DNA of 64,000 nucleotides from Planctomycetia bacterium. Its GTDB lineage: Bacteria > Planctomycetota > Planctomycetia > JALXBF01 > JBGPMX01. Of this stretch, positions 1-64,000 are shown piece by piece. How positions within the stretch are numbered: position 1 is the stretch's first letter; the number at the start of each line of letters is the position of its first letter. The position numbers were made by a program, and so were the translations under genes. The stretch spans positions 98,462-162,461 of the forward strand of contig DAIOWH010000001.1 in assembly GCA_036758585.1 (NCBI GenBank). Reading direction: 5' to 3'. The notes beneath the pieces are model-generated. The model was not told the origin of the DNA. It was given only the letters and a program-made list of their open reading frames with translations, and made no database searches.

Positions 1-532
1 TGCGAAACTGTTTTCGTCGCTGCGCGTGTCCACGGTGCTGACGCTGTTGCTTACCGAGCAGATCGTGCTGGCGTACGCGATGGTCGACGACTTCTACCCG
101 AACTTCCTGAGCATGTTCATCTTTTTCGCGATCATACTTGCGACGTGTCTGCTCACGAGCACGCTTGGACTGTTCTTCTCGGTGTTGTGTCGCAAGACCG
201 CCGTGGCGATGATTCTGACCTACCTCGTTATGCTCGCGCTGTTCCTTGGCCCGATGGCGGCGGCTCAGTTCCTGAGGCCGTTTACGACTCTGAGTTACGA
301 GGAGATCAGCCAGTACACGATCAGCAGTCCGTTTTCGGCCATATTCGCCGTGCCGCTGCACTTCCCAAGCATCAACTCGGCAATGCCCCAGGCGGGCGCG
401 GCGACGGCGAGCTTCCCCGTGCACTGGGTCTACCTCGGCTTTTCCCTCGGCTTGTCGGGCGTTCTGCTCGTGGTGATGGACCTGCTGTTCCGTCTTCGCT
501 GGCGCGCGGCGTCGCAGGGTGCGGCCGTGTAG
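1..532 (+). CDS. ABC-2-type transporter permease, C-terminal fragment (5' end lies outside the window)
   Basis: Reading frame is open from base 2. The translation is strongly hydrophobic with several predicted TM helices (LTLLLTEQIVLAY..FIFFAIILATCLL..AMILTYLVMLALFLG), typical of ABC-2 permease C-termini. No start codon is in the window, so the gene begins upstream. Confidence 0.4.
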   Translation, partial: AKLFSSLRVSTVLTLLLTEQIVLAYAMVDDFYPNFLSMFIFFAIILATCLLTSTLGLFFSVLCRKTAVAMILTYLVMLALFLGPMAAAQFLRPFTTLSYEEISQYTISSPFSAIFAVPLHFPSINSAMPQAGAATASFPVHWVYLGFSLGLSGVLLVVMDLLFRLRWRAASQGAAV

Positions 533-567
533 CGCGCGGACATCCGGCACCGTTTGCCCCAGCGGAC

Positions 568-1860
568 TCACTTCAGATCAAGGCCCGCCCCGACGATATC
601 GCGCAGTCGGACGACGCCGTCCGGCGGACGACCCCGGCGCGCGGCGACGTGCAGCAACCACGCGACGAATCCCTCGTCCGGATCAAAGTAGAGTTGGTGC
701 AGCGCCTTGGCGATCTTGCTGCCGGTGCGCATCGCGTACTGGCTCGCGGGCAACTGAAAGAACGTATGGAGTTGAAAACTGGAACAGCCCCGCAACAGGT
801 ACTCGACCGCCTTCTTGCCTGAGTCGATGTCGCCGGTCGCCGAGATCTCCATCGGGGCCGCGTTCGCCGCGTTCCCGCCCCGCCGTTGGTATTGGTCCAG
901 CACGCGCAGGTTGCGGTCACCTAGGTCAGGTCCACCGACGGCGATGCCGCGCTGGCCGTCGAACTCGCGGTTCGGATCGAACAGCCGGTTGGCGTAGACC
1001 ACGAAGTCGGGGCGATCGTTGCCCGCGCTGGCTACGGCGTCGAGCATCTGAAGCTGGAACTCGTCGTCGAACAGCGCGTTGAACAGTTTCAGCCCCACGC
1101 GCACGCGATCGCGGCCGACCGCCTCGCGCATCAGCCGCGGCACGGTTCGCAGCCAGTGCAGGATTTGGGCCTGCTGAGTCGCCAGGTCGGAACCGGCGAG
1201 CGTCGGGCTGAAGTCTTTTTCGAGCGGCATCGCGAGTCCGCCGGCGTCCATCGGCGAGTAGGCGTCCAGGATCGCGCGCGTGGTGAATTCGTACTCGGCA
1301 ATCTTCCAGTCGGGTTCGAGCGGCGTAGGCAAGTGGTATTTGCACGATGGGACCACGAGCATGCCAGCGCTGCGGCCGATCGCGCAGGCCGCTCGGACGA
1401 GCGCGAGGTAATCGTCCAGCGAGCGCGACCAGCCTCGGCCCCGCCAAGTGACCGTCCAGCCCTCGCGACCGTCCCGGCCGCGAATACGTTCGAGCACCAT
1501 GCGGGTTTCCGGAATCGCCCAGGCGCGCATGCTCTGATCACCGGCGGCATCCTGGGCGATGACGGTTTTCAACACGCAGAATCCCAGGCCGGCCGCCGCG
1601 TCTTCGGCGACCTGCTGCTCGGTCATCGACAGTTGGCCCGACGCCTTGCCCCAAGGATTCTTGATCGGGATGCCGCCGTAAGTGCTTGTCACGTCGAGCT
1701 GGTACGCATCGAGTAGGTACTGCTCAATTCGATCGGGCGGCGACGTGGCGAATCGGGCGAAGTCCGAAACAAGCCGATTTCTTGTGGCGATGTCAACTTC
1801 AGGCTTGTCTGGTAATGCATCAACGCTTATGGTGGTTGCTCGGTGGGAATCGGTGACCAC
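568..1860 (-). CDS. Dihydroorotate dehydrogenase-family (DHO_dh-like TIM-barrel) flavin oxidoreductase
   Basis: 430-aa ORF. N-terminal GIPIKNPWGKASGQ..GLGFCVLKTV and C-terminal ISATGDIDSGKKAVEYLLRGCSSFQLHTFF resemble the substrate/FMN-binding segments of the DHOD/dihydropyrimidine dehydrogenase TIM-barrel family. Divergent from giant gene 1. Confidence 0.5.
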   Translation of the reverse strand: MVTDSHRATTISVDALPDKPEVDIATRNRLVSDFARFATSPPDRIEQYLLDAYQLDVTSTYGGIPIKNPWGKASGQLSMTEQQVAEDAAAGLGFCVLKTVIAQDAAGDQSMRAWAIPETRMVLERIRGRDGREGWTVTWRGRGWSRSLDDYLALVRAACAIGRSAGMLVVPSCKYHLPTPLEPDWKIAEYEFTTRAILDAYSPMDAGGLAMPLEKDFSPTLAGSDLATQQAQILHWLRTVPRLMREAVGRDRVRVGLKLFNALFDDEFQLQMLDAVASAGNDRPDFVVYANRLFDPNREFDGQRGIAVGGPDLGDRNLRVLDQYQRRGGNAANAAPMEISATGDIDSGKKAVEYLLRGCSSFQLHTFFQLPASQYAMRTGSKIAKALHQLYFDPDEGFVAWLLHVAARRGRPPDGVVRLRDIVGAGLDLK

Positions 1861-2272
1861 ACTTCTGTCCCCCCTCTCTCGACTGTCCGCCCGTTGGAAA
1901 GTGCGTTTGGTTCAAGAACGGCCGGCTTGTTGGGCAAGTCTGGGCCATCTCTGAACCGATCGTAGGCGGCGGCAAGTATTGGAACTGATAACGGTTGTGT
2001 CAACGGAGTTGGTTGTGTTCAATTGTGCCCATTGGCTTGCACAATCATTCATCGGAGCGTGGCTGCAGACGGTTCTTCCGGTGCCTAATCTGTTAGGAGC
2101 TAGTGCCTTGCGTTCTGCCCCGGCCCCTGGCATGGTATCTGCAACGTCCGATACCGGACCAAAGCTGCGCATGCTGTCTAGACCGCCAATGGCCGTGCAT
2201 GTCGACGAGGTCTCCAGACCGAGGATGGGGCAGGACATCCGCGTTCGCGTGTCTCGGTGGAGCGAGTGAGCG

Positions 2273-5200
2273 ATGGCGAAAACGAAGGCGAAGCGACACC
2301 AGAAGTCGCGGCGGCTTGTTCATGGCAACTCGTCGCCAGGCGGATCGCGCCTTGGCTTTCTGGAGCGGCTTGAGTCGCGCGAATTGCTGAGCGATTTCCA
2401 GCCCGTCCAGGTTGGTTTCTCGTGGCTCACCCCCGGTCAGCCCACCGTCGTCCAATTCAATGCGGCAGGTCAGTGTCTGGGGGTAACGGGTCCGGCGGCA
2501 GGCGACCACGATGATTGTGCGATCGGCGACGTCGGCCCTGACCGCGTGACGATTCAATTCAGTCGCAACATCGATCGGCGCACGTTCAACGCCGCCGCAG
2601 ACGTCACGGTGACCGGCGATCTCGACGCGACCGATCCGTTTCGCGTGACCAGTGGCGTGGCGCGACGCCGCGTGGTTACTATCAACACGGCCGGCGACCT
2701 AGCTACAGGCGCCGACGCCAACCTGACGCTCGGCCTTCGCGACATCAAGGCGAAGGGCAAGTCGGGCGCCTGGCTCGATCCGTGGACGATGACGGTGAAC
2801 GTCAACTCGGACCAGCCGCCGGCGCCCGGCAACACGCCGCCGCGCGTCTTGAGTGTGACGCCCGCAGCGGGCGCCCAGTTGAACGAGTCGCCGAGTTTCA
2901 TCGAGGCATTGCTGAGCGAAGACCTCGACTCGCCGGGCCAGAATGGAATTCAACTCTTCGCCGCCGGGCCTGACGGCAATCTGGGCACGACCGACGACGT
3001 ACGAATCAATCCGAGGCGAGTGGACTACAGTGCGGCGACAGATACGCTGCGCTTCGTGGTAAACGGGCAAGTTGCAGACGGACTCTACCAGGCTCGGGTG
3101 ATGGGTTCGCTGCGTGACGGGGCCGGAAGCAGACTGGACGGCAATGGCGACGGGACGGCGGGCGACGACTTCGTTTGGACGTTTCGCGTTGCATCAGATC
3201 CCGGCGGCGGGCCTACTGACACAACCGCGCCGGGCGTCGTGAGCGTAACGCCGAACGCGGGTGCGACGCTCACGCAGTCGCCGAGCGTCATTGAGGCGAC
3301 GCTGAACGAGGATCTCGATCCGGCCCACTTGCCGGACCAGAACAGCCTTCAGCTTCACGCCGCCGGGGCCGACGGCAACCTCGGCACGGCCGACGACGTG
3401 CGGATCGTTCCGACGCGGGTCGAATACAGTGCCGCGACGGACGTCGTGCGGTTTGTGGTGAACGGTCAACTCGCGAACGGCGCCTATCGTGCTCGTCTCG
3501 TCGGCGACTCGATCCGCGACGCCGCCGGCAACCGCGCGGCCGATTACGCCTGGACTTTCGGCGTGAACGTGCCCACCAATCCACCACCCCCGGGCGACAC
3601 GTCGGCGCCGACGGTGGTCTCAACGAATCCGTCCCCGGGCGCGATCATTACGGAGCCCCTGACGGCGATCGACGTGGTCTTCAATGAAGACCTTGATCCT
3701 GCCACCGTGACGCCTGCCAACTTTGTGCTGAGCGCCAGTGGCGGCGATGGTACGTTCGGCGACGGCAACGAGACCACGATTGCGCCGCAGCGCATCGAGT
3801 ACAGCCCGGCGACCGACACCGGGCGGTTTGTGATCGGCTCGCGTTTGCCCAACGACCTGTTCCAGCTCATGCTCGTCGGCACTGCGTCGATTCGCGACTT
3901 GGCCGGCAACAAGCTGGACGGCGACCGCAACGGTTCCGGCGGCGACAACTTCACGGCCACGTTCAGTGTGGCGGTGGCGCCTCCTCCCGACTCATCGCCC
4001 GGCCCGCACAAGGACGTGCTCGGCGGCGATCCACCGGATGCCATCGCCGACGTGTTCCCAGGTGCGCCGACGCCGACGCTGGACATCAGCGCGATTTCAG
4101 GGTTCGCCGATCCGAACAACCTCTACATCAACGTGCGGTTCAATACGACGCCGCCCGGCACGACGATCGAGGCGCCGTCGGCCAGCGAGCCGAACTCGGT
4201 GTTCGGGTTCATTGACATCGACACCGACCAGGACTTGATCACCCCGAGCTTTCTGACGAACTTCGACCGGACCCCTGCGCCGATTTCCAGCACGCCGGGC
4301 GTCGGCATTGAGTTCGTGGTGGACATCGGTTCCGAAGCGAGGCACCCCGGCTCGGTTGACGTGTTGTACACAGACGAGAAGGTGCCGTTGGCAGGGAACG
4401 ACGATTTCGATTCGCGAGACGATCTCTATATCTACAGGCCGCTGACCGGCGAGTTCTTGATCGGGTTGAACAGCGGTGGTCAGCTTGGCACGGTGCTGGG
4501 CCCGTTCCAGTTCGGAGGCGTGGGTGAGACTCCGATTCTGGGCAATTGGGACCCCGACGGCGCCGGACCGTTGCGAGCGAACGGCGGCGACGACCTCGGC
4601 ACTTTCGACGCGACCACCAGCACGTTCAAGCTCGACCTCAACGACGATCGCCGGCTGGGTGAGGATCGCGACGGCGATGGACTGCTCGACCCGACCGAGG
4701 ACCTGAACAACAACGGGCAGCTTGACGTGGGCGAGGATGCCAACGGCAACGGGTTGCTCGACCTCAGCGAAGACCTGAATGACAATGGCGGGTTTACCGA
4801 AGACTTGAACGGCAACGGCCTGCTCGACCCGACCGAGCAGGACCTGAACAACAACGGCAGGGCCGACAATCTGGTCGACACCGAGACGTTTGTGTTTGGC
4901 TTTGCGGCGCCCGATCCCGCCGACCAGGTCTTGTTCGGCGACTGGGACGAAGACGGCGACACGGATATCGGCGTCTATCGCGCGGCGACAGGCGAATTCC
5001 TTCTCGACCTGAACGGCAACTACGAGATTGACGCGGCCGTGACCGATCCGATTCCCGAGCTTCCCTTCCGGTTTGGTCCGATATCGACGACGAACGTAGC
5101 CCTGGTGGGAGATTGGAACGCCGATGGCCGCACGGAAGTCGGTGTGTTCGTGCGGGGCGAGGACCTGAACGGCGATGGATTCTTCAACGACGGAACGGCT

Positions 5201-8200
5201 GCCCCGCTGTTGGACGAAGCCGCGGACGGAGTCGACTACAACGGCGATGGCGACGCGCTCGACCTGTTCAGTGAGGACCTGAACAACAACTCGATCCGTG
5301 AGGACGGCACCGGCTTCTTTTTCCTCGATCGAGACGGCGACCGTGTGCAGGATGCCAGCGAAGACGCGAACAATAACGGTGTGCTGGATCCGGGCGAAGA
5401 CAAGGACGAAGATCCGATCACTGCGGGCACGCAGGGCAACGCATTCCTGGACAACGATGGCCCATTCGCGTTTGGCTTGGCTACAGACAGCCCCGTGTTC
5501 GGGCAGTGGAGCGTTGTCGGTCGCGACGATATTGGCGTGTATCGCCAGGGGCTCGCCGGCGGCCAGTACATTCTGGATTACAACAGCGATCGCGCGGTGA
5601 GCGTGGGGGAGGGTCCGTTCGCGTTTGGCGGCGTGGGCGACCGACCGGTCGTCGGAGTGTTCAGTTTTGACGGCACCTCCCGCATGGGATCGTACACGCC
5701 GACCACGCGGGCTGGCACACGGATCGGCGGCGACCAGTTTTTCATCGACACGAACGGCGATCGCGCGGTGAGTCCTCGCGAAGGACCGTTCACGCTGGCG
5801 CCGACGGCTCCGATCGAGTTTCTGTTCGATAGTTTTACGGTCAAGCTGCCGCTCAGTCAGCTTGGCAACGACCCTGGCGGCATCGTGAACTTCGTTGCAA
5901 CGGTTGGGCCGTTTGCCGGTTTCAGCGACGAGGCGCCTGACCCGCCGCCGCCTCCGACCCCGCCCAACCCGCCTGTGCCCGGCACACCGGCCGCTAGCGG
6001 CGTCGCGGCGCCGCTGCGCGTCGTCGAACTCTCGTTCCCGAACGAGACAGCGTTTCGGTTGACCGAGCCGCTGGCGGACGCACTGCCCAAGAGCACCATC
6101 GCGATTCCCGGCACATCGGTGGTCGTGGGCACCGTGGGGTTGCAGGCCCGACTCGCCGGCGGCGATGCATCGCTGCAGTCGATTCTGGATCGCCGGTCGG
6201 TCGATGCCCGTACCGTCCTGCTCGAAGGTTCGGGCGGCGACGACGTGTTCGGCAACGGCAACGACGTTTCGATCAGCGCCAATCAAATAGTAGTTGGCAC
6301 CAGTCCGTCAGCGGCGTTGATCGGCAAGAGCAACGACACCATATTCTTCGACCTCACCGGCGTGGACCTGGGCGCCGATCTGTATCGGTTCACGCTGGTC
6401 GGCGACGACCCGATCCGCGACTTCCACGGGGTCCCACTCGACGGCGACTTCCTCGACGCCAACGGCGACGGCGCCTTGACCAACGCCGACTTGCCTTCGG
6501 GAAACGGTGTACCCCAGGGCGACTTCATCGCGACGTTCCGGCTGGACGCGCCGCCCGAGGTGATCAGCTTCCGCATGACCCGACCGACGGACCGCAACGT
6601 CGATCCGCTGGGCGCCGCGCCGAGCGACACGGGCGTCATCGGCGACGGAATCACCAACACGCGAACGCCCAACTTTGTGGGCGTGGTCAGCGACGATCGG
6701 CTTCCCATCATCGGCGACAATCCGGGCGACACGTTCGTCGCGGGCGGACAGTTTGACCTGTTCGAGGGCAGTGGCGAGTTCCTGGACGAAGACCTCAACG
6801 GCAACCAACTATTCAATGACGGGTCCACCGCGCCGCTGCTGGACGAGGCAGTGGACGGTGTCGATTACAACAACGACGGCGACACGGTCGACAGTGTGTC
6901 TGAAGATCGCAATGCCAACGGACAGTTCGATCGTACGATCTATCTAGGTCTGCGCTTCACGACGCCTGTGGACCTTGCGTCGTCTGGGGCGACCAACGCC
7001 GTGCGCGGGTTCATTGATATCGACGCCGATCAGGTTTCCGCCACGGGCGGCACAGGCTGGATCCGCGACCTCGACGGAGACCGAACTGAGGATTTCAGCG
7101 ACGGTATCGTGCATCTGGGCCGCGAGGGCGACGTGCCGATCGTGGGCCAATGGCTGCTTGGCGCCGGCGTCAATCCCACGGGCGACCGACTCGGGATCTT
7201 TCGTCCTAGTACGGGCGAGTTCTTCCTGGACCTCGATGGCGACGGTCGCTTCCTGCCCAGCGAAGACGCGAACGGCGACGGTGTATTCGACCCGTCTGAG
7301 GACCTGAATGGCAACGGTCTTTTGGACACTGAGGGCCCGTTCGCGTCGGGTGTGACGAGCGAAGACCTCGATGGCGATGGCGCGCTTGACCCGGGTGAGG
7401 ACGTGGACGGCAACGGAGTACTGGACGTCGCCGTGCCGGTGGTGGGTAACTTCTGCGCCGACAATCCGCAGACGGTCGCTGTGGAATGTCCAGGGACCGA
7501 GGTCGGCGTTTTCCGAAGCGGTCTGTGGACCATCGACCTGAACGGCGATCGGGAATTCGCGGACGGCAGCTTCACCTACGGTGCAGTGGGCGACATTGCG
7601 GTGGTGGGCAACTGGAACGGGCTGCCCGGCGACGAGGTGGGCGTCGTCACGCCTTCAACGGCGACGCTCGCGCCACGCTGGCTCTTGGACCGAGACGGCG
7701 ACACTTCGGCGGCGAACGATACGCCTTTCGAATACGGCACGGCCAATGATCAACAGATTCCGGTGGTGGGCGATTGGAGCGGCAATGGACGCACCAAGGT
7801 CGGCACCTACAGCCCACGGTTCTCGCAGTGGCGCATCGACATCAATGGCAACACCGTGCTCGAAGCCGCCGAAGGCCCGTTCGTGTTCGGCGACCCGCAA
7901 TCGCAGCCGGTCGTTGGCGACTGGAACGGCGACAACGCCGATGACATTGGCACATACAACACGTTCGGCCCGACGAACCAGGGGACCGGGCAGTGGTTCA
8001 TCGACGCCGACCATGTTGCGGGTACGACACCGACATTGACGTCGAACGACGGACCGCACCGGTTTGGACTGGTCGGCGAAGACCGCAACAACGATGGAGT
8101 ACTGCAAACGCTCGAAGACTTGAACGGCAACGACGCTATCGATCCGCCCGACCTGCCGATCGTGGGCAGGTGGGAAACGAATGGTCAGGCGGCGGCATCC

Positions 8201-11200
8201 GACCTGTTTGGCGTCTTTCGGCTGCGCGACGCTTCGCACGTGAACACGTTTGGGTTCACTACGTCGTTCAACATCGCGGGCCGGGCCGATTTGGGGATCG
8301 AGTACTTCGTCGATCTCGCATCCGAGTCCGGCGGAGTGGCGAACCTGGTCGACGCCCGAACGTCGCGGGTGGTGCAAGCCGTTCCAATTCGTCTGTTTCC
8401 AGACAGCCGCACCGTGATCGTCGACATACCGCTCGCGGCGATGCCCGAAGTTTCGGGTGGCCGTGTGACCTTTGGCGCGATCGTCGGGTCGGCCACGGAG
8501 TTCACGGATCAACTGCCCGAGTTGCCGCGTGCGGCCCAGAGCGCCGAGTCGCTTCAACTGGATTTTGCGACCGGCCAGACGCCCGGCTGCCGCACCGGAT
8601 CGGATGGCATCTTCAACGACGGGACAACGTTCACACGCGGGTTCGGCACGTTCACGCTACAGGTGCCGACCAGCGACCAGTTGTCGGAGACGGTGGTTGG
8701 ATGTCTCCCGAGCGTCGTGCGTGTGCGGGCCACCGACTTGTTCGACAAGGTCAATAACATCGTCAGCACGTCGATCGTCGATCGCGGCGTGCGGGTCGAT
8801 CTGACGCCGCCGCGGATCTATCGCGTGATTCCACCCGACAACTCCCAGGGCCGCGACGGGCCGCGCATCCTTCAACTCAATTTCAGTGAAGATCTGAACG
8901 GCAATGGCATCCTGGACCCCGGCGAAGACACCAACGGCGACAATCTGCTGAACAGCGACGATCTCGACCGCAGCACGGCCGAGCGGTCATCGAGTTATGA
9001 ACTGTTCCGCGCCGACGAGCAACCGTTCGAATCCGACTCCAACGAGTTGCGGCAGATCACCTACAACTCGGTGACCGACAGCGTGTCGATCACTCTGGGC
9101 GAGGGTCTGGATTCGGGGCACTATACGTTCGTGGCGTTGAGCCTCGGCGGCATAACCGACGTGGCCGGCAATCGACTCGACGGCGAACCGAACCCCGGCG
9201 CCCGGCCAGGTCAAGCGAACGTCTTCCCCAGCGGCGACGACGTCGCGGGCGGCGACTTCACGACTACTCTGTTGATCAACCAGGGTCCGCCCATCGTCAC
9301 CGCCGCGGCGGGTTCGGCAGGCCCGATCGTTCGTGCTATCTATGATCTGAACAACGAAGACATCAACGGCGACGGCGCGTTCGACGCGGGCGAAGACGTC
9401 GACGGAGACGGCACGTTCGATTTGGGCGACGCGCCCGCGCCGCCGCGCGAAATCGTCGTCACCCTGGATCAGCCGGTGATGCCTTCCAGCGTTCCACTGG
9501 ACCTGAACGGCAACGGGCGATTGGACTGTGGGCCCGACGGCATTTGCGGCACCGGCGACAGTGTGGACCTGAACGGCGACGGCGTCTTCGGACCGGGCGA
9601 CGGCGAAGTCGACGCCGACGGTGATGGAGACATCGACTTCAACGCATTGGACGAAGATACGAAGACCGTGTTCCTGACGCGCACGCGCACGGTCGACCAG
9701 ATTACCGGTCTGGTGTCGAGCATCGGCGACGGCGTTTTCGATCCGTTCTCGAATCGCGTGCTCGGGTTCGTCGAGGTAACGAACGACGGGCACACGCTGA
9801 CCTTCCATCCCAACCCCGAGTTCCTCGATCCGGACAACGACGGCGTGCAAGAGGGCCTGTTGGCGGACCACTACCGCTTCAGCCTGATGGGCGGCGGCAT
9901 ACTGCAGCCCGAACCGTCGGGGTTGCGCGACAACATCATCGTCAGTTGCGATGACTTCCGCAACGATCAGTTGACGCGCCTGGTGCCGGACACGGTCGCT
10001 CCGTCCTTGGCGTGTCGCACCGACAACCGCGACAACGGCCAGGCGCCGACGCCGTTCGACCCGTCGGGCTTCCAGACCACGACCGCCACCGACCTGTTCG
10101 TGACGAACACGCTGAATTCGCAAGGACCCGGTAATGTGTTGCTCACCGCTGTCGAGGACCGTGGCCAGTTGTTCAACGTGTTCGACGACGAGATCGCAGT
10201 CTATGTATCGAAAGATTCGGGCACGAGTTGGGCGAAGACGCCGTTTTTTGCGACCGATGCGGCCCGTACGATAGCCACGCCGGCCAGCCCGACAACGACA
10301 AGCGTCACCTTCGATATTGCCGTCCACCCCAGCGTGGCGTTTGACGCGCTCGGTACGGCGTACGTCGGCTACGCGCTGTACGATCTACCGAACGTCCCCG
10401 ACTTTACGCTGACCGGCGCCGATACTCGCTTCGACGCCGCCGATCGCGACGCCCTCGACACGGGCGGCGCGGTCTGTCAAGACTGCGCCGAAGTGGTAGA
10501 CGTCTTGGCGACCGCCGACGCCGCGACCTACGCGTTTGAGATCGGTTTTTCGCAGACAGTCACTCCGCCGAGCGAGAACGCACTGCGCCCGCTTTTTGGC
10601 CGGTTGGACATCGACTGCGATCGCGACGGCGGCGCCGACTTCTTCGCCGATCTCGCCAGCGAGAACTTCGACCCGGCCGTTGAGTCGCGGTTTGTCAACC
10701 TGCTTGTGGCCGCCGGCGTTAGCCCCGCGTGCAATCCCAGCAACCTAGCGCCCGGTTCGCTCGTGTCGCCTTCGATTCCCATCGATTATCTGGGCGACCG
10801 GGTGCGGTTGCGAGTTGCGCGGGAACTGGTGGACATGGATCCGCCGGTGCTGGCGGACTTCCGAGTTTTGGTCTCGCAGAGTGCGGGCGGTCCGGTGTCG
10901 GACGCCGCGCCCAACGCGGGCTTTACGGCAGTGCGCGACCGGCGTTTTCGTTCCAGCGCGGTCGCGCTTAGTCGATCGGTGGATGTGGTCACGGCCCCTT
11001 CTGGGTCAGCGGTGTTTCAGTCGCCGATTCCGGCGTCCTTCCACTTCCACGAAGACCTTAACGACAACGGCGCGAACGATGCCGGCGACATAGACGTCGA
11101 CGGCGACGGTCAAATCACACAAATGACGTTCGTGGATCTTGACCCGTCCATTGCCGTGGACAAGACCCGCATATACTCGGACCGTGCGCGGACGCCTAAC

Positions 11201-14200
11201 TCGAACTTTGGGTTCGTGTACGTGGCTTTCGTAATCTCCGGCGTCGGGGACGAGGGATCGCTGAGCGATCGCGACATCTACGTGGCCCGCAGTATCGACG
11301 CGCTGGTGTACAACGACCCGACTCTGGGCTTCAGGCCTTACTGGGAGGCTTCGACGTTCGAGCGCCCGCCCGTCGCGTTGCCCAATCCTGGCCCGATTAC
11401 GTTCGATAGTCTGGACCCGACAGACCTTGGTTTTCGGCCGAACTTTCTCGGGAACCAAGCCAATGATGATCTTGCCGCAATTCCGAGCGAGGTCGCTTCG
11501 CCTCGCCTTGCCGTCGGAGCACTGGGGCAAGTCTACGTTATCTGGCAGGACTACTCGCAACAGACCGTGTCTATTGAACTCGATCGGACCTTTGACACGT
11601 TCCACGCGAACCTGATTTCGACGTTTTGCGATCGAGACCGGCTCGACACACCGTTCAACTTGCCGACGGGCCAAGACCCGCCATTGAACCCGGCAGACAC
11701 GTGCCCAGCTCAAGACGCTCCCGGTCGGCTCCCACCGCCCCTGGATCCCACGGTGCCGATTACGTGGCGCGGCTCGAACTGGAGCGGCGCAGACATCACG
11801 GTGGCGCTAAGCACCGTGAACGGCTTCGACGATCCTGCGAGCAACGGCGAAAATGACACGTTCGATGAGAAGGCCCGCCAACCGGTGTGCGATGCGCCGC
11901 AGTTCCCCGACATCGAGATCATCACCACGAACTTGTTTGGGTCGTGTTACTCCATTGCGGCCCAGCCACGCGGCATCACGACGAACGCCCGCATCGCCCT
12001 GGACAGCTCGGCTGGCCCGTTTGCGGGGCGAGTCTATGTGGCATACACCTCGCGTCACGACCCGAACGACCCCGTAGGACATGACGACACGGATGTCTTC
12101 CTGACTTTCAGCGACGATTTCGGCAGGAACTGGAGCACATACCCCGCGGCGTTTGGCACGCCGCCGATTCCGGGCAGTTTGCTTCAGGAGCCGGGAACTC
12201 AGGTGAACGACGTCGATCGTGGCAGCCAGTTTAGTCCGGCGCTCAGCGTCGATCCCGTTACCGGCGACGTGTACATGGCTTGGTACGACACGCGCAACGA
12301 CGAGACCGACTTTGTGCGTGGGATATTTGGCAACGAGCAAGCCGAGGTGTTTTTTGCCGTCGGACGGCCCGAGACGGCTGGCATCACCTTCCTGCAGAAC
12401 CAGGTGCTCACTACGCGGCCGAGCGATCAATCGCTGCGCAATCCGAACCGCAGCCAGTTCGCTTACGGCGACTACATCGACATCGTCGGGGTCGACGGCG
12501 TCGCCCACCCAGCCTGGACCGACACGCGGCTGATCTTGGTAGACCATACCGCGGTGCCGCAGCGCGAGGAGCAGATTGCGGAAGTGATGACGGCACGGAT
12601 CGACGTGAACCCCGCGTTCGAGCCGGCCGACCAGACGCCGGCTGTCACTGACGTGCTCGGCAACGCACTGGACGGCGAGCCGATCAACGAATCGGACACT
12701 GTGGTCGGGTTGCCGTCGGGCGACGGCCAGGCGGGCGGCAACTTTGTCGCCGGCTTTTCAATATCGGACCGCATCTTGTTTGCCGACAGCGCGTTCGAAG
12801 AGGATCCACTGCGCCCGTCCACCGGCACGGCGGACAACCCATTCCCGACGCTGCGTCGCGCGATTGATCAGGCAAACTCGATTCGTTTTTCCATCACCTT
12901 TGATCGCGCCATTGCGCTTCCGTCCGCGGGCGCCGGCAATCGCGTTCAGGGGTTCATCGACCTGGACGTCGACCGGCGAGTGACGACGCCGGTCGTAGAC
13001 CTCGATGGCGACGGCGACGCGGGCGAACCTGAGGACACGTTCGGCTTGTCGCGAGTCAACCTGCTGGGCCTTGGCCCGACGGGTTTGGGGACCGAGTTTT
13101 ACATCGACCTGGCCAGCGAGTTCGACCATCCAGGCGCCGTGGACCTCTTGAACTCGGTGACCCGCGCACTGGTGGCGCGGATTCCGGTTTTTATTGAATC
13201 AACGGCGCCGGACACGCTCGTCGTTGAGGTGCCGCGCGGCGCCATCCGAGTCGGCGAGTTCATTCCAGACCGCGTGAACTTTGCGATCGCCGTCGGCGTT
13301 GACGCCGACGGAGACGGAGTGCTGGAGCCTGCGGAGTTGCATGACGAAGCGCCGAACCGGTTCGTCGAGACCGATCGCGACCATTTCCGAGTCCCGCCGC
13401 CCGGCACGCCGGCCGTCGGCGCGCCGCTGTCCGAAGAAGGCGACACGCTGCTTGTCGGCGCCACGCTCGACATTCGACGAGTGATCGTCGACAGCGTGCC
13501 GACCAGGCCGGTGGTGGTGCATGTGCGCGACGGCCGCACCCCCGGCGGCCAGCCGGTGCCCTATGTGGTCCAGCCGCGATCGGGCGGACTCAATGGGACC
13601 ATCACCGTCGGCCACTTCACCGACGTCGAGTTCGAGCCGGGCGTTGTGGTCAAGTTGCGAGCGGCGAATTTGGATGTCGCGGGCGATGGGTCCAATGTGT
13701 TCAGCCGCGGCGATGTGAACGATCCGGTGATCTTCACCTCGCTGTTCAACGACGATCAGAACGTGGGTGGCGACACCAACGGCGACCTGGACAACACCCA
13801 GCAGCGGCGCGGCGACTGGGGCGGCATTGTATTTCACGCCAACACCGACGACGCGCTGTCGCTGGTCAACTTCACGCGTCTGGAGTTCGGCGGCGGCGTC
13901 GTGCCGCGCGCCGCTGAAGGCGGTCTCGACACCGACGTGCGGCCCGAGGCGATCACGCTGAAGGCCGCCCGACCGGCCGTGGTCAACACGGTGATTGCCC
14001 AGAGCGGGGCCGCGCCAGTCACGCTCGAGCAGAACGCCCAGGCCGGCATGTCCGCCACACCCGACAGTTTCGCCGACGACACCGCACTGCCTGCCGACGG
14101 CACCGGCGCCGGTCAGCGCGGCCCGCTCTTGCGCGACCTGCTGTTCCGCGACAACTCCATCAACGGCCTTTTGGTACACGCCGACCACGACACCGGCGAG

Positions 14201-17200
14201 GCCGCCTTCACCAGCTTCGTCGATGCACGTTGGGACGACACCAGCGTCGTACACGTCTTGACGTCGCTGATGCGAGTAACACAGGGCACTGAGCTGGTGA
14301 TCGATCCGGGCATCGCCGTCAAGAACCGGTTGGGGGCCATCCAGATAGACGGTCGCGGAACCTTGCGTGTGGGCGGTCCCAACGAGGCCGACAGCAAGGT
14401 CGTCTTTACATCGGTGTTCGATGACACGGTGATCGAAGACACCACCAGCGACGGCGCTGCCACCGTGTCCAGGGCGGGCGACTGGGGTTCGATCTTTACG
14501 GTTGAGCCGCCGCGGCGATTCAACTTGGCCGTCGCCGAACCCGGACTCGAGCAGCGCGTGATCGGTGGAGTCGGGCCTACGGTGATCATCGACGGCGCCG
14601 AGATCAAGTTTGGCGGCGGCCTCTACGTGGACAACCAGGTTCCGTCGCTCGGTTTCGGCGTAACCACGAATGTGGTGAACAACGCGCTGCGGCCGACCAT
14701 GACGCAATGCGTCGCCGCCGTCGCCAACTGCCGACCGCGCAGCGCCGTTCAGTTAGAGACGCCCGGTTACTATCAGATCACCAACACCGCGTTTCGCAAC
14801 AACGGACTCGCCAACAACGGCGCCCTCCTGACCGATCCGCCGCTCACTGTGTACGCCAACGTGCTGCGACCCGATATCCCGTTCGACATACCTACAACGT
14901 TCGTCGACGAGGCGGCGCTCAACGAAGATCCGCTGTTCCGCGACAACGACTTCGAAAACAACGAGCTCGACGGCATGGAGGTCCTGCCGATCTTCCTCGA
15001 TGAAAATGGCGACCGCGCCAATGACGAGTCTTGGGCGGCGAACCAGCCGAGCGAAGCCTACCTGCTGAACACTCAGTTTGTGGATCTAGATGCGGACGGT
15101 CGCCTGGAGCTGACCGACGGTATCGACGGGTTGTGGAATGACACGGATGTTGTTCACGTCGTGCGCAACACGATTGGGCTGCCCGGCCGCGTCGAAGTCC
15201 CCGGAGCGGCGGCCGGCCGATTTGGCATCACGCCGTTTCTCGACCCGGTGCAGTTCCGCGACCTGATTCTGAAGGTAGGCAAGGTGGATCAGGCAGACTT
15301 GCTGGAGCTTGACTTTGAGTCCGACGCACTCGGTGCGCCTTTGTCGCCGGGCCAGGTAATCCGACCCGAGGCCTACAACCTCTCTCCGTTCCGGGTTTCT
15401 ATCGTGCCCAACTTGGGGCTTTCGACACAACTGCGTATCGAGGGAACGCAGACGAACTTCTCGGACTTGTTCGCTCTGAATGATACTACTGCGGGTTGTG
15501 TCCCTGATCCGGAACTGCCCGGGTTCGTCCCGACCAGTGGCAACAATGTCCTCACCACAGATACGGACGGTTTTCCCCCAGCGGCCGATGGCGTCACGAT
15601 CCGGTTCAACCAGCCTGTCTATGCCGTAGGACTCAATATCATCGGCAACCGGTTCGTCGGTCTCGGTGAGAATATCGAGGTGGTCGCGCTTGACCCGAAC
15701 GGTGTCGAGGGCACGTTTACCACCGCGTTCCCACTAACCGGCGACGCTGGGAGCGCGTTCCGCGGATTCATCAGTGCATTTCCGATTGTCGAGTTGCGGC
15801 TGAACGAACACCTAGGCGATGAGGACGACCTCATCACGGCCCCCGTTGGCTGTCCACCCGATGATGAGATCTACGATGACGTAGCCTACGACGACCTCGT
15901 CTTCAGCACCGCGCCCGTCTTTCCGTTCCAGCCGACGGCGACACAACCGTCCGCCGCATTGACACTGACGAGCCTGGTATCGGGTCACGAGTTGCGCACG
16001 CCTTTGAACGAGGCTTTCCAAACGCTTAGCGACGCCGAGGGTTTGGTGGTGAAACTCTCTGGTGCAGCGCCGGCGGCGACCGTAACCGGCGCGCTAGCGT
16101 TCGGGGATCTCCCCAGCCAGAACCGTGCGTTCGTCGGTGCGGGATTTCAGATTGGTATGGACGAAGGCCATGACGCCTTCTTCGACACCGATTCGGCGAT
16201 CCAGAGCAATCCGACGACCGATTGGGGCCTTGGGTCGGCCTTCCGGATCCTGGGCGTGCCGGCGAACGAGGCCACGGGCCAACCGCGAGTGCCAGTCGTC
16301 TTGACGTCGTTGCGCGACGATTCCGAAGGACCCAAGGGCCAACCGCACAACACCGACGCCGTCAATGACTTGACCGACCAGCAAGGCTCCCTGATCGGCG
16401 TGCCGGGCGCGCCGGTCACTGGCGATTGGGGCGATATCTTCATCGGCGCCCGTTCGGCGGGAGACCGCGACGACCTCATGGTCCGCGATCTGCTCGGCCG
16501 CCTGGTCGCCGACGCTCAGGCCGTACCCGGACGAGCAGTGACTCCGAACGATGTGAGCACCGAGTTCCGTGAGGACTTGTTGCCCGCCACGATGGATGAG
16601 ACGCAAGGATCGGTCATCCTCGACGCGCGCATCAAATACGGCGCTAAGATTCGGTTGCAGGGCGCGTCGCAGATATCCAACCAGGCGAACTCGGCGGCGT
16701 TTGGCCAGGAGGCGCGCAATGGACGCGCCATCTTGCCCAACGGTCGGTTTCCAGCCACTTGTCCGGATTCCCCGCTCGATTTCTCGCCAGGTTTGTGTCC
16801 GGGCGCCTTCCTTGCCGAAGACGGGTCGATGGTCATTGCACACAACGAGCTGCTCAACTTACGCGACGCCGGCGTCATCGCTCACCCCGGTTACTTTTTG
16901 GCGGCCGACGCACAGCACGACAACTGGGTGTGGGTCCCGTCTGAGCCGTGGGTTTTTAACAACGTCATCGCATTCATAGATGAACTGAATGGCGTGGCCC
17001 CGACCGGCACGCAGGGGGCGCACGGAGTGCGCATTCAAGGCGCCGCTCCACCAGACTGCGACCGGTTCACTCAGGATGCCGGAATAGTAGCCGATGGCGT
17101 ATCCGGCGTGGTCATGCACAACACCATCTTCGGCACGCAGCAAGGTATAGAACTGTCGCCCAACGCGGCCGCGCTGGCGATCAACAACATCATCTCCGAC

Positions 17201-20077
17201 GCCGGCACTGGTCTGACGTTTGCCGGATGTGCTGGTCAGACCCCACAGGCCGGCTTCAACCTGTTCTTCAACGTCACCGGCGCACAACAGGGGCTGAACA
17301 ACATCGCTGGCAACCCGCTGTTCAACGCCCCGAGTCTGTTCTTGGATCCGACGACCGCCGATTTCCGCTTGGTGCCATTCTCGCCGTCAGGGCAGCCGAA
17401 CCCGGCGATCGATACTGCGATAGGTGAGTTTGCACCCAGTGCGCACTGGGTGAACACCATTGACGACGGCATTGTTCGGCTGCCACTACCGATCACGGTG
17501 TTTAACACATCGCCGCTTGGTCCGGAGAAGGATCTGGTCGGATCGGTTCGCCAGGACGACGTGCGCATTCAGAATTCGCCGCCGGCCGTTGGAGTGGGCG
17601 CCGAGGTGTTCTTCGACATCGGTGCGGTCGAGTCGCGTGACTTTGGCGCACCGGTCGTGCTCGATGCGGTGGCGATTGTGGGCGCCCAAAGCCCGCAATT
17701 GGTGCCGGTCGGGTCGGCCACGCCGTTGCAATTGAACGAAAGCCCAACCGTCATCGTCGTCACGCTGAGCGAAGACCTGGACATTGGCACCATCACCACG
17801 ACCGACACCGGGTCGGTGCGGCTGATCCAGGTTGCGGCCCAGGGTCCTGAGCAGCCAGTCAATATCCTGCATGCATTTGACCCGGCCACAGACACACTGA
17901 CGATAACGCCGGCTCAGTCGCTGGGCGATGGGAGATACCGTCTGGAATTGCGCGGGGCGGGGGGCGAAGGGCTGACCGATCTGGATGGGGTACGGTTGGA
18001 CGGCGAGTTCCCTGGCAGCCAATCCGTTTGCCAGGGTACGCCGCTGCCGAGTCCATGCACCGACCCAGCCACGGGCTACTCGAGTGGCGATGGGTTGCCG
18101 GGCGGCAATTTTGTCAGTGAGTTTACGGTGGGTGAGCCGCCGCGCGTCGAGTCCGTGACCGTCACCGACGGCCGTGCGGACCCGGTTGTGGTGCTTGGCC
18201 CGCCGCGCGGCGTTGACGCCGATTTCTTCCCAAGCGTGCCCGAATTCCGCATCGACAACCCACCCACGTCGATCGTGGTGGAGTTCCGCAAGGACGTCAT
18301 CGTTCCGACTGCCTCGACCTTTCAGGTGTTCTCGTACGGCGTTGACGGTCAGCCGCTCACTGCCGATGACGATCTGATCAGCGGCCAGTATTTCCCGCAA
18401 CCTGGCGCCACGAGCAAGGTGTGGGAATTCCGACCGACGGTGCAGGGAGTTCTGCCGACCGACACTGTCTGGTTCGTGGTGCTCGACGGAACGATCGCCG
18501 GCACCAACGACCCAGCCATCATCGACGCGAACGGCATCCCGCTCGACGGCGAGTTCCTCTCAGGCAACGAAGACGACAATCGCAACGATCAGATCGATCC
18601 GGGTGAAGACCGGAACAACAACGGCATCCTCGACTCCGGTCCCGATCTCGTGCCGTCGGGCGACGGCGCGAGTGGCGGCGACTTCGTCGGCTACTTCCAG
18701 GTGGGCGACATCGCGCCGCCGGTCACGGCGGCGTTGATCGTCGACCAGAAGTTCCAGGCCGTGATTGGGAGCTGTCCGCTCAACAATCTCGGCATACCCT
18801 TCGAGGTAGGGACGGCGACCTGCCCGTTCAACACAATCAACGAGGCGTTGGAGGAGACCACGGGCCTGAACAGCCCGAAGTTGATCGAAGTGTTGCCCGG
18901 CACCTACTTCGAGAACGTCGTGGTGGACAGTCGGCACCTAGGGGTCACGCTGCGTTCGCAAGAGGGCGATGCCGATACAATCATCGAAGTGGCGGTCGGC
19001 GCGAGCAACGCCGATGGCGTGGTTGTCGACGTCGCCCAACCGCCGTTGTTCATCGATCGCGGTTCAGACGTCGTGGTCGAGGGATTCCAGATTACGTCCA
19101 ACGGCCGAACCGCGGTGCGGATCGACGTTTCGGACGGCACGACCAGTTTGAAGCCGGTACTGCTGGGGCGCAATACGATCTTCGGCAACCAGACCGGTGT
19201 GGAGATTCTTGCCGGGTCGGGTCGGGTGGCGCGGCTGGAGAACAACATTATTTGGGCCAACAGCGGCGCGGGCGTGGAAGTGCGCGGCGGGACTGGCGTG
19301 CGGCCGGCCGAACTAGTGAACAACACGGTGGTGTTCAACCAAGAAGGCATTGTGGTGCGGGCCACCAGCGTGGGCAGTCCGAACATCGCCAACATCTTCA
19401 ACAACATCGTGGTTGGCTCCAACGGCGCCGGCATCCGCAGCGTCAACACCGCCGGCGCCACCATCGACTTCAACGACGTCTACCAGAACCTGGGCGGCAA
19501 CTACATCAACGTCATCCGGCTCGGTGAGCATAACATCTCGGCCGATCCGTTGTTCCTGCAGCCGGTGGGCCGTCCCGCCGGCGGTCGGCCCGATCCGTCG
19601 TTGGCCGATTGGCAATTGGGTTCGCTGTCGCCCGCCATCGACGCCGCGCTGGGCAGCGAGGATGTCAACCAGAACCTCACGCTCGACGCGGGCGAGGACC
19701 TGAACGGAAACAACCTCTTGGACGCCGCGCCCACGGAAGACCACAACCGCAACGCGCGGCGCGACGACCTTAACGTCTTCGATACTGGCTTGGGCTTCCC
19801 CACGTTCGTCGACCTTGGGGCGTTGGAGCGAGGCGCGGACTCGACCGGCGCGCCTGGCGCCCCGCGGAATCCCGGCAATATCGTGCGATCGACGGTCGCT
19901 GCGGTGGATCTGGTGATCAGTCGCGGCGAATACAGGGTGGACGAAACGGACGACGATGAGGTACAGTCCGATGCCGCCAATGAGTGGTCCGACGCCATCG
20001 ACGTACTGCTGGAACGGGCCGGGACCAGGGCGGGTCGCGCGGCGCGCCAGGATAGGCTTGAAACAGATCGCGACTAA
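2273..20077 (+). CDS. Giant multidomain extracellular/adhesin-like protein (5934 aa). N-terminal basic region + LERLESRELLS motif. Three tandem Ig-like modules, Ca-binding DxNxNG repeats, FG-GAP/VCBS-like repeats, a BNR/Asp-box sialidase-like propeller, and right-handed beta-helix (NosD/pectate-lyase-like) repeats
   Basis: Single uninterrupted 17.8-kb ORF. A GGAG lies about 11 nt upstream of ATG 2273. Three ~110-aa repeats (SVTP..AGA.L..SPS.IEA.L.EDLD..LQL.AAG.DGNLGT.DDVRI.P.RV.YSAATD..RFVVNGQ) are also visible as ~80%-identical DNA repeats at about 2850-3970. DLNNNGQLDVGEDANGNGLLDLSEDLNDNG lies at about 4658-4870. Repeated FGDWDEDGDTDIGVYR-type units follow. BNR motifs SKDSGTSW (10208-10231) and SDDFGRNWS (12110-12133) plus WYDTRND/AWTDTRL. 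Beta-helix repeat blocks (NNIIWANSGAGVEVRGG.. NNTVVFNQEGIVVRAT..) occur near the C-terminus. Confidence 0.85.
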   Translation: MAKTKAKRHQKSRRLVHGNSSPGGSRLGFLERLESRELLSDFQPVQVGFSWLTPGQPTVVQFNAAGQCLGVTGPAAGDHDDCAIGDVGPDRVTIQFSRNIDRRTFNAAADVTVTGDLDATDPFRVTSGVARRRVVTINTAGDLATGADANLTLGLRDIKAKGKSGAWLDPWTMTVNVNSDQPPAPGNTPPRVLSVTPAAGAQLNESPSFIEALLSEDLDSPGQNGIQLFAAGPDGNLGTTDDVRINPRRVDYSAATDTLRFVVNGQVADGLYQARVMGSLRDGAGSRLDGNGDGTAGDDFVWTFRVASDPGGGPTDTTAPGVVSVTPNAGATLTQSPSVIEATLNEDLDPAHLPDQNSLQLHAAGADGNLGTADDVRIVPTRVEYSAATDVVRFVVNGQLANGAYRARLVGDSIRDAAGNRAADYAWTFGVNVPTNPPPPGDTSAPTVVSTNPSPGAIITEPLTAIDVVFNEDLDPATVTPANFVLSASGGDGTFGDGNETTIAPQRIEYSPATDTGRFVIGSRLPNDLFQLMLVGTASIRDLAGNKLDGDRNGSGGDNFTATFSVAVAPPPDSSPGPHKDVLGGDPPDAIADVFPGAPTPTLDISAISGFADPNNLYINVRFNTTPPGTTIEAPSASEPNSVFGFIDIDTDQDLITPSFLTNFDRTPAPISSTPGVGIEFVVDIGSEARHPGSVDVLYTDEKVPLAGNDDFDSRDDLYIYRPLTGEFLIGLNSGGQLGTVLGPFQFGGVGETPILGNWDPDGAGPLRANGGDDLGTFDATTSTFKLDLNDDRRLGEDRDGDGLLDPTEDLNNNGQLDVGEDANGNGLLDLSEDLNDNGGFTEDLNGNGLLDPTEQDLNNNGRADNLVDTETFVFGFAAPDPADQVLFGDWDEDGDTDIGVYRAATGEFLLDLNGNYEIDAAVTDPIPELPFRFGPISTTNVALVGDWNADGRTEVGVFVRGEDLNGDGFFNDGTAAPLLDEAADGVDYNGDGDALDLFSEDLNNNSIREDGTGFFFLDRDGDRVQDASEDANNNGVLDPGEDKDEDPITAGTQGNAFLDNDGPFAFGLATDSPVFGQWSVVGRDDIGVYRQGLAGGQYILDYNSDRAVSVGEGPFAFGGVGDRPVVGVFSFDGTSRMGSYTPTTRAGTRIGGDQFFIDTNGDRAVSPREGPFTLAPTAPIEFLFDSFTVKLPLSQLGNDPGGIVNFVATVGPFAGFSDEAPDPPPPPTPPNPPVPGTPAASGVAAPLRVVELSFPNETAFRLTEPLADALPKSTIAIPGTSVVVGTVGLQARLAGGDASLQSILDRRSVDARTVLLEGSGGDDVFGNGNDVSISANQIVVGTSPSAALIGKSNDTIFFDLTGVDLGADLYRFTLVGDDPIRDFHGVPLDGDFLDANGDGALTNADLPSGNGVPQGDFIATFRLDAPPEVISFRMTRPTDRNVDPLGAAPSDTGVIGDGITNTRTPNFVGVVSDDRLPIIGDNPGDTFVAGGQFDLFEGSGEFLDEDLNGNQLFNDGSTAPLLDEAVDGVDYNNDGDTVDSVSEDRNANGQFDRTIYLGLRFTTPVDLASSGATNAVRGFIDIDADQVSATGGTGWIRDLDGDRTEDFSDGIVHLGREGDVPIVGQWLLGAGVNPTGDRLGIFRPSTGEFFLDLDGDGRFLPSEDANGDGVFDPSEDLNGNGLLDTEGPFASGVTSEDLDGDGALDPGEDVDGNGVLDVAVPVVGNFCADNPQTVAVECPGTEVGVFRSGLWTIDLNGDREFADGSFTYGAVGDIAVVGNWNGLPGDEVGVVTPSTATLAPRWLLDRDGDTSAANDTPFEYGTANDQQIPVVGDWSGNGRTKVGTYSPRFSQWRIDINGNTVLEAAEGPFVFGDPQSQPVVGDWNGDNADDIGTYNTFGPTNQGTGQWFIDADHVAGTTPTLTSNDGPHRFGLVGEDRNNDGVLQTLEDLNGNDAIDPPDLPIVGRWETNGQAAASDLFGVFRLRDASHVNTFGFTTSFNIAGRADLGIEYFVDLASESGGVANLVDARTSRVVQAVPIRLFPDSRTVIVDIPLAAMPEVSGGRVTFGAIVGSATEFTDQLPELPRAAQSAESLQLDFATGQTPGCRTGSDGIFNDGTTFTRGFGTFTLQVPTSDQLSETVVGCLPSVVRVRATDLFDKVNNIVSTSIVDRGVRVDLTPPRIYRVIPPDNSQGRDGPRILQLNFSEDLNGNGILDPGEDTNGDNLLNSDDLDRSTAERSSSYELFRADEQPFESDSNELRQITYNSVTDSVSITLGEGLDSGHYTFVALSLGGITDVAGNRLDGEPNPGARPGQANVFPSGDDVAGGDFTTTLLINQGPPIVTAAAGSAGPIVRAIYDLNNEDINGDGAFDAGEDVDGDGTFDLGDAPAPPREIVVTLDQPVMPSSVPLDLNGNGRLDCGPDGICGTGDSVDLNGDGVFGPGDGEVDADGDGDIDFNALDEDTKTVFLTRTRTVDQITGLVSSIGDGVFDPFSNRVLGFVEVTNDGHTLTFHPNPEFLDPDNDGVQEGLLADHYRFSLMGGGILQPEPSGLRDNIIVSCDDFRNDQLTRLVPDTVAPSLACRTDNRDNGQAPTPFDPSGFQTTTATDLFVTNTLNSQGPGNVLLTAVEDRGQLFNVFDDEIAVYVSKDSGTSWAKTPFFATDAARTIATPASPTTTSVTFDIAVHPSVAFDALGTAYVGYALYDLPNVPDFTLTGADTRFDAADRDALDTGGAVCQDCAEVVDVLATADAATYAFEIGFSQTVTPPSENALRPLFGRLDIDCDRDGGADFFADLASENFDPAVESRFVNLLVAAGVSPACNPSNLAPGSLVSPSIPIDYLGDRVRLRVARELVDMDPPVLADFRVLVSQSAGGPVSDAAPNAGFTAVRDRRFRSSAVALSRSVDVVTAPSGSAVFQSPIPASFHFHEDLNDNGANDAGDIDVDGDGQITQMTFVDLDPSIAVDKTRIYSDRARTPNSNFGFVYVAFVISGVGDEGSLSDRDIYVARSIDALVYNDPTLGFRPYWEASTFERPPVALPNPGPITFDSLDPTDLGFRPNFLGNQANDDLAAIPSEVASPRLAVGALGQVYVIWQDYSQQTVSIELDRTFDTFHANLISTFCDRDRLDTPFNLPTGQDPPLNPADTCPAQDAPGRLPPPLDPTVPITWRGSNWSGADITVALSTVNGFDDPASNGENDTFDEKARQPVCDAPQFPDIEIITTNLFGSCYSIAAQPRGITTNARIALDSSAGPFAGRVYVAYTSRHDPNDPVGHDDTDVFLTFSDDFGRNWSTYPAAFGTPPIPGSLLQEPGTQVNDVDRGSQFSPALSVDPVTGDVYMAWYDTRNDETDFVRGIFGNEQAEVFFAVGRPETAGITFLQNQVLTTRPSDQSLRNPNRSQFAYGDYIDIVGVDGVAHPAWTDTRLILVDHTAVPQREEQIAEVMTARIDVNPAFEPADQTPAVTDVLGNALDGEPINESDTVVGLPSGDGQAGGNFVAGFSISDRILFADSAFEEDPLRPSTGTADNPFPTLRRAIDQANSIRFSITFDRAIALPSAGAGNRVQGFIDLDVDRRVTTPVVDLDGDGDAGEPEDTFGLSRVNLLGLGPTGLGTEFYIDLASEFDHPGAVDLLNSVTRALVARIPVFIESTAPDTLVVEVPRGAIRVGEFIPDRVNFAIAVGVDADGDGVLEPAELHDEAPNRFVETDRDHFRVPPPGTPAVGAPLSEEGDTLLVGATLDIRRVIVDSVPTRPVVVHVRDGRTPGGQPVPYVVQPRSGGLNGTITVGHFTDVEFEPGVVVKLRAANLDVAGDGSNVFSRGDVNDPVIFTSLFNDDQNVGGDTNGDLDNTQQRRGDWGGIVFHANTDDALSLVNFTRLEFGGGVVPRAAEGGLDTDVRPEAITLKAARPAVVNTVIAQSGAAPVTLEQNAQAGMSATPDSFADDTALPADGTGAGQRGPLLRDLLFRDNSINGLLVHADHDTGEAAFTSFVDARWDDTSVVHVLTSLMRVTQGTELVIDPGIAVKNRLGAIQIDGRGTLRVGGPNEADSKVVFTSVFDDTVIEDTTSDGAATVSRAGDWGSIFTVEPPRRFNLAVAEPGLEQRVIGGVGPTVIIDGAEIKFGGGLYVDNQVPSLGFGVTTNVVNNALRPTMTQCVAAVANCRPRSAVQLETPGYYQITNTAFRNNGLANNGALLTDPPLTVYANVLRPDIPFDIPTTFVDEAALNEDPLFRDNDFENNELDGMEVLPIFLDENGDRANDESWAANQPSEAYLLNTQFVDLDADGRLELTDGIDGLWNDTDVVHVVRNTIGLPGRVEVPGAAAGRFGITPFLDPVQFRDLILKVGKVDQADLLELDFESDALGAPLSPGQVIRPEAYNLSPFRVSIVPNLGLSTQLRIEGTQTNFSDLFALNDTTAGCVPDPELPGFVPTSGNNVLTTDTDGFPPAADGVTIRFNQPVYAVGLNIIGNRFVGLGENIEVVALDPNGVEGTFTTAFPLTGDAGSAFRGFISAFPIVELRLNEHLGDEDDLITAPVGCPPDDEIYDDVAYDDLVFSTAPVFPFQPTATQPSAALTLTSLVSGHELRTPLNEAFQTLSDAEGLVVKLSGAAPAATVTGALAFGDLPSQNRAFVGAGFQIGMDEGHDAFFDTDSAIQSNPTTDWGLGSAFRILGVPANEATGQPRVPVVLTSLRDDSEGPKGQPHNTDAVNDLTDQQGSLIGVPGAPVTGDWGDIFIGARSAGDRDDLMVRDLLGRLVADAQAVPGRAVTPNDVSTEFREDLLPATMDETQGSVILDARIKYGAKIRLQGASQISNQANSAAFGQEARNGRAILPNGRFPATCPDSPLDFSPGLCPGAFLAEDGSMVIAHNELLNLRDAGVIAHPGYFLAADAQHDNWVWVPSEPWVFNNVIAFIDELNGVAPTGTQGAHGVRIQGAAPPDCDRFTQDAGIVADGVSGVVMHNTIFGTQQGIELSPNAAALAINNIISDAGTGLTFAGCAGQTPQAGFNLFFNVTGAQQGLNNIAGNPLFNAPSLFLDPTTADFRLVPFSPSGQPNPAIDTAIGEFAPSAHWVNTIDDGIVRLPLPITVFNTSPLGPEKDLVGSVRQDDVRIQNSPPAVGVGAEVFFDIGAVESRDFGAPVVLDAVAIVGAQSPQLVPVGSATPLQLNESPTVIVVTLSEDLDIGTITTTDTGSVRLIQVAAQGPEQPVNILHAFDPATDTLTITPAQSLGDGRYRLELRGAGGEGLTDLDGVRLDGEFPGSQSVCQGTPLPSPCTDPATGYSSGDGLPGGNFVSEFTVGEPPRVESVTVTDGRADPVVVLGPPRGVDADFFPSVPEFRIDNPPTSIVVEFRKDVIVPTASTFQVFSYGVDGQPLTADDDLISGQYFPQPGATSKVWEFRPTVQGVLPTDTVWFVVLDGTIAGTNDPAIIDANGIPLDGEFLSGNEDDNRNDQIDPGEDRNNNGILDSGPDLVPSGDGASGGDFVGYFQVGDIAPPVTAALIVDQKFQAVIGSCPLNNLGIPFEVGTATCPFNTINEALEETTGLNSPKLIEVLPGTYFENVVVDSRHLGVTLRSQEGDADTIIEVAVGASNADGVVVDVAQPPLFIDRGSDVVVEGFQITSNGRTAVRIDVSDGTTSLKPVLLGRNTIFGNQTGVEILAGSGRVARLENNIIWANSGAGVEVRGGTGVRPAELVNNTVVFNQEGIVVRATSVGSPNIANIFNNIVVGSNGAGIRSVNTAGATIDFNDVYQNLGGNYINVIRLGEHNISADPLFLQPVGRPAGGRPDPSLADWQLGSLSPAIDAALGSEDVNQNLTLDAGEDLNGNNLLDAAPTEDHNRNARRDDLNVFDTGLGFPTFVDLGALERGADSTGAPGAPRNPGNIVRSTVAAVDLVISRGEYRVDETDDDEVQSDAANEWSDAIDVLLERAGTRAGRAARQDRLETDRD

Positions 20078-20130
20078 ACGCGACAGAGTCTTGCCTCGGG
20101 GTGTTCCTGGGGCCGTGGAGATGGCAAACG

Positions 20131-23100
20131 ATGACTAACGCGACGGGCAAACGATTCGGAGCAGCACGGCGCCTCGGCCGCACCCGGCCGACGCTTCGCG
20201 CCCGGCACGCCGGACAGGTCGAGCGCCTCGAGTCGCGCGAACTGCTCAGCTCGTTTGCGCCGGTCGACGCCAAGTTTCTCTGGGGTGCGGCTGGCCCGAC
20301 TAGCTTGGCCCAGGTCTGGGTGAACGCCTCCGGCGATTGTGTGGGCGTCTCCGGTCCGCAGATGTTTCTGCATGAGGATTGCCTGCTCGGCGAAGGGGCC
20401 GGCCCGAACCGCGTCGTCGTTCAGTTCAACGCGAACATCGACAAACGCAGCTTCAACGCCGCGTCGGACGTCGTCGTCGGCGGCGACCTGGACCCATCGA
20501 ATCCGTTCCGCGTGTTCGGCGGCACGGCCCGACGCGGCCTCTTGACCCTGTTCACCACCGGCGGTTTCTCCGCGGACGACGGCTCGGAGATGACGCTGAC
20601 GATTCAAGGGATTTCGTCCAAGGGTCGCAAGCGGACGCCTGCGGTTGTGATGGACCCGTGGACAGTCACGTTGCAAGTAACGCCCGATCCCCCGCCGCCT
20701 CCGCCCCCGGTCGAGGTCTGTGGGGACAATGTCGACAACGACGGCGACGGCCAGGCCGACGAGGGCTGTGCGCCGCCGCCCCCGCCACCGGTCGAGGTCT
20801 GTGGGGACAACATCGACAACGATGGCGACAGCCGGACCGACGAAGACTGCGTCGTCACGCCGCCCGATCCGCGACCTTCGGTCTCGCCCGGCGACATCAC
20901 GCCGCCTCTCGTTGTGGGAGTGTCGCCGACGGTCGATGCCGTGATCGGCACGTTGCCCACCACGATTTCGGTCGCCTTTAGCGAACCAGTCGACCCGACC
21001 ACGTTGTCGACCAGCTCCATTCGCCTGTTCACCAGCGGCGGCGACGGCCGATTCGGCGATCGAGCCGACCGGCCGATCGCAACGAGCGGCGTCACCTACA
21101 ATGCCGCCGGTCGCACCGCGGTGCTGCAACTGGCCGAGACGCTCGGCGATGAGGTTTATCAGATTCAAGTAGGCGGAGCGCACAGCATCAAGGACCTGGC
21201 GGGCAACACGCTCGACGGCGACCGCAACGCTCTGGTCGGCGGCCTGTTCACCAGCGAGTTCCAGATCGACCGCTCGACGCCGAGTTTTGACCTCTCGCTG
21301 GCGCCGGTCGCGAACACCGGCATCTCCACCGACGAGACTACGTCGCGCCAAGACCATATCGGAGTCACCGGCCAGGTGAGCGACGGCAGCCTGAGTCGAC
21401 TTGGCGGCTATCAGGTGGCGATGGACGTCGATGGAGACGGCTTCGACGACGGCGGCGCCATCACCGACGCGAATGGGTATTTCACAGTTACGTCGCTCGC
21501 ACAGATTGCGACGTCCGGCCGGCATGATATCGACGTACGAGTAACCGACCGCGCCGGCAACTCGTCCGTGCGGACCACGACCATCAACGTAGATGCCGAC
21601 GCGCCGCTGCTAATGCCGATCAACCTTGCCGAGCGTCCAGACCCGAACGATTACCGAATAACGCCCGCAGGCCACGTGGTTCGGTTGTTTGACGAGTCTC
21701 CGACCGAACTGCGCATTGCCGTGAGCGAGAACCTGGCGCCCGGTCCGGCGCGCGACTTGGACAACTACCGCCTGGAACGTACCGGACAACTTGGTCTGTT
21801 CTCCAGTCCGACCGCGTTGGATTTGTCGTCTCAGATTAGTGAGGCCCGTTTCGATGAGACGACGCGTCAAATCGTGGTCACGCTGGCGTCCGCGCTCGCC
21901 GACGGCGAGTATCAGTTGGTCGTTCGCAGTCATGGCACGATCACCGACGTAGCCGGCAACCACCCAGTGTCGGACGGCATTCTGGGTTTCTATGTGGGCG
22001 CGTACCCTGCTGTGCGCGCCTTCACTCCGGCGGTGACGCCGATGACGCCCGACAACGTGCGGCAGATGCCCACCGTGCGCAGCAGCTCGATTGAATACTA
22101 CGGCCGCGACGGTGGGTCGCGGTCCGAGCAGTCCACCAGTTTCGGGTCTCGGTCTGCCGGTTTGGCCCGACTCACCGTGAACGAGTCGGAGACGTTCGGC
22201 AACAGTACCAACAATCCATTCGATCCTCAGATGCCTGGAACCGCCGAGCCGATCGCCGGGACGACGTTCCCGTTCGGCAACTTCGGCGTCGATCAGGGTG
22301 AAGATCCCGAGGCGTTCATTTTTGGCGACATCGACTCCGGACTTGACGTCGACGTGTATTCGTTTCGCGCCAAGGCGGGCGAGTCGGTGCGGTTCACGCT
22401 CACCGACCAGTTCGGCTTTTTCCCGTTCGGCGGCGAAATCGCGATCATCGACCTCGGTACCGACAACGCCGTCGGCGGTGCGGGCGACGCCGCCGACCGC
22501 ACGCTCATCAGCAACGTACACAAGTTCATCGATCCAGACTTCGCTTTTTTTCAACTCCTCGACCTGTCACAAATCGAGATTACGATCACCGGCCTGACCG
22601 GCCGCGCCCTGGACAATCCCGAAAACGAGCTGTTGAACCCGCTTACATCCGAACGCCGCGACCCGAGCGACCGCACGTACCTGTTGCGCGTCGACCCGTT
22701 CATCGGCAGCTATGTGATCTCTGCCGAGATGTGGGAGTCCTTCAGCCGCGATACGAACCAGAGCCAAATCGTCTATGTTGATTTCGACGGGCAGGAAGAC
22801 GTGTCCTTTCCGAACTATTTTACGGGCGGAACCTTGTCGGTCGACATGCCGCCGTTCGACATTCGCGATTTCGGCATCGACCCGATCTTTCAGAATCAGT
22901 TCATCGACACCGTGATGGCGGCGGTGCGAGAGGACTTCGAGCAGATCCGTGCGGAAGGAATCAATCCAGCCTACAATTTCCAACTGCGCGACAGTCTGTG
23001 GCATCCCGATCCAGGGAACGCCAACAACGTGCTTCGCGTGGTGGTAGGCGGCGCGGGCGACCTGATAGGTTTCCAGCCGTCGTTTGGGCTGGCGGGCATT

Positions 23101-26100
23101 GCCGACGCGTTAGATACCGGCAACCGGCAAGGCAACAACGTCGTGCTGGTGTTTCCGAGCGGACTCATCGACGTTGCACAGATTTTTGGGGTCGCCCCAC
23201 TCGGATTCACGCCCGCACAACTGGACGAAATCGCCCTCGAGACCGCCGCGACAGTCAGTCACGAGGCCGGCCACGTGCTCGGTCAACGGCATACGAATCA
23301 GGGTTTGTTCCAGGTCGACCTCGTAAACAACGTCTTCGGCTGCGATCCTCTGACGCTCGACAACATCGCCGACGCCTCGCCGCTCGGTTTCGGCGACGAC
23401 TTGCTGCACCGCTTCGACCGCTATCTGAACATGGACGACTTGTTCTGCCAGGGTCGAATCGAAGACTACGACGGTGTCGCCGACTCGGGCGGCGTGATCG
23501 CGTGGGGCATGGAAGGGCGCGACACGACGCCTCCGCGAGTACTCGACATCGATGTGTTGCCGGGACAGATCAAGATCGCGTTCGATGAAGGCGTGGATGC
23601 CGCCACGCTGATCAATCCGAACAATGTGCGACTGTTCCGCGATGACGGAAACAACGACTTCCAGAACGGCGGTACGCCCGTTCAACTCCGCCCCGTCACC
23701 GAGCGACAGTTGACCACCAGCCAGGCCGACCCTTGCGACGGACCCACGCAACTGGGCGTCAGCCTGTACGATGCGTGCACCACCACGCTGACCCTCGACG
23801 TATCCGATCCGGTCAACGAGATTCACAAGGACAAGAAGTATCGGTTGGTGCTCAGTGGCATCACCGACAATCCACTGAACCCCCTGAATCCAACCAACCC
23901 CCGGCCTAATGCGCTCGACTGCGAATTGAACCGCAAACCGTTCACCGGCGCGTATGTGTTTCCGACGGGCAACGGCACGCCTGGCTGCGGCGACGACGCC
24001 GTCTTTCCGGGCGACTCGACGAACGTGTTTCAGTTCGACTTCTTGGCAACCGAGACGGTGTTCGTCGATGGCGACTACAGCGCCGACAACGGCGCCAGTA
24101 CGGGACTCTTCGCCGCGCCGCACACTCTCCTGCCGCAGGCGTTGCAAGTAGCCGAGTACGCGGGATTCCTTCAGCCGCTGGTGGGTGAGCCGGAGCCGGT
24201 GACTGTGCGAGTGGCGCCGTCGATAGCTCCCTACCGCGCTGTAGACCCTCAACTCGATTCCAGTTTCAACGACCAGCCTGACCAAGGCAGCCTTTTTGTG
24301 CCGCCGCGCGTGAACCTGGTCTTCGACGGTCGCACCGACATCGTGCAGTCGATCTTTGTGGTCGCACCCGATCCGGCCGCCCCGGCGGACAATCCGGGCA
24401 CGATCTACCGCGTCGACGCCAACTCGCCTGCGGGCGGCAATGCCGTCGTGCTCGACCGGTTCTTTACGCCGCGGCCGATTCCAGGTGGCGCCGGGCTCGC
24501 GTTTGACGGGTCGAGTCTCTTCTTGACTCAAGACGCGCCCGGCGACGACGCCGTTTGCGACGAGATATTCACGCTTGATCCGTTCACGGGCGCGACCCGC
24601 AGCATCGTCACGCCGCGCACAGCATCGGCCACAGGCGCCGCGACGTGCCCAGCCGATGCGACCAACATCGACGGCCTGGCCGCCGCCGAGACCCTGCTGT
24701 TTGGCGTGGATGCGACCGACGAAAGGGTGGTGCTGCTCGATCGCTCGAACGGCACGCTTGTCGGAAGTTTCGTCGCGTCGTTCGACCTGGCCGGCGGCAT
24801 TGATTTCGACGCCACGACCAACACGCTGTGGGCGGCCGGCGTCGTCACGGACGTTGCGGACCCGTTGGTCGGCAGACGGGTGATCCGGCAAATGAACCCA
24901 GTCACCGGGGAGGTCCGAAACACCGTTCCACTTCCTGCCGGCTCGCCGTCCGCCGAGGGACTGGGACTGTCTGGCGACCGCATCTTCTTCAGCGACGTTG
25001 CCGGCCGCAACATTTTGGAACTCAACGAGGCTGACCCGTCCGCGTCGAGATCGTTTGCGTTTGCGCTCGGCGCCCCGGTGGCGCTGGCTGGTCCGCCCCG
25101 TGAATTGGTGGTGACCAAACTGCTGGGCACACGCATCGAGGCGTTCGGCGAAGATGCTTCGCTCAGCGCCATCGGCAAGAGCGTGGACGAGCCAGTGGTG
25201 TTTACCTCGCTGCGCGATACTGCGTTTATGGGCACGGGAGTCAGTTCCGCACTGGCCGGCGACTGGATGGGTTTAGTGTATCGTCCCGACTCGGCCGATG
25301 TGCTGACCGATCGCCTGACGCCTGAGTACGCGTCGGTGCTTGAAAACGTGCTGGTCCGATTCGGCGGCGGTCCGGGAACGATCATTCCGCCGGTTGATCC
25401 GGCGAGTCAGGATCCTGTACGCAAGTTCGGCGTGGTGCAGTCGCTCAGTCCGCTGAACCTCTTCGACGCGCGGATCAAGGTTGAGAACGTGGAGTTCTCG
25501 AATAATGCCGAAGCGGCAATCGCTGTTACACCGAACGCGCTCGAGCGGATTCAGGGCAAGTCCGGCTTCGAACTGTTCTGGGACGTCGAACCGGGCGCGC
25601 CGATCGTCGGCAACTGGTGCGTCGATGATCCAAGCACGCCGGCGGAGATCGAGTGCGAGGGCGTCGAATTTGGGTTGTATGAAGCCACGCGCCGACGCGT
25701 ACTGGTCGATGCCAACGGCAACCGCGAGTTGGACGAGGCCGAACAGTCCACGGCCGCGCTGGGCGAGACCGATAGCGTGCCGGTGGTGGGTAACTTCACG
25801 CCCGACATAGAAGGCCGCGATGAACTGGCGGTGTTCAATCGTGCCACGGGCGTATGGATTGTCGACGTCGACCGTTCGTTCAGCGAAACGGGCGCGGATT
25901 TGCTCATTGAGTTCGGCAAGCACGGCGATATTCCGATCGTCGGCGACTGGGGAGGCACGGGCACTGACAAGCTCGGTCTGTACCGACCGCGGCCGCGCAC
26001 GACCGACACAGAATGCCAGATGGCGGCGCTGTTACCGGCCGCTTGTTTCGTGCTCGACCTGAACAACAACTTCCGGTTCGACGCTGGCGAGGACTTCAAT

Positions 26101-29100
26101 CTGACGTTCGACCCCGACCAGGATCGGCTGTTTGGTGCTCGGACCGATGTGCCCGTGGTCGGCGACTTCTGCGTGGACGATCCGACCACCGCCCCGGTGG
26201 AATGCCCGGGTGACGAGATCGGCCTGTATCGTGGTACGTCCGGCGACTTCCTGCTCGACCGCAACGCCAACTTCTTCTTCGACCCAGGCGAACAAGACAC
26301 AAACGGCGACGGCGTCGAAGACTCGTCCGAAGTCAAGGGCGTACCGAACGGGCAAATCGACATTAACGACGGCCCGATCGTGTTTGGCCCGCTGGGCGGC
26401 ACGCCCGTCGTGGGCGATTGGTGTGTCGACGACGCCCTGACCGCCGCGGTCGAATGCCCCGGTGACGAGGTGGGCGTAGTCGATTCATCGCTCAAGTGGA
26501 TCGTCGATGCGAACGGCAATCTCAAACAAGATGAGTTGGAAGTCCTGGTTCAGTTTGGCAAGGCAGGCGACGTGGTCGCACCCGGCAACTGGCGCGGCAC
26601 GCGAGTCGGCGACGAGTTCGGCGTGTTCCGACCCGTGGAGGGAACCTGGACTATCGACTTGGTCACGCTCGACCCGACCCGGGCCGAGGACCCCAGCGAA
26701 GACATCGACCTCGATCGGCGACTGGACCGTAAGGAAGATGCGAACGGCAATAACACCCTCGACCCAGGGGAAGACCGCGACCTCGACAAGCGGTTGGACC
26801 TGGACGAAGACATCGACCCGGATGGCATCGGACCGCTTCTCGCCAATGGGCGGTTGGACTTGAATGATGGGCCGTTTGTGTTCAGTGCCGCACGTCGCAA
26901 CGACATCAGCGATTTTGTCTTTGAGAACAGTTTGAATTCAGTTTGGGTGCGTCCTGGCCTGCAGACGGTCTCGGACGCGCACTGGGACGACACGCAGATT
27001 CCCCACGTGCTTACCGGGACGGTAGAGATACAGGCATTGCCCCTCTTGGGAGTGGTGCCGACGCTGCAAATGAAACCAGGCATGGTCGTCAAGATGGGGC
27101 TGGCGAACCTGAACGTGGGTGGGTTTGGGGCCACGCTGCTGGTGGATTCCGACTTGGAGATCGATCAACCGCGCGTTGTGTTTACGTCGTTGTTGGACGA
27201 CGAGCGTGGTCCAGGCAGTCGACCGAACGACACGAACAACGACAAGGGATCGCTCACGCCGTTGCCGGGGGACTGGGGCGGCATCGTGCTCAGTTCCGGC
27301 ACCACGGCGGTCATCAACGGAGCAGAGATCCAATATGGCGGCAACCTGCGCGTGCCGGCCGGCACGTCGCTCATTTCGCCCAGTCCGATCACGCTGAACC
27401 AGGCGACCTGCAACCTCACTGGTTTCTTTGTGCTCGCCACCACTTGCGACCCTGTGTTCGCCACGATCACGAACAACATCATCGCCAACACAAACAACCT
27501 GCGGAACACGTCGAGTCCACGCACGCTACCCAGTGATGTGGCGGCGATCGGCGCCGTGGGCGTGTCGCTGTTGGGCCTGGGTCCGAACACGCCCCGAATC
27601 CCGTTCAACGCCAATCCGTTCATTCGTGGAAACGACGTCAGCCAGAACAACGGATTGAACGGGCTTGAGATCCGAACGTCGGAGTTCCAAGACCCGGCCA
27701 CGGCCCCGCTAACGTTCGCTCACGCGCACCTGTTTTCCGAATCACGGTGGGACGACACAGACATTACTCACATCTTGTTGGGCACGCTGCAATTCGTGTC
27801 GTCAGCGGCGCAGTTCCCACAACCGTTTGACATCCCGGACCAAACGTCCTTCACCAACATTGAGGGGTTCGGACTGACGCTCGCCAGCAACCCGATTGGG
27901 TTCTTTGACGAGTTCGACGGCACGGTGGATGGGGCCGCCGAGAGCCTCGTGGTGAAGTTTGGCGGCCGGCTTAGCAATCGTTACAGTTTGGCAGCGGCGT
28001 TTCCGGGCACGGTGATCGACAATGGTTCATTCGTGGGGTTCCCGCGTCAGATCGGGGCCGGCTTCAACGTGGGGTTCGACGACGGCGGCGCCAATACGCC
28101 GTTCCAGAACTTCCCGTGGGATTCGGGCGGCGACTCGTTCATCACGGTCCAGGGTATCCTGGGCGACCCGGAACGCGGCGTTCCTGCCAGTCCCGTGATC
28201 CTGACGTCGGTGCGCGACGATACCACTGGACCTCGGGGCGTGCAGGAGGACACGAACAACGACGGGGCGACGACCGCGCCGGCTCGTGGCGACTGGGAAG
28301 GAATCCACGTCGGCGCATGGTCGCGCAACGCCGGCCGAATCTCGCCGATCAACGGCGCGCCGCTGAGCGCATCGTCGATCCGCAACGCCGACATTCGCTA
28401 CGCCAACACTGCCGTACTGTTGCAGTCTCAATCGATCGAATTGGAAGGCAACCTGATTCGCAACAGTAATATCGCGATCGATTCGCTGCAGGGTCCGAAC
28501 ATTCCAGACGTCCCCATGGGAGTCAACCCGCCGCCGATTCCGCGCGATCCGGCCTCGCCGATCGTCTACAACAACCTGCTCATCGAGAACGGCATTGGCT
28601 ATCGTCAGACCGGCGGCCCCGACAACGGCAATCCGCTCCAGGAGTCGTTTCCGTCGCGCGCGGTGTTTGTCAACAACACCGTGGATGCCAATGACGCCGG
28701 CTTGGTCATCGCGCAGCGGTCCGGTCCGCTCATCATGAACAACGCGATCACCAATACGGTCGGCACCGGCTTGAATGCAGACAGTTCGTCCCTGCGATTG
28801 AACCTGGAAGCAAGCTTGCAGCACGATCCGCCGATTCAGATTGTGCGCAACCTGTTCTTCGGCAACGGCGCCAACGGCTCAACGGGTACTGTGCCCGCGA
28901 CCGTCGGCGGTCAGGAGATCGTGGGGTTGGCGCCGAACTACACGAGTCCCGGCTCGCCCGACTACAACTACCGGCCGGCGCCAGGCTCGCCGCTAGTGGA
29001 TTCGGCGCTGAGCGAGTACGGCGACGTCTTCGGGGTATACGGGCTGGTCGAGGCGCCGGACCGAGACCGTAACGGCCTGTTCCGTCGCGACCATTTTGGC

Positions 29101-31005
29101 ACCCCGAACGTCGGCGTAGGCCAGCGACCCTGGCTGGATATCGGCGGCGCTGAGTTGGTTGATCTTCGAACGGCGCTGCCACGCGTGGTGCGAATGAACC
29201 CAGTACCCGACACGAACTTCGACAACGGTCAGGGGCCGGGGCTGGTCGAACTGGAGTTCAGCGAACCAGTCACGGGCGTGGGCGCCACGACGATCTTTGT
29301 CGAGTCATCGGGCGGTGACGGCAGCTTCCTCGAGGGCAACGAGCAGCGTTTGGTCGGCGTTGTTTCCGCCTCGCCTGGGTCCAACAACACCCGATGGGTA
29401 TTCACCCCCTCCGGCGGCTCCTCGTTTAACGACTTCCAGAATGAGATCTTCCAGGTTACGGCGGTGGGCAGCGGCCCGAATCCAGTCAAGTCCATTGCAT
29501 CCGACGATGCTCTCGACGGGGAGTTCAACGGCGCCTTCCCCAGCGGCGATGGCATTGAGGGCGGCGACTTCGAGGCGACCTTCACCATCGGCGAAGTGGT
29601 CCTCAACGCCATCTACGTGGACGACACGTCGCCGCCTTGCAACAGCGTGCCTCGCAACGATCCGAACCTGGTGCTGGTGAACAGCATTCAAGCCGCCCTT
29701 GCCCAGGCCGGCGCGGGTAGCACCATCTTGGTCTGCCCCGGCGTATACACCGCCCCATTGCAGGTCACTTTCCCGGTCACGATCGAATCGCTCGAAGGTG
29801 CGCTGCCGCGCAAGAACCCGGACGGCTCGATCATCCAGGGCACGGGTACATTCATTACCGTCAACGGCGGCACAGCGGTTCAGTTCCTCAACGTCTCTGG
29901 TCAAACCACTGCTCGGCTCGGTCGAACACGCGGCGGCGCCAACCGCGGCTTTGTGATCTCGACGGCGCCCACGTCTGGCTCGCCGAACATTCAGCCCAGC
30001 GGCATAGGCATCGACGTACAGGCGAGTACGGTGGAAATCGAAGGGAACGTGATTGTGGCCACGACGATCGGCATCAACGTCGATTCTCAAGGCACCAATC
30101 GTATGCCGAACATCAGCAACAACCTGATTGCCGGCAACACCAGTGCGGGCATCGATGTCATTGGCCGCAGCCGCGACGCGGTGGCCAACATCGTCAACAA
30201 CACGATTGCGTTCAACAACAACGGTATTCTGGTCCGTGACGACGGAGTCGAGGCCGCGGGCCGTGTCGTCGCGAACGTCTACAACAACATCGTCACGAGC
30301 AACACGCTTGCCGGCATCAGCCAACTCGTGAAGTCGCGGCCCCTGATCAAGCACAATAACGTCTGGGGCAACGACCAAAACCGAGCGAACTTTAGCGGCA
30401 GTCTGACCAACTTGCCGCCGAGCTCATTCGACCCCGCTGGGAACCCGGTGCCCGACAGCGCCTGCGGACCGACGTCGACTAAGTGCGGTAACATCTCGGT
30501 CAATCCCTTGTTCGTGCGACCTGTTGATCCCGGCTCCGTTTCCGACCGCGCCGACTTCCTGCGGCTGGGCAACTTTACGCTTCAATCCGCATCGAAACTG
30601 ATCGACCGTGCGCTGGACGAAGTCGCGGTGATCCGTGACTTCAACGGAGTTACACGTACCGTCGATGTTCCGGACGTCGGTATCCCAGAGACGGACCCTG
30701 AGGCCAGTCCGCGCAGTGTGGACATCGGCGCGTTTGAGTTCGTGCCGTCGTCCGTGGCCGGCCGAACCGCGGAGCGCAGCCGGACGGCAGCGACGCCGAA
30801 GGCGGCGACGAGCCGGATTCATCCACGCGAAAGGGACCTCCTGGAGTTCGACCTGCACCGCGTCGGGGTCGGAGCAGAAGTCTCTGATTACCTGTTGCAA
30901 CAGGTAGGTACACTCGCGAGCGACCTGGAACGATTCAGCGACGAGTGGACGACGCTCATAGACTCTTGGCTCGACGATGAGGGAAGGGAGTTGCACACGC
31001 CGTAG
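20131..31005 (+). CDS. Giant multidomain extracellular protein 2 (about 3624 aa). VERLESRELLS N-motif. Tandem MopE-like Cys/Asp metal-binding repeats. Embedded metzincin-type Zn-metalloprotease motif HEAGHVLGQRH. Cys-containing FG-GAP-like repeats. Beta-helix repeats
   Basis: 10.9-kb ORF. The six-frame ORF begins at ATG 20101, but ATG 20131 (MTNATGKRF...) has GGAGA about 10 nt upstream and gives an N-terminus parallel to the other three giants. PPPPPPPVEVCGDNVDNDGDGQADEGCAPPPPPPVEVCGDNIDNDGDSRTDEDC is encoded at 20719-20850 as a direct ~60-bp DNA repeat. HExxHxxGxxH is encoded at 23260-23292. Repeats of VGNWCVDDPSTPAEIECEGVEFGLY / VGDFCVDDPTTAPVECPGDEIGLY / VGDWCVDDALTAAVECPGDEVGVV. The C-terminal third carries NNxI..N.. 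beta-helix repeats. Confidence 0.85.
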   Translation: MTNATGKRFGAARRLGRTRPTLRARHAGQVERLESRELLSSFAPVDAKFLWGAAGPTSLAQVWVNASGDCVGVSGPQMFLHEDCLLGEGAGPNRVVVQFNANIDKRSFNAASDVVVGGDLDPSNPFRVFGGTARRGLLTLFTTGGFSADDGSEMTLTIQGISSKGRKRTPAVVMDPWTVTLQVTPDPPPPPPPVEVCGDNVDNDGDGQADEGCAPPPPPPVEVCGDNIDNDGDSRTDEDCVVTPPDPRPSVSPGDITPPLVVGVSPTVDAVIGTLPTTISVAFSEPVDPTTLSTSSIRLFTSGGDGRFGDRADRPIATSGVTYNAAGRTAVLQLAETLGDEVYQIQVGGAHSIKDLAGNTLDGDRNALVGGLFTSEFQIDRSTPSFDLSLAPVANTGISTDETTSRQDHIGVTGQVSDGSLSRLGGYQVAMDVDGDGFDDGGAITDANGYFTVTSLAQIATSGRHDIDVRVTDRAGNSSVRTTTINVDADAPLLMPINLAERPDPNDYRITPAGHVVRLFDESPTELRIAVSENLAPGPARDLDNYRLERTGQLGLFSSPTALDLSSQISEARFDETTRQIVVTLASALADGEYQLVVRSHGTITDVAGNHPVSDGILGFYVGAYPAVRAFTPAVTPMTPDNVRQMPTVRSSSIEYYGRDGGSRSEQSTSFGSRSAGLARLTVNESETFGNSTNNPFDPQMPGTAEPIAGTTFPFGNFGVDQGEDPEAFIFGDIDSGLDVDVYSFRAKAGESVRFTLTDQFGFFPFGGEIAIIDLGTDNAVGGAGDAADRTLISNVHKFIDPDFAFFQLLDLSQIEITITGLTGRALDNPENELLNPLTSERRDPSDRTYLLRVDPFIGSYVISAEMWESFSRDTNQSQIVYVDFDGQEDVSFPNYFTGGTLSVDMPPFDIRDFGIDPIFQNQFIDTVMAAVREDFEQIRAEGINPAYNFQLRDSLWHPDPGNANNVLRVVVGGAGDLIGFQPSFGLAGIADALDTGNRQGNNVVLVFPSGLIDVAQIFGVAPLGFTPAQLDEIALETAATVSHEAGHVLGQRHTNQGLFQVDLVNNVFGCDPLTLDNIADASPLGFGDDLLHRFDRYLNMDDLFCQGRIEDYDGVADSGGVIAWGMEGRDTTPPRVLDIDVLPGQIKIAFDEGVDAATLINPNNVRLFRDDGNNDFQNGGTPVQLRPVTERQLTTSQADPCDGPTQLGVSLYDACTTTLTLDVSDPVNEIHKDKKYRLVLSGITDNPLNPLNPTNPRPNALDCELNRKPFTGAYVFPTGNGTPGCGDDAVFPGDSTNVFQFDFLATETVFVDGDYSADNGASTGLFAAPHTLLPQALQVAEYAGFLQPLVGEPEPVTVRVAPSIAPYRAVDPQLDSSFNDQPDQGSLFVPPRVNLVFDGRTDIVQSIFVVAPDPAAPADNPGTIYRVDANSPAGGNAVVLDRFFTPRPIPGGAGLAFDGSSLFLTQDAPGDDAVCDEIFTLDPFTGATRSIVTPRTASATGAATCPADATNIDGLAAAETLLFGVDATDERVVLLDRSNGTLVGSFVASFDLAGGIDFDATTNTLWAAGVVTDVADPLVGRRVIRQMNPVTGEVRNTVPLPAGSPSAEGLGLSGDRIFFSDVAGRNILELNEADPSASRSFAFALGAPVALAGPPRELVVTKLLGTRIEAFGEDASLSAIGKSVDEPVVFTSLRDTAFMGTGVSSALAGDWMGLVYRPDSADVLTDRLTPEYASVLENVLVRFGGGPGTIIPPVDPASQDPVRKFGVVQSLSPLNLFDARIKVENVEFSNNAEAAIAVTPNALERIQGKSGFELFWDVEPGAPIVGNWCVDDPSTPAEIECEGVEFGLYEATRRRVLVDANGNRELDEAEQSTAALGETDSVPVVGNFTPDIEGRDELAVFNRATGVWIVDVDRSFSETGADLLIEFGKHGDIPIVGDWGGTGTDKLGLYRPRPRTTDTECQMAALLPAACFVLDLNNNFRFDAGEDFNLTFDPDQDRLFGARTDVPVVGDFCVDDPTTAPVECPGDEIGLYRGTSGDFLLDRNANFFFDPGEQDTNGDGVEDSSEVKGVPNGQIDINDGPIVFGPLGGTPVVGDWCVDDALTAAVECPGDEVGVVDSSLKWIVDANGNLKQDELEVLVQFGKAGDVVAPGNWRGTRVGDEFGVFRPVEGTWTIDLVTLDPTRAEDPSEDIDLDRRLDRKEDANGNNTLDPGEDRDLDKRLDLDEDIDPDGIGPLLANGRLDLNDGPFVFSAARRNDISDFVFENSLNSVWVRPGLQTVSDAHWDDTQIPHVLTGTVEIQALPLLGVVPTLQMKPGMVVKMGLANLNVGGFGATLLVDSDLEIDQPRVVFTSLLDDERGPGSRPNDTNNDKGSLTPLPGDWGGIVLSSGTTAVINGAEIQYGGNLRVPAGTSLISPSPITLNQATCNLTGFFVLATTCDPVFATITNNIIANTNNLRNTSSPRTLPSDVAAIGAVGVSLLGLGPNTPRIPFNANPFIRGNDVSQNNGLNGLEIRTSEFQDPATAPLTFAHAHLFSESRWDDTDITHILLGTLQFVSSAAQFPQPFDIPDQTSFTNIEGFGLTLASNPIGFFDEFDGTVDGAAESLVVKFGGRLSNRYSLAAAFPGTVIDNGSFVGFPRQIGAGFNVGFDDGGANTPFQNFPWDSGGDSFITVQGILGDPERGVPASPVILTSVRDDTTGPRGVQEDTNNDGATTAPARGDWEGIHVGAWSRNAGRISPINGAPLSASSIRNADIRYANTAVLLQSQSIELEGNLIRNSNIAIDSLQGPNIPDVPMGVNPPPIPRDPASPIVYNNLLIENGIGYRQTGGPDNGNPLQESFPSRAVFVNNTVDANDAGLVIAQRSGPLIMNNAITNTVGTGLNADSSSLRLNLEASLQHDPPIQIVRNLFFGNGANGSTGTVPATVGGQEIVGLAPNYTSPGSPDYNYRPAPGSPLVDSALSEYGDVFGVYGLVEAPDRDRNGLFRRDHFGTPNVGVGQRPWLDIGGAELVDLRTALPRVVRMNPVPDTNFDNGQGPGLVELEFSEPVTGVGATTIFVESSGGDGSFLEGNEQRLVGVVSASPGSNNTRWVFTPSGGSSFNDFQNEIFQVTAVGSGPNPVKSIASDDALDGEFNGAFPSGDGIEGGDFEATFTIGEVVLNAIYVDDTSPPCNSVPRNDPNLVLVNSIQAALAQAGAGSTILVCPGVYTAPLQVTFPVTIESLEGALPRKNPDGSIIQGTGTFITVNGGTAVQFLNVSGQTTARLGRTRGGANRGFVISTAPTSGSPNIQPSGIGIDVQASTVEIEGNVIVATTIGINVDSQGTNRMPNISNNLIAGNTSAGIDVIGRSRDAVANIVNNTIAFNNNGILVRDDGVEAAGRVVANVYNNIVTSNTLAGISQLVKSRPLIKHNNVWGNDQNRANFSGSLTNLPPSSFDPAGNPVPDSACGPTSTKCGNISVNPLFVRPVDPGSVSDRADFLRLGNFTLQSASKLIDRALDEVAVIRDFNGVTRTVDVPDVGIPETDPEASPRSVDIGAFEFVPSSVAGRTAERSRTAATPKAATSRIHPRERDLLEFDLHRVGVGAEVSDYLLQQVGTLASDLERFSDEWTTLIDSWLDDEGRELHTP
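20719..20850 (+). repeat. Intragenic tandem coding repeat: two copies of a Pro-rich linker + C-x2-D-N-x-D-N-D-G-D-x3-D-E-x-C (MopE-like putative metal-binding motif) inside giant gene 2
   Basis: Near-identical ~60-bp DNA units (ccggtcgaggtctgtggggacaa[t/c]Ntcgacaacga[c/t]ggcgac...) seen directly in the sequence. A third divergent copy is in giant gene 3 at 35548-35598 (ICGDNIDNNGNGLVDEGC). Confidence 0.7.
23260..23292 (+). other. Metzincin-type zinc-binding signature HEAGHVLGQRH (HExxHxxGxxH) embedded in giant protein 2
   Basis: Directly read from the translation at about aa 1050 of the ORF. The downstream Met (YLNMDD) is a possible Met-turn. Confidence 0.6.
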
Positions 31006-31206
31006 AGTTGATAGAACCGCTGTCGTCGGCACTCGAAGAGACCAGTGTTGGCGGCAGGGGGTGGGGCCGTAAGCCGTGTGGCTGCTTGATTCGTGTGAGG
31101 CGGCGTGCATAATGGAGCTAACCTTTGCAGCCTAGGACAGTAGTCACGTGGAGTTTTTTCGCCCTGGCACAGCGGCGAATTCGCGTATCGTAGACCACTA
31201 GCATTT

Positions 31207-31590
31207 TTGGAGGGTAGAAACTTGGCTAAGGAAACCAGTACAGCGGTCGAAGAACAACCAGCTCCTGCGGAACAGACCCAGCAGCCCGCTCGGGCCGTCC
31301 AAACCGAGGTGGTTGTAGACGAGGCCAGCGCCCACGCGGCCTATGCAAACTTCGCTCGGGTCACGGCGACCCCCGAAGAGGTGATCGTCGACTTCGCCCT
31401 GAACCCCCAGCCGTTCGCCACCGGTCGGCAAGAAGTCAAGGTCTCGCAGCGACTGATCATGAACTTCTACACCGCAAAGCGACTGTTGGGCGCGTTGCAG
31501 ATGACGATCCAACGCCACGAATCGGCGTTTGGCGCAATTGAGTTGGACGTACGGCGCCGGGCGAACATCCCAGCTACGGGCGCTCGCTAG
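31207..31590 (+). CDS. DUF3467-family small protein
   Basis: 127-aa ORF (TTG start in the track; the true start may be slightly downstream). YANFARVTATPEEVIVDFALNPQ...VSQRLIMNFYTAKRLLGALQ matches the DUF3467 pattern YSNLA.I.HS.SEFVLDF...R...TP.HAKRLL.AL recalled from Bacteroidetes/PVC proteins. Confidence 0.55.
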   Translation: MEGRNLAKETSTAVEEQPAPAEQTQQPARAVQTEVVVDEASAHAAYANFARVTATPEEVIVDFALNPQPFATGRQEVKVSQRLIMNFYTAKRLLGALQMTIQRHESAFGAIELDVRRRANIPATGAR

Positions 31591-31597
31591 GTTGCCA

Positions 31598-31622
31598 AAG
31601 CGGGCGGATTGAACGCCCGCTT
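31598..31622 (+). terminator. GC-rich hairpin (AAGCGGGCG-gattgaa-CGCCCGCTT) immediately 3' of the DUF3467 gene, followed by a second hairpin at about 31646-31690. Candidate factor-independent terminator without a U-tract
   Basis: Perfect 9-bp stem read from the sequence 8 nt after the TAG stop. There is no T-run, so assignment as a terminator is tentative. Confidence 0.3.
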
Positions 31623-31930
31623 GAAGTCAAAAATCCCGGCCGGACCTCGGCGGTAGCTGCCGCCGAGGGCCGGCTTGATTACGAGGTCGGTACAGAGAGG
31701 ATGCACGTGGGGAGCGACCGGAATCGCCGCGAGTCCTGCACATCTTGGGATTCTCGCTGGTTCTGTGAGGCACACACTCCGGGGGGGAGTGTGTGTGGAT
31801 AGTCGCTGTCGGTGGCTTTTGCTGTGGCCTTACGCTCCACCGTCCACTTGCACGCCGATGGAACCGAGGCATGAGCCGTCGCAGAGAGGGAGGCCACATT
31901 GTGGGCCAGGACGGCACTAAGTACTGCTCG

Positions 31931-32064
31931 ACATTGAAAGGGGTTCGTTTAACCCGCAGCCGCAGGCGAGGCACAACAAACGCCAGCCATGCCTCGCCTG
32001 CGGCTGCGGGTTAAACGACCGAAGCCGATTTCAGACCCCTATTCAATGCGACACAGTACTAAGC
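31931..32064. repeat. Palindromic intergenic repeat element, copy 1 (core stem TTTAACCCGCAGCCGCAGGCGAGG / CCTCGCCTGCGGCTGCGGGTTAAA, 20-nt loop, outer imperfect inverted repeats CATTGAAAGGGG.../...CCCCTATTCAATG)
   Basis: Stem arms at 31948-31971 and 31992-32015. About 85-90% identical over ~130 bp to copy 2 (44393-44554). The core stem is shared with copy 3 (57903-57984). Confidence 0.8.
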
Positions 32065-32214
32065 TTCAGGATTCCGCACCGACCATCTGACGAGATTGAC
32101 GGACAGACCCAGGAAAACACGGCGACCCCACAGACCGCCTCCGGCGTTGACGGTTTGCCGTTTCGCCGATGTCTCAAGGACGGTCTGATTTCGGTTGGTG
32201 TAAGGAGAAAGAGG

Positions 32215-35200
32215 ATGCGCAAGGCAAGACTGAAGCCCCGAGGGACCGAACGAAACAAGTGTTTTCTCGGCGCGATCGAACGTCTCGAAGACCGTTGTTT
32301 GCTCGCACCAGTCATGGTGACGGGCACTTCCTATCAGCCGATGATCGGCTCCGCTACGTTTGCCGACGACGGGTTCGTCAGTTTCCGCTTGATCAGCACA
32401 CAGGCCGGCCGTATCGAAGCTGATCCCACAGGAGCGTTTGGCAACGATCTATTCGTTGTCTCACGGGGCACAGCCGTGGGGACCGGTGGGTTGGTTCCAT
32501 CGGGGGCGAACCCAGGCGACCTCGCGGGCAATATCTATCGCATCGACCCGTACGGCGCCAATGCGTTCGGCGCGTCGCCCGCGGACAACCGACGGCTCTT
32601 CGCGACCATTCCCGGCGGGGGCTCCTCGTTCGGTGGATACGAAGACTGGTTCGACATTGCGTTCGATTCTACCGGCAACTTCACCGGTAGCCCGTTGCTG
32701 AACGGCGCTGGCCCGACAATGTTCGTCAGTTCGTTGGACTCTACCACCACACCGGGAATCAACCCGCGCAACGCCATCTATGCGTTTCTGACCAATGGCG
32801 ACTTGGCGGCGCCGGCCGGCGTACCGCTGAATCCCGGACGGGTCACCGCGTTTTCGACCTTGGACGTCGTCCAACCAGGCATCCTGGACAGTCAAATCGG
32901 TGCGATCGCGGTGGCGCCGGGCGACACATTCGGCCGCGACCTGTATGTGCTCGACGTCGCATGCGATAACGCCGTGGGCGTCACCTGCGCCGCGGGCGAC
33001 GGCAACTCGATGTTCCGAGTCCGTCCCGTGCAGGCCGATCCGGTCGACCTTGATGCCTCGGCGCTTTTCAGCGGCCACGTAGAGGGCGTGTTGCCAACCT
33101 TGGCGCCCGCGCCAGCCAACAACGACATCGACGTACGAGCGATGGTGTTCGATCCTAACCGAGGCATCATCCTGCAAGGCCAGTTCGGTGGACCAGCGTT
33201 CCAGTTGTATGGCGGACTGTTCGTAGCGTCGAGTGACCTGGAGGCCAATGACACTGCGCTCACTCGCGTGCTGCATTTCCCGTCGCCTGGCTCGCCGCCC
33301 CTGGATGTCGTTGCTCCGGCGGCGATCGCCACTCGGCTGATCGGCGACATGACGTTCGATCCGGTTGGCTATTTCGGCGGCGGCCTCTTCTTCACGGACT
33401 ATATCAGTCGCTCGGTTCAACAAATCACGCAAGATCCGGCCACGGGGTTGGCGACGATCACTACGATAGCCAACAACTTCAACGTGTTGACGCCCACGGA
33501 CTTCACCGGTGTGACACCGCCTGGCGATGATCCGGCCGACGCCTATCGCGATGCCTTCTCCATTAGTTTCTCGGCCGACGGTGAGATCTTGTTCGTTTCC
33601 GACCGCGACGGCGTTTGGGCGTTCTACGCCAACACGCTAGCGCATTCTTCGTCCGGCACGGCGATCGGCCTTACCGACCTGCGCGAGCTGCGAGCGCCCT
33701 ATTCGGGCGAGGGCCTGGCGGCCGCCGTCGTCGACACCGGCGTCGACGGCGCCCACCTCGGATTCCGCGGCACGGTCACCGCCGGTTTCAACCCGGCGTT
33801 CCCCGGACCCGGCAACTTCGACACCAACGGCCACGGCACAGCCGTGGCCGGAATCATCCACCAGATGGCGCCGGGCGCGCTGGTCGTTCCGATCAACACG
33901 TTGGGCTTCGGTTTCACGAACCAGGACCTCTACAACTCCGTGCGCTTCGTCCGCGACAATCCGTTCGCCGACGACCCGCGCACCGCGGCCGTCGAGGCGG
34001 TTCCGATCGTCGCGGTCAACATGTCGCTAGGCATCCGTGGGCTCGGCGACCCCGACAACGCACTGGACAGCGATGCGGAGGCCGTGGCCACAGACCAGTC
34101 GATCGCCATCCCGCTCAAGGCCATCTTCCAGGACTATCGCACAGTGCACCCGCTCGGCATCGTGCCTGTGGGATCTGCGGGCAACGAAGGCGACCTGTTC
34201 AACGGTATGAGCGGCAGCATCATTCCATCGATTCTGAATGAAGTGGTGGAAGTGGGAGCAAGCTATCCGTTCGGGCCTGCCGTGGCCGGCACGGCAGGCA
34301 CAACGGCTTCGGGCCTGACGCCGCCGCTAAACTTGACGGGCAGCCTGCGCTGTCAGGTGTTGTCGACCGGCACGGCGCAGGATTTCATCGCCTTCCCGGG
34401 AAAGCTGGCGGCGTTTTCGAACCGGAACGTCACCACGGACATGATCGCCCCGGGCACATGCGTGAGTTCCTTCGGAGTATCCCTGTTTGACAGCTCGCTG
34501 GTCGCGTCGGCCCAGGCGGTGCGCACAGCTCCCATCATGCCAGCCTTTGACGGCACCTCGGCGTCGGCGCCCCTCGTGACGGGGAGTTTTCTGTTCGGCT
34601 ACGACGTTGTTGCGCAGTGGGCGGAAGTGCTCGGCGCCGGCGGCGCCATCGCACCCGACTCGGCCGACCAGACGATTCGCCGACTGAACCAGTACCTGAC
34701 GCGCGAGATTACCTTGCCGGGCGTGACGGCGCCGACCATCACGCTCGGCGGCGTCGTGCCAGCGAACATCGCGGAGTATCTGAATCCGGACGGCGTGAAT
34801 TCCATCCTGCAGTGGACGGCGATCCCACGTGAAGACGTGAACATCGGCGCGACGTTCGACGCGCCGGCCGGCGTCGATGACAGCGTGGAACAGGAACGGG
34901 CGTTCAACAGCCATCGCTATCGCGTCTATTCGCACGTAAACATCGCCAACGCGCTGGCCGCGGTGGAAGGGACGATCGCGCTGAACTTCTTCGTCGCCAA
35001 CCCGGCCGCCCTCGCCGCGCTCGACGCCGCCGCCGGCACGCCCGGACTGATCACCGCCGTGGACATCGACACGTTCGTGGCCGACCCGCTGCAATTGGCC
35101 AGCGCTCGCGCCATGGCCCGGCTGCTCGGCGGAACGGGCCGAGTCGCGCGGCTCAATCGGCTTGCGTACCTTGATCTCGTCCAAGACGCTGTGCAGAACG

Positions 35201-36636
35201 GCGGCATCTTCACGGCGACGATCGCCGATTTGGCCGACCGCTTGCTCCCAGAACCGACCGACTTCCGCATCACCGCTCGTGCGGCCAGTGCGGATATTCC
35301 ATACGCCCTGGACCCGACGGCGATTCGGGCCTACCAGGCGCTCAAGTTCCGACCGGACGACATCTTCCGCGGCATCACCAAGAAACTGCGCCGCATGTCG
35401 CCCGATGAATTCACGTTTGGCTCGCGCGGCGCCGCCGGACTGCGGCTGCTCCCAATCACGGGCGCCGATGAACGCAGAGTGATGCAACCACGGCTGAGTA
35501 TCGTCGGCCGGGCTGGCGACGTTCCGCCCCCGCCTATCGACGAAATCTGCGGCGATAATATCGACAACAACGGCAATGGCCTGGTGGACGAGGGCTGTCC
35601 GCCCCCGCCACCCCCGTCAACCGACGCCAGCAACAACTTCGTGGCGATGGACGAAGCCGGCGCCGAGTACATCTACAGCACCAACTCGATCGGCGACTTG
35701 CTGGAGTACGCGCGAGCAGCCGACGGAACGTGGTCGCTCACGAACGTCTCCGACGGCACCACCGCGCCGGACGTCTGCTGTGACTTGCTGGCCCTCGATC
35801 GGCCCGGCGGTTCCACTCGGACCGTCTTCGCGCTCGACGCCAACGGACACGTCGTGCGTTTCGACCGCAACGGCGAGTCGTGGTCGACCAGCGACATGAC
35901 CGGTCAGAACCTGCCGGCCCTGACGAACAGTCTTACGGGCTTGGTGATGCAGGTTCGCGGCGTTGAGTCTGTGCGGCTGTACGGTTTGAACGGCATAGGT
36001 CACCTCATCGAGTACCGTCCGGCGCGGGTTGGCTACATCGCTCGCGACGTCACCGCCGAGACGCGCGGCCCGATCCTGCAGCCGGGGCTGGCGAGTTGGG
36101 GCGAAACCGTTCGCAACAAGGACCGCATCTACGTCTACGGGGTCAGCGCCGCCGGCACGGTCGAGCAATACACCTGGACCGGCCGACGCTGGGTGCGACT
36201 GAACCTGACCGCGCTGGCCGGCGGCCCGGCGGTTGCAGCGGGAAGCTTGGCGGTTCCACCGCGTCCACCCACAGGCCGCGGCGCGGCGCCCGGCGTCTTC
36301 GCGCTCGACAACCAAGGCAGCCTGTGGCACTTCTTCGGGAGATGGGAGTCGGTGACCGCCGTGGCTGGCAGCGACGCGATTGTCGGTGAGCTGGCGGTTC
36401 AATACGACGCCACGGACGCAGTCTCACACGTGTACGGCCGCAATGCCCAGGGCGGGTTGGTGCGGCACAGTGGACGACTCGGCAGTTGGACGAGCGACGT
36501 ATTGGTGGACTCTGGCGTGGCTGCGGGCGCTGACTTGGCCGTCTCCACTGGCAACCAGGCGACATACGCCGAGCTGGTGGATGGCGCGCTGGCCGAGTTC
36601 TGGTTCGATGACGGATGGTCTCGCCTGCTCCAGTAG
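32215..36636 (+). CDS. Large extracellular subtilisin-like (S8) serine protease-domain protein (about 1473 aa) with IERLEDRCLL N-motif, MopE-like Cys/Asp motif and a C-terminal 7x Trp-containing propeller-like repeat domain
   Basis: The track start of 32155 is probably too long. ATG 32215 is preceded by AAGGAGAAAGAGG. Catalytic-triad motifs VVDTGVD (33727-33741), NGHGTAVAG (33826-33840) and GTSASAPLVTG (34552-34575). ICGDNIDNNGNGLVDEGC at 35548-35598. The C-terminal ~330 aa holds 7 repeats of the form VFALD..GHLI.Y...G.W....D.T. Confidence 0.85.
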   Translation: MRKARLKPRGTERNKCFLGAIERLEDRCLLAPVMVTGTSYQPMIGSATFADDGFVSFRLISTQAGRIEADPTGAFGNDLFVVSRGTAVGTGGLVPSGANPGDLAGNIYRIDPYGANAFGASPADNRRLFATIPGGGSSFGGYEDWFDIAFDSTGNFTGSPLLNGAGPTMFVSSLDSTTTPGINPRNAIYAFLTNGDLAAPAGVPLNPGRVTAFSTLDVVQPGILDSQIGAIAVAPGDTFGRDLYVLDVACDNAVGVTCAAGDGNSMFRVRPVQADPVDLDASALFSGHVEGVLPTLAPAPANNDIDVRAMVFDPNRGIILQGQFGGPAFQLYGGLFVASSDLEANDTALTRVLHFPSPGSPPLDVVAPAAIATRLIGDMTFDPVGYFGGGLFFTDYISRSVQQITQDPATGLATITTIANNFNVLTPTDFTGVTPPGDDPADAYRDAFSISFSADGEILFVSDRDGVWAFYANTLAHSSSGTAIGLTDLRELRAPYSGEGLAAAVVDTGVDGAHLGFRGTVTAGFNPAFPGPGNFDTNGHGTAVAGIIHQMAPGALVVPINTLGFGFTNQDLYNSVRFVRDNPFADDPRTAAVEAVPIVAVNMSLGIRGLGDPDNALDSDAEAVATDQSIAIPLKAIFQDYRTVHPLGIVPVGSAGNEGDLFNGMSGSIIPSILNEVVEVGASYPFGPAVAGTAGTTASGLTPPLNLTGSLRCQVLSTGTAQDFIAFPGKLAAFSNRNVTTDMIAPGTCVSSFGVSLFDSSLVASAQAVRTAPIMPAFDGTSASAPLVTGSFLFGYDVVAQWAEVLGAGGAIAPDSADQTIRRLNQYLTREITLPGVTAPTITLGGVVPANIAEYLNPDGVNSILQWTAIPREDVNIGATFDAPAGVDDSVEQERAFNSHRYRVYSHVNIANALAAVEGTIALNFFVANPAALAALDAAAGTPGLITAVDIDTFVADPLQLASARAMARLLGGTGRVARLNRLAYLDLVQDAVQNGGIFTATIADLADRLLPEPTDFRITARAASADIPYALDPTAIRAYQALKFRPDDIFRGITKKLRRMSPDEFTFGSRGAAGLRLLPITGADERRVMQPRLSIVGRAGDVPPPPIDEICGDNIDNNGNGLVDEGCPPPPPPSTDASNNFVAMDEAGAEYIYSTNSIGDLLEYARAADGTWSLTNVSDGTTAPDVCCDLLALDRPGGSTRTVFALDANGHVVRFDRNGESWSTSDMTGQNLPALTNSLTGLVMQVRGVESVRLYGLNGIGHLIEYRPARVGYIARDVTAETRGPILQPGLASWGETVRNKDRIYVYGVSAAGTVEQYTWTGRRWVRLNLTALAGGPAVAAGSLAVPPRPPTGRGAAPGVFALDNQGSLWHFFGRWESVTAVAGSDAIVGELAVQYDATDAVSHVYGRNAQGGLVRHSGRLGSWTSDVLVDSGVAAGADLAVSTGNQATYAELVDGALAEFWFDDGWSRLLQ

Positions 36637-36750
36637 CGACGAACGTCAGACCCGCCTCGGGTTCGACCGGGGCGCAAGTGGGGCGTAGTACGACGGATGC
36701 AATGGATTGCCCGTGAGTGTGATACTTCGTGTGAAGTGGAGGCGATAAAC

Positions 36751-39700
36751 GTGTCGACGCCAAAGAGAAACCGAGGCCGGCTGACATTTCGGGCCGGTGT
36801 GGAACGCCTCGAAGTTCGCGAACTGCTCACCAGCACGTTCCTCGAGGGCCTTGCGGCGGCTGATTCGGCCGGGACCGCGCTGGCGCCGCTAGGAAACATC
36901 TTTGACGACGCACCGGCCAGCCTGGTCGGTGCGGATTTCGCGATTGGAGCGCCGCTCGCGAGCGCCCGCGCGGGCGAGGTTTACGTCGTCTTCGGACACG
37001 CAGGACTTGACACCGCCACGCTCAACGGATGCCTCACGCCGCTGCCTGTCAGTCCGCGCGGGCCGAATTGCGAGCTGATCAACAACTTGCTCACAACACA
37101 GCGCGCGATTCGTATCGTCGGCGATTCGGCCGACGACCTGGCGGGCTATTCGGTGGCAGGGGTTGGCGACGTGGTCGGCGACTCGCGCCCCGACCTGCTG
37201 ATCGGCGCGCCGTTCGCGCGGAACGGAGCCGCAGTGCAGACGGGTCGCGCGTACCTGATCGGCGGCGACTACATCGCCAACGTGATCGGCACGGCCCGCG
37301 CGGCGGGCGGCGCCGCTGTCGGCACCATCGATCTCGGCTCACCCGCATTGGGAGCGACCTTCCGCATCATCGAAGGCGAGTCGGCCGACGACCAGATGGG
37401 TAACGGCGTCGCAGGCATAGGCAACGGATTCTTCATGACCAGCTCGCCGTTGTTTGGCGCCGCGCCTTTCGAGGACCGCGGCAAAGTTTACGTTTTCGGC
37501 GGCTTGCGCGGCATTGCCGGACCGGGCGCCGCGCTGGTGCCACTGGCGACCGTCGTCGGTCCATCGGACGGCGCACACCTGGGCGGGGTACCCGCCGAAG
37601 AACTGACCACAACAGGGTTCAAGGGCCAAGCGATCTCGCCGCTACGCAACCCAGCGCTCATTCCGGTCGCCAGCGAATCACCGAGCGACCGGCGTTACCG
37701 CGTGCTCAGTACAACGTCGCCCGATGTGTTGTTGGGCGCGCCCGACGCCTGCACGGTCAACACCTGTACGCCGGCCACAGCCGTGCGACACGGCCGTGCC
37801 TACCTGCTTTCGGGAACCCAACTGATCGGCGTTGGCGGAAACTTCGACCTCTCAGTCCAAGCGGACTTGCAGGCGCTTGAGGCGATCATCGTACAGGGTG
37901 GGTCACCGAACGATCGACTCGGCGCGGCCGTCAGCAGCGCGGGCGACTTCGACGGCGACTTCGACATCGACACGACCGGCGACGGACTCCCGGACGGCAA
38001 GAGCGACTTCATGTTCGCCTCTCCGGGGCGCGATGTGACCCAGAGTGGCCTGACCGAGACCGATGCCGGCGAAGTGTATCTGATCTTCGGACGCGAGGTG
38101 AACGGTACTCCATTCCCCGACGGTAGCTGCCAAAGCGACCCGGGCATTGTCGGCGTACCGCAGATGAACTTCCGACAGTGCCGCGACGCCGCTGGCAACA
38201 TCGTGCCGCTCACCGCGACTAACTTCGTGGTGGCTGGGAACCTGACTGGCCTGACGCTGCGCGGCGCCACCACAACAGAACAACTAGGTACGTCCCTGAG
38301 CGAAGGTGGAAACTTCAGCGATCCGACCGGCAGAGGCAGCGCGGGCTTGTCGGGTCAGGTCGGCGTCAGCGACATTCTGGTCGGTGCGCCGTTCCACGAC
38401 GTACGCACCGGCGCCGTCACGGTGCTGGCCGACGCTGGCCGCGCGTACGGCATGTTCGGCAGTCGTGACTATCGCACCATCTCCGGCCAACTGCGCGACC
38501 TGGAACTGATCGGCGCCACCGGCGAGGGGATCATCTTCAACGGCCGTTTCGCGGGCGACAACTACGGCATCGCCGTGGCCGCCGCTGGTAACGTGGGCGA
38601 CCCCACCGGGCTGATTGGCGACGATGTACTGTTCGGCGCACGCAACGCCGAGGCCGTTCTGGGCGGCGCGGCAACAAACAACGTCGGGGAAGTCGAGTTG
38701 TTGTTTGGGTCGACTTCAGGGGCCGCCGGAGCGGGTGGGGTCGTCTCACTGCTCCCCTTTGTGCAGCCTGGGACATTTGGACCGCAGATTTTTGCCGGTG
38801 GATACTGGTCGTTCATCAACCAGACCCCGCCGGCCGGCAGCGTGAATCAGTTCCCGCTCGTGGCGAGTCAGCCGAGCGACGACCTGTTGTTCCCGCCGTT
38901 CACGCCCAGCATCCTGCCCGCCGGCGCGGTGGGGCCGTTCATTCCCGCTACGCTGCGCGGCTCGACGATCTTCTTGCCCGATCGGCCGCTCGCGCTGGTC
39001 GATCGTTCGGGCAACCTGAACGTCTACGATCGTGCCAGCGGCGACCGCGGCGTCAACGTCACCGCGTCCGCGCGAGGACCCAGGATTCGAGCTGGAGCCG
39101 TTGCCAGCGCCGCCGACGGCGCAACCAGTGTGTTCGCACTCGATCAGGCCGGACACCTAATTCACCACCGCGGCAACGGCACAAGCTGGTCGGCGACCGA
39201 CCTGACGCAAGGCTCCAGTGGACCCAGCCTCACCGGCAACCTCGCGGTGCGGCGCATCGACGGCGCGAACGATTCGTTCGTGATCAGCGGCCGGGCCGCA
39301 TCCGGCGGCGTCGCCGTCTACGCGGGCAACGATTCCGACGGCTGGCGGTCCGCCGTGTTTACGCCGCCCGGCGGCGCCGGCGCATCGACGGCCGTGACGC
39401 CACCCACACTCAGCGCGAACTATGTGGTCGGCAGCAACGGGCACCTGATCGAGTACATGCCGTCGCGGCGCAAGTGGCGGACAACGGACATCAGCGCGGC
39501 GGCCGGCGGACCTCAGCTTGCCGGCGACGTCGCGGCCAACGTTGTGCTCGGCGGCCCGCTTCGCGCCGTGCTCGAAGTGTTTGCGCGAAGCGTCGATGGA
39601 CGCCTCATCCGTTTCACGCGAGCCGGGCGGAGCTGGCAGTTCGAGGACATCAGCGAGCGGCTGGCCGGCGCGGGCGCCATCGACGGTTCGATGATCGTCG

Positions 39701-40011
39701 TGCCCGGTTCGCTGGGTCAGCGGTTCATCTACGCACAGTCAGGCGGCCGTATCGTTGAAGTCGCAGGCGACGGCGCCGGTTGGCGAGTGCAGGAACTTCC
39801 GGCGGTGGACGGCGTAGCCTCGATGGTCGGCCCGATCGCCGCGATGCCGACCAATGGCAACTCACGTGTCGTCTACGGTTACGAATCGGGCGGCTCGGTT
39901 GTCGAGTACAGCTTCAACGGAACTTGGACCACACGCTCGTTCTCAAGCGACGCCACGGCGCTGGGCGCATTGCTCGACCTACTGACTGACTTGGGTGTCC
40001 AAAGCCGCTAG
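36751..40011 (+). CDS. FG-GAP (integrin-alpha-like) repeat protein (about 1087 aa) with VERLEVRELLT N-motif and the same C-terminal Trp-containing propeller-like repeats as the preceding gene
   Basis: The probable start is GTG 36751 (VSTPKRNRGRL...), 8 nt after GGAGG. The track start 36697 is an upstream in-frame extension. FG-GAP units (GADFAIGAPLASARAGEVYVVFG; DLLIGAPFARNGAAVQTGRAYLIGG; ..DFMFASPGRD..GEVYLIFG). C-terminal repeats GHLIHHRGNGTSWSATDLT / GHLIEYMPSRRKWRTTDIS / GRLIRFTRAGRSWQFEDIS. Confidence 0.8.
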   Translation: MSTPKRNRGRLTFRAGVERLEVRELLTSTFLEGLAAADSAGTALAPLGNIFDDAPASLVGADFAIGAPLASARAGEVYVVFGHAGLDTATLNGCLTPLPVSPRGPNCELINNLLTTQRAIRIVGDSADDLAGYSVAGVGDVVGDSRPDLLIGAPFARNGAAVQTGRAYLIGGDYIANVIGTARAAGGAAVGTIDLGSPALGATFRIIEGESADDQMGNGVAGIGNGFFMTSSPLFGAAPFEDRGKVYVFGGLRGIAGPGAALVPLATVVGPSDGAHLGGVPAEELTTTGFKGQAISPLRNPALIPVASESPSDRRYRVLSTTSPDVLLGAPDACTVNTCTPATAVRHGRAYLLSGTQLIGVGGNFDLSVQADLQALEAIIVQGGSPNDRLGAAVSSAGDFDGDFDIDTTGDGLPDGKSDFMFASPGRDVTQSGLTETDAGEVYLIFGREVNGTPFPDGSCQSDPGIVGVPQMNFRQCRDAAGNIVPLTATNFVVAGNLTGLTLRGATTTEQLGTSLSEGGNFSDPTGRGSAGLSGQVGVSDILVGAPFHDVRTGAVTVLADAGRAYGMFGSRDYRTISGQLRDLELIGATGEGIIFNGRFAGDNYGIAVAAAGNVGDPTGLIGDDVLFGARNAEAVLGGAATNNVGEVELLFGSTSGAAGAGGVVSLLPFVQPGTFGPQIFAGGYWSFINQTPPAGSVNQFPLVASQPSDDLLFPPFTPSILPAGAVGPFIPATLRGSTIFLPDRPLALVDRSGNLNVYDRASGDRGVNVTASARGPRIRAGAVASAADGATSVFALDQAGHLIHHRGNGTSWSATDLTQGSSGPSLTGNLAVRRIDGANDSFVISGRAASGGVAVYAGNDSDGWRSAVFTPPGGAGASTAVTPPTLSANYVVGSNGHLIEYMPSRRKWRTTDISAAAGGPQLAGDVAANVVLGGPLRAVLEVFARSVDGRLIRFTRAGRSWQFEDISERLAGAGAIDGSMIVVPGSLGQRFIYAQSGGRIVEVAGDGAGWRVQELPAVDGVASMVGPIAAMPTNGNSRVVYGYESGGSVVEYSFNGTWTTRSFSSDATALGALLDLLTDLGVQSR

Positions 40012-40093
40012 ACAGTGGGCACGTTCTAACGTTCCAGTCTCCTGAGCCCGTGTTTCCTAACCGCCGTAGAATCCTCGCTCCTGCCGGGCGGTG

Positions 40094-41662
40094 TTACTGG
40101 CCGAATCCGCCACCCGCAGCACCGGTGACTTGGAAACGACGCTCGCCGGCCAGTGAGTTGAACTGCGGAAACACGTTGAGGCGAACGTAACGTCGATCCG
40201 CGGAGATCACCGCCTGAGCGGTAAATCCGGCGCCGAAGAAGAAGGGCGTAATGGTCGGATTGAAAGCTACCGCCCCGCCGCCGACCGCCCCGCCGAATTG
40301 GAAGAGGTGCTGCGGCCCGCCGTAGGGGCCGGCTCGCCCGCCCGGATCGCCGGCCGACGTCCGATCGGACAGCCCCATCAGTTCTTGGATCGGCAGTCGG
40401 CCCGACGATGCGACGCCCACGCCTGGCGGAACGTATTGCGGAATCGCCAGCAGTCCGGTGCGTCGGCCGGTTTCGAGTTTCACTAACAGCGGCTTGGTCG
40501 CGCCGAGCGGAACGTAGAACGTGTCGTGCTTCTCGTCCGGCGAACCCTCGTGATACGTCACTTCAACCTTGACGCGGCCGCCGAGCGGACTGCCCCAAAC
40601 GCGGTCCACACGAATCTCGTAGTCACCGGGCAGCGCGCGGGCACAAACGTAAAGCTCAGCCGTGTTCTTGGCCGACCCCGCGTCCTTGCCGAAGCTGTCG
40701 CGGACCAGCACGCCGCCGGCGCCCGTAACTCGATTCTGTGCACAGCAGACCGTGCCGGGCGGCTCGACTACTCGCAGGTCGATGTCGGCGTCGCCCTGCC
40801 AGCCAATGCGCACGACCAGGTCGCGCGTGTCGGCCCGCCGAACCTGTTCGACCAGCGCATCAGCTTCGGATGTGCGGCCGGCGCGGCGCAGCTTGTTCTC
40901 GACGTCGGCGGCTTGGCTGCGGGCCTTCTTGTGCAGTTCGTCCTGCACGTTCACCCAACCGTGCGCGAGCAGGTGCGAAGCAGCCCACGCCACAGTGCGG
41001 CCATCGACAAGCTCGGCGGCCAGGTCCAGACTCTCCAGGTAGGGTTCCGGCGCGAGCGGCACTTTCTCGGAGGCCTCGCGATAGAGTCGAATCGCGGCCT
41101 CCTTTAGACCATGTCGCGCGAGTCGTCGAGCGACACGGTACTGGGCGTCGGGTGAGTCGGAGACGACATCGGCCGCGGAGAGCAGAGTTCGTTGGATCTC
41201 CTGCTTGTCGGCGCCGGTAGCCTCTTGAAGTAGCGCGAGCGACTCGTACATCCACGGCTCGTTGAAGCCGTGCCGAATGGCAGCCTTGAGCAGCGCGACG
41301 CCGTGATCGGGTTTCTTGGACTTGACCAGAACCTCAAGGGCGGCGCGAACGCCGGCCGAAGATTCCTTGTGTTGCGCAAAGTGCCGATCCCAGACAACCT
41401 CGGGGTCGAGGTCCGCCTTGGACGAACGGGCTGGGTTGGTCGGTGCGGCGTCCCTCGCCTGTTTCTGCCGGGCCTTCGGCTCATCGTCCTGGGAGCCGAG
41501 CCCGGCCGCTAAAAAGGGCTTACGTTTCTCAGGCCGTTCGCGCGACGCGATTGGTCCAGCACGCCGCCGATTTGCTCGTGGATTTCTGATGTCTGTCTGA
41601 TGACCAGGGCCGGGTTCCGACGCCAGTAACGGATCGAGCCTTCGCCACCGCGCACGTCCCAC
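40094..41662 (-). CDS. Hypothetical protein (helical repeat N-half, beta-rich C-half ending in a Gly-rich tail). 5' end uncertain
   Basis: 522-aa ORF. Its first ~51 codons overlap the 3' end of the upstream VWA gene (stop at 41509) in another frame, so the true start is probably an internal or alternative codon near 41500. No family recognised. Confidence 0.45.
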   Translation of the reverse strand: MGRARWRRLDPLLASEPGPGHQTDIRNPRANRRRAGPIASRERPEKRKPFLAAGLGSQDDEPKARQKQARDAAPTNPARSSKADLDPEVVWDRHFAQHKESSAGVRAALEVLVKSKKPDHGVALLKAAIRHGFNEPWMYESLALLQEATGADKQEIQRTLLSAADVVSDSPDAQYRVARRLARHGLKEAAIRLYREASEKVPLAPEPYLESLDLAAELVDGRTVAWAASHLLAHGWVNVQDELHKKARSQAADVENKLRRAGRTSEADALVEQVRRADTRDLVVRIGWQGDADIDLRVVEPPGTVCCAQNRVTGAGGVLVRDSFGKDAGSAKNTAELYVCARALPGDYEIRVDRVWGSPLGGRVKVEVTYHEGSPDEKHDTFYVPLGATKPLLVKLETGRRTGLLAIPQYVPPGVGVASSGRLPIQELMGLSDRTSAGDPGGRAGPYGGPQHLFQFGGAVGGGAVAFNPTITPFFFGAGFTAQAVISADRRYVRLNVFPQFNSLAGERRFQVTGAAGGGFGQ

Positions 41663-44259
41663 GTGTCCGGCGCGATCACTTCCTGAATCAGGTTGATCAG
41701 TTCATCGCTCAGGTCTTCGCCGGCGCCGCCACCACCGGCGCCGCCAGCACCGCCGCCACCGCCAGCGCCGCCGCCGCCCGGCCCGTTGCCGACGTTTCGC
41801 ATGCCGAAGCCGCCCATGCCGCCGCCCATGCCGCCACCCATCATGCCGCCACCGCCCGACTGAACGGGGATGACCAGATCGGCGACCGGGTAGACCTTGT
41901 GCACGAGCTCGTTTCCGGCGGAGAGCTGGCTGGTGATCTGGAGCACATCATCTTTGATCACGTAAGTGAGGTTCAGGCCGCCCAGCAGGAGCTTCAGAGC
42001 GCTCTTGAGAGCGATCTGCTCGACGTGGATCGTGACGGGCGTGTCGCTGGTGACGCCTTCCTCTTCGAGTGCCACGCGGTCGAGTACGATGTTGACGTCG
42101 GTGTAGTCGCGCAAGAAGTCGACCACGTCGCTCAGCGGCGTCTCGACGAATTCGAGCGTTACCGGATCCTTCAGCTTCGCGCTGATCTTCTCCTCAGCCT
42201 TGCTGGGCACGGTCAGATCGACGCGCGCCCACTTCGCTCGCCGCTTGCTCATCTCTTCCCACCACCGCGCGTCGGGGTATTCGATCGGCGGCTCGTCGGG
42301 GAACGGGATGTGCGACTTGTCGATCTGCAGCAGCGTGAGCAGCACGCGGTGCTTGCGGATCTCTTTGAGTTCGTTGAGGTCATGAGCGATCCCCTCCATC
42401 TCGGCGTGGAACGGTGCCAACATGGCCAGTGGCGTTTCGCGGTCCTTATCGCGCATGCGCCGCGCGACGGTCAGGGCCTCGCGATACGATTCCTCGGCCA
42501 TCAAGGCCCAGAACTGTTCCATCAGTTGATGAACTTCCTCGTTCTTCTGGTTCAGCAGGTTGTTCAGCCGTTTCATCTCGGCGCCTTGGGCGTTTCGCTG
42601 CTGTCGGGCGGCGTCCTCCATGTCGACCCGCTCTTTCTCGCGAGCGGCCTGGCGCAGGGCGCTCTCGACCTGGCGCCGCAGCGTGTCGCGGTGGGACTCG
42701 GGCGCGTCAGTCGCCGACTCGATACGGAGCAGCGTGTAGCCCTTGAGCAGATCGATGGCTCGCTGCGGTTCGCGTTGCATCAGACGCTTCGCCTCGGCCA
42801 TTTGAGCGTTGACTTCGGTGCGCAGTTGTTCAACCGCGGCCTTCTCGCGTTCTTTGAGTGTGGCGATGTCGGCGCGTGGTTGCGGCGTGCGCGGAGCTTG
42901 TGGCTGGGCACCGGCCGGTTCTTCGACCTCTGGTTTGGCATCGGCCGGCGCGGGCGGCTGGTTCCCGGCCGCGGGTGCGGGCGGAGGTGGCGGAGGCGGC
43001 TGCGCGCCGGGTTCCTGACCAGCCTGGGCCAGCAGAATCTCTTTCTTCTTGGTGGCCAGTCCGCGCAACAGCGTCTTTGCCTCGAGGTTCTTCGGATCGT
43101 GCTTGAGCACTTCGTTCAGGAACTTCTCGGCCTCTTGCACTTGGCCGCGTCGCGCTGCGATCTCGCCCAAGGACAACAGTGTATCGACGTCCTTCTCGTG
43201 ATCGCCCGCGGCGAGTTCCATGATGCTCTTCGCGTCGCTCGGCGCCGCGGCCGACGCCTCGGCCGACCACTTCGACCAGAGGTCAGGCAGGTAGGCGAGG
43301 TCCTCGCTTGATCGCCCCGCGCTCACCGTCCAGGCCCGAGAGACTGCCTCGCCCTGTACTTCACCGCTGACCGAGACCTGGATCGGTGCGTCGAACGTTC
43401 CGCGCACCAGGAACAGAGTCGCCTGATCGGCACGCAACGGCGGCGCGACTTGCGGCAGCACCGGCAGATCGTCGCCGGCCAGGTCCAGCCGTGTGCCGTA
43501 GCAGACCGGCGAACCGGCCGCTGCCACCAGGTTCGCAATCATGCCGGCGACGTCGTCCTTGTCGGCCGCGTTAAAGAATCGTCCGCCCGTTTCGGCGGCC
43601 AGTCGCTGAAGCACGGTCTCGTTGACGTCGCGCCCGACGGCCACCGTGTGCACCGCCACGCGCTGGTTGCGCAGCTCGCTGCTGATCGCGGCGATCTTGG
43701 CCGGCGAGAACAGGCCGGCCGTGTGCTGCCCGTCACCGACGTACACAATCGATCGCGCGCCGGAGTTGGCCTCGGTGAACAGTTCGGCAGCTTGACGCAG
43801 GCCCGCCTCGAGGTTGCTGGTGCCGAGCGGAGCGCGGCGGTTGAGTTTTGCGAGGCCCGTGCGAAGTCCGTCGGCGCCGGGCGCGGCAAATCCGCCGCTC
43901 AGGTTCTCGGTAGTTACGTCCATCGCCACGAGGGCGGCCCGGTCGCCATTCTTCAGTCCGCCCACGACTCCAGAAGCTACCTCGACGGCCCGATTCAGGA
44001 TCGCCCCAGTTTGGCTGGCCGAAGTGTCCACGAGCACGAGAAGGTCACGCCGGCCGGCGACCGGTCGACCGAAGTCCGCCTTGACGGACAAGGCCGCATA
44101 GGTCTGGCCGTCGGGAGCCTTGTAGGTGCTTACAGTCACCGCCGAGCCAGTTGCAGTTTCGCCGCCGTTCGCTGCGACAAGAGATGCCGCGCCCATGGCC
44201 AGCAAACCCAGAACGACGCCTCGACGCCAAATCGCCTTAGACATGATCGAACTCCCCAA
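41509..44259 (-). CDS. Secreted VWA-domain protein with TPR segment, Pro-rich linker, long coiled-coil and C-terminal STN/secretin-N-like domains (916 aa)
   Basis: Signal peptide MSKAIWRRGVVLGLLAMGAASLVAANG. VWA/MIDAS-like LLVLVDTSASQTG ... SIVYVGDGQHTAG. TPR-like LLSLGEIAARRGQVQEAEKFLNEVLKHDPKNLEAK. PPPPPPPAPAAG linker. E/R/Q-rich coiled coil. PVTLEFVETPLSDVVDFLRDYTDVNIVLD...LNLTYVIKDDVLQI (STN/N0-like). Gly/Met-rich spacer. ...NPALVIRQTSEIHEQIGGVLDQ (secretin-N1-like). Confidence 0.75.
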   Translation of the reverse strand: MGSSIMSKAIWRRGVVLGLLAMGAASLVAANGGETATGSAVTVSTYKAPDGQTYAALSVKADFGRPVAGRRDLLVLVDTSASQTGAILNRAVEVASGVVGGLKNGDRAALVAMDVTTENLSGGFAAPGADGLRTGLAKLNRRAPLGTSNLEAGLRQAAELFTEANSGARSIVYVGDGQHTAGLFSPAKIAAISSELRNQRVAVHTVAVGRDVNETVLQRLAAETGGRFFNAADKDDVAGMIANLVAAAGSPVCYGTRLDLAGDDLPVLPQVAPPLRADQATLFLVRGTFDAPIQVSVSGEVQGEAVSRAWTVSAGRSSEDLAYLPDLWSKWSAEASAAAPSDAKSIMELAAGDHEKDVDTLLSLGEIAARRGQVQEAEKFLNEVLKHDPKNLEAKTLLRGLATKKKEILLAQAGQEPGAQPPPPPPPAPAAGNQPPAPADAKPEVEEPAGAQPQAPRTPQPRADIATLKEREKAAVEQLRTEVNAQMAEAKRLMQREPQRAIDLLKGYTLLRIESATDAPESHRDTLRRQVESALRQAAREKERVDMEDAARQQRNAQGAEMKRLNNLLNQKNEEVHQLMEQFWALMAEESYREALTVARRMRDKDRETPLAMLAPFHAEMEGIAHDLNELKEIRKHRVLLTLLQIDKSHIPFPDEPPIEYPDARWWEEMSKRRAKWARVDLTVPSKAEEKISAKLKDPVTLEFVETPLSDVVDFLRDYTDVNIVLDRVALEEEGVTSDTPVTIHVEQIALKSALKLLLGGLNLTYVIKDDVLQITSQLSAGNELVHKVYPVADLVIPVQSGGGGMMGGGMGGGMGGFGMRNVGNGPGGGGAGGGGGAGGAGGGGAGEDLSDELINLIQEVIAPDTWDVRGGEGSIRYWRRNPALVIRQTSEIHEQIGGVLDQSRRANGLRNVSPF

Positions 44260-44392
44260 AAGTGACTCGCGAAACCGTCCAACCGGGGCAAATTGCCAAG
44301 TTTGTGAACCTATTGTAGCGGCGGCCTCAAGTAATCTTCCAGCACGAATTTCGGCTGCGGTCGCCGTCCGCCGTTAGATCGGGATTACTCCA

Positions 44393-44554
44393 CATTGAAA
44401 GAGGTTCGTTTAACCTCGTTTAACCCGCAGCCGCAGGCGAGGTGAGGCACAACAACGCCAGCCGTACCTCGCCTGCGGCTGCGGGTTAAACGACCGAGGC
44501 GGATTTCAGACCCTATTCAATGCGGCACAGTACTTAGCGGCACAGTACTTAGTC
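44393..44554. repeat. Palindromic intergenic repeat element, copy 2 (same orientation and loop as copy 1; carries small internal tandem duplications)
   Basis: Core stem arms at about 44419-44443 and 44468-44491. Duplicated cgtttaacc and gcggcacagtacttag units. Lies upstream of the VWA gene and downstream of the PP2C gene. Confidence 0.8.
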
Positions 44555-44733
44555 GTCGGCTCGCCCGCGGGATTCACGGCCAGAGTGGCCCGCGGCCCGC
44601 AGGGTTCAGAGTGGTCGCAAGGAGTATAGCCCGACCCGACGCGGATAGCAACTTGTTGACGCGGTTGATGTAAGGGCCGACCGTAAGGATACGCCGCTGA
44701 TTGATCGCCCAAACTGGCGTGAATCTTCTGGCG

Positions 44734-47174
44734 CTAGTCGACGCGCCCGACTTCGTTGACTTCCTCGGGTTCGAGGGCACGAAGGACCAGGAGAGTGAAG
44801 TCGTCGAACTGCTGGCTAGTGGCACAGTATTCTTGGACGCTCTGCTGAATGCGGGCGGCAAGTTCTGCGGCGGGTTGGGCGTGATGCTCGCGGACCAGGT
44901 GTTCGAGCCGCGCGCGACCAAACGGTTCGCCAGCCGGGTTCATCGCATCGAGCGCCCCATCGGAGAACGCAACCATGACGTCGCCGGGGACCAGCGTAAT
45001 CTCGTCCTGCTCGATTGGGTTTTCCGGTTCCACGCCAAGCGGCCGGCCACGTGTGTCGAGCGCAGCGAGTACGCCGGTCGACGACCGATACAGGATAGCC
45101 GCCGGGTGGCCCGCCGAAGCGAACTGCAGCCGACCGCTCGGCACGGTCAACACGGCGCAGAACATCGTCGTGAATGCGGCTTCGAGCGACTGGACCTGAA
45201 ACAGCGTGTGGTTGGTCCGCCGCAACACCACGCCGGGCGACGGGCTATCCTGCAGGTGGCTCAGCGCGAGCGAACGGGCCTCGTTCACCAGGAACGCCGC
45301 AGGCAGCCCCTTGCCGCACGCGTCGCCGATGAGCAAGCCCCAGCGAATGTCCGACAGGGCGTGCCAATCGTAAAAGTCGCCGCCGACCTCGCGTGCCGGC
45401 ATGCACAACCCCGCCAGGTCAAACCCCGTTATCTGTGGCGCTGCGGCCGGTAAGATGCGTCGCTGCAAACTGGCGGCCAGTTCCTCTCGTAGGTCAGCCG
45501 TTCCTTTTCGGCCGTAGTCCGTTCGAGCGCGGCGATCGATCGCCGCAACTGCCGCGACATCTCGTTGAACGTCGCCGCCAACTCGCCGATCTCGTCGTGG
45601 CCGTGTACGACCGCTTCGATCTCGACATCCAGCCGGCCGGCCTGCCGAACGGTGCGAGTCAACTCGCTGATCGGCTGTTCCACCGTGCGAGCCAAGTAGC
45701 CGCCGATCATGAGCGCGGCGAACAGCGCCAGCGTCGTGATCACCGCCGTCGGATTGCGGCGCTCCGCGAGCGCCTCTTTCACGCCGTACACTTGCGGAAT
45801 CATCAGCCCCAACTTCCAGCCGGTGGGCCGCAATGTCCGCCAATGGCGCAGCAGCGTGGCGCCGTCCACAACCTCCATCGCGTCGCCGTCGTCCTCGGTG
45901 GGTTCGACGACGCCAAACCGATCGGTCTGCAGCAGCGTCTGACCGTCCGAACCAAACAGGGCGTACTCGTAGCGCTGCCGCGAGGCCGACGCAAAGACGT
46001 ACTGCTCCAACTCGTCGAGCACGATCGAGTCGATCACCACGGTGCCCGCCTGGGCGCCGCCGGGCACGAGTCGCATCAGGTTGATCGCTCGACGCCGCTC
46101 AGGCGGTGGGCCGGGGCCAGTCTGAACGGCGGTCTTGCCCGTGGTCATCGTCTGCATCACCGCGTTGTCAATGCGGTGCGACTCCTGAATCTCCGCGAGC
46201 TGAGCCGTTTGCATCGTCGGCGCCAGGCTGGTCATGATCGGCGAGAGGGGAAGATGGCCGGGCGACAACGACTCTGGCGATGGCGACGCAGCCAGATTGG
46301 CGACGTACCGCGCCACAGCCGATTCATGCGTGGCCAGCACTTGCCGCAGGTCACGATCGATCTGCTCTGCCAACTCCGACTGAACGGTGCGAACCCTCAG
46401 GCGAGCCTGGCGATAGTCGTCCCACAAGTGCACCGCGACGACCAACAGCAGCGGCAAGAACCCGGCAGCCGACAACCCCAACAGGATCTTGACGATGATC
46501 GGCTGATGGCGAAACCGACGCATCGACGGCTCCCGTCCCGCCGCCGACTGCCACCAGCCGCGACAGAACAGACTGGATCGAGTGATCACCGGCGACAGCG
46601 TGCGCAACAGGGGCAAGCCCAACACCAAACACGGACCCGCACCGGCCGCAAACCACGCCACGACGTGAGCGAGCCAGCGGCTCGGCCGCCAGTTGTCGAC
46701 GTCTGCTAGCGCGAGCGAAGTCGTCCCGATCGCCGCGGCGATCAGGTTGCCGAGGCCGACGACAACCACAAGGTAAACCAGCCGGTCGCGTCGCAGGCGC
46801 AATCGAGGATCGCGCCGAGAATAACGGAACCAAAACGCAGGCAACCCGCTTAGCACGAGGTCCGCCAGCACGCGCCCGGGTAGGTTGTCGGGTCCCGTCA
46901 GCGATCGCACAATGGCGGGAAAGATAACGCCCGCAACGACGCCCCATGCGCCGAACCATATCCCCGCGACCACCTGAATCGCGACCGCCGGCGTGAACCC
47001 GCTGGGCGTTTCGTGAACCGGGAAGCTCAGCGTACCCAGGCCGCCGACCACCGTGCCGACGGCGATCGTTCCAGCCAACGCGAAGATGTGCCGTGACCCC
47101 ACACTCAGCGTCGTGTCGGGCGGTACATCCCACACGCTTCCGCGCGACTTGTTCAATTCGTTGGTGACGGCCAA
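44734..47174 (-). pseudogene. Membrane sensor-HAMP-PP2C (SpoIIE/RsbU-like) serine phosphatase, split by a single frameshift into 581-aa and 369-aa ORFs (genuine pseudogene or 1-nt sequence error)
   Basis: The upstream ORF (45429-47174) has multiple TM helices and a HAMP-like IGELAATFNEMSRQLRRSIAALERTTAEKERL. The downstream ORF (44734-45843) has a PP2C core (GDFYDW...LLIGDACGKG...FSDGALDA...DDFTLLV). Its first ~110 codons are Arg-rich out-of-frame read-through. The canonical post-HAMP motif LREELAASLQRRILP appears only in the second frame. Junction at about 45485-45515. Confidence 0.6.
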
Positions 47175-47358
47175 GGCAAGTTGCTCGTTCCGAGAGAAGT
47201 AGACCCACTGTAGATGGTCAACACGCGGAGGATTCTAGCGGGATCGTCCGCGAATGTCAGAGCCAAAGTATAAGTCGACGCACGGCGGAGTCATCTGAGT
47301 ACAGGACGCCAACGTGAATTGTCGGCAAGGCGAGCCATTGGTAAGAATGGATCGACGC

Positions 47359-47432
47359 GCGCCCGTAGCTCAACCGGATAGAGCAGCGGATTTCTAATCC
47401 GCCGGTTGCAGGTTCGACTCCTGCCGGGCGTA
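47359..47432 (+). tRNA. tRNA-Arg (anticodon TCT)
   Basis: Manual cloverleaf: acceptor GCGCCCG/CGGGCGT (G1-U72 wobble), D-arm GCTC-aaccggata-GAGC, anticodon arm GCGGA-tTtCTAa-TCCGC, variable loop cggtt, T-arm GCAGG-TTCGAct-CCTGC, discriminator A. CCA is not encoded. Confidence 0.85.
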
Positions 47433-47441
47433 CTTGGCTGG

Positions 47442-49748
47442 TTACTTGGAGTCGGTGGCGGCCTCCGAAAGGTCGACGATGCCGAGGTCGATGTACTGCC
47501 CGCCGCCGGTTTGATGGCAGTGGACGGCGAGCGTGTTCTTGCCGGCTTTGAGCGTCTTGCGAGCGGCCTCATCGAGCGGCACTTCGACGTACTGCGTCGT
47601 GTAGCCGGTGACTTGTGCGATCAACTCGCCGTTCAAAAACACTTCGGCGTCTTCGTCGTGATGGATTCGCAATGCGAGTTCGTGGACCGCCATGAATGGC
47701 TTACCATCGCCGGCAATGTCGAACTCGCGACGCAGCCAGATGTCGTTCGTCTTCCAAGGCGTCTTCACGACGCTGCCGGGTGTTGACGGTTCGCCGAAAC
47801 CGCCGGGGCCGGACTTCCACGACGAATCGTCGAAGTCGGACTTCTGCCAGCCGTCGGCTGGTTTGTCGGCCGTGTATCGCCACGTCTGAGCGGTGTGCTC
47901 CGACGTCGGGACAAGCGTCGTAACCTTCGGCGGCGGCAGGTAGAGCTTGCGAGCGGCCTTGGCGATCACATCGGCGTCCATCTTCAACACGGTTCGGTCG
48001 TAGGTCATCAGGCCGTTGACTTCGATTTCGACGTCGGTCGTTTGCGTGTACACGGCCGCGCTGACTCCTTGACCGATCATGGGCCGCAGCGCGCCGAGCA
48101 ACCCGACGTAGGCTCGCTGCAAGTCCTCGCTCTTCGTGAAGGAGCGATAGCCCCAGTTCTTTTCGTCTTGCCAGGTGTGTCCCTTGATCGGCAGGCCGAG
48201 GCCGCCGAACTCACCGAGCACGGCGGCCCGGTCGGCGGTCGGTTTCGGGGCGAACGGGCCGGGGTAGCGATGCACGTCGATGACGTCGCCGACCGGGAAG
48301 TCATTGCCGCCCGACGCGCAGTTCACGAGCCGGGTCGGATCGTGCTCTTTGGTCCACTTCGTGACGGCGACCGTGTTGGCCTGCCCCCAGCCTTCGTTGA
48401 ACGGCACCCACATCACGATGCTGGGATGATTCCGCAGCGAATCGATGATCGCCTGCCACTCGCGGTTGAAGTTGTCGGCCGATTCCGGCAAGCGAGTTGT
48501 CTCGGTGTTGTCGTGCCGGCCGAACGGGTCCCACTTCGCGTGTTTGTCGCCGCTGGGCATGTCCTGCCACACGAGCATCCCCAGCTTGTCGCAGTGATAG
48601 TACCACCGAGCCGGCTCGACCTTCACATGCTTGCGAATCATGTTGAAGCCCAGTTTTCTGGTTTGCTCGATGTCGTAACGGAGCGCTTCGTCGGTCGGCG
48701 CGGTGTAGAGTCCATCCGGCCAAAAGCCTTGATCGAGCGGCCCGTACTGGAAGAGCGGCTTGTTGTTGAGCAGGATGCGAGTCACTCCCGCTTCGTCTTT
48801 GCCGAGTGAGATCTTGCGCAGGCCGAAGTAGCTCCGCACGGAATCGACCACCTTGTCATCGCGGCTGAGTTCCACGCGGAGGTCGTAGAGGAACGGGTCG
48901 GCGGGCGACCATGGCCGCACGATCGGAACCTCGACGGCCAGGTCCTCGACTTCGTCGATCGAACCGTCGGGAATCAGCTCTACCCCCGTGGCCTTGTCAT
49001 TCGCTTCAACCCACACACTTGGCGAAAGTCCTGCCCGTGGTCCGGCGACTTGCACGGCGACGCGCACCAACTTCGCGTCGAGGTCGGGAGTGATCGTGAG
49101 AGACGCGATCCGCGACTCGGGCACCGGCTCGAGCCACGCGGTCTGCCAGATACCGGTGGTGGGCGTGTACCAGATGCCATGCGGGTTCAGGTGTTGTTTA
49201 CCGATCGGTTGGTAGCCGGCGGTGGTCGGGTCCCAGACGCTCACGACTAACTCCTGGTCGCCCGCAGAGGCGAGCGCATCGGTGATGTCGAAAGTGAACG
49301 GGTCGTAGCCGCCGCGGTGCGAGCCCACTTGCTTGCCGTTCACCCAAACAGTTGTGTCCCAATCGACGGCGCCGAAGTGCAACAGCAGTCGTGCGCCTTG
49401 CAGTTGGGGCGGCGCGAACGTTCGGCGATACCACAGCCGGTTGTCCGGCCCAACCTGTTTCATGACGCCCGACAGCGCGGCCTCAACCGGGAACGGCACG
49501 AGTATCTTGCCGTCGAATCGCTCGGGCCGCGGCTGGTCCTTGGGTCGAATGGCGTATTGCCACAGTCCGTTCAGGTTAACCCATCGGTCTCGAACCATCT
49601 GCGGCCGCGGGTATTCGGGATGCACGCGGTCGGGCGATACGTCTTTGGCCCATCGCGTCATGAGTCGCCCGGCGGCCGGCGTCCACTCGTCGGCTGACGC
49701 AGGACTGATTCCGATTGCGGACAGCAAGATCAGGGTTTGCGAGAGCAT
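47442..49748 (-). CDS. Secreted glycoside hydrolase family 2 (beta-galactosidase/beta-mannosidase-like)
   Basis: 768 aa. Signal peptide MLSQTLILLSAIGISPASA. N-terminal sugar-binding jelly-roll (LNGLWQYAIRP). TIM-barrel motifs FNMIRKHVKVEP...LGMLVWQDMP and WVPFNEGWG (GH2 acid/base region). Confidence 0.8.
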   Translation of the reverse strand: MLSQTLILLSAIGISPASADEWTPAAGRLMTRWAKDVSPDRVHPEYPRPQMVRDRWVNLNGLWQYAIRPKDQPRPERFDGKILVPFPVEAALSGVMKQVGPDNRLWYRRTFAPPQLQGARLLLHFGAVDWDTTVWVNGKQVGSHRGGYDPFTFDITDALASAGDQELVVSVWDPTTAGYQPIGKQHLNPHGIWYTPTTGIWQTAWLEPVPESRIASLTITPDLDAKLVRVAVQVAGPRAGLSPSVWVEANDKATGVELIPDGSIDEVEDLAVEVPIVRPWSPADPFLYDLRVELSRDDKVVDSVRSYFGLRKISLGKDEAGVTRILLNNKPLFQYGPLDQGFWPDGLYTAPTDEALRYDIEQTRKLGFNMIRKHVKVEPARWYYHCDKLGMLVWQDMPSGDKHAKWDPFGRHDNTETTRLPESADNFNREWQAIIDSLRNHPSIVMWVPFNEGWGQANTVAVTKWTKEHDPTRLVNCASGGNDFPVGDVIDVHRYPGPFAPKPTADRAAVLGEFGGLGLPIKGHTWQDEKNWGYRSFTKSEDLQRAYVGLLGALRPMIGQGVSAAVYTQTTDVEIEVNGLMTYDRTVLKMDADVIAKAARKLYLPPPKVTTLVPTSEHTAQTWRYTADKPADGWQKSDFDDSSWKSGPGGFGEPSTPGSVVKTPWKTNDIWLRREFDIAGDGKPFMAVHELALRIHHDEDAEVFLNGELIAQVTGYTTQYVEVPLDEAARKTLKAGKNTLAVHCHQTGGGQYIDLGIVDLSEAATDSK

Positions 49749-49790
49749 CTGGGTCCTGCACGATTTCGGTCGGGGCGGGCCGCTGCGAAC

Positions 49791-52700
49791 CTACTGCGTC
49801 TCGACCGTCACGGCCATCACGACGGGGGCCGTGGCGTCGGGGCCCTTCACCAACTCGATCCGTTCGATCGTGTCGGTGCGCTTCGGTTGAACGGCGAGGT
49901 AGCGAATCTGCTGGCCGCGCAGGCGGAACGCGAGCTTCGACTGCGGCACATCGACGACGCGAATGTAGTCGGCGAAGTGGACGCCGTTCTTCAGTTCGTG
50001 GTCTTCGGTCGCGCCGTCGGCGTAGTGCAAGCGCACGATCATCGACACGGTCTCGTCGCGATTGAACGGGAACGCCCAGCCGCCCACGCCCGAGAGCAAG
50101 TGAATCGCTCGCGCCGGCGCGTTGCACGGCAGCGTCACCGACCTGGGCATCTTGGGGGGCAGCGCGCCCTGTGGACCGTTGAGCAGAACGGCGTTCTTCA
50201 CGCGGTCGCCCTGCGGATCGACCAGCACGAACGGCACGCCCTCGACCGTCTTTGGCGACCAGTCGCGGAAGATGAGTCGCTCGACGTCGGAGTCTTCGTT
50301 GATGAACATGCCGCGCGTGCTGACGACCGTGGCGACCTTGGCGAGGTCGAGCGGCAGATACTTGCCGCGGGCGGCGAGAAACTCCAGCAGGTTCACGAGT
50401 TCCTCGCGAGTGATCTGTTTCTCGAACCCCTCGGGCATGAGCGATTTCGGCGATTCGAGCAACTCCTCGACGTCCTCGCGCAGTACGATCTGCTTCTTGC
50501 CCTCGGGGTCGAACAGTTCGAGCGCGGTCTTTGTTTCCGAGGCCAAGAGGCCGGTGAGCACGCGGCCGTCTTTGGTGGCAACCAGGTACGCGCGGTAGTT
50601 GCCCTCGACCGAGCGGCTGGGGTCGAGGATGTTCGTTAGGAGTTCGATCTTCGGGTGTACGGCCATGCCGGTGAGGTCCGGGCCGACTTTCGACCCTTCG
50701 CCCGAATGCGTGTGGCACTTGGCACAATGTTTGGTGAACGCCGCCTTGCCCGCGGCCACGTCGCCTGTTTCCTTCGTGATCGGCTCGAACTCCTCCATCA
50801 CCTTCTGCCGGTCCGGGTTCGGCAGGCGTCCCTTGCGCGCGAGCACCGTCTTCGCCCGCTCCGCGATCGCCTTGTTGGGATGCCCGGCCAGCGTCGTCGC
50901 CTGGTCCGACGCCAGATCGGTCGAATCGACCTTGCCCGCTTCAATCGCATCGAGCAGCGCCTTCGACCACGCCGGCCGCTTCACGAGTGCCGCCAGGGCC
51001 GCCCGTCGCGTCGCGGGAGTCAGCGACGGCCAGCGCTCGAGGATCGCCGCGCCGACTTCGTCCGAGCCGCTTTCGCCGAGCGCTTCGATGATGCCGCCGG
51101 ACAGCGCGGGACTCGCCGCGGGCGTGACGAGATCGAGCAGCGATTTCATCGACTCATCGTCGCTACCGACGGCAACCAGTTGCCGCGCGGCGGCAACACG
51201 CGACTCGTCTGCGAGTTTTGTATCGCCGATCCGCGTCAGCATCGTCTTTCTGATTCCAGCCGCCGACGCCTCGAACTTGCCGCGAATTCCCATCCGACCG
51301 GCAAGCTTCGCGAGCGCGAGTTGTCCCTGAGGTGATAGCTTGCCGACCATCGCGTCTAGCGCGTCATTGGCGTCCTCGTCAAGTTTCGACCTGTGCTCCG
51401 ATGACCAACCGGCAGCGAGTCCAGCGACTGCCGCATCGGCAACGATCGGAACTTCCGAAGCGCTCAGTGAACGAATCACGACGCCGATATCCTCGTCATC
51501 AGGTTTGCGACGTGCGAAGTTTTCGGCAACGGTGCGTACGGCGTCGGTGACTCGTTTCGTTGACGCTACATCCGACTTCAAATTCAGCGCAGCCGCGGAA
51601 AGAAATCCCACGTCACTCTTGGCGCCCGCAACAATGGCGGCCAATGGGATCCACGGATCAGAAGCACTCTGTGGTTCCGAAAGGAACCTCGCGGCGTTCT
51701 CACCTGAAACCGTGGACGGTTCTGAATTCGCGCTGAACAGGAGCATTGCCAATCGCTCCTTCGGATGACCAGCCACGTAACGGTCCCGCTGCGGCGGTAA
51801 AAGTATGCCGTTGAGTCGCGGTGTCTCGGCGAGGCCCTCCTCAGTCTGATGGGCGTGAAGTGCCGAGAGTTCAATCGCTGTCGGAAGCCCATCGGCCTTT
51901 CGACCCACCTTGTCTCTCACGTAGCTCATCAGAGTCTCGTGGAGCTGCGGCGCCAGTTCTTTCCGCTTGCTTTCGACGAGCAACCGTTGCGCAGTCAGGC
52001 GCACCCACATGTTCTTGTCCGAAAAGGCGGCAAGAAGTTGCTCCGGCGTCGCGCGGTCGAGTCGAATGGGCGGCTGGGGTCGAGTCTTCGAGCCCCCAGC
52101 CTTTTCGTTAGCGTAGTGCAGGCGGCCCGCCTGCAATGTCGTCAAAGGAAACCGCAGGCGATCCGCCTGCACTACGACTTCCTTGGGAGTCGCTTTGTCG
52201 CCCGCAGCCTGGGTGCTCGAAGAATCGACCCCAGCCACCCCAACGCTGGACGATTTCTCCGCGTCGTGCACGACGCGATAAATCCGCCCGTGCGTTTGGT
52301 CGCGGAGTGGAGTTTCGTAGGCGTTGCCGCGGCCGGTCTTGAAGCCGGCGGGCGTGGGGTTGTGCTGAATGATGTAGTTGTACCAGTCGAGGATCCAGAC
52401 GGCGCCGTCCGGACCGACCTTGGCATCGACCGGGCCGAACCACGGGTCGGTCGAGGCCACGAGGTTCCAGCCGTCGCGGGCGATGAAGCCGGAACCGTTC
52501 GGCACGAGCCAGTCGATGTGCACCAGCCGCGCGGTCGGCTCGCAGACGAACACGGCGCGGTTCCAATATTCCGGCGGGAAGCTGCGGGCTGTGTACACCT
52601 CGCAGCCGGCCGCGGCCGTGAACCCGCCGTGCCAGTCCATCTGACGGAAGTCGCCGACGATCGGGTGTACCTTATTGTGGTCCTGGATTCCGGCGCTGCC

Positions 52701-54500
52701 GACGCCGTGCCAGCCGCGGACCATCTCGAAGTAGCGGTTCGGGATCGCCATGTGGACGAGATGCTGGTTGTTCGCCGTCGAGCAGAACACGTCGCCGGTC
52801 TCGCTGAAGCCGAGGCCCCAGGTGTTGTTCGAGGTGGGGGTGATGACCTCGAAGGCGGTGACGCGGGGGAGAGATTGCTGATTGCTAATTGCTGATTGCT
52901 GATTGCCAGATTTCGTCACTTGCGTCTCTTCCGTCCTTCTTGTCCCGGAAGAAACCTCGGTCGACCCACCGTTTAGTTTGAAGCGAAAGATGCACTGGCG
53001 GAACGAAATCTCTTCCTCCCTCTCCCCGTCTGCGGGGAGAGGGTTGGGGTGAGGGGTAGTCGGCACGTTGTTCGAGTTCACTAGTTTTTTTGCTTGCTCC
53101 CCAGACCCCTCACCCCGGCCCTCTCCCCGCAGACGGGGAGAGGGAGCAGTCGTGACGGCGGAGGCCGGCCGCGTCACTTTCACTTTGCCGCCGGAGTAGC
53201 CGCACACGCCCCAAATCCAGTTGTCGAGGCCGTAGCGCAGGTTCGAGGTGACGGCGTGCGTGTCGCCGCGGCCGAAGCCGGTGAGGATGATCTCGCGCAC
53301 GTCGGCCCGGTCGTCGCCGTCGGTGTCCTTGAGGAACAGGAGGTGCGGGGCGCACGCGACCACGACTCCGCCGTGCGTGTTCACGATCGCGGTCGGGATG
53401 TTCAGCTTGTCGGCGAACACGGTGAACTTGTCGGCGCGGCCGTCTTGGTTGGTGTCTTCGCAAATCTTGATCTGGTCGTTGCCGTTTTGGTGCGGGTCGT
53501 CGAGCAGCTTGTTCGGGTAGTCGACGCTCTCGATGATCCAGAGACGTCCGCGTTCGTCCCATGAACCGGCCATCGGCTTCTTGATGTCCGGTTCGGCGGC
53601 GAACAGTTCCGCGCGGAACCCTTCCGGCATGTGCATATGTTTGATGGATAGTTCGGGCGGCAGCGGCTTGGCGATCTTGTTCAGGTTCTCGCCCTGTGTG
53701 CCCCACTTCTGGCCGGGGGTGTAGTGAGGAATCGGCGCGCCGGCGTCGACGTATTCGAGTGGCGGCAGGTCGTCGGTCAGGCGGCCGGTCGCCCAGCGGA
53801 TGCCATTCTCGACGAGCTTGTGAAACTGCGGTTGCCCGAAAGTTTTTTCATCGTGGCCGAGCGCAGTGTAGAAGACGCGGCCTTTGCCTTGCTGACGTAC
53901 CCAGCAACTCGGCTCATAGCCGCCCGCCTCGTCGCGTACCATCACCGCCTGAATGTCGGCGGCGACATCGGAGTGCGTGTAATCCTCGTCTGTGACCTCG
54001 AATCCGCTGAGTCCGCGCACGGCGGGATGCTGTGCGTCGATGATCCGAGTTTGGAACTTGCGGAACCCGTGCTTCGAGAACCGGCCGCCGACAAGAGACA
54101 CATACCTTGTGCTCGATCCGAAACATGCGGACGCACAGTGCAACGGGACGAATCCCTTGCCGCCCTCGACGAACTCAACCAGCGCCGCTTCCTGCTCGGC
54201 CGACATTGTGGTGTGATTGGCGTACACGACCAGTCCGTCGTATTCGCCGAGCGTCTTTGCGTTCAAGTCGGCGACGCGATCGGTGTAAGTCAGCTTGATG
54301 CCGCGCTCGGCCAGCACAGGCTCGATCTGCTTGAACCGGGCGGCCGGCCGGTGGTGGCCGTTGTCGCCAAGGAATAGGATGCGGATCGGCGTCTGCTCGC
54401 CGGGGTCCTCGGCGCCCGACCAGGCCAACGTCGCACCGCCCAAGAGCAATAGTGTCGTGACAGTAACGGCACGGCTGAGATTACGCATGGATCTCTCCAC
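49791..54500 (-). CDS. PVC-type fusion protein: ThuA-like (class-I glutamine-amidotransferase-like) domain + putative membrane-bound dehydrogenase beta-propeller + HEAT repeats + CxxCH cytochrome c domain (1569 aa)
   Basis: Signal peptide MRNLSRAVTVTTLLLLGGATLAWS. ILFLGDNGHH...ALGHDEKTF (ThuA-like). Propeller segments (WIIESVDYPN.., WILDWYNYIIQHNPTP..). Long HEAT/ARM-like helical region. CAKCHTHSG heme-binding motif at about 50711-50725 followed by LMPEGFE. This architecture is characteristic of Planctomycetes/Verrucomicrobia. Confidence 0.85.
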   Translation of the reverse strand: MERSMRNLSRAVTVTTLLLLGGATLAWSGAEDPGEQTPIRILFLGDNGHHRPAARFKQIEPVLAERGIKLTYTDRVADLNAKTLGEYDGLVVYANHTTMSAEQEAALVEFVEGGKGFVPLHCASACFGSSTRYVSLVGGRFSKHGFRKFQTRIIDAQHPAVRGLSGFEVTDEDYTHSDVAADIQAVMVRDEAGGYEPSCWVRQQGKGRVFYTALGHDEKTFGQPQFHKLVENGIRWATGRLTDDLPPLEYVDAGAPIPHYTPGQKWGTQGENLNKIAKPLPPELSIKHMHMPEGFRAELFAAEPDIKKPMAGSWDERGRLWIIESVDYPNKLLDDPHQNGNDQIKICEDTNQDGRADKFTVFADKLNIPTAIVNTHGGVVVACAPHLLFLKDTDGDDRADVREIILTGFGRGDTHAVTSNLRYGLDNWIWGVCGYSGGKVKVTRPASAVTTAPSPRLRGEGRGEGSGEQAKKLVNSNNVPTTPHPNPLPADGEREEEISFRQCIFRFKLNGGSTEVSSGTRRTEETQVTKSGNQQSAISNQQSLPRVTAFEVITPTSNNTWGLGFSETGDVFCSTANNQHLVHMAIPNRYFEMVRGWHGVGSAGIQDHNKVHPIVGDFRQMDWHGGFTAAAGCEVYTARSFPPEYWNRAVFVCEPTARLVHIDWLVPNGSGFIARDGWNLVASTDPWFGPVDAKVGPDGAVWILDWYNYIIQHNPTPAGFKTGRGNAYETPLRDQTHGRIYRVVHDAEKSSSVGVAGVDSSSTQAAGDKATPKEVVVQADRLRFPLTTLQAGRLHYANEKAGGSKTRPQPPIRLDRATPEQLLAAFSDKNMWVRLTAQRLLVESKRKELAPQLHETLMSYVRDKVGRKADGLPTAIELSALHAHQTEEGLAETPRLNGILLPPQRDRYVAGHPKERLAMLLFSANSEPSTVSGENAARFLSEPQSASDPWIPLAAIVAGAKSDVGFLSAAALNLKSDVASTKRVTDAVRTVAENFARRKPDDEDIGVVIRSLSASEVPIVADAAVAGLAAGWSSEHRSKLDEDANDALDAMVGKLSPQGQLALAKLAGRMGIRGKFEASAAGIRKTMLTRIGDTKLADESRVAAARQLVAVGSDDESMKSLLDLVTPAASPALSGGIIEALGESGSDEVGAAILERWPSLTPATRRAALAALVKRPAWSKALLDAIEAGKVDSTDLASDQATTLAGHPNKAIAERAKTVLARKGRLPNPDRQKVMEEFEPITKETGDVAAGKAAFTKHCAKCHTHSGEGSKVGPDLTGMAVHPKIELLTNILDPSRSVEGNYRAYLVATKDGRVLTGLLASETKTALELFDPEGKKQIVLREDVEELLESPKSLMPEGFEKQITREELVNLLEFLAARGKYLPLDLAKVATVVSTRGMFINEDSDVERLIFRDWSPKTVEGVPFVLVDPQGDRVKNAVLLNGPQGALPPKMPRSVTLPCNAPARAIHLLSGVGGWAFPFNRDETVSMIVRLHYADGATEDHELKNGVHFADYIRVVDVPQSKLAFRLRGQQIRYLAVQPKRTDTIERIELVKGPDATAPVVMAVTVETQ
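52874..52908. repeat. Tandem heptamer repeat (ATTGCTG-like x5) inside the PVC dehydrogenase coding sequence
   Basis: attgctg attgcta attgctg attgctg attgcca read directly. It encodes the low-complexity NQQSAISNQQS stretch on the minus strand. Local GC is far below the gene average. Confidence 0.75.
53019..53144. mobile_element. MITE-like insertion inside a coding sequence: near-perfect 39-bp inverted repeat (CCTCTCCCCGTCTGCGGGGAGAGGGTTGGGGTGAGGGGT ... ACCCCTCACCCCGGCCCTCTCCCCGCAGACGGGGAGAGG) flanking a 47-bp AT-rich core, kept in frame
   Basis: The arms at 53019-53058 and 53106-53144 match at 37 of 39 positions as reverse complements, and each arm also contains its own short hairpin. The core (agtcggcacgttgttcgagttcactagtttttttgcttgctcc) is AT-rich relative to the gene. 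Together with the heptamer repeat it adds about 95 low-complexity residues (..RGEGRGEGSGEQ..PHPNPLPADGEREEE..) between propeller segments. Confidence 0.55.
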
Positions 54501-54597
54501 GAACAGTAAAAAACCAAGCCGCCGTCACGCACCGCCGGCACCACGGCGTCCGGGGGCGCGTGAGGGCCACGATTCCCGACTACTTGCGCGAGACAGT

Positions 54598-55725
54598 TTA
54601 AGGTGTAACAGGCGTCGGATGGAATACCCGAACCGTGCAGTCTGTGGGCGCCGCTCGCACCGCCGCCTCGTCGTCCCGCGGAAAGTAGTCGTCGACGACG
54701 TCGAGAAACTGCTGGCGCGTCGAGACCTTGGTGACCCGTGCACGGAAGGTCGTCGCGCCGCGCTTGCCGCTGGCATAGTGGCAGGCGTACTTTTTCATCA
54801 ACAGCGTACCGCTGCGTTCGTCGAATCTTTGGCAAATCAGATCGTAGTGGTGCAGCATCAGTTGCCGCTGCTGGTCGAACGTCGGATCGGGCGGCACCGG
54901 CTCACCGCGCAGGGCGGCCTCGATCTGGCGAAACAGCCAGGGCCGGCCGATCGCCGCGCGCGCGATCATCACGCCGTCGACGCCGTAGCGGCGAAACGCG
55001 GCGATCACCTTGGCGGGCGAATCGAGATCGCCGTTGCCGATGAGCGGCATCCGTTTGAGGTGCGGCTTGATCGCGGCGATGCGGTCCCAGTCGGCATGCC
55101 CGCCGAAATAGTCCTGGGCCGTGCGGCCGTGTACGGTGAGTGCGGCTGCGCCGGCCGACTCCACCACCTGCGCCACGTCGATCGCATTCATCTGGTCGCG
55201 GGTGCAACCGAGCCTGATCTTGGCGGTGACCGGCGTCGGCCGGCACGCGGCGACGACACGCTCGATGATCCGCCCCATCCGGTCGGGAAACCTCAGCAGG
55301 TACGATCCGCTGTGCGCCCGTTCGGTCAACTTCTTCACCGGGCAACCAAAGTTGATGTCGACGACGCTCACGCGATACTCATGGGCCAGGCGCTCGCCCA
55401 CCTTGGCCAGCGTGTCGGGGTCGTTGTCCCACATCTGCACGGCGATCGGCCGCGGCTCGTCTTTCACGCCCCACAATCGCTCGGGGTGTTCGCAATCGTG
55501 TTCGTCCAGCCAGACGAACGCGCGTGCGTTCACCATCTCGGTCGCCTGCAGCCCCACGCCGCCGAACTGCCGCACGATCTGCCGAAACGCATAGCTGGTG
55601 TAGCCCGCCATCGGCGCGGCGAGCACCGGCGGGTCGATGCGCAGCGGGCCGATGAACAACGTCGCCAAGGCCAGCGGCGCGATCGGCGAGTTAGGTGGCG
55701 GCGGCGTGGTCAACTGGTCGTGCAT
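54598..55725 (-). CDS. tRNA-dihydrouridine synthase (Dus family)
   Basis: LAAPMAGYTSYAFRQI, VDINFGCPVKK, LTVHGRT, LIGNGDL motifs of the Dus TIM barrel. The probable start is ATG at 55725 (MHDQLTTPPPP...), giving 376 aa. The 477-aa track ORF is an upstream in-frame extension. Confidence 0.8.
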   Translation of the reverse strand: MHDQLTTPPPPNSPIAPLALATLFIGPLRIDPPVLAAPMAGYTSYAFRQIVRQFGGVGLQATEMVNARAFVWLDEHDCEHPERLWGVKDEPRPIAVQMWDNDPDTLAKVGERLAHEYRVSVVDINFGCPVKKLTERAHSGSYLLRFPDRMGRIIERVVAACRPTPVTAKIRLGCTRDQMNAIDVAQVVESAGAAALTVHGRTAQDYFGGHADWDRIAAIKPHLKRMPLIGNGDLDSPAKVIAAFRRYGVDGVMIARAAIGRPWLFRQIEAALRGEPVPPDPTFDQQRQLMLHHYDLICQRFDERSGTLLMKKYACHYASGKRGATTFRARVTKVSTRQQFLDVVDDYFPRDDEAAVRAAPTDCTVRVFHPTPVTP

Positions 55726-55824
55726 GCACGCATCTTGCGAGAAGTCGGCGCGTGCGCCAAGTGCGGGAACTTGTTTTGGCGGCCACTTGCGGCAACAATT
55801 CGTGCAACTCTTAGAGAGGAACCA

Positions 55825-56088
55825 ATGGCCAGTGAACTGCTCTGGAAACGTGCGGTCCGCCGGGCGTTCGACTCGTTGCGGGGAGAACGGTTCGACGGCG
55901 ACTTCCGGCTTGCCTGCGAACTTTCGGCGATGTCCATTGACATGCTGCGTCGGTATCTGGCGGGATCGGATAATCCATCCGACGAGGAACTGGACCGACG
56001 GGTCTCCCGATTTCGCATTGAGATGGAGCAAGTCGAGCGACGCATGGCCACGTCATGGCGAACGGTGCGAGTCACGGTGAAGGAATGA
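55825..56088 (+). CDS. Small hypothetical protein (87 aa), first gene of a translationally coupled pair
   Basis: ATG at 55825 is preceded by AGAGAGGA (SD-like) 6 nt upstream. Its stop overlaps the next gene's start in an ATGA arrangement. No recognisable family. Confidence 0.4.
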   Translation: MASELLWKRAVRRAFDSLRGERFDGDFRLACELSAMSIDMLRRYLAGSDNPSDEELDRRVSRFRIEMEQVERRMATSWRTVRVTVKE

Positions 56089-56645
56089 CCAGCGCAACTG
56101 TTCGGGCAACCCTGGAAGCCGCCATTGGCTTGCTGGAGCGACTGAACCTTCCTTACGCGCTGATGGGAGCGATGTCGCTCGGGTTCTATGGCCGATTGCG
56201 AGCGACCGACGACGTCGACCTATTGGTTGCAGGGGACAGCCAGACCCTCGATCGCCTTCGTGATGAAGCGCAACGTGAAGGTTTTTCGATCGACGAACAG
56301 TGGTCGCTGTACAATCCGGGGTTGCGCGACACGCACGTCCGATTGGTCCGCTCGGGCGTCCCTGTCGATATGATGCTGCCGCGCGACGATCAGGACCGGT
56401 CCGCCGCCGACCGCCGTCGTCAGCACGTGATAGAGACCGGTACCATCTGGGTCGTCGCGCCCGAGGACTTGATCCTTCAGAAACTCAAGGCAGGTCGCCC
56501 CCGCGATTTCGACGACGCAATCCCGATCTTCGCGCGGAACCGAGCGCAGCTCGACCACGACTATCTCAATGAATGGGCGCGGCGGCTTGGTGTGCGCGAG
56601 GAATTGGATTACCTCTGGAGTCAAAGCGGCCGAGCCGAACCATGA
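56085..56645 (+). CDS. Minimal nucleotidyltransferase-fold (Pol-beta superfamily) protein, about 186 aa
   Basis: GAMSLGFYGRLRATDDVDLLV matches the hG[GS]x9-13Dh[DE] NTase signature. A second acidic cluster (VVAPEDLILQKLKAGRPRDFDD) follows. The start is taken as the ATG in the ATGA overlap at 56085; the track's 56055 ATG is an alternative. Confidence 0.5.
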   Translation: MTSATVRATLEAAIGLLERLNLPYALMGAMSLGFYGRLRATDDVDLLVAGDSQTLDRLRDEAQREGFSIDEQWSLYNPGLRDTHVRLVRSGVPVDMMLPRDDQDRSAADRRRQHVIETGTIWVVAPEDLILQKLKAGRPRDFDDAIPIFARNRAQLDHDYLNEWARRLGVREELDYLWSQSGRAEP

Positions 56646-56661
56646 GATTGCCGGCAGGGAA

Positions 56662-57777
56662 TCACTGCAGAGTGAACTCCGGCAGGCGCACGATTTCGCC
56701 GCCCTTCAGAGCCGACTGGTGGGCGCAGATGCCCACGCACGTCCAGTTTGCCGACTGCACGGCGTTCGGCCATGGGTCGCGGTTGCCGACCAGGGCGCTG
56801 ACGAACTCGTTCACCAAGTGCGGGTGCGATCCGCCGTGACCGCCGCCCTGAATGAACGACAGGTGGTCGGCGTCTTGAATGGTCCGCGTGAACTGCCGAA
56901 TCGGCTCGGGCAGCAGGTGTGCGTAGTCGGGCGACTGGACCTTCGACGGAATCTCCGGCTCCGGCTTCTTGGCTGTGTGAATGATGTGCGGCTCATGCTC
57001 GACCAGCGTCCACTCGAAACTCTTCTTGGTGCCGTACACGTCGAAGCTCTCGCGGTACTGACGGGCCGTATCGTACAGGAACCGCCAGATGTGACAGGCG
57101 ATGTCCGAGTCCTTGATCTTGATGTGGCAACTCTCGACAGCGAACTTGTTGCCCGACTTTTTCTGGATGTCCTCGCGCACCGTGCCCGACCCGAAACAAC
57201 TGACGTATTCGGCCCGGCCGTTCACCAGGCCCAGGCACGGACTGACGACATGCGTCGCGTAGTGCATCGGGATCATCCGCTCCCAGTACGCCGGCCAGCC
57301 GTCCATGTCTTGCGGGTGCGATGCGGCCATGTGCTGAATCTTGCCCAGCTCGCCCTTGGTGTACATTTCTTTGACGAACAGGAACTCGCGGCTGTACACG
57401 ACGGTCTCGGCCATCATGTACTTGAGGCCGGTCTTTTTGACGAGGTCGCAAATCTCTTTGCACTCTTCGACGGTCGTGGCCATCGGCACGGTACACATCA
57501 CGTGCTTGCCGGCTTTGAGCGCCGCGGCGGACATCGGTGCGTGGTCGGGGATCGGCGAGTTGATGTGTACGAAGTCGACGCTGGGATCCTTCAGCACGTC
57601 GTCGTAGTTGGTGTAGCGTTTTTCAATGCCGAAGTGATCGCCGACCTTGTTCATCTTGTCGGCCGATCGCTGGCAGATCGCGTACATGTTCGCGTTGGGG
57701 TGTTTCTGATAGATGGGGATAAACTCGGCCCCGAACCCAAGCCCGACGATTGCGACGTTGACTTTCTTGTTGCTCAT
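56662..57777 (-). CDS. Gfo/Idh/MocA-family NAD(P)-dependent oxidoreductase
   Basis: N-terminal Rossmann VNVAIVGLGFGAEFIP and family-typical EKP-like region. 371 aa. Spot counts of 60-nt windows give about 52-56% GC versus about 67% in the giant genes. Confidence 0.85.
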   Translation of the reverse strand: MSNKKVNVAIVGLGFGAEFIPIYQKHPNANMYAICQRSADKMNKVGDHFGIEKRYTNYDDVLKDPSVDFVHINSPIPDHAPMSAAALKAGKHVMCTVPMATTVEECKEICDLVKKTGLKYMMAETVVYSREFLFVKEMYTKGELGKIQHMAASHPQDMDGWPAYWERMIPMHYATHVVSPCLGLVNGRAEYVSCFGSGTVREDIQKKSGNKFAVESCHIKIKDSDIACHIWRFLYDTARQYRESFDVYGTKKSFEWTLVEHEPHIIHTAKKPEPEIPSKVQSPDYAHLLPEPIRQFTRTIQDADHLSFIQGGGHGGSHPHLVNEFVSALVGNRDPWPNAVQSANWTCVGICAHQSALKGGEIVRLPEFTLQ

Positions 57778-57891
57778 GTTTGCGAATCTCCAAGTGATCT
57801 GGTGAGCCAGCCCATCGGCGGCCCGACAGTATACAAGCGAGCGACCGGCTCAGCGAGTGTGCAGGGCGCAAAGGGTGTATTTCCGTAGCTG

Positions 57892-57998
57892 CGCTTCGCT
57901 CGTTTAACCCGCAGCCGCAGGCGAGGTCGTGTTTGATCCGTGCAATTCGCACGATGCCGACCTCGCCTGCGGCTGTGGGTTAAGCGAGCGCCGAATGC
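57892..57998. repeat. Palindromic intergenic repeat element, copy 3 (same 24-bp core stem, different loop and extended outer stem GCTTCGCTCG/CGAGCGCCGAA)
   Basis: Core arms 57903-57926 and 57961-57984 (one mismatch: ggctgTgggttaa). The loop contains its own small hairpin cgtgc-aattc-gcacg. Located in the divergent intergenic region between the oxidoreductase and the fragmented surface-protein gene. Confidence 0.75.
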
Positions 57999-58016
57999 AA
58001 TTACGGGTATACACCC

Positions 58017-60287
58017 GTGCAAACGACAAACGACGATGGACAGCACCAGCGGCTGGGTGATGGTTCGAGCGGGTGCGGCAACAACGGCGCGCCGACGACT
58101 ACTACAGATTCCGCCTTCGATGAGACCGGCGCGTATTGGTTCATGGTCGACCCTGGCACGTACGTGGTCCGTGAGATCGTTCCCAACGGCTTGGTCCAGA
58201 CTTTCCCATCGGCTGACGACTACGGCGGTTCCGTTTCGGTCGACGAATACGGTGGCGGGGTGGGGCATGTGGTGGACGTGCCCGACGGCACGGCAGTGTA
58301 CGACGTGGACTTCGGCAACGCGCCTGCCGCAGAGTTCACCGACCTTTATCCTGACGTCTACCACGTCGTCGAAGTCCTGCCCGATGGATTCGCCCAGACG
58401 GCCCCGGACGAGTACGGCGGATTCGGAGACTACGGCGGCGGAGTCACTAACTTCTGCGATGAGTACGGCGGCTTTGGTGAGTACGGCGGCTTCGGTGATA
58501 TCGGCGACTACGGCGGCGCCATCGGTTGCCTGGGTTACAGCGTCCATCTGGCGGCGGGCGACGTCGTCGAAGACCTCGACTTTGGCAACATCGAGTTGCT
58601 GGGCGAAATTCACGGCGTCAAGTTCAACGACCTCAACGGAAACGGGATTCAGGACAAGGTGCTCGTACGCGGCGATGAACCGACCGTGGTGTTCGTCGTG
58701 GACGTGTCCGGCAGCACCGATAGCGCCTTCGTCGGCACACCCGTCGGCGACGTTAACGGCAATGGGACGCCTGATACCATTCTGGACGCGGAACTTGCCG
58801 GCTTCATCGCGCTCAATCAGGAACTCGTCGATCGCGGATTCGGTACAACCAGCCGCGTCGCGATTACGGTGTTTGGAGATTACGGCGGTGCCGTCGACAT
58901 GGACCCGACCACGCCGGAATTGGACCTGTCGCTGCCGGCCGGCCAGGACGCTGATTCGGATGGCGTGCTGGATGTCGAAGAGGTTCTGCGTTCGATCGTT
59001 TCCGGCGCGTTCGGCGTTGGCGCCTTGACCAACTATGAAGCAGCCCTTGGTGTGACATTGGATACATTGACCACGCTGTACCTGTCCAGGAACCGGGCAT
59101 TCCTGGCGTTCAGGTCTACCTCGACCTGAACAACAACGGCTCGCACGACGCAGGCGACGAGTTGAACCCGGGCGAGCCGTTGACCGTGACGATGTTCGAT
59201 GATCCGCTCACAGCCGCGGATGAGACCGGTATGTACTGGTTCGATGGGTTGCCGGCGGGCAACTATGTGGTTCGCGAGCTGACGCCCGACGGCTTTGTGC
59301 AGACCTTCCCGACTACCACCGACGACTTCGCCCATGCCGTTGAATTGGCTGCGGGCAGCACGGTGGAAGGCCAGGATTTCGGCAACCAGGCGATCGGCGG
59401 ATCGATACATGGCACCAAGTTCGAAGACATCGACGCCGATGGCGTGCGCGACCCTGGCCCGGCTGTCGTGATCGCCGTGGACCGCTCCGGTCGTCGCCTG
59501 TCTACCGCCGAGCGGTTCACTGTTCCCGTTCGGTGTCACGACGGTGAACTGCACGGCTACAGACTCTCATGGCAATAGTGCGGCTGGTTCATTCCATGTC
59601 ACTGTGCGGGATATCCAACGGCCGACGGTCACGGGACTGGAGTTTATCCCGAGCGCCAAGGGAGGCATTCAGGCAATCGTGGTCGCCTTCAGTGAAGCGG
59701 TAGACGCCGCCACAGCGGGAGTTCCGGGCCACTATCAGGTTGTGGGCGACGTGGCCAAGAACAAGCAGGCCGCTGTCGACAATGTGGCTCTTGATGATGA
59801 TACGCATGTTCGGGTGACGTTGGCCAAGACGGGAATCGGCGCCAACAAGCGGGCCTCGCTCACCGTCTCAGATTCAATCACCGATCGTGCGGGCAATAAG
59901 CTCGACGGCGACGCAGACGGCGTACAGGATGCCGTGGACAGCTTCTTCGACGTGTTTGCACGCGGCAAGGAGATATCGTTCGTCGACTCGACCGCAGACA
60001 AGTCGTCGGTGTCATTGAAGTCAGCGCCGCCGGCTGGCGCCATTGAGGCATTCTTCGAGCAGAACGGCGACCTTCGGCTGATTCGTCTAGTCGGGACGAC
60101 CGAGGCCACGCAACTGCTCGGCAAGACCGCGGGCACGACGCCTCGCCCACCGATCACGGGCACTCCATTCACGGACCTCCTGCCCGACACCTTTGTGCCA
60201 CCCGGCACGTTGGCGTCTGCCGTGGATGAAGTGTTGGCGACCAAGCCAAAGAAGCCCGGTCGAAACGGACGCCTGGGAGGTAGGTAA
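58017..60287 (+). pseudogene. Fragmented cell-surface protein gene (prealbumin-like SdrD-B/Cna-B-type repeats, VWA-like MIDAS segment, HYR domain) split into three ORFs by at least two frameshifts and lacking a signal peptide
   Basis: ORFs 58017-59129, 59162-59578 and 59544-60287. Repeated YWFMVDPGTYVVREIVPNGLVQTFP / YWFDGLPAGNYVVRELTPDGFVQTFP and HGVKFNDLNGNGIQD / HGTKFEDIDADGVRD. VVFVVDVSGSTDS (VWA MIDAS-like). The SdrD-B start GIPGVQVYLDLNNNG is readable only in the frame of ORF2 upstream of ORF1's stop (shift about 59050-59100). The HYR segment [42 protein letters not shown] begins upstream of ORF3's GTG in its frame (shift about 59470). Confidence 0.55.
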
Positions 60288-60386
60288 CCCGCTAGCTGCT
60301 TGACACTCGGTAACCCGCTAAACGACCAACCACGGATTCGCCCGTGGTTGGTTCGTTTTTTGGCAGTGTCGCACGCTTTGGCCGCA

Positions 60387-61594
60387 TCACCCGGCGCCCA
60401 AGACCGCGAGACAGTGCTGCACGATGGCAGACAATGGGCTGGCCAGACCGCGACCGTGAAGCGTCTTGGCCCAGTAGACCGCCTGTTTCGCAAAGCGGGG
60501 ATCAGCGACGACCTGGTGCACCGCTTGGCTGATGGCTTGCACGGTGACGCGGCCGGACAGCGAGATCCCGACCCCCATGCGCTGCAACGCCTGCGCATTC
60601 AGTTGCTGTTCCAAATAGCGCGGCAACAGCAACTGCGGCCGACCGGTTGTCAGTGCGTCCTGGCAAGTCAGAAGACCGCCGTGGTGCAAGACGGCCGAGA
60701 CTCGCGGCAGCACCTCGTGCAGCGGGGCCGGCGTGGCATGTACCTCAAGGCCCATCGCCCGCAGATTCTTTTGAAGTTGCTGTGATGCGCCGCGGACATA
60801 CACCGATCCGGCAACTTGCAACTTGGGCAAGAGAGAGAGTATCTGCTCGGCTGGCCGATGCTCGCCGGCCAAGTATGCGAACAACGACGGGCGAGTCGGT
60901 AGCGTCTCAGCGGCTGGCATCCAAGTGATTGGTCCGACCGCCGAATCGCGCCGGACGGCGTTGTATGGATCGAGCTCTGGAAAAGTACAAGCAAAGCCTC
61001 GGGCGTCAGCCAAAAGACCCGGCAAGGTGTTTGGCGCCGGCCGGTTGCGCCGCCGCTGGACCTCGCGCACCACAGATAGAATCTGTTCCTGCGGCGACTG
61101 GGCGCGAACGTTACGAAGCAACGCCGGGAACTCCGGCCCGTCAGTGGCCGGTACGGTGAAACCGGACCCAATCATTACCACGGGTACCGTTCGATAGGCG
61201 GCAAGACACAGCGTTGGGCTGTGGTCGCACACGATCAATGCCGGGCGAACCACATCGATCACGCCCTGCCAGCCGCACACGATAGGGGTCAGGTCGTCGG
61301 GGTCGGTGAATCCGCGAATCGCGAGATGTCAGCGTAGCTCGCCGCGCGAAACTGCCGGTCGGCCGGCGTCGGTCGCGCGGGCCACGTTGGAGATTGCAAG
61401 ACGGGAAACTGGGTGTCGCCGAGCAGTGGCGCCGCTTCAAGCAGGTTCTTCACGGCAAATACCGGCCGGTGACCGTGCGCCGCAAGCTCATTCGCGACGC
61501 GCAGCAGCGGCTGCACGTGACCGAGGCCCGCCCCTAGTTCCCACCCCATCAGCACGTTTGCCACGCGATCTTCCCCTTGCCACTCGGTTTGCAC
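60387..61594 (-). pseudogene. GT-B fold glycosyltransferase (GT1/MGT, UDP-glycosyltransferase-like) interrupted by a frameshift
   Basis: The N-terminal ORF (61289-61594) has VLMGWELGAGLGHVQPLLRVANELAAHGHRPVF (Gly-rich acceptor-domain start). The C-terminal ORF (60387-61280) has the HHGGLLT donor-binding motif. The C-terminal frame reads FTDPDDLTPIVCGW upstream of its Met, contiguous with the N-terminal part. Junction at about 61310-61321, not at a homopolymer. Confidence 0.6.
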
Positions 61595-61693
61595 GCGGCC
61601 ATATTTGCCGTGTAGCGAGTCGAATTGTTGTGGCCAAACCTCGCCGGGTCAACAGTGGTTGATGACATACCGGTCGGCTCGGGGCGTACGGCA

Positions 61694-62584
61694 ATGCGAG
61701 ACCTCAAGAACGTAGAGGCACTCTCCTTGGAAGAGCGGTGCCGTCGCGAGATACCACCTCTTGGCGCCACCGACGCCGAGGTGCATGCCCTAAATAGTGT
61801 GTCGCTGCGAGAGTCGGAAGCCCTTCGCGAGAACCTTCATTCCCTCAAGACCTATTGCACCTTCATTGGCTACCCGCGCAGCGGCCACAGCATCCTCGGC
61901 AGCCTTCTCGACGCCCATCCGAACGCCGTCCTTGCTCACGAACTCGACACCGTACGCTTTGTTGAAGCCGGGTTTTCCGCCATGCAGTTGTACTACCTGC
62001 TTCTGGAAAACTCGCGGCAGTTCACCAACGCCGGACGCACGTGGGGCAAGTATTGCTATGCGGTTCGAGATCAGTGGCAAGGCCGCTACAGCGAACTAAA
62101 CGTCATCGGCGACAACAAAGGTGGTCGCACCACCGTTCGGATCGGCCGCAACTGGGAACTCATCGAGCGGCTTTGCCGAACGATTCCACTTCAGCACCGT
62201 TTCATATGATACACGTGATTCGCAACCCCTTTCGACAACATTGCAACGATTGCCTTGCGGCAGACGCACGACCTTCGCAGGGCCATCGAGCAGTACTTTT
62301 TCATGTGCGACACGAACCGAAAGATCCGTGAACAACTGGGCGATCAAGTGTTCGACCTGTACCACGAGGACTTCGTTGGAGACCCAAGATACTGGCTGGG
62401 CAGGTTGTGCGATTTCGTCGGCGTTTCGGCGACGCTACCGTATCTCGACGCCTGCGCCGACATCGTCTACCGATTGCCACATCGCAGCCGGCTGGAGGTA
62501 CAGTGGCCGCCAGGCGCGCTCGATCTGGTCGCGGCGGAGAAAGACAAGTACGCTTTTCTACGACGATACAGGCCGGACGATTGA
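61694..62584 (+). pseudogene. Sulfotransferase (Sulfotransfer_3-like, 5'-PSB motif YPRSGHS) carrying two closely spaced compensating frameshifts
   Basis: ORFs 61625-62209 and 62255-62584 are in the same frame but separated by two stops. The intervening 62213-62245 reads HMIHVIRNPF (the sulfotransferase RNP.D 3'-PB region) only in another frame. The shifts coincide with T3 and C4 homopolymers. The probable start is ATG 61694 (MRDLKN...). Confidence 0.5.
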
Positions 62585-62585
62585 A

Positions 62586-63197
62586 CTATCGCAGCAACGG
62601 AGAATTGAAGCTGTCCACTTTGGGGAATAGAATGTCAGGCGGTTCGCGGCCAAGAAATGGGCATAGGACCTCCCAGCCCTCGCCGGCACAGATGTTCATG
62701 ACGAGCAGATCGCCCGGGCGGTCTTGAAAGTAACGTCGCACGTTCTCGATATGTGTGTCGTAAACATACGAGAATCGCTCGCGCTGGAACGCATGACACC
62801 CATACACGCAGCAGTCGATGAACTCACCGAACTTTCGCCAGAAGGGCGCCTGTGGAGGTTCGGCGCCACGAAAGTCGAACTGAGTCCAGTGCTTTTCAGC
62901 CGACCGAAGCCACGATTCTTTCTCGCGCACCGTCAGAATGAACTTGCTGCCGGGATAGATCGCGTCGAACTGAGGGTAGTACGGCACGACAGGAGTGTCC
63001 GTCAACGCATCATAATGCCGTAGTATCGTCAGGCTGAACTGTCCGCTTATCAGTTCGGAATACGTCGTCGGGTCTGCCGGAAACCACTTGGTGCGAATCC
63101 CCAAGAGATTCAAGGCGGCCGCCAGAGTTCGCGTCGCGGTCCGACTTAGACCGATCCCAAATATCTTGGCCTTGTGCATGAGTACTGGCGACCCCAC
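62586..63197 (-). CDS. Sulfotransferase-family protein (Sulfotransfer_4-like)
   Basis: 203 aa. N-terminal KIFGIGLSRTATRTLAAALNLLGI matches the kVIgaG.pRTGT.SLkaAL P-loop-like PAPS-binding start of that family. Lower GC than the core genes. Confidence 0.5.
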   Translation of the reverse strand: MGSPVLMHKAKIFGIGLSRTATRTLAAALNLLGIRTKWFPADPTTYSELISGQFSLTILRHYDALTDTPVVPYYPQFDAIYPGSKFILTVREKESWLRSAEKHWTQFDFRGAEPPQAPFWRKFGEFIDCCVYGCHAFQRERFSYVYDTHIENVRRYFQDRPGDLLVMNICAGEGWEVLCPFLGREPPDILFPKVDSFNSPLLR

Positions 63198-63242
63198 CGA
63201 AAAACCGTGTTTGGTGGGATAGGCCCACCGCCGCGCGAAGAG

Positions 63243-64000
63243 CTAGACCACTTCCGGCACCACGTACGGCTTGCGATACTCGCGGGTTAGTAGCGCGTCG
63301 GCGTCCTTGTCGCCGACGAACTTCTCGGACTTCGGGTCGAAGTGCAGTTTGCGGCCGAGGCGGTACGAGACGTTGGCGAGGTGGCAGAGCGCCGACGACA
63401 GATGGCCCTCCTCCACCGGCGCGTTCAGCGTGGCTGCGTCGCGCGACTTCACGGCCTCGACGAAGTTCAAGAAGTGATCCATGCCGCGAGCTTCCTTGGT
63501 CGGACCGCTCGGGCCGGGCTTGCCGGCCTGGCCCATGAAGGTCTGCCACTTGCCCCGGTTCACGACCATGTAGCCCTCTGAGCCGTAGAAGATGTTGCCA
63601 ACTAAAACCTCGCGTTCGTCGTTCGTGGGCAGGCCGCGAACCTCGAATTGCAACACGCCCTCGTCGTATTCAAAGATCGCGTGCTGTGTGTTGGGCGTTT
63701 CGCCGTCGTCGACGTAGCCAAACCGGCCGCCGTCGCTGAACACGGCCTTGGGCAGACCGACGCCCAGCCCCCAGCGCGCGATGTCCATCTCGTGGACGCC
63801 CTGGTTGCCGATGTCGCCGTTGCCGAAATCCCACTGCCAGTGCCAGTCGTAATGGAACCGCTTGCGGCGGATCGGCTTCATCGGCGCCGGACCGCACCAC
63901 AGGTCGTAGTCGACGCCCGCCGGCACAGGGGTCGGCTCGCTGACCTTGCCGATCGACGGGCGCCACTTGAAGCAGTGCCCTTTGGCCATGTACACCTTGC
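63243..64000 (-). CDS. Gfo/Idh/MocA-family oxidoreductase, C-terminal domain (gene continues past the window end)
   Basis: HYDWHWQWDFGNGDIGNQGVHEMDIARW and following alpha/beta region typical of the family's C-terminal domain. The frame is open to the last base of the window, so the N-terminal Rossmann domain is outside it. Confidence 0.6.
   Translation of the reverse strand, partial: KVYMAKGHCFKWRPSIGKVSEPTPVPAGVDYDLWCGPAPMKPIRRKRFHYDWHWQWDFGNGDIGNQGVHEMDIARWGLGVGLPKAVFSDGGRFGYVDDGETPNTQHAIFEYDEGVLQFEVRGLPTNDEREVLVGNIFYGSEGYMVVNRGKWQTFMGQAGKPGPSGPTKEARGMDHFLNFVEAVKSRDAATLNAPVEEGHLSSALCHLANVSYRLGRKLHFDPKSEKFVGDKDADALLTREYRKPYVVPEVV

Follow-up and report, generated by a model that had tools for sequence, protein, structure and literature searches.

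How planctomycetes bring proteins of megadalton size through a diderm envelope to the surface in the absence of ordinary signal peptides is a question that dates from 2004, when the motif was described, and it is raised again by a locus in a metagenome-assembled genome of a Planctomycetia bacterium. The locus gives no answer to it; what it offers is four co-directional genes with a common N-terminal motif, and we think it probable that these encode giant secreted or surface proteins on which a diverged form of a known planctomycete leader serves for export, sorting or anchoring.

The window analysed here is the whole 64,000-nucleotide stretch of DNA, and its features are collected in Table 1. 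A first-pass annotation had put the extent of the four genes at about 37.7 kb, or about 59% of the window, which is correct (37,739 bp). It had also described them as a contiguous set, which they are not, because genes 1 and 2 are cut off from genes 3 and 4 by a DUF3467 gene and by a strong palindromic hairpin. The four genes are arranged in tandem as two pairs, with spacers of 53 bp in the first (genes 1 and 2), 114 bp in the second (genes 3 and 4) and 1.2 kb from gene 2 to gene 3. The first pair consists of paralogues (43% identical over the N-terminal 180 aa, E 9e-38), and the two genes of the second have a C-terminal all-beta domain in common. The DUF3467 gene is a fifth gene within the span that had been overlooked. 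The palindromic element contains a 28-bp perfect stem (fold energy -69.4 kcal/mol, z -10.5) and is found in a second copy; metagenome contigs end at this element.

Table 1. Genes, leaders and repeat elements of the locus, in positions counted from the first nucleotide of the window.
Feature	Position	Motif position	Strand	Basis or sequence
Gene 1, giant protein	2273..20077		+	ORF, 5934 aa
Gene 1 leader	2273..2389	2360-2389	+	MAKTKAKRHQKSRRLVHGNSSPGGSRLGF + LERLESRELL
Gene 2, gene 1 paralogue	20131..31005		+	ORF, 3624 aa
Gene 2 leader	20131..20247	20218-20247	+	MTNATGKRFGAARRLGRTRPTLRARHAGQ + VERLESRELL
DUF3467 gene, between genes 2 and 3	31207..31590		+	Pfam PF11950, 81 bits
Palindromic repeat element, between DUF3467 gene and gene 3	31935..32070		.	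Repeat family D10 and alignment
Gene 3, predicted subtilase with leader	32215..36636		+	ORF, 1473 aa
Gene 3 leader	32215..32304	32275-32304	+	MRKARLKPRGTERNKCFLGA + IERLEDRCLL
Gene 4, predicted integrin-alpha-like FG-GAP protein with leader	36751..40011		+	ORF, 1086 aa
Gene 4 leader	36751..36828	36799-36828	+	(M)STPKRNRGRLTFRAG + VERLEVRELL
Palindromic repeat element, second copy	about 44388-44538			

As had been noticed at first sight, all four ORFs open with a K/R-rich segment, after which comes [LIV]ERLExRxLL. When the six-frame translation of the window was searched with the regular expression [LIVMF]ExLExRx[LVIM][LVIM], exactly four matches were obtained, all of them at the four N-termini, and the motif DNA pattern is non-random (4 matches vs 0.00 expected from 100 dinucleotide-preserving shuffles). 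Codons vary among the four copies (GAG/GAA, CGG/CGC/CGT, CTT/CTC, TTG/CTG) and the residues are constant. The motif begins at aa 18-31 and is preceded by 5-8 K/R and 0-1 D/E per gene; a Pro follows 2-6 residues past LL[S/T/A] in genes 1-3, with none in gene 4. Three unrelated downstream sequences (gene 1/2, gene 3 and gene 4) sit behind the motif, and the leader is a portable module that does not depend on the passenger domain. In the gene 4 product as modelled by AlphaFold, leader residues 1-27 have pLDDT values of 22-42 and no secondary structure, and the fold begins at aa 28.

Planctomycetota accounted for 27 of the 119 sampled genome matches, and an N-terminal, K/R-rich, long-ORF context was found in 15 of these 27 vs 4 of the 92 from other phyla (Fisher p = 1e-8); the motif is strongly enriched at long-ORF N-termini in Planctomycetota. 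It is also conserved in orthologues at the protein level. Full-length orthologues of gene 4 (33-82% identical) all retain it at aa 16-28, L20, E21, R23, L25 and L26 are invariant across 14 gene 4 orthologues, those of gene 3 retain it as FDRLEERCLLAPV, LERLEERCLLAPT and FDHLEDRQLLSPI, and, for the N-terminal domain of genes 1 and 2, 10 of 10 representatives (among 1.84 billion proteins) have the motif or a D-variant. The likeness of the four N-termini could merely reflect gene duplication or mis-called starts, with no signalling function, given the paralogy of genes 1 and 2 and the domain common to genes 3 and 4. We consider this extremely unlikely, and it is already contradicted by the unrelated post-motif sequences, by the invariance of the motif in orthologues whose flanking leader residues vary freely, and by the presence of the same ERLExRxLL core at the N-termini of unrelated long ORFs from many planctomycete orders. 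Moreover, an in-frame stop 30 codons ahead of the motif makes an earlier start of gene 1 impossible, and the public gene calls, which are independent, agree with the first-pass annotation on the starts of genes 2-4.

That the longest planctomycete proteins bear a novel export signal has already been proposed (Studholme 2004; Mahajan 2021, PMC8567305). The Pfam family PF07595 (Planc_extracel) comes from the work of Studholme, Fuerst & Bateman (2004), with proteomics by Mahajan (2021, PMC8567305); its consensus has been published as RRLxxExLExRxLLA (PMC8567305), and the literature terms this motif class a presumed signal. In Tuwongella immobilis, 8 of the 10 longest proteins have the motif, and 20 of 52 carriers were seen by proteomics, 8 of these 20 solely in the SDS-soluble fraction (PMC8567305; PMC3343278; PMC10952558).

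The identity of our motif with Planc_extracel, which had been put forward earlier, stood in part. The core ExLExRxLL of the published consensus is exact in all four genes and lies behind basic residues in the first ~50 positions, in a planctomycete host and on extracellular-type passengers. However, a search with the PF07595.18 HMM (20 positions, gathering threshold 25.5 bits) gave no match to the four N-termini even at E<=10, whereas consensus peptides used as a control scored 31-38 bits, and the NCBIfam model NF012209 (LEPR-XLL, cutoff 17 bits) did not match them either. The consensus RRL is missing or one residue out of register in the four genes, and the residue after LL is the consensus A in gene 3 only, being S/T in genes 1, 2 and 4. 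Natural planctomycete N-termini with an ERLExRxLL core scored 29.0, 23, 19, 17.9, 14.4 or 12.4 bits on PF07595, or nothing; the highest score, above the cutoff, belongs to Rhodopirellula maiorica, and a Schlesneria protein with ...IERLEPRLLLS passes NF012209 with 19.1 bits. Because N-termini with the same core run from 29 bits to nothing, the motif of the four genes is, as far as sequence can tell, a sub-threshold variant of the known planctomycete class and not a formal member of the model. A PSSM made from nine classic-motif seeds, all independent, places only three of the four sites in the top 7 of 88,464 positions, and the gene 2 site falls outside the top 10. Most of the pattern, though genuine, had been described before, and the idea of an export tag is not new. 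Genome surveys relying on PF07595 and NF012209 would undercount the cargo, because both models miss real leader variants.

The four proteins had been said to lack classical signal peptides, and a simple hydropathy measure (Kyte-Doolittle 12-mer) agrees with this. The peak value in the first 110 aa was 0.82, 0.97, 1.50 and 1.55 for genes 1-4, and 2.16, 2.07 and 1.88 within the first 25 aa of three neighbours in the window that carry obvious Sec signal peptides. By this measure, the hydrophobic h-region of ~7-15 residues that follows the n-region in Sec/SPase I signals is absent from the four N-termini. The Tat motif S/T-R-R-x-F-L-K with its h-region was not found in them either, RR being present in genes 1 and 2 only and outside a Tat context. 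Nor is a signal peptide hidden upstream: an earlier start of gene 1 is impossible, and in the case of genes 2-4, the upstream in-frame sequence has no hydrophobic stretch. Among 115 FG-GAP homologues, 20 have only the motif, 53 only an h-region and 1 has both, and the leader and the Sec h-region appear to be mutually exclusive in this set.

These data bear on the possibility that the leader is an unusual Sec signal, in which SecA/SecYEG would read the basic n-region and the Leu-rich box, a conventional outer-membrane step coming after. Like Sec and Tat signals, the leader lies at the extreme N-terminus and has a positively charged n-region, it occupies the site at which homologous passengers from other phyla have ordinary Sec signals, and the pair of DUF3467 and gene 3 homologues has SecA two genes upstream in Singulisphaera (a single case). 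We nevertheless regard this as very unlikely: unlike those signals, the leader has neither an h-region nor a Tat motif, its maximum 12-mer hydropathy is 0.8-1.55 vs 1.9-2.2 in the controls, 3-4 residues of its box are charged, and the motif excludes h-regions and is associated with RTX-type proteins.

The bodies of the four proteins had been described as extracellular-type modules, and Pfam bears this out for Big_5, Beta_helix/NosD, DUF1565, Peptidase_S8 and FG-GAP, although not for BNR/sialidase or metalloprotease domains. Gene 1 contains Big_5 Ig-like domains (120 bits), 13 EF-hand/TSP3-like Ca-binding loops (repeat family D1) and a C-terminal beta-helix (Beta_helix/NosD) that is followed by an acidic C-terminal tail. 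The sialidase-like activity that had been suggested finds no support, as a sialidase requires several BNR repeats in a six-blade propeller and catalytic residues and gene 1 has only two SxDxGxxW strings, 634 aa apart, with no BNR/sialidase match in Pfam and no sequence match in the PDB. Gene 2 contains Big_5, Big_13 and DUF1565/beta-helix domains together with two PPPP-CGDxxDNDGDGxxDEGC modules. The metalloprotease that had been suggested is a metzincin candidate in gene 2, with one HEAGHVLGQRH string (pattern HExxHxxGxxH) at aa 1044 and weak PDB matches to EcxA and a snake venom metalloproteinase (E 0.17-0.54); no Pfam metalloprotease domain was matched.

In the case of gene 3, the earlier assignment to a subtilisin-type protein is supported, and its product is predicted to be a subtilase of family S8. 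It scores 56.7 bits on Pfam Peptidase_S8 (cutoff 21.8) and matches subtilisin BPN' in the PDB (E 9.5e-6), and the catalytic triad is intact, with D507, H540, N657 and S782 all present in the motifs VVDTGVD (at 507), HGT (at 540), SAGN (654-657) and GTSASAP (780-786). It also has one CGDxxDNNGNGxxDEGC module, a Cys/Asp-rich type in common with gene 2. Gene 4 encodes, in this order, the leader, an FG-GAP beta-propeller (aa 28-650; Pfam FG-GAP 41.4 bits), a disordered linker, a second all-beta domain and a C-terminal helix, LLDxLADLGxxSR, that is conserved in orthologue tails. Its AlphaFold model (mean pLDDT 67) matched integrin alpha5 headpieces in Foldseek (E 2.5e-14 for 7nwl_A; target-normalised TM up to 0.68 with shorter alpha5 chains), and the FG-GAP repeats with a 7-blade beta-propeller fold support a putative integrin-alpha-like propeller.

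The DUF3467 protein is very highly conserved: it has 2263 homologues, and among the 120 best clusters listed identity lies mostly at 60-99%, with 50% as the lowest value. Its gene is at the same position in the relatives L122, L123, L124 and L125, syntenic with the gene 3 family. The order of the gene set is conserved in distant relatives: giant-DUF3467-S8-FG-GAP is kept in L122 and L124 (39-53% identity), and DUF3467-S8-FG-GAP in L123 (33% identity), which has no giant genes. This conserved order suggests related function; a single operon or a single complex is not thereby demonstrated. One operon whose products (adhesin and proteases) co-assemble into a single surface machine, with the leader for joint delivery, would fit this order, the short spacers within the pairs, the modules common to genes 2 and 3 and to genes 3 and 4, and the multi-protein 'planctosome' proposed for other planctomycetes (PMC6461901). 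We find it rather unlikely, as genes 2 and 3 are parted by 1.2 kb with another gene and a -69 kcal/mol hairpin, the giant genes are missing from L123, unrelated genes come after DUF3467 in other genomes, and cohesin/dockerin domains had no Pfam match in the four proteins. The likeness to the 'planctosome' (Andrei et al. 2019, PMC6461901) lies in the idea of a surface assembly with TSP3-repeat scaffolds and metallo- and other peptidases, whereas in that system the signal peptides are ordinary ones of 26 aa and cohesins pair with dockerins. The conserved giant-DUF3467-subtilase-propeller order makes this a defined small locus for genetics.

In the reading that we favour, that of a diverged leader on giant secreted or surface proteins, the leader has ~28-40 residues, with a basic n-region of 17-30 residues and then the box [LIV]-E-R-L-E-x-R-x-L-L-[S/T/A] at the place of the hydrophobic core of a Sec signal, and the folded passenger would begin straight after it. 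Such a leader would tag proteins for export, sorting or anchoring beyond the cytoplasmic membrane. This role is supported indirectly by the proteomic fractions of T. immobilis, by the exclusivity with Sec h-regions and by the extracellular-type folds. A search for secretion-system genes drew a blank in the window and in the 6 kb ahead of it. The exclusivity of leader and h-region and the association with RTX, both from one homologue set, make a type I-like or a novel route the direction for experiments.

A type I-like, C-terminus-dependent export, with the N-terminal motif as a retention, anchoring or processing module that remains at or within the envelope, as in LapA-type adhesins, seems unlikely to us. 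Sizes of 3600-5900 aa are typical for T1SS adhesins. Acidic amphipathic C-terminal tails are conserved in genes 1, 2 and 4 and their orthologues, and RTX (PF00353) is found in 5 of 21 motif-bearing, 12 of 41 signal-less and 0 of 53 Sec h-region homologues of gene 4 (p = 0.0013). Furthermore, a Vibrio protein of ~8000 aa that has RTX and serralysin domains at its C-terminal end bears the LEPR-XLL leader class (PMC10868602). Against this, PF00353 is absent from the four proteins in Pfam, the window and the 6 kb upstream contain only an ABC-2 type transporter and no HlyB/HlyD/TolC-type genes, and other motif-bearing planctomycete ORFs have no consistent C-terminal motif. A bolder reading is that the LExRxLL leader, replacing a hydrophobic signal core, never occurring with one and going with RTX-type (type I-like) cargo, defines a separate pathway of non-Sec export or anchoring for giant envelope proteins of planctomycetes, and that the DUF3467-subtilase-propeller cassette belongs to the same system, for example in processing or tethering of the giants; this is in our opinion unlikely.

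Compared with known systems, the window proteins resemble giant T1SS RTX adhesins (LapA, SiiE, MpIBP) in size, in a repetitive Ig-like/Ca-binding architecture without a Sec signal, in their acidic C-terminal tails and in the co-occurrence of the leader class with RTX in homologues; they differ in having neither RTX nonapeptide repeats nor adjacent T1SS genes. With NF012209 ('LEPR-XLL domain-containing protein', LEPR-8K) they share a short N-terminal L-E-x-R-x-L-L box on very long proteins, although their boxes have S, D or V where the model box LEPRxLL has P, and that model also takes in non-planctomycete giants such as the Vibrio RTX protein (PMC10868602). The likeness to PF07595 lies in a planctomycete host, an N-terminal position after basic residues, the core E-x-L-E-x-R-x-L-L, and large multi-domain proteins with Ig-like domains, Ca-binding TSP3-like loops and FG-GAP, the differences being the absent or shifted RRL, S/T for A in three of four genes and the lack of an HMM match. 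Finally, the 'Planctomycetes-specific signal peptide' of T. immobilis, LxLExLExRxxP (Mahajan et al. 2021, PMC8567305), ends in xxP, whereas the window variant ends in LL[S/T/A]. Both would be lineage-specific variants that the Pfam model alone does not recover, and the T. immobilis carriers, found in membrane and cell-wall fractions, include proteases and Ig-domain proteins, as do the predicted passengers of the window.

The N-termini of the four giant genes of the window (genes 1-4) share a leader, made of a K/R-rich stretch and a box of the ERLExRxLL type, that is real and clearly non-random, and the motif reads as the first-pass annotation had written it. The expression [LIVMF]ExLExRx[LVIM][LVIM] matches the six-frame translation of the window (63% G+C) at these four N-termini and nowhere else, and the degenerate DNA pattern for the motif occurs four times against the 0.00 expected from shuffles. 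The four copies keep the same residues with different codons, which indicates a constraint on the protein level. The starts of genes 2-4 agree with public gene calls (exact-sequence look-up), and the named near-identical or 90%-cluster relatives belong to Planctomycetia, Gemmataceae or Planctomycetaceae MAGs. Of the four sites, three ranked in the top 7 (of 88,464 positions) with a PSSM version of nine classic-motif seeds; an HMM from these seeds was underpowered for long six-frame fragments, and a homologue search with the four leaders of 32-45 aa, too short for the method, gave 37 word-sharing candidates and no matches.

Features of the locus and its surroundings, with positions in the window
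Feature	Position	Strand	Description
Gene 1	2273-20077	+	ORF, 5934 aa; motif match at 2360
Gene 2	20131-31005	+	ORF, 3624 aa; motif match at 20218
DUF3467 gene	31207-31590		PF11950, 81 bits
Gene 3	32215-36636	+	ORF, 1473 aa; motif match at 32275
Gene 4	36751-40011	+	ORF, 1086 aa; motif match at 36799
Palindromic element	31935-32070 and 44388-44538		Intergenic, two copies of ~135-150 bp, ~82% identical over the aligned stretch
Acidic amphipathic C-terminal tails	19900-20077, 30850-31005, 39950-40011		Conserved within families
Ca-binding loops, gene 1	4630-9600, 18560-19700		13 loops
Ca-binding loops, gene 2	26053-26300
Ca-binding loop, SdrD_B-like ORF	59120-59166		One loop; ORF at 58-59.6 kb
Cys/Asp-rich module	20695-20867 and 35524-35615		Genes 2 and 3; 76-77% DNA identity
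VWA-TPR protein and TPR protein	41509-44259 and 40094-41662	-	Next to gene 4, on its 3' side
tRNA-Arg(TCT)	47359-47433	+
ThuA-DUF7133-cytochrome c fusion	49791-54500	-	1569 aa; classical signal peptide

Ahead of the motif each leader carries 5-8 K/R and 0-1 D/E, and the top Kyte-Doolittle 12-mer within residues 1-110 reaches 0.82, 0.97, 1.50, and 1.55 in genes 1-4, respectively. These values are all below those of three neighbouring genes that have obvious Sec signals within their first 25 residues and were used as positive controls, a VWA protein (MSKAIWRRGVVLGLLAMGAASLVA, 2.16), a GH2 (MLSQTLILLSAIGISPASA, 2.07), and the ThuA-DUF7133 protein (MRNLSRAVTVTTLLLLGGATLAWS, 1.88), the last of which has a typical planctomycete architecture. 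A longer N-terminus of gene 1 is excluded by a stop 30 codons 5' of its motif, and no hydrophobic stretch was found in the in-frame sequence upstream of the starts of genes 2-4, which in the case of gene 3 passes through a palindromic repeat. At the level of hydropathy, the earlier claim that these proteins have no classical signal peptide is supported.

All full-length gene 4 orthologues (33-82% identity) have a basic leader and [VLA]E[RHL]LExR[EQ]LL[ST] at residues 16-28; in the alignment of this family (n=14) L20, E21, R23, L25, and L26 are invariant and the n-region is freely variable. Gene 3 orthologues retain FDRLEERCLLAPV, LERLEERCLLAPT, and FDHLEDRQLLSPI. The 190-aa N-terminal domain common to genes 1 and 2 is rare, with 10 representatives in 1.84 billion proteins (three of them of 6449, 6125, and 3762 aa), and all ten present the box or a variant with D (FDQLETRELLS) at residues 30-55; with the gene 1/2 N-terminal alignment as query, metagenome contigs yielded 267 pattern matches and no tblastn-confirmed relatives. 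Because the sequences that follow the box in the gene 1/2 domain, gene 3, and gene 4 are unrelated, the box is portable, a module that belongs to no single domain. In the AlphaFold model of gene 4 (mean pLDDT 67), residues 1-27 are without secondary structure (pLDDT 22-42) and the integrin-alpha-like propeller starts at residue 28.

We also sorted the N-termini of 115 FG-GAP (propeller) homologues of gene 4 by motif and Sec-like h-region. The motif alone is found in 20 and the h-region alone in 53, a single protein has both, and the remaining 41, truncated or typical signal-less proteins, have neither. RTX repeats (PF00353) are present in 5 of the 21 motif-bearing proteins and in none of the h-region-only class (p = 0.0013), and in 12 of those with neither. 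These class counts and the RTX distribution indicate that the leader acts like an alternative to a Sec signal, alongside type I-like cargo, and support the view that leader-bearing proteins would not be Sec substrates. The RTX association would also agree with an export that depends on the C-terminus, the leader being a retention or anchoring module, and so would the conserved acidic amphipathic C-terminal tails of genes 1, 2, and 4 and their orthologues. However, we consider this explanation improbable: the four window proteins have no PF00353 matches, neither a T1SS (no ABC/MFP/TolC set) nor another secretion gene set was found beside genes 1-4 in the window and 6 kb upstream, where there is only an ABC-2 transporter, and the other motif-bearing planctomycete ORFs have no C-terminal motif in common. 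The acidic tails might be a second sorting signal. They read (E/D)W..(L/I)D.LL(E/D)..G plus a basic tail in the gene 1 family, EWTTLIDSWLDDEG in gene 2, and LLDxLADLGxxSR at the extreme end of the gene 4 family; a C-terminal motif common to all motif-bearing proteins was discarded, since it held consistently only within the families of gene 1/2 and gene 4. Three FG-GAP homologues (P0080, P0125, and P0131) present another variant at the N-terminus, IEPLE(P/T)R(V/I)APA, and share a conserved C-terminus of their own, GDF(F/R)(V/L)xE(V/I), a pairing that may point to matched sets of N- and C-terminal tags.

Genes 1 and 2 are 53 bp apart; a small DUF3467 gene follows gene 2 after 201 bp and precedes gene 3 by 624 bp, and 114 bp separate genes 3 and 4. 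Conservation of DUF3467 is very strong: it has 2263 homologues, and most of the best 120 clusters listed show 60-99% identity. The order giant (4045 or 4145 aa)-DUF3467-S8 subtilase-FG-GAP is found in two metagenome contigs, with gene 4 orthologues of 53% and 39% identity, and DUF3467-S8-FG-GAP occurs at 33% identity with the giant absent. In Singulisphaera, a distant homologue of gene 3 (28% identity, E 1e-52) comes after DUF3467 and carries a degenerate box, LLEEKCLLAPV; two other genomes have PSCyt2/PSD1 genes 3' of DUF3467 instead. The recurrence of this order in relatives indicates a conserved neighbourhood, suggesting a functional link at least among DUF3467, gene 3, and gene 4. Of the contiguous operon-like set that had been proposed the conserved order stands, but a single operon is unlikely, as DUF3467 and the 624-bp gap with its palindrome lie before gene 3. 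In the Singulisphaera sp. GP187 locus (L125, 4689-15632), SecA and then a KdtA-like glycosyltransferase precede DUF3467, and an oppositely oriented 164-aa gene stands between DUF3467 and the distant homologue of gene 3; SecA close to DUF3467 is seen in this single genome only.

The core of the palindromic element, whose first copy lies in the gap between DUF3467 and gene 3, is a 28-bp perfect stem (-69 kcal/mol, z -10.5). It corresponds to no Rfam family, the sole Rfam match in the window being a tRNA, and was not found in the loci of related species. Metagenome contigs of the same population end at this element. One of them, the near-identical L001, has genes 3-4 apparently without genes 1-2 and beside other genes; we rejected it as evidence against adjacency, since the other contig of its sample ends at ~32071 of the window, within the palindrome, and the two overlap exactly at the element, which we read as an assembly break at the repeat.

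Upstream of genes 1-4 there are a dihydroorotate-dehydrogenase-like gene and the ABC-2 transporter, and downstream TPR, VWA-TPR-(weak STN), SpoIIE, and HAMP genes. The VWA-TPR protein has a classical signal peptide and a weak STN (secretin/TonB N-terminal) match, of 22.8 bits against a cutoff of 28.4; together with the TPR gene it adjoins genes 3-4 also in L001, of the same species, and not in distant relatives. The similarity of L001 (99.9% identical) to the window stops at 47437 and is followed by a phage-type integrase, suggesting a strain-variable integrated element at the tRNA-Arg(TCT).

Genes 1 and 2 are paralogues: identity over the first 180 aa is 43% (E 9e-38), other segments match as well, some of them in a different order, and the last ~600 aa are related. 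Together they contain Big_5/Big_13 Ig-like and beta-helix/NosD/DUF1565 domains, and EF-hand/dockerin/TSP3-like Ca-binding loops (EDxNxNGxLDxGED) are found in many copies in them and, once, in a separate SdrD_B-like ORF. As to the activities ascribed to the set, a sialidase in gene 1 is unsupported, with two isolated SxDxGxxW strings only, and a single metzincin-type string, HEAGHVLGQRH, occurs in gene 2, for which PDB sequences (EcxA and a snake venom metalloproteinase, E 0.17-0.54) give only marginal support. The subtilisin assignment holds for gene 3, a subtilase with complete catalytic residues. In gene 4 the propeller is followed by a second all-beta domain common to gene 3. A Cys/Asp-rich module flanked by prolines, PPPP-(V/I)CGDN(V/I)DNDGDGxxDEGC-PPPP, which we take to resemble MopE-type metal-binding motifs, is common to genes 2 and 3.

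The motif had also been likened to Pfam Planc_extracel (PF07595), which proved right in kind, in core, position, host, and cargo, but without a formal match to the model. The ExLExRxLL core is exact in all four proteins; PF07595.18 (20 positions, cutoff 25.5 bits) gave 31-38 bits on consensus peptides written by us and nothing at E<=10 on the four leaders, which were likewise missed by NF012209, the NCBIfam LEPR-XLL model and the second curated model for this kind of box. Among the matches listed when species-representative genomes were sampled with a DNA pattern for ERLExRxLL, 27 of 119 loci belong to Planctomycetota (Pirellulales, Planctomycetales, Isosphaerales, Tepidisphaerales, and Phycisphaera), and a leader context (K/R-rich, at most 80 codons from a stop, and on an ORF of 250 aa or more) was found in 15 of these 27 versus 4 of the 92 from other phyla (Fisher p = 1e-8). 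Ten natural planctomycete N-termini from this sample scored 29.0, 23, 19, 17.9, 14.4, and 12.4 bits with PF07595, four giving no match, and one from Schlesneria (…IERLEPRLLLS) was above the NF012209 cutoff with 19.1 bits. These graded scores put the window leaders at the far, most diverged end of a gradient covered by two narrow models: they are non-members by the thresholds and, judged by consensus, position, host, and cargo, of the same class.

The novelty is modest and concerns the failure of both models on leader variants of this sort, the mutual exclusion of leader and Sec h-region with the RTX-type association in one homologue set, and a DUF3467-subtilase-propeller cassette conserved next to giant genes. 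PF07595 has been handled as a signal-peptide family in other papers (PMC3343278, PMC10952558). A lineage variant, LxLExLExRxxP, is found on 52 proteins of Tuwongella immobilis, including 8 of the 10 longest, and 8 of the 20 carriers detected in proteomics were solely in the SDS-soluble fraction (PMC8567305). A special export route for genes 1-4 would be the same hypothesis already in the literature, which this locus neither proves nor refutes, and their motif belongs, in a diverged form, to a known class whose link to giant surface proteins of planctomycetes goes back two decades.

Follow-up and report, generated by a model that had tools for sequence, protein, structure and literature searches.

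Giant multidomain proteins that carry an export motif at their N-terminus are a typical feature of Planctomycetes (Studholme 2004; Tuwongella immobilis proteome, PMC8567305). The motif, with the consensus RRLxxExLExRxLLA, has been linked to giant surface proteins, to localisation at the surface and, in Tuwongella, to 8 of the 10 longest proteins (PMC8567305). Acidic D-x-[DN]-x-[DN]-G loops that directly follow one another with a 12-residue period are found in extracellular adhesion-type proteins, namely in the type-3 repeats of thrombospondin/COMP and the dodeca-repeats of Myxococcus CglD (10.1101/2023.10.19.562135). Here we compare with these systems a giant gene, gene 1, in the window (the whole stretch of 64,000 nt that was analysed). 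The gene and its terminal features are:

2273..20077, + strand: giant gene 1, 5934 aa (open reading frame list and translation)
2345..2392, + strand: N-terminal basic stretch and SRLGFLERLESRELLS, a planctomycete-type export motif (core ExLExRxLL[AS]), seen in the sequence
19004..19513, + strand: right-handed beta-helix (Pfam Beta_helix E 2.6e-9, NosD E 3.5e-6)
19982..20017, + strand: C-terminal motif EWSDAIDVLLER, then a basic tail

The reading frame was confirmed by the list of open reading frames and its translation. Gene 1 is a genuine conserved coding sequence, because two relatives match along it: P0005 (6449 aa) is collinear, 45-57% identical over the whole length and begins with the same MAKTKAKRHQ, and P0006 is 54% identical across 3248 columns. 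A preliminary description of positions 2850-12560, a range that stops short of the beta-helix, had called the gene a mosaic of Ig-like modules, acidic Ca-binding-type loop arrays and an Asp-box beta-propeller. Both its mosaic nature and all three module types are supported. The combination had further been termed unusual, which was not borne out, since P0005 and P0006 keep the same architecture and giant multidomain proteins with this export motif are typical of the phylum (PMC8567305). The gene 1 product is probably an ordinary giant planctomycete surface protein.

The core export motif of gene 1, ERLESRELLS, follows the basic stretch without a hydrophobic h-region. Four consecutive genes (gene 1 and genes 20101, 32155 and 36697) carry an ExLExRxLL motif at their start, and 26 of the 153 propeller relatives have one too. 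Pfam Planc_extracel (PF07595) matches it in relatives P0011 and P0012 with scores below the cut-off; the N-terminal peptides of the motif-bearing genes in the window obtain no score against that family and match no other Pfam family. Gene 1 thus lies within a cluster of four motif-bearing, predicted exported proteins; a subtilase and a GH2 protein are encoded in the vicinity. Gene 2 is a second giant paralogue with N- and C-terminal motifs in common with gene 1; the C-terminal motif is otherwise confined to P0005 and P0006, with no further match to its regular expression in 132,821 aa of relatives. Gene 1 resembles the giant surface proteins of PMC8567305 in its core motif after a basic stretch, its size class (4,000-10,000 aa), its Ig-like and integrin-type repeats and its clustering with other motif-bearing genes, and its product is probably exported to the surface likewise. 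Its module set, which combines an insertion-expanded Asp-box propeller with four copies of an 'IDID...DLASE' beta-sandwich and with 38 EF-hand-like loops, is absent from that report.

The N-terminal part is built of Ig-like units, with a weaker module further along:

2831..3220, + strand: Ig-like unit 1 (Pfam Big_5), 63% amino acid identity with unit 2
3221..3598, + strand: Ig-like unit 2, best Pfam Big_5 stretch (aa 316-429), 76% identity with the first of the two Big_5 units in P0005
3599..3991, + strand: Ig-like unit 3, 42% amino acid identity with unit 1 and 51% with the second unit of P0005
8801..9184, + strand: weak Big_5-like module with a Ca-loop doublet (loops at 8891 and 8927; Pfam Big_5 E 0.006, 17.7 bits, below cut-off)

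The three tandem units were found close to where they had been placed, and a Pfam search over aa 1-600 matched Big_5 in four stretches with an E of 3.3e-33 (115 bits, cut-off 23.6 bits). This is a clear match to the Big_5 (SbsA-type) domains of S-layer and surface proteins, with three tandem units plus a fourth stretch and nothing notable that differs, apart from the later sub-threshold module with its inserted Ca loops. At the DNA level, similarity is significant between units 1 and 2 (70.5% over 268 nt, E 4e-39) and between units 2 and 3 (59.9% over 319 nt, E 1e-11), and whole-unit identities are 65%, 56% and 52%; the similarity that had been claimed is therefore real, but its value of about 80% is not (52-70%). 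Tandem Repeats Finder reported no array at these units and blastn with word size 11 no match between them. Efficient RecA-type recombination needs about 20-30 nt of perfect identity. The longest exact run common to the units is 9-10 nt, short of this length, and third codon positions are 37-47% identical, near saturation against a chance expectation of 34%. For these reasons, and because unit 2 is nearer to its P0005 counterpart than to unit 1, the three units are, judging from their sequences, old tandem duplicates kept alike by protein-level constraint. P0005 has two units where gene 1 has three, so that the copy number has altered over evolutionary time; the recombination hot spot that had been proposed was not supported.

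The Ca-binding-type loops are densest at one position:

4664..4870, + strand: six 12-residue D-x-N-x-N-G-x-L-D-x-x-E loops, 36-nt period, DNA self-matches of 70-88%

The array had been noted before (about 4658-4870), in an account that understated the loops: DxNxNG motifs are spread along the entire protein, and this is merely their densest patch. The protein contains 38 DxNxNG hexamers (1.8 expected in shuffles), a total equal to that of P0005 (38), and 17 twelve-residue EF-hand-loop-like units (0.14 expected), a 20- to 100-fold enrichment. The best profile for them is the 12-residue loop of EF-hand models. On the array, Pfam EF-hand_1 matches over its loop positions 10-21 (E 1.4e-4, 21.6 bits, cut-off 25.4 bits), and all EF-hand matches fall below the Pfam cut-offs; NCBIfam CglD gives a weak match to its DxDxDG region (E 1e-4, 20 bits against a cut-off of 400 bits). 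An identity with thrombospondin type-3 or dockerin repeats, as had been suggested, was not supported: Pfam TSP_3 has no match and Dockerin_1 is at noise level (E 8.8). Like EF-hand and dockerin loops, the gene 1 unit has ligand positions 1, 3, 5, 9 and 12, with Gly as its sixth and a hydrophobic residue as its eighth residue, and the EF-hand_1 and EF-hand_5 models align with it over their positions 10-21 and 9-20, respectively; unlike those loops, it scores 20-22 bits against cut-offs of about 25, and it lacks the flanking helices of EF-hands, the next loop beginning at position 13. With thrombospondin/COMP and CglD it has in common the back-to-back acidic loops, the 12-residue period and, probably, an extracellular adhesion-type setting; in contrast to both, the array has no cysteines and the loops are scattered as doublets within other domains rather than gathered in a single globular wire domain.

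Between and beyond the Ig-like modules, a beta-sandwich ('GFIDIDxD...VDxxSE') recurs four times, split by repeats of about 47 aa in copy 2 and probably also in copy 1:

4079..4396, + strand: beta-sandwich copy 1, N-terminal part (HMM of copies 3 and 4 matches aa 630-698, E 3.7e-8)
4499..5806, + strand: first ~47-aa repeat region, interleaved with Ca-loop arrays (repeat alignment; FG-GAP-like by motif)
5807..5941, + strand: putative C-terminal part of copy 1, from a collinear chimera alignment and not found independently by the HMM
6938..7048, + strand: copy 2, N-terminal part (HMM positions 12-54 match aa 1560-1606, E 2.3e-6)
7091..8281, + strand: second ~47-aa FG-GAP-like repeat region with Ca-loop doublets, inserted within copy 2
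8282..8521, + strand: copy 2, C-terminal part (HMM positions 59-108 match aa 1991-2037, E 2.7e-4)
10508..10933, + strand: copy 3, an insertion in propeller blade 2 (AF2 strands q152-279; HMM 210 bits)
12881..13363, + strand: copy 4, compact, with one Ca loop (283 bits to the HMM of copies 3 and 4, of which it is itself a member)

Copies 3 and 4 are 32% identical. In copy 2, about 385 aa separate HMM positions 54 and 59, and copy 3 is modelled with a pLDDT of about 80-90 between propeller strands q93-115 and q305-313; the split of copy 2 and the seat of copy 3 inside blade 2 of the model indicate that modules are nested in one another. Copy 3 is kept in P0001, P0005 and P0006. A chimera of 4079-4396 and 5807-5941 is collinear with the compact copies at 29-34% identity, and the 4499-5806 region is probably a propeller nested within copy 1. 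The repeat consensus is DGPFxFGxxGDxPVVGxWxxDGxDDxGxYxPxTxxxQFxLDxNGD. Pfam FG-GAP matches a short piece of the first region with an E of 0.046 and a PDB search with these repeats returned nothing convincing, and we call them FG-GAP-like by motif resemblance.

The largest module is the propeller:

10070..12589, + strand: Asp-box (BNR_2-related) beta-propeller (profile and structure evidence)
10208..10231, + strand: Asp-box 1, SKDSGTSW, turn between strands q50-57 and q65-68 in blade 1 of the model
11054..11110, + strand: Ca-loop doublet EDLNDNGANDAGDIDVDGDG between strands q330-336 and q363-373, kept in P0001
12110..12133, + strand: Asp-box 2, SDDFGRNW (Pfam BNR 12 bits, E 0.24, below cut-off)

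Both Asp-boxes lie exactly where they had been reported and are the only two in the protein. Their count alone is marginal (P = 0.036 in shuffles), and it is profile and structure evidence that establishes the propeller: box 1 aligns with the Asp-box of the family, box 2 falls within a 201-bit family match, and relatives at E 1e-22 to 1e-14 are members of BNR_2 (PF13088). As in GH33 propellers with an inserted domain (NanA, PDB 2ya4), the Asp-box hairpins lie between blade strands 3 and 4 and a beta domain is inserted in blade 2. Unlike these proteins, the window sequence itself is below every BNR and BNR_2 cut-off, has only two canonical Asp-boxes and no FRIP motif, and spans about 830 aa against about 400, insertions having roughly doubled its size; it probably has seven blades, GH33 six. 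About one quarter of the model is below pLDDT 50. The best Foldseek matches are enzymes (GH33 NanA, E 9e-7; GH145 BT3686, 5mul; PL24 LOR107, 6byp; rhamnose-glucuronate lyase, 7esk), with 7-15% sequence identity and target-normalised TM-scores of at most 0.47, and GH33 sialidases rank first when the A3 profile is compared with PDB sequences (E 0.015-0.2). Of the sialidase-like propeller of the preliminary description, the propeller is supported and the sialidase is not.

These matches invite the reading that the propeller, by itself or jointly with the beta-helix modules, actively cleaves carbohydrates, perhaps as a sialidase-clan hydrolase or as a hydrolase or lyase resembling GH145, PL24, PL25 or PL42, and that the giant protein is a surface-tethered polysaccharide-degrading machine on a stalk of Ig and Ca modules. 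All of the cited structural matches are glycan-active, NanA, leech and Ruminococcus sialidases also carry an inserted beta domain, Beta_helix/NosD modules of pectate-lyase/NosD type occur within the same protein, and GH2 and subtilase genes lie nearby. We nonetheless find it rather unlikely, given the low identity and TM-score of every match, the missing FRIP motif and the absence of any Pfam or NCBIfam enzyme family at threshold in the window sequence or nine relatives. Moreover, the residues that hardly vary within the family fall in motifs repeated from one blade to the next (VD..TG, W.D.R, S.D.G.TW), which suggests that they are structural rather than part of one active site.

A true sialidase joined to an adhesin whose Ig DNA repeats form a present-day recombination hot spot, with phase-variable length, is very improbable and largely refuted. 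Tandem units with significant DNA similarity, the differing unit number in P0005, two canonical Asp-boxes and a Foldseek list headed by sialidases speak for it, but the short exact runs, the third codon positions near chance, the searches that detected no repeats, the nearness of unit 2 to P0005 and the lack of sialidase family membership speak against it. A third reading, to which we give little credence, sees in the product no ligand-specific adhesin but a structural, Ca-crosslinked scaffold of the planctomycete cell envelope or of the matrix of a holdfast or stalk. It draws on the same export and Ca-loop evidence, the cluster of four exported proteins includes a second giant paralogue with the same terminal motifs, and the C-terminal motif and the basic tail behind it might serve in anchoring or self-assembly; matrix proteins, however, have propellers and beta-helices less typically than binding or enzymatic heads do.

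We favour, with moderate confidence, an exported, Ca-stiffened modular surface protein with a binding propeller and old Ig duplicates. Gene 1 would then encode an extracellular or cell-surface protein of about 600 kDa in a planctomycete-type bacterium, marked for export by its N-terminal ExLExRxLL core. Its chain would consist of beta-rich modules, namely Big_5 Ig-like spacers whose number shifts only on evolutionary time, a recurring beta-sandwich of about 150 aa, two regions of ~47-aa FG-GAP-like repeats, one Asp-box (BNR_2-related) propeller and right-handed beta-helices, several of them apparently nested in loops of others. The propeller may serve as a ligand-binding, probably carbohydrate-binding, head and not as a sialidase. 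The 38 EF-hand-loop-like motifs, mostly back-to-back 12-residue units in loops and linkers, would take up Ca2+ in the extracellular space and thereby make the fibre stiffer and more stable, as in thrombospondin/COMP type-3 repeats, CglD and RTX-type adhesins.

Gene 1 is a single open reading frame of 5934 codons on the plus strand (2273-20077) that runs without interruption. We searched 1.84 billion representatives exhaustively with HMMER, using amino acids 2590-3440 of gene 1 as the query. Two relatives, P0005 (6449 aa) and P0006 (a 3091-aa fragment), are collinear with gene 1 over their length at 45-57% identity, and P0005 begins with the same N-terminus, MAKTKAKRHQ. Because of this collinearity, gene 1 is a real, conserved gene, and the 5934-aa giant reported in the preliminary description is borne out. 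A scan of genome contigs found no relative, and metagenome contigs scanned with amino acids 1-600 of gene 1 returned generic Big_5 proteins only and no orthologue. Homologue searches were flooded by repeat words and returned 1, 3 and 12 proteins.

Three tandem Ig-like units lie in the N-terminal 600 residues of gene 1:

2831-3220, plus strand, Ig unit 1, Pfam Big_5
3221-3598, plus strand, Ig unit 2, Pfam Big_5
3599-3991, plus strand, Ig unit 3, Pfam Big_5

A Pfam search of the translation, as the preliminary description had proposed, matched Big_5 (PF13205) on amino acids 1-600 in four stretches with 115 bits (E 3.3e-33), passing the gathering cut-off of 23.6. The units had been described as tandem DNA repeats of about 80% identity and as a hot spot for recombinational expansion and contraction. 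The three units are there and their similarity is significant, but the identity is lower: whole-unit alignments give 65%, 52% and 56% at the DNA level, and the best local alignments give 70.5% over 268 nt between units 1 and 2 (E 4e-39) and 59.9% over 319 nt between units 2 and 3 (E 1e-11). In protein sequence, units 2 and 3 are 63% and 42% identical to unit 1. The DNA matches emerged in a blastn self-comparison only with word size 7 and +1/-1 scoring; 11-mers gave no match between units, and Tandem Repeats Finder, run on 2000-31200, reported no array at the units. Third codon positions are 47%, 37% and 45% identical versus 34% expected from base composition, and the same codon is used at only about 45-57% of identical residues. 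The units are old duplicates, and their similar DNA is a by-product of protein constraint. Homologous recombination needs stretches of perfect identity (minimal processing segments), and the units offer none of this type. With a longest exact run of 9-10 nt in any pair and third positions this close to the chance value, the hot-spot claim finds no support, and we caution that tandem modules at about 65% DNA identity are no recombination hot spots.

Copy number, which the preliminary description had suggested comparing across relatives, could be set against P0005 only, since the scans of genome and metagenome contigs gave no closer relative. At this site P0005 has two Big_5 units where gene 1 has three. 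The first of them shares 76% identity with gene 1 unit 2 and 60% with unit 1; the second shares 51% with unit 3. Copy number has therefore changed, but on a timescale of about 50% protein divergence. Where gene 1 has the extra unit, P0005 has a low-complexity run of five GGNDP words (aa ~180-205) that is absent from gene 1.

The gene 1 protein is strongly enriched in calcium-type loops: it contains 38 copies of D-x-[DN]-x-[DN]-G versus 1.8 in shuffled sequences and 17 of a 12-residue EF-hand-loop-like pattern versus 0.14, and a repeat listing gives 23 copies of a 39-nt loop unit between 2596 and 19731. The array noticed earlier at about 4658-4870 is real and consists of six loops with a 36-nt period (4664-4870), although it is only the densest patch of the 38 motifs. 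It is also the sole site where ordinary blastn detects intragenic DNA repeats (70-88% identity, E 1e-10). In the unit D-L-N-G-N-G-L-L-D-P-x-E, positions 1, 3, 5, 9 and 12 match EF-hand ligands, position 6 is Gly and position 8 is hydrophobic. Successive loops are contiguous with a 12-residue period, the next loop beginning at position 13, and therefore have no flanking helices.

We compared these loops with known calcium-binding families. For the EF-hand (PF00036 / PF13202; a 12-residue loop with ligands at 1, 3, 5, 7, 9 and 12), short pieces of gene 1 matched EF-hand_1 with loop positions 10-21 aligned (E 1.4e-4, 21.6 bits, cut-off 25.4) and EF-hand_5 at loop positions only (E 3e-4, 20.5 bits, cut-off 25.9). 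A helix-loop-helix was not found, the loops being contiguous and the AlphaFold (AF2) model of the propeller described below showing no helices around its loop doublet. Type I dockerins (PF00404) would require a Pfam match and two 22-residue segments, each a calcium loop plus a helix; Dockerin_1 reached E 8.8 with 7.1 bits, and the abutting loops leave no room for helices. For thrombospondin type-3 repeats (PF02412), no TSP_3 match was found at E<=10 on short pieces, and amino acids 790-870 contain zero Cys where paired cysteines were looked for. The resemblance to TSP-3 and dockerin noted earlier thus does not appear to extend to family membership. NCBIfam gave far-sub-threshold matches on gene 1 only (CglD and F510_1955). 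The CglD match (E 1e-4, 20 bits versus a cut-off of 400) falls on the region of this gliding adhesin with dodeca-repeating DxDxDG, likened by its authors to the calcium-binding type-3 repeats of COMP (10.1101/2023.10.19.562135). We regard calcium binding by the gene 1 loops as putative, though well founded. P0005 likewise totals 38 loops, with about six in the equivalent array and extra arrays at other insertion points, a pattern that fits the gain and loss of whole loop cassettes within surface loops. At 75% identity (E 9e-19), a 109-nt DNA repeat within the gene (5155-5263 versus 6784-6892) codes for EDLNGDGFFNDGTAAPLLDEAADGVDYNGDGDALD and EDLNGNQLFNDGSTAPLLDEAVDGVDYNNDGDTVD, a loop cassette that is equivalently placed ahead of two regions of ~47-aa repeats.

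These ~47-aa repeats accompany a beta-sandwich of about 150 residues, with the signature GFIDIDxD ... G-x-E-[FY]-x-VDLASE ... DEAP, that occurs four times in gene 1:

4079-5941, plus strand, beta-sandwich copy 1, apparently split (HMM of copies 3 and 4, alignment)
6938-8521, plus strand, beta-sandwich copy 2, probably split (HMM of copies 3 and 4)
10508-10933, plus strand, beta-sandwich copy 3, compact, nested in the propeller
12881-13363, plus strand, beta-sandwich copy 4, compact

An HMM of copies 3 and 4 matched amino acids 630-698 (E 4e-8), and further matched 1560-1606 with model positions 12-54 (E 2e-6) and 1991-2037 with positions 59-108 (E 3e-4). The distance between the latter two matches indicates that copy 2 is probably split by ~385 residues; copy 1 appears, from alignment, to be split by ~470 residues at a different loop. 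Between the split halves lie about six of the ~47-aa repeats (DGPFxFGxxGDxPVVGxWxxDGxDDxGxYxPxTxxxQFxLDxNGD), alternating with calcium-loop arrays. By eye they may be FG-GAP/VCBS-like blades; Pfam FG-GAP and FG-GAP_3 gave no match at E<=1 on 700-aa pieces and E 0.046 and 0.26 on a short piece, and a profile of eight repeats against the PDB found a weak WD40 blade only. With amino acids 710-1209 as query, phmmer had no match in the PDB.

The propeller of gene 1 (10070-12589) contains the two Asp-boxes named in the preliminary description, both confirmed in place (aa 2646 and 3280) and the only canonical ones in the protein; its relatives have a median of three. The Asp-box regex count on its own is weak (P = 0.036). 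Asp-box/BNR propellers (PF02012, PF13088) are marked by S-x-D-x-G-x-T-W hairpins that recur in successive blades, and gene 1 conforms with its two boxes. In Pfam searches of 2000-aa and 700-aa pieces, gene 1 had no BNR, sialidase, TSP_3, FG-GAP or dockerin match, and on the C-terminal 261 residues of the propeller region BNR scored 12 bits, where 27 is the cut-off. The HMMER search with amino acids 2590-3440 returned 690 matches at E<=1e-3, 143 of them at E<=1e-10, nearly all falling on the last ~200 residues of the query. Relatives were found by phmmer at E 1e-22 to 1e-14; most of ten sampled had BNR Asp-box matches and five passed the BNR_2 cut-off. Homology to recognised BNR_2 members is accordingly seen via the relatives, the gene 1 sequence itself scoring below the Pfam models.

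A profile built from 63 relatives alone, with the close clade (P0001, P0002, P0005, P0006) excluded and a few proteins from the later profile search included by length, scored 225 bits on gene 1 (E 1.4e-70) and matched no other ORF of the window. Its mapping is collinear (model positions 36-101 to aa 2615-2701, 189-227 to 3072-3108 and 237-442 to 3213-3473), so that a family propeller of ~410 residues is spread over ~830 residues in gene 1. The family has about 700 detectable members, is uncharacterised and lacks a curated functional model; NCBIfam assigned nine relatives to no curated family. The insertion-expanded form, with its embedded beta-sandwich and calcium-loop doublet, is kept in only a handful of metagenomic giants. 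P0005 has a second, partial propeller-like segment (aa ~2674-2865) upstream of its main propeller, 33% identical to gene 1 amino acids 3226-3447. Insertion of the propeller into a split Big_5 domain was also considered and found no support, the concatenated flanks having no Big_5 match.

AlphaFold was run on the propeller region with a 42-sequence alignment, and a five-sequence run (pLDDT 44) was discarded. The model reached pTM 0.72 and a mean pLDDT of 68.6, with 450 residues at >=70. It has a propeller fold in which both Asp-boxes come after the third strand of their blade. Nested between strands of the second blade is a confident eight-strand beta-sandwich (model residues q152-279, aa 2741-2868), and a calcium-loop doublet sits between two later strands; the remainder forms long low-confidence loops.

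At the N-terminus, gene 1 carries ERLESRELLS (aa 31-40) after KTKAKRHQKSRR, that is, the core ExLExRxLL[AS] at an N-terminal position following a basic stretch. RRLxxExLExRxLLA is a presumed planctomycete export signal; in Tuwongella immobilis it is on eight of the ten longest proteins, and several of these were found in the envelope fraction (PMC8567305). Three further genes follow on the same strand, then three on the other:

20101-31005, plus strand, gene 2, 3634 aa, starting 24 nt past gene 1; Pfam Big_5, Big_13, Beta_helix/NosD, DUF1565
from 32155, plus strand, subtilase gene, 1493 aa; Pfam Peptidase_S8
from 36697, plus strand, FG-GAP gene, 1104 aa; Pfam FG-GAP
41509-44259, minus strand, VWA+TPR+STN protein
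47442-49748, minus strand, GH2 glycosidase, identical on ENA metagenome contig ERZ27245623:k141_51735
49791-54500, minus strand, ThuA/DUF7133/cytochrome-c protein

In each of the genes at 2273, 20101, 32155 and 36697, a basic stretch at the start leads into ERLE[SDV]R[EC]LL[SAT]. Pfam Planc_extracel (PF07595) had no match at E<=10 on these four N-terminal peptides. In the propeller relatives P0011 and P0012, the motif is the stretch that Planc_extracel aligns, below cut-off; the near-identical VERLESRKLLS of P0012 scored 18.7 bits against 25.5. The motif stands at the N-terminus of 26 of the 153 propeller relatives. The four consecutive genes (2273-40011) resemble a surface-protein gene cluster, and the three minus-strand genes are content typical of planctomycete genomes. 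Genes 1 and 2 have a paralogous N-terminal domain in common (aa ~40-140). The one true tandem DNA repeat of appreciable length in 2000-31200 lies in gene 2 (Tandem Repeats Finder, 20692-20843): an 81-nt unit repeated 1.9 times at 88% identity, coding for a Cys-containing segment of the PPPPPPV-EVCGDNIDNDGDSQTDEGCA type.

Both giants end in a common motif: gene 1 has EWSDAIDVLLER at 19982-20017, and gene 2 has EWTTLIDSWLDD within its final ~25 codons (about 30930-31002). In gene 1, P0005 and P0006 a basic tail follows the motif. Across 132,821 aa of propeller relatives, the regex W...[LIVM]D.[LIVMW]L had no further match. The motif is a possible signal for anchoring, sorting or partner binding.

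The propeller had been called sialidase-like. Its Asp-box propeller nature holds, on the 225-bit profile score and the predicted fold, but no sialidase or BNR_2 model matches it above threshold and the FRIP motif is missing. The GH33 propeller is six-bladed, with an Arg triad, a Tyr/Glu nucleophile pair and an Asp acid/base at its centre, and its FRIP motif ([FY]-R-[IV]-P) supplies the first arginine of the triad. In gene 1, [FYWLIV]R[IVL]P does not occur in amino acids 2590-3440, [FY]R[IV]P occurs anywhere in only 1 of 153 propeller relatives, and no Pfam model of a sialidase or BNR_2 family matched at E<=1 on 700-aa pieces. No family model rose above threshold, the relatives have no NCBIfam family, phmmer against the PDB found no matches with the propeller region, and the propeller profile reached no better than E 0.015 there. 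Glycan cleavage by the gene 1 propeller is unproven, and we consider a glycan-cleaving enzyme unlikely. A further, improbable reading makes the propeller the catalytic head of a still undescribed family of carbohydrate-active enzymes on a calcium-stiffened stalk, and W...[LIVM]D.[LIVMW]L with its basic tail a so far undescribed sorting or anchoring signal of planctomycete surface proteins. Two Asp-boxes and a propeller are insufficient to call a sialidase. This propeller family, often with the planctomycete export motif, is a candidate ligand-binding or enzymatic head.

The best-supported reading is that the gene 1 product would be an exported, Ca2+-stiffened, fibre-like surface protein, in which Ig-like and beta-sandwich modules would act as spacers and propellers and beta-helices as binding, possibly enzymatic, heads. 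The analysis establishes the reading frame with its conservation, the domain assignments, the enriched motif, the propeller fold and one nested insertion; we infer calcium binding, export, a surface location and an adhesive role. As such it belongs to the known giant planctomycete surface proteins, and current understanding is not overturned. What stands out is the degree of domain nesting, a propeller family without a curated model and the C-terminal motif common to both giants. Giant planctomycete surface proteins are many and almost entirely uncharacterised, and gene 1 provides a clean, conserved example of how they are built, with domains nested in the loops of other domains and EF-hand-like loops throughout.

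Follow-up and report, generated by a model that had tools for sequence, protein, structure and literature searches.

A metzincin-fold domain and acidic cysteine-clamped putative linker units in a giant predicted surface protein of a Planctomycetia bacterium

RESULTS

The window, a 64,000-nucleotide stretch of Planctomycetia DNA, contains a gene cluster that encodes four large proteins (g1 to g4). The second of these, giant gene 2 (g2), occupies positions 20101 to 31005 of the forward strand as an open frame that runs without interruption for 3,634 amino acids from a GTG at 20101, in keeping with the giant protein that the original prediction had placed here; an ATG at 20131 (3,624 amino acids) is the likelier start. 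Pfam searches recognized Big_5, Big_13, Beta_helix, DUF1565, and NosD-like regions, and the protein is 62% identical across its full length to an orthologue of 3,762 amino acids (P0001). Weak CopC-like and NosD-like matches were also seen in g1 and g2; the CopC matches coincide with Big_5 immunoglobulin (Ig) domains, and the NosD matches represent generic beta-helix.

A planctomycete-type export signal motif, VERLESRELL (20221 to 20250, forward strand), lies at the N terminus of giant gene 2 behind a basic stretch. When the window was translated in six frames, the pattern LE.R.LL occurred only four times, once each in g1, g2, g3, and g4 and 30 to 45 amino acids from the start of each. Moreover, in all four large cluster proteins the signal takes the form ERLExRxLL, and LExRxLL comes after basic residues and no more than about 50 residues from the start. 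Surface proteins of planctomycetes have been described as carrying the consensus RRLxxExLExRxLLA as an export signal at the N terminus (PMC8567305). We conclude, as judged from sequence, that giant gene 2 encodes a multidomain, exported, cell-surface protein; the label "adhesin-like" in the original prediction is speculation.

The cluster comprises five genes in an order that is conserved at syntenic loci. Between giant genes 2 and 3 is a small DUF3467 gene (31252 to 31590, forward strand; PF11950, 81 bits) that is 90% identical to its syntenic orthologue in L018, and the same slot is filled in L018 to L020; we regard it as a conserved member of the cluster. Gene 3 (g3; 32155 to 36636, forward strand) encodes a predicted exported, subtilase-containing protein of 1,493 amino acids from a TTG, with a likely start at an ATG at about 32215. 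A Pfam Peptidase_S8 domain, the second protease of the cluster, spans residues 518 to 812 (nucleotides 33706 to 34590), and the subtilase triad motifs DTG, HGT, and GTSAS are readable in the translation. Residues 21 to 1091 are 54% identical to an orthologue of 1,190 amino acids, and there the resemblance stops. The remaining C-terminal extension of about 340 amino acids (35618 to 36633, forward strand) has no counterpart in the orthologue and gave no match in a Pfam search.

The original prediction of a HExxHxxGxxH signature within giant gene 2 proved correct. The motif HEAGHVLGQRH is encoded at 23260 to 23292 on the forward strand (H1054-E1055-A-G-H1058-V-L-G1061-Q-R-H1064), conforms to the extended metzincin zinc-binding motif HExxHxxGxxH/D, and is the sole HExxH across the four large cluster proteins, which total about 12,000 amino acids. 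It lies in a metzincin-fold catalytic domain (22765 to 23508, forward strand; residues ~889 to 1136) directly downstream of a PPC-like beta domain (22318 to 22680, forward strand; boundaries approximate) for which the profile match was weak and partial (E = 0.024, at 22345 to 22413). PPC (PF04151) likewise precedes the catalytic domain in stand-alone relatives. The catalytic domain is 71% identical to that of the orthologue, a value above the 62% for the entire protein, and all four catalytic and ligand residues plus the Gly of the zinc motif are intact in three lineages that are 47 to 71% identical. The family invariants FVDFDG, GIAxxxDxGN, and D222 are all present; the subfamily departs from family-conserved positions at NSRDH (RDSLWH) and GNF (GNR), carries an 18-residue insertion of its own after the third His, within the C-terminal subdomain, and has a diverged C-terminal motif.

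Structure prediction, proposed earlier as a check on the metzincin fold, gave a model (pTM 0.78) with the five-stranded mixed sheet, backing helix, active-site helix, and lower subdomain with C-terminal helix that the fold calls for. The active-site helix was predicted at model residues 179 to 200, ending right before the Gly, and the C-terminal subdomain with the 18-residue insertion was modeled at a pLDDT of 43 to 73. Foldseek comparison of the model gave weak matches (best E, 0.024), and a PDB search with the family profile returned metzincins only. We infer that His1054, His1058, and His1064 hold zinc and that Glu1055 activates water.

The domain could be placed in none of the curated M10, M12, or M43 families, and the M10/M12 membership suggested as a check of the original prediction was not borne out. 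Pfam models of those families aligned with the motif only (~20 to 40 residues, E ~0.1), and no curated model (Peptidase_M10, Astacin, Reprolysin_1 to 5, Peptidase_M43, M57, DUF4953, and the NCBIfam metzincin models) reached its gathering cutoff; 18 family members gave sporadic matches to curated metzincin models at E ≥ 1e-4. At least 211 relatives (clusters at 50% identity, E ≤ 1e-3) were found, nearly all with HExxHxxGxxH and nearly all lacking precomputed Pfam annotation. Across 264 aligned family domains, the motif columns held H in 258, E in 259, H in 254, G in 232, and H in 251. Members are frequent among Planctomycetota, Actinomycetota, and Acidobacteriota and typically have a PPC beta domain in front of the catalytic domain. 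Homology to uncurated "hypothetical protein" members (P0004, P0008, P0022; Lentzea, Actinophytocola, and Streptomyces proteins) extends over the whole ~250 residues (E, 1e-18 to 1e-10); an upstream PPC is shared as well, as are the blocks FVDFDG, GIAxSIDxGN, and HEAGHxxGxxH. Giant gene 2 and its close relatives P0001 and P0002 form a divergent subfamily, ~30% identical to the rest, in which the domain sits ~1,050 residues into a giant protein, whereas the other members are mostly secreted proteins of 400 to 700 amino acids. We conclude that the domain represents a widespread family of metzincin fold that is named or curated in no database.

Identity to adamalysin/ADAM (MEROPS M12B), ADAM17, atrolysin C, archaemetzincin, fragilysin, and matrix metalloproteinases was only 10 to 18%. 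Unlike these metzincins, giant gene 2 has no disintegrin or cysteine-switch context, has a PPC upstream, and combines the 18-residue insertion with an Ala at the Met-turn (see below). In cytophagalysin, the catalytic domain is close to the N terminus, behind a pro-segment. Giant gene 2 resembles cytophagalysin (137 kDa, pappalysin family; PMC11674741), a large multidomain bacterial metzincin, in that a single secreted protein carries the metzincin domain along with many beta domains of Ig-like or other type, but belongs to a different metzincin family, has an internal catalytic domain, and is about three times larger.

A protease buried in a giant protein had been taken as a hint of autoprocessing, in which the internal metzincin would cut the giant precursor, or g1, g3, and g4, at linkers after export and so free or activate fragments. 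An intact catalytic motif within a 3,634-residue multidomain protein with long proline-rich linkers speaks for such processing, as do the conservation of the catalytic domain above the average of the protein and the presence of a second protease (S8, g3) in the conserved five-gene order. However, no cleavage sites could be identified from the sequence, and one relative carries three catalytic domains in tandem, an arrangement that self-processing does not require. Moreover, external substrates are suggested because most family members are ordinary secreted proteins of 400 to 700 amino acids in which the catalytic domain is accompanied by PPC, dockerin, or another binding domain. We consider self-processing unlikely and favor a domain that most likely is still catalytic and would cleave external protein substrates.

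A Met-turn methionine, expected from the original prediction, was apparently replaced. MAFFT alignments (A1 and A3) placed N-I-A1090-D-A-S (23362 to 23379, forward strand) where the family has N-I-M-D, with NIADAS in giant gene 2, NIIDAS in the orthologue P0001, and NNIMDAV in P0002, although hmmalign positions the giant gene 2 segment differently and the structure model is of low confidence there. Between His1064 and residue 1110 giant gene 2 has no Met, and the first one after that stretch lacks conservation. In the 264 family domains, the column held M in 208, I in 19, Q in 11, S in 4, and L in 3, and about 17% of the wider family is non-Met with the zinc motif retained. We conclude that the Met-turn methionine is apparently Ala in giant gene 2 and Ile in its orthologue.

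One consequence could be a pseudo-peptidase that has kept the fold and motif, lost efficient catalysis, and now has a binding or structural role within the surface scaffold. The substitutions themselves point in this direction (Ala in giant gene 2 and Ile in the orthologue, with Met kept in P0002), as do the insertion after the third His, the diverged C-terminal motif, and the low model confidence in that region. In a serralysin, Met-to-Ala, -Leu, or -Ile mutants had compromised kinetics, but the Met-to-Ala mutants were still obtained as folded enzymes (PMC1266349). Inactive metallopeptidase homologues are a recognized class (PMC11266112). True pseudoenzymes, though, usually lose the catalytic and ligand residues that here, together with the Gly, are kept in three lineages. 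Furthermore, the family tolerates the change, since its non-Met members (~17%) keep the motif. Loss of catalysis therefore seems quite improbable to us, whereas giant gene 2 may encode a functional but weakened protease, given the apparent Ala in place of the structural methionine beneath the zinc site.

Upstream of the protease, giant gene 2 encodes two tandem copies of an acidic unit, as originally predicted (PPPPPPVEVCGDNVDNDGDGQADEGC and PPPPPPVEVCGDNIDNDGDSRTDEDC, 20695 to 20867). Unit 1 (PPPPPP-VEV-C207-GDNVDNDGDGQADEG-C223; 20695 to 20775, forward strand; Cys codons at 20719 and 20767) is followed directly by unit 2 (PPPPPP-VEV-C234-GDNIDNDGDSRTDED-C250; 20776 to 20867, forward strand; Cys codons at 20800 and 20848) and then by a proline-rich tail. 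The two are 77% identical over 92 nucleotides, and a comparison over 96 nucleotides gave 77% identity in nucleotides and 72% in amino acids; the repeat period is 81 nucleotides (27 amino acids) rather than the ~60 bp first proposed. The third copy was likewise found in gene 3 (VPPPPIDEICGDNIDNNGNGLVDEGCPPPPPP; PPPP-IDEI-C-GDNIDNNGNGLVDEG-C-PPPPPP; 35524 to 35615, forward strand; Cys at 35548) and is 76% identical to unit 1 in nucleotides. The pattern PPPPPP-x-E-x-CGDNxDN[DN]G[DN]xxxDExC was confirmed in these three copies, and a degenerate unit pattern matched a six-frame translation of the entire window at the three sites only. Each unit has two Cys (C-x15-C) around a core of DNDGDG, DNDGDS, or DNNGNG (units 1, 2, and 3, respectively) and contains no His, Met, or Trp. 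Once homologues were taken into account, the units, like the zinc motif, stood far above chance.

The units had been called MopE-like, and a relationship to PF11617 ("Cu-binding_MopE") stood (25.5 bits for the two giant gene 2 units jointly, E = 1.6e-5), but the score fell short of the 27-bit cutoff. Unit 1 matched partially, on profile positions 14 to 30, and unit 3 scored 18.2 bits; the related model NF033662 gave 15.6 bits for the giant gene 2 units and 13.3 bits for the gene 3 unit against a cutoff of 41 bits. A protein search with the units as direct query gave no match. The link to bona fide repeats came from an open reading frame in L038 that scored 120 bits with PF11617 over 10 stretches, each on profile positions 14 to 30. 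There, a window-type unit (EVCGDNIDNDGDGSVDEGC) is bordered by EICDFIDNDCDGQVDEIGC on one side and EICGDNIDNDCDGAIDENC on the other, both canonical; the period is 26 to 27 amino acids and the unit is in register with DNDCDG units, so that register, period, and flanks all agree. The window units share with PF11617 and NF033662 the core E-x-C-x-D-x-x-D-N-D-x-D-G-x-x-D-E and a period of ~27 but have two cysteines each where those repeats have four. Neither the Cys of DND-C nor the linker Cys is present, such that a single disulfide is expected in place of a pair, and polyproline stands in for the N-terminal half of the Pfam model. We conclude that the units are variants of the acidic repeat of PF11617 and NF033662, with a predicted single disulfide.

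TSP-3 repeats bind calcium. The units resemble TSP-3 repeats (PF02412) in having acidic, Cys-closed loops of the DxDxDGxxDxxD type in extracellular multidomain proteins but differ in Cys spacing and flanks, and a TSP_3 search of the window units gave no match even at E ≤ 10. TSP_3 and the units co-occur in L038, L073, and L028. The motif Dx[DN]xDG is calcium binding in at least twelve families (PMC3123361); unit 1 fits it exactly, and units 2 and 3 are each one position off.

The Pfam name could instead mean that the units, common to g2 and g3, are copper or other transition-metal sites for metal capture, and the partial PF11617 matches and the weak NosD-like and CopC-like matches elsewhere in g1 and g2 would fit. 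In MopE* and CorA, however, the copper ligands are two His plus a kynurenine, and calcium occupies a separate site with acidic side chains (PMC3423442, PMC3912023). The units offer no His, Met, or Trp ligand around their calcium-type loop, a TSP-3 repeat occupies their slot in the orthologue, and the CopC and NosD matches reduce to Ig domains and generic beta-helix. On these grounds we consider copper binding by the units very improbable, and the Dx[DN]xDG-like core suggests calcium.

The shuffling of modules within the cluster, also part of the original prediction, gained support from the syntenic orthologous locus, where the units are absent from the counterparts of both gene 2 and gene 3. 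Support comes because the giant gene 2 orthologue has Big_5 (Ig) and TSP_3 domains in the slot instead (TSP_3, 31.3 bits; cutoff, 25) and because the gene 3 unit marks an extension junction. There, resemblance to the orthologue stops ~30 residues ahead of unit 3, which sits between the conserved gene 3 body and the lineage-specific C-terminal domain. We conclude that the units behave as lineage-specific cassettes and that the C-terminal domain of gene 3, joined through unit 3, appears newly acquired.

DISCUSSION

We think it reasonably probable that giant gene 2 encodes an exported surface giant that carries a trans-acting zinc metalloendopeptidase of metzincin fold together with calcium-type spacer cassettes. 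The protease would stay tethered on a long scaffold of Ig, beta-propeller, and beta-helix domains. Each 27-residue unit, a polyproline stretch plus an acidic loop of 17 residues with a cysteine at either end, would form a calcium-stabilized, disulfide-clamped knot between stiff polyproline segments and thereby act as an interdomain spacer. What is new is the annotation of the metzincin-fold domain and of the linker module, which refines known principles and represents no new kind of system.

A bolder combination is a long shot: the domain would found a new metzincin family at the MEROPS level in which the Met-turn methionine is dispensable, and in the giant-protein subfamily it would be a built-in maturase that cuts at polyproline or calcium-knot linkers, both in the exported precursor and in the other proteins of the cluster. 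The family in question is PPC preceded, rich in Planctomycetota and Actinomycetota, and non-Met at the Met-turn in ~17% of members, apparently with Ala in g2; were the maturase part true, the conserved five-gene cluster would assemble a processed surface structure.

The family, with its 211 or more clusters at 50% identity, could become a Pfam or MEROPS entry. Natural variation at a supposedly invariant Met-turn, with the zinc motif kept, provides a ready data set on the purpose of the methionine. Giant genes of planctomycetes are numerous and nearly all unannotated, and giant gene 2 and its five-gene cluster now have an enzymatic handle. Finally, the one-disulfide acidic unit with polyproline may exemplify small calcium-type knots that are exchanged as linkers as giant surface proteins gain and lose domains. 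The sequence CGDNxDN[DN]G[DN] had 48 distinct occurrences in metagenomes, 11 of them of the window type and mostly behind E-[IVL].

Giant gene cluster and orthologous locus

Giant gene 2 (g2; 20101-31005, + strand; 3,634 aa) is one of four large same-strand genes in the window, the others being g1 (2273-20077, +; 5,934 aa), g3 (32155-36636, +; 1,493 aa), which encodes an S8 subtilase protein, and g4 (36697-40011, +; 1,104 aa). A small DUF3467 gene (31252-31590, +) lies between g2 and g3. Exact-sequence look-up of g2 found no record and tblastn against plasmids gave no match. An orthologue of g2, P0001 (3,762 aa), was encoded on three metagenome or MAG contigs, all with one gene order: a g1-like gene (5,735 aa), the g2-like gene, a DUF3467 gene (113 aa), an S8 protein (1,190 aa), and an FG-GAP protein (1,092 aa). 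All five genes, the DUF3467 gene included, were present in the window. Identity between g2 and P0001 was 62% overall, 71% in the catalytic domain, and 68% in a PPC-like segment, and g3 and g4 were 54% and 53% identical to their respective orthologues. The DUF3467 gene was the most conserved member of the cluster, being 90% identical to its syntenic counterpart compared with 53-62% for the flanking giant proteins, and its product may be a partner in export or a chaperone. ORFs antisense to this part of the window (e.g., 20074-21525 and 23110-24891, - strand) were set aside because the + frame was confirmed by the orthologue; long open frames of this kind are usual in DNA of 63% G+C (window G+C, 63.5%). 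Beyond g4, the window encodes on the - strand (40094-54500) a TPR protein, a 916-aa VWA-TPR-STN protein, a SpoIIE phosphatase, a HAMP protein, a GH2 glycosidase, and a 1,569-aa ThuA-DUF7133-cytochrome c protein, whereas the orthologous locus has an M50/CzcB-like gene instead. As the downstream genes differ between the two loci, we conclude that the conserved unit ends after g4.

Each of the four large proteins carries a basic stretch followed by ERLExRxLL[ST], 30 to 45 residues from its start (window positions 2369, 20227, 32284, and 36808 for g1 to g4, all +), and no further copy of the motif was present in any of the window's six frames. No obvious classical hydrophobic signal peptide was found when the first 80 residues of the four proteins were read by eye. 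For planctomycete cell-surface proteins, RRLxxExLExRxLLA has been described as an export signal at the N terminus (Studholme et al. 2004, cited in PMC8567305). Giant genes are known to be numerous in planctomycetes, and most are believed to code for surface proteins (PMC5177795). A planctomycete source for the window is indicated by this motif, by the phyletic range of the relatives, and by the nearby gene for the ThuA-DUF7133-cytochrome c protein. We conclude that the g1 to g4 proteins are predicted, from their N termini, to be exported by a planctomycete-type signal.

The N-terminal 80 or so residues of g1 are similar to those of g2 (…ERLESRELLS.F.PV…), which suggests that the two genes may be old paralogues. 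In g1 there are Big_5 domains, a beta-helix at the C terminus, and DxDxDG loops, of which at least a dozen were counted, and over its 5,934 aa neither an HExxH nor any of the Cys-clamped units of g2 was found. Outside the catalytic domain and those units, g2 is made up of Ig-like domains (Big_5 and Big_13), FG-GAP-like repeats that contain Cys, and long stretches of right-handed beta-helix. Two direct repeats of ~95 nt, 252 nt apart and 71% identical (26129-26475, +), encode the Cys-containing repeats VPVVGDFCVDDPTTAPVECPGDEIG and TPVVGDWCVDDALTAAVECPGDEVG, which resemble blades of the FG-GAP/VCBS type into which a disulfide loop has been inserted.

A conserved metzincin-like domain in g2

The HExxHxxGxxH first noticed in g2 was confirmed as HEAGHVLGQRH at residues 1054-1064 (nt 23260-23292) and was the sole HExxH among the four large proteins. 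Comparison with known metzincin families, proposed as a check, gave little: the Pfam M12 and M43 models matched only 20 to 40 residues around the motif at an E value of ~0.1. An exhaustive HMMER search with residues 860-1145 against 1.84 billion cluster representatives returned 211 proteins at E ≤ 1e-3, 28 of them at E ≤ 1e-10, and nearly all had HExxHxxGxxH at the aligned position. Among 264 aligned domains, the motif columns held H in 258, E in 259, H in 254, G in 232, and H in 251. The family consensus reads QIxFxDFDG ... NSRDHxDPxGQPNVSRVIVGGT ... GIAxSIDxGNF ... HEAGHxLGxxHTD ... NIMDxGG ... GxGxDxIFGTxDD, and g2 agrees with it at all of the invariant columns (D, G, D-G-N, H-E-H-H, and D222). 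We conclude that the g2 HExxH is part of a genuine, conserved domain.

Other searches returned little. A word-indexed protein search with g2 residues 690-1145 found nothing, and phmmer of the domain segment against PDB sequences gave motif-level matches only (E ≥ 0.15). A scan of the genome collection with the single protein found no relative, and one with a three-sequence alignment found only distant relatives (26-32% identity), which places the source species outside the GTDB representatives. Genome matches were mostly Planctomycetota MAGs (Pirellula, Phycisphaerae), with some from Acidimicrobiales and others, and named relatives came from Lentzea, Actinophytocola, Micromonospora, Streptomyces, and Holophagales. 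Family members were all labeled "hypothetical protein", almost none had a precomputed Pfam domain, and searches of Pfam and NCBIfam with 18 of them yielded no more than scattered matches, all sub-threshold, to assorted metzincin models. Members are typically 400 to 700 aa long, and a PPC domain directly precedes the catalytic domain, which is sometimes followed by a dockerin; a weak PPC-like match occupies the same place upstream of the g2 catalytic domain. One member, P0003 (1,924 aa), has three tandem catalytic domains (residues 316-574, 712-973, and 1372-1627), each with its own HExxHxxGxxH.

AlphaFold modeling of the domain as a single sequence gave a pLDDT of 31, and modeling from a 58-sequence family alignment gave a pLDDT of 73 and a pTM of 0.78, with 84 to 94 in the N-terminal subdomain and active-site helix and 43 to 73 in the C-terminal subdomain. 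The latter model begins with strands, followed by a long backing helix (residues 69-93 of the model), further strands, a long helix (179-200), and a C-terminal helix, an order that is the metzincin layout. Helix 179-200 carries H195-E196-x-x-H199 and ends two residues before the motif Gly. Foldseek matches were weak (best E = 0.024), and the first 27 were all metzincins. A family profile searched against PDB sequences likewise found only metzincins, centered on the motif helix (MMP-3 at E = 6e-4). We conclude that a metzincin fold, as first proposed from the motif, is predicted around the g2 active site.

The Met-turn position and activity of the g2 domain

In the family, N-[IL]-M-D occurs 11 to 12 residues past the third His. 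Across the 264 domains (P0001 to P0260), the Met-turn column held M in 208, I in 19, Q in 11, S in 4, L in 3, and a few others, so that a position usually described as invariant varies naturally here, while the zinc motif was nearly invariant. The g2 protein, P0001, and a close relative, P0002, have an 18-residue insertion past the third His, and in MAFFT alignments (A1 and A3) they share T-L-x-x-N-I-x-D-A, where P0002 has Met (NNIMDAV), P0001 has Ile (DNIIDAS), and g2 has Ala1090 (DNIADAS, nt 23368-23370) at the variable position. Alignment of the family by hmmalign put the g2 segment in a different column, in a part where the model is unreliable, and the A3 placement was kept because the three close homologues share the motif and P0002 has Met there. 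No conserved Met was found downstream of His1064 in this three-protein subfamily. Thus, the Met-turn Met of g2 has probably, not certainly, been replaced by Ala1090.

One consequence of such a replacement could be that the g2 domain is a pseudo-peptidase. Serralysin variants with Leu, Ala, or Ile in place of the Met could be isolated and were kinetically compromised (PMC1266349), and therefore a non-Met turn in g2 points to an enzyme that is weakened though not necessarily dead. Moreover, the zinc motif was kept in lineages down to 47% identity, which favors a working active site, and the 71% identity of the catalytic domain to P0001, against 62% for the whole protein, indicates at least average constraint. 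We consider a pseudo-peptidase quite improbable. The reading that we favor, and hold to be reasonably probable, is that g2 is an exported surface giant whose zinc endopeptidase domain belongs to an uncurated family of metzincin fold, and that its acidic units are probably calcium-stabilized linker knots; catalysis, metal binding, and processing are all things that we infer. The putative endopeptidase would probably act on external proteins while held by the long scaffold. The autoprocessing that had been raised as a possibility would instead make the domain a self-processing maturase, which we regard as unlikely. The finding as a whole is a sound advance in annotation and not a new kind of system; its modest interest lies in a metzincin family without a curated model, the non-Met "Met-turn" of the g2 subfamily, and a MopE-type repeat with one disulfide.

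Cys/Asp acidic units

The two tandem Cys/Asp units first noticed in g2 were found at nt 20695-20867 (PPPPPPVEVCGDNVDNDGDGQADEGC and PPPPPPVEVCGDNIDNDGDSRTDEDC), with the third, more diverged copy in g3 at 35524-35615 (VPPPPIDEICGDNIDNNGNGLVDEGCPPPPPP); the period is 81 nt (27 aa), not the ~60 bp first estimated. When the window was translated in six frames, a degenerate unit pattern had no matches beyond these three. Over 92 nt, the g2 copies were 77% identical to each other and copy 3 was 76% identical to copy 1; codon-aligned over 96 nt, pairwise identities were 77% (1-2), 73% (1-3), and 63% (2-3). The units are thus about equally diverged, with no sign of very recent gene conversion.

The description of the units as MopE-like held for relatedness and not for formal membership. 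The MopE-type repeat model PF11617 scored 25.5 bits on the two g2 units (E = 1.6e-5), below its cut-off of 27, and 18.2 bits on the g3 unit, and the matches spanned profile positions 14-30 only. The NF033662 "acidic double-disulfide repeat" model matched weakly, and the two-unit peptide found nothing by phmmer against PDB or by word-indexed search. A scan of metagenomes with a degenerate DNA pattern encoding CGDNxDN[DN]G[DN] found 54 loci, 48 of them distinct. The window architecture (C-x15-17-C ending D-E-x-C) was present in 11 of the 48, and in 9 of these E-[IVL] comes before it, as it does in the window; 24 were of a "...DCxDxxC" type and 11 had a longer loop. A 1,259-aa ORF at one locus (L038:767-4543, -) scored 120 bits with PF11617 over 10 stretches, each at profile positions 14-30, in an array of 26- to 27-aa period, EICDFIDNDCDGQVDEIGC - EVCGDNIDNDGDGSVDEGC - EICGDNIDNDCDGAIDENC - EICGDNRDNDCDGAIDEGC. 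Because a window-type unit sits within this PF11617 array, the window form is a natural variant of the canonical repeat. The same protein has 11 TSP_3 repeats and VWA domains, and G-type (DNDGDG) and C-type (DNDCDG) units alternate in its 10-unit array.

Unlike the PF11617 repeat, the window units lack the DND-Cys and the linker Cys; two cysteines remain, presumably forming one disulfide per unit. At their core is a loop of the Dx[DN]xDG type, which unit 1 matches exactly and units 2 and 3 miss by one position; this motif binds calcium in many unrelated folds (PMC3123361). Copper binding, which the MopE name might bring to mind, was rejected as highly improbable: the copper of MopE* and CorA is held by two His plus a kynurenine and calcium by a separate acidic site (PMC3423442 and PMC3912023), and the window units contain no His, Met, or Trp and have a calcium-type core. 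The MopE-like label says nothing about copper. The units would instead be disulfide-clamped, probably calcium-stabilized knots between polyproline spacers, serving as interchangeable linkers.

The same polyproline flanks (PPPPPPEICGDNIDNNGDGVVDETCPPGP) occur in an unrelated NIDO/HYR protein at a second metagenome locus, L062. At a third (L071:2180-4033, -), a unit, CGDNIDNDGNNLVDDC, is inserted in an S8 subtilase, between the region of the catalytic Asp (DEGVD) and that of the His (HGTHVAG); thus, the acidic loop also serves as an in-domain insertion in serine proteases, where it probably binds calcium.

Exchange of modules within the cluster

Comparison with the orthologous cluster, in which the Cys/Asp units were absent, supported the module shuffling suggested for the locus. 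The conserved flanks MDPWTVTLQV and SPGDITPPL lie ~60 residues apart in g2, with the two units between them, and ~170 residues apart in P0001, where Pfam finds Big_5 (30.8 bits) and TSP_3 (31.3 bits) between them, so the two proteins have different calcium-type acidic cassettes at the same place. In g3, similarity to the orthologue stops at residue 1091, unit 3 follows at residues ~1124-1154, and a C-terminal region of ~340 residues (~1155-1493; 35618-36633, +) has no counterpart in the orthologue. We conclude that unit 3 lies at the seam of a domain gain in g3. The added region had no Pfam match; it contains recurring G-x-[LV]-V-x-[FHY] / W-x-x-x-D[VLM] segments, and there is a hint in its sequence of a beta-propeller or lectin-like repeat domain.

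Follow-up and report, generated by a model that had tools for sequence, protein, structure and literature searches.

Among described systems, the closest are the REP/BIME and REPIN repeats with their RAYT genes, as found in Escherichia coli (PDB 4ER8) and, as REPINs, in Pseudomonas fluorescens. These are short, mostly extragenic repeats that occur as singlets, as inverted doublets that form long hairpins, and in clusters; the clusters flank a Y1 HUH gene (the REPtron), and the repeat is specific to its RAYT and co-diverges with it. The E. coli TnpA-REP cleaves and rejoins REPs, as stated in PMC6006769, and the roles listed for REPs in PMC3733652 include mRNA stability and termination in E. coli. 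As to Planctomycetes, GTAG-20/21 REP families and RAYT-like genes have been reported for Rhodopirellula baltica (PMC3733652), and class 3 TnpA-Y1 genes with atypical hairpins and a CnGA foot have been described (PMC6006769).

In this study, three palindromes located in the window, i.e. the whole 64-kb stretch of planctomycete DNA analysed, were compared with these systems. We consider it probable, at roughly 0.8, that they are non-coding hairpin doublets of the REP/REPIN type (BIME-like), belonging to a family that has a RAYT in related Planctomycetes. The resemblance lies in the short, mostly extragenic units, their arrangement, their clustering around a Y1 HUH gene and their specificity for and co-divergence with the RAYT; in addition, a doublet of mixed arm subtypes found at one locus (L128) resembles the Y and Z REPs in BIMEs. 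Unlike REP/BIME/REPIN systems, however, the planctomycete repeats have a 10-nt foot, TCGTTTAACC, that is itself paired in the doublet, whereas the canonical foot GT[AG]G (or CGTC), the absence of which speaks against the REP reading, was not found. Further differences are the arms of 26-29 nt with a weak within-arm palindrome in the window subtype, the loops of 6 to >130 nt in the family, and a RAYT of 206 aa that has a conserved N-terminal segment (GFWLPNDPRGSW) and falls below the NCBIfam equivalog cut-off.

The GTAG-20/21 and class 3 systems share with the present one the phylum, Y1 genes flanked by dispersed hairpins and some intragenic copies, but their feet are GTAG or CnGA. The class 3 TnpA-Y1 proteins (PMC6006769) have Y----Q and NHVH, whereas the 206-aa family has Y---NP (YVEENP, the class 2 signature) and EHVH. 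The IS200/IS605 elements and the non-autonomous PATEs are similar in the HUH/Y1 fold, in hairpin recognition and in core doublets lacking a regular target-site duplication; they differ in that the present gene has the same symmetric doublets on both sides, not distinct left and right ends, and in that the repeats are also dispersed without the gene. A GTTTAAC-foot repeat in Planctomycetes was absent from the text and supplements of PMC3733652 and PMC6006769, and a literature search for GTTTAACCCG gave unrelated primers only. Thus no published description of the GTTTAAC-foot repeat family was found, the REP/RAYT kind itself being known.

Hairpin doublets in the window and in other genomes

A 24-nt arm (TTTAACCCGCAGCCGCAGGCGAGG) was present six times in the window, forming three convergent pairs (hairpins), whereas the number expected by chance was 0 (100 shuffles). 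Five of the matches were exact (31948-31971, 44419-44442 and 57903-57926 on the plus strand; 31992-32015 and 44467-44490 on the minus strand), and the sixth (57961-57984, minus strand) had 2 mismatches. Together with the foot, the REP arms of copy 1 extended over 31944-31971 (+) and 31992-32019 (-), the right arm being the exact reverse complement of the left, as located by arm search and stem and, for the left arm, by arm alignment as well. Those of copy 2 were located at 44416-44442 (+, arm search) and 44467-44493 (-, arm search and stem), and those of copy 3 at 57899-57926 (+) and 57961-57988 (-), both by arm search, the latter with the 2 mismatches (CGCTTAACCCACAG...). A repeat finder delimited the stems as 31945-32018 for copy 1 (29 nt, 100% complementary, loop of 16 nt), 44416-44493 for copy 2 (33 nt, 94% complementary) and 57897-57990 for copy 3 (33 nt, 94% complementary).

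Palindromy of all three copies reached well past the conserved arms, giving palindromes of 144-167 nt. The full extended palindrome of copy 1, a REPIN-like doublet with outer inverted repeats defined by fold and stem, occupied 31917-32063 and had a direct repeat, CTAAG, at 31917-31921 and 32059-32063; that of copy 2, defined by alignment and fold, occupied 44386-44552 and had a decayed left end. At copy 3 (57873-58016, defined by fold) the core doublet was embedded in an unrelated, longer imperfect palindrome. When folded as single-stranded DNA, copy 1 (145 nt) gave -59.9 kcal/mol (z -14.2), copy 2 -48.6 kcal/mol (z -9.6) and copy 3 -59.8 kcal/mol (z -11.6), with the stems fully paired and devoid of an unpaired central spacer or extrahelical bases.

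Copies 1 and 2 constituted one subfamily, with 130 matching bases (94.9% over ungapped columns) and with the loop and outer inverted repeats in common. Copy 2 contained three small tandem duplications, namely a doubled foot TCGTTTAACC of 10 nt at 44406-44425 (the additional foot, 44406-44415, lying just before the left arm), 5 nt inserted into the stem near the loop, and a doubled 15-nt unit at 44522-44551. Copy 3 shared only the arms with copies 1 and 2. The initial annotation, which had described a palindromic family with three copies at these positions, about 130 bp common to copies 1 and 2 including the loop and outer inverted repeats, and internal duplications in copy 2, was therefore correct on these points. 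Its account of copy 3 as a preserved core stem with a different loop and an extended outer stem was also right in that the outer arms are longer, although they proved to have no relation to the outer arms of the other two copies. Neither the outer arms nor the loops of the window copies were present in any other locus fetched, i.e. outside the window's genome.

Outside the window, an exact 21-mer of the repeat was found at at least 41 loci in at least 17 species-level assemblies (MAGs), with one genome scanned per species. Among the matches listed, 16 of the 17 assemblies were labelled Planctomycetota, Pirellulales or Pirellulaceae, and one Spirochaetia. Reading the matches in register revealed that the unit measures about 26-28 nt, ends sharply on its outer side and is composed of the invariant foot TCGTTTAACC and a stem part of about 17 nt (window type CGCAGCCGCAGGCGAGG). 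In 244 distinct arms, T occupied position -2 in 85% and C position -1 in 76%, followed by GTTTAACC, and there was no conservation further out. Three arrangements of the units were seen: inverted doublets, whose unrelated loops measured 6 to >130 nt, singlets, and head-to-tail direct arrays; a + + + - array adjoined the RAYT gene in L066, and singlets were present in L024, 8 nt after a tRNA-Gln gene, and in L003. Loops and flanks were common within a genome, but not between genomes.

The elements were mostly extragenic: the longest stop-free frame across an element had a median of 438 nt, and that across random segments taken from these loci one of 1173 nt (p 1.4e-9), and stop-free frames of at least 900 nt were seen in 19% of the elements versus 69% of the random segments. 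Some copies were nevertheless in frame within multi-domain genes of a related contig. It was also noticed that short-read assemblies break inside the arms, and that ENA and Logan contigs of the window's genome end in or just after arms, as expected for a multi-copy repeat; of the source genome, only three copies are visible, within 64 kb, which counts against the REP reading. The dispersed repeat, REP- or MITE-like, that the initial annotation had put forward is supported by this distribution over many Planctomycetota, by the RAYT-type HUH/Y1 gene that the repeat flanks, and by a 97% identical relative whose orthologous site lacks it.

A RAYT-like HUH/Y1 gene and its co-divergence with the repeat

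Clustering of ORFs near the elements revealed homologous genes coding for 206-aa proteins at L019:5912-6529 (Planctomycetota BJ22) and L011:318-935 (Pirellulales STL-PLA34), with a hairpin on each side of the gene in both cases. The best NCBIfam match of the two proteins was REP_Tyr_transpos (NF047646), with E values of 2e-9 to 4e-9; the scores were 36-38 bits, below the 80-bit equivalog cut-off, and the match to Pfam Y1_Tnp was weak (19-20, against a cut-off of 23). Homologues numbered 4040 at E <= 1e-5 (1507 representatives at 50% clustering), the top matches all being of about 206 aa, and in a set of 67 diverse homologues, 66 matched the NCBIfam RAYT model (best 7.9e-19) and 40 the IS200 model. 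Many members bear the name RayT in the JGI annotation; the RAYT protein had thus already been so named by an automatic procedure.

The catalytic tyrosine, Y173 (YVEENP), was invariant in both alignments, which included homologues down to 33% identity, and the HUH motif, H103-V-H105, showed no variation among 15 close homologues and was conserved to at least 90% in the wider set. A strongly conserved N-terminal segment, GFWLPNDPRGSW, was a further feature of the family. When the family profile was compared with PDB, the top match was 4er8, TnpA-REP of E. coli (E 2.9e-7), ahead of IS200-like transposases. An AF2 model based on the alignment of 67 sequences (pLDDT 88.6, pTM 0.82) superseded an earlier AlphaFold model that had used 15 close homologues (pLDDT 50.7), and its top 30 Foldseek matches in PDB were all Y1 HUH transposases (ISDra2, IS608, IS200, TnpA-REP); with 4er8, the best query-normalised TM-score was 0.48, at an rmsd of 3.7 Å. 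As judged from these comparisons, the 206-aa protein appears to be a distant RAYT subfamily that scores under the curated family cut-offs, a further point against the REP reading.

In the 64-kb window, tblastn detected no RAYT gene, which also speaks against the REP reading. A candidate for the RAYT of the window's own genome, P0251, was rejected, as it derives from sibling ENA samples and not from the source sample.

The association was examined independently at 80 further metagenomic RAYT loci, which were selected by protein and not by repeat and which, with L019 and L011, made 82 RAYT loci. At many of the 80, the gene had hairpins as its immediate neighbours. Up to 500 nt from the RAYT gene, the foot GTTTAACC had a density of 2.44 per kb, as against 0.13 per kb farther off (19-fold). 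The distance of the stem from the window type grew as RAYT identity dropped (Spearman rho -0.53, p 5e-4): RAYTs 73-100% identical were accompanied by the window stem type with 0-2 mismatches, those 60-67% identical by stems with 3-5 mismatches, and more distant ones by other stems, the foot variants GTTTAGCC and GATTAGCC appearing at RAYT identities of about 53-56%. Within a genome the same stem was found on both arms, e.g. CGTAGCCGTAGGCGAGG in L042, CGGAGCCAACGGCGACGG in L055 and CGTGGCCGCAGGCCAGG in L064.

Among 82 distinct doublets, 23 of 27 stem pairs varied on both sides; since the doublets had been preselected for at least 20/27 complementary positions, the percentage paired is inflated. 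The covariation score was 0.463, compared with 0.124 for shuffles (0/500 reaching it) and <=0.094 for slid controls, although identical arms would be expected not only if pairing were selected for but also if one sequence were being recognised. Several sister subtypes had, in addition, a small hairpin within each arm that was kept by compensatory flips (GGGC/GCCC, TGCC/TCCC), such as GCGTGGGCATCGCCCCGC versus GCGTGCCCATCGGGCCGC and ATGCC-aac-GGCAT versus ATCCC-aac-GGGAT. In the window subtype the single-arm hairpin was only GCC-gca-GGC (3 bp), no better than shuffles (z ~0), again a point against the REP reading; the structure of this subtype is mainly at the doublet level.

An empty site for copy 1 and the extent of the differing unit

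A close relative, L134 (JGI 3300037479), retained the synteny of the copy 1 region (giant gene, DUF3467 and S8 gene), with a DUF3467 protein 98% identical and flanks 97.1% identical upstream and about 95% downstream. Between the anchors GGACGGCA and GCTTCAGG, L134 had TTAC where the window had 146 nt (31917-32062), so that the two differed by 142 nt net. Synteny was kept in relatives at 93-94% protein identity as well, and their spacer contained no arm. As both L134 and the more distant relatives are without the element, absence is likely ancestral and copy 1 an insertion; on this comparison of sequences, the element appears to be, or to have been, mobile. At copy 3, GFO/IDH/MocA orthologues (87-89% identity) had no upstream element, but synteny upstream was not conserved, so that the comparison is not clean.

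The filled and empty sites differed by the whole extended palindrome of 142-147 nt and not by the 74-nt core, a point against the REP reading. So is the direct repeat CTAAG (5/5) that bounds copy 1, as HUH/Y1 transposition is not expected to create one. Both observations would suit a conventional MITE, in which the 142-147 nt unit of copies 1 and 2 would end in inverted repeats, (CTAAG)TACTGCTCGACATTGAA..., have a target-site duplication and be moved by a DDE transposase, and the REP doublet would merely be carried in its centre. In favour of this are also the position of the direct repeat around TACTG...CAGTA at copy 1 and the outer arms, which are common to copies 1 and 2 and occur in no other fetched locus. 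Bacterial MITEs such as Correia/NEMIS resemble the elements in being intergenic and about 150 nt long, in ending in inverted repeats, in showing presence/absence polymorphism and, possibly, in the direct repeat of 5 nt at copy 1.

Against the MITE reading, the empty allele at the pentamer was TTACG, not CTAAG, i.e. 2 of 5 positions differed despite 97% identical flanks. A 9/10 inverted repeat, CTAAGTACTG / CAGTACTAAG, is made up of these bases too, and CT(A/T)AG is present after CAGTA in copy 2 as well, so that the pentamer could be part of the element itself; reading the right end of copy 2, CAGTACTTAG, on the opposite strand gives exactly the left end of copy 1. Inspection for target-site duplications revealed the CTAAG repeat at copy 1 but no matching flanks at copy 2, and none were found at the core doublets of other genomes. 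Moreover, no DDE transposase was present among the genes around the three copies or the recurring neighbour genes of the other loci; the gene flanked by arms is an HUH enzyme; the conserved part is central, not terminal; and copy 3 has the same core within unrelated outer arms. A conventional MITE is regarded as improbable. The pentamer, known from one site pair, has three possible readings: a target duplication, a part of the element, or a target/cleavage pentamer of the IS200/IS605 kind. IS608 inserts 3' of TTAC.

Gene context, remaining alternatives and the REP/REPIN reading

Copy 1 was flanked by the co-directional genes DUF3467, 31207-31590(+), and a large S8 peptidase gene starting at about 32155(+), as identified by Pfam and the gene calls of an identical public contig; for DUF3467, the public call uses a shorter start than the TTG start. 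Copy 2 had minus-strand genes on both sides, one for a HAMP/SpoIIE phosphatase, 44734-47174(-), whose 3' end faces the copy, and a VWA/TPR/STN gene, 41509-44259(-), with its 5' end towards it. Copy 3 separated two divergent genes, GFO/IDH/MocA, 56662-57777(-), and one with a call at about 58143-59129(+), as had been stated initially. All three copies are intergenic and have no common position relative to promoters; the earlier description of them all as promoter-proximal holds only in part, copies 1 and 2 being located between co-directional genes and copy 3 alone between divergent ones. The decayed gene that was thought to abut copy 3 found no support, the overlapping ORFs in that place resembling high-GC artefacts.

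If the hairpins served mainly as RNA or DNA signals (as terminators, as stabilisers of mRNA, as small RNAs or as an operator), kept by selection and not spread by a transposase, the co-directional neighbours of copies 1 and 2 and the very stable stems would be understandable, and E. coli REPs do affect mRNA stability and termination, both among the REP roles in PMC3733652. Scans with promoter and terminator consensus sequences, however, revealed no terminator-like T tail at any of the three copies and no sigma-70-like site coinciding with any of them. With Rfam 15, only a tRNA-Arg reached the gathering score in the whole window, and around the copies there were only sub-threshold matches to generic miRNA-precursor hairpin models. 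The small RNA considered in the initial annotation, having neither an Rfam family nor a T tail, found no support. Nor did the protein-binding palindrome, as an arm spacing of 6 to >130 nt among copies is a poor fit to a fixed operator. Also against a signal are the position of copy 3 between divergent genes, the free length and sequence of the loop, the empty site in a 97% relative carrying the same genes and the copies read through in frame inside genes, and the tight link to the RAYT gene would be left unexplained. We consider a primary signal function very improbable.

The attC core-site consensus of integrons is RYYYAAC / GTTRRRY. Although GTTTAAC ... GTTAAAC at the base of every hairpin fits these outer boxes (a short, degenerate match) and attC sites likewise are folded hairpins with a variable central region, an identity as attC-like sites (single attC without integrase) is highly improbable. 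It was rejected because of structure, spacing and the kind of gene that is flanked: pairing along the stems is complete, without bulges, central spacer or extrahelical bases; with two symmetric arms, the choice of strand that is characteristic of attC would be lost; the copies stand among giant genes at distances of 12-13 kb and not in cassette arrays; and the flanked enzyme gene codes for an HUH/Y1 transposase and not for a tyrosine recombinase (integrase).

The REP/REPIN reading, on the other hand, can be given a mechanism. In related Planctomycetota, the same units cluster on both sides of the 206-aa RAYT-like HUH/Y1 gene as a REPtron, with a stem part that changes with the protein. By homology to E. 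coli TnpA-REP and IS200/IS605, the hairpin would be bound on single-stranded DNA by a RAYT encoded elsewhere in the genome, which would read the conserved foot and cut and rejoin there, and the repeat would thereby be copied or moved to new positions, most of them between genes. The doublet may arise when an arm is duplicated in inverted orientation along with its flank, and the resulting palindrome may move as a unit; palindromic outer arms specific to the locus, as in copy 3 versus copies 1 and 2, would follow from such a duplication. That a RAYT of the window's genome acts on these copies, where it would cut, and what secondary effects there may be on neighbour genes, are matters of inference.

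A more far-reaching possibility is that of a distinct, Planctomycetota-wide REP class with the 10-nt foot TCGTTTAACC and a 206-aa RAYT (N-terminal WLPNDPRGSW) outside the current RAYT/TnpA-Y1 classifications, the copies of which move as whole palindromes and are repeatedly kept, with the frame open, as linkers between the domains (SFNPQPQAR...GLN) of large planctomycete proteins. We regard this as rather unlikely; if true, the agreement between the foot and the R-box consensus of attC could reflect a common logic of folded-ssDNA recognition.

With the REP/REPIN reading, the three conspicuous palindromes are explained as ordinary genome parasites or commensals and not as regulatory signals, and the repeat explains why short-read assemblies break at these points. 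It also offers a concrete, testable pair, the foot TCGTTTAACC and co-varying stem with the 206-aa RAYT, in a phylum in which REP biology is barely described. Together, the filled/empty pair and the in-frame copies make a usable system for studying movement of the repeat and its tolerance in coding sequence.

Hairpins within coding sequences

Hairpins of the subtype carried by the window's three inverted doublets were found in frame between Pfam domains on a metagenomic contig (L066; 1016-1175, 2054-2195, 2840-2951 and 8386-8468), whose REP-associated tyrosine transposase (RAYT) is 80% identical to P0001, a RAYT of the subfamily associated with these hairpins. The hosts are a gene of 1334 aa encoding EF-hand, hydrolase, PSCyt1, PSCyt2 and PSD1 domains, and a sulfatase gene. 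The three hairpins in the 1334-aa gene were 162, 144 and 114 nt long, all divisible by 3, and in translation the L066 hairpins become linkers of the form SFNPQPQAR...(EPQPQAR)n...GLN.

Two palindromes of another family (53016-53146 and 52068-52240) lie within a window gene at 49791-54500 on the minus strand, which is a real gene encoding a ThuA/DUF7133/cytochrome-c protein of 1569 aa. One palindrome has arms of 42 nt (CTCCCTCTCCCCGTCTGCGGGGAGAGGGTTGGGGTGAGGGGT), each forming a hairpin by itself, and the other has arms of 35 nt. A homologue encoded at L127, 47% identical to the 1569-aa protein, lacks exactly the palindrome segments (aa ~444-497 and ~745-808). Judged from this exact absence of both segments, each palindrome appears to be an in-frame insertion of a REP-like doublet.

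Other genes of the window

Two giant genes of 5934 and 3634 aa (2273-31005) are packed with Asp/Asn/Gly-rich repeats of a 36-nt period (GAAGACnTnAACGGCGACGG...), which look like calcium-binding repeats and dominate the direct repeats listed for the window. It was also noticed that at 44734-47174, on the minus strand, a HAMP part (ORF 45429-47174) and a SpoIIE/PP2C part (ORF 44734-45843) overlap in different frames. Together they look like a single phosphatase gene, and the split could be due to a frameshift or a sequencing error, or could represent two genes.

Single arms, longer repeats and the foot

Arms, each a conserved foot plus stem unit, also occurred outside doublets. A lone arm matching at 25 of 26 positions (TGTTTAACCCGCAGCCGCAGGCGAGG, L003:1721-1746), which lacks a partner arm, is located in a 5.6-Mb chromosome of about 60% GC labelled Spirochaetia (OY764216.1); horizontal transfer, mislabelling or chance are possible explanations. 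A second singlet (L024:4187-4212) begins 8 nt downstream of a tRNA-Gln gene (4107-4178). In MAG Prado166 (L018, L027, L037, L040 and other loci), the arm sits within longer repeats that have several hundred nt of flank in common; after it come arrays in which a partial unit, (CCCGCAGCCGCAGGCGAGGACGGCCCTGG)n, is repeated head to tail.

At the stem base of all copies, the foot, which is invariant (GTTTAAC), and its complement (GTTAAAC) match the core-site consensus of integron attC (RYYYAAC/GTTRRRY). The enzyme associated with these hairpins is an HUH transposase and not an integrase; the resemblance is therefore probably a coincidence.

Contig termini at arms

Short-read contigs from several assemblies terminate precisely within or beside arms (L123:1 and the ends of L128-L130, L131 and L132). 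Among them are contigs of the window's own genome, at copies 1 (31917-32063) and 3 (57873-58016). Such termini fit the expectation for a multi-copy repeat, and the arms are a practical reason for the fragmentation of these MAGs.
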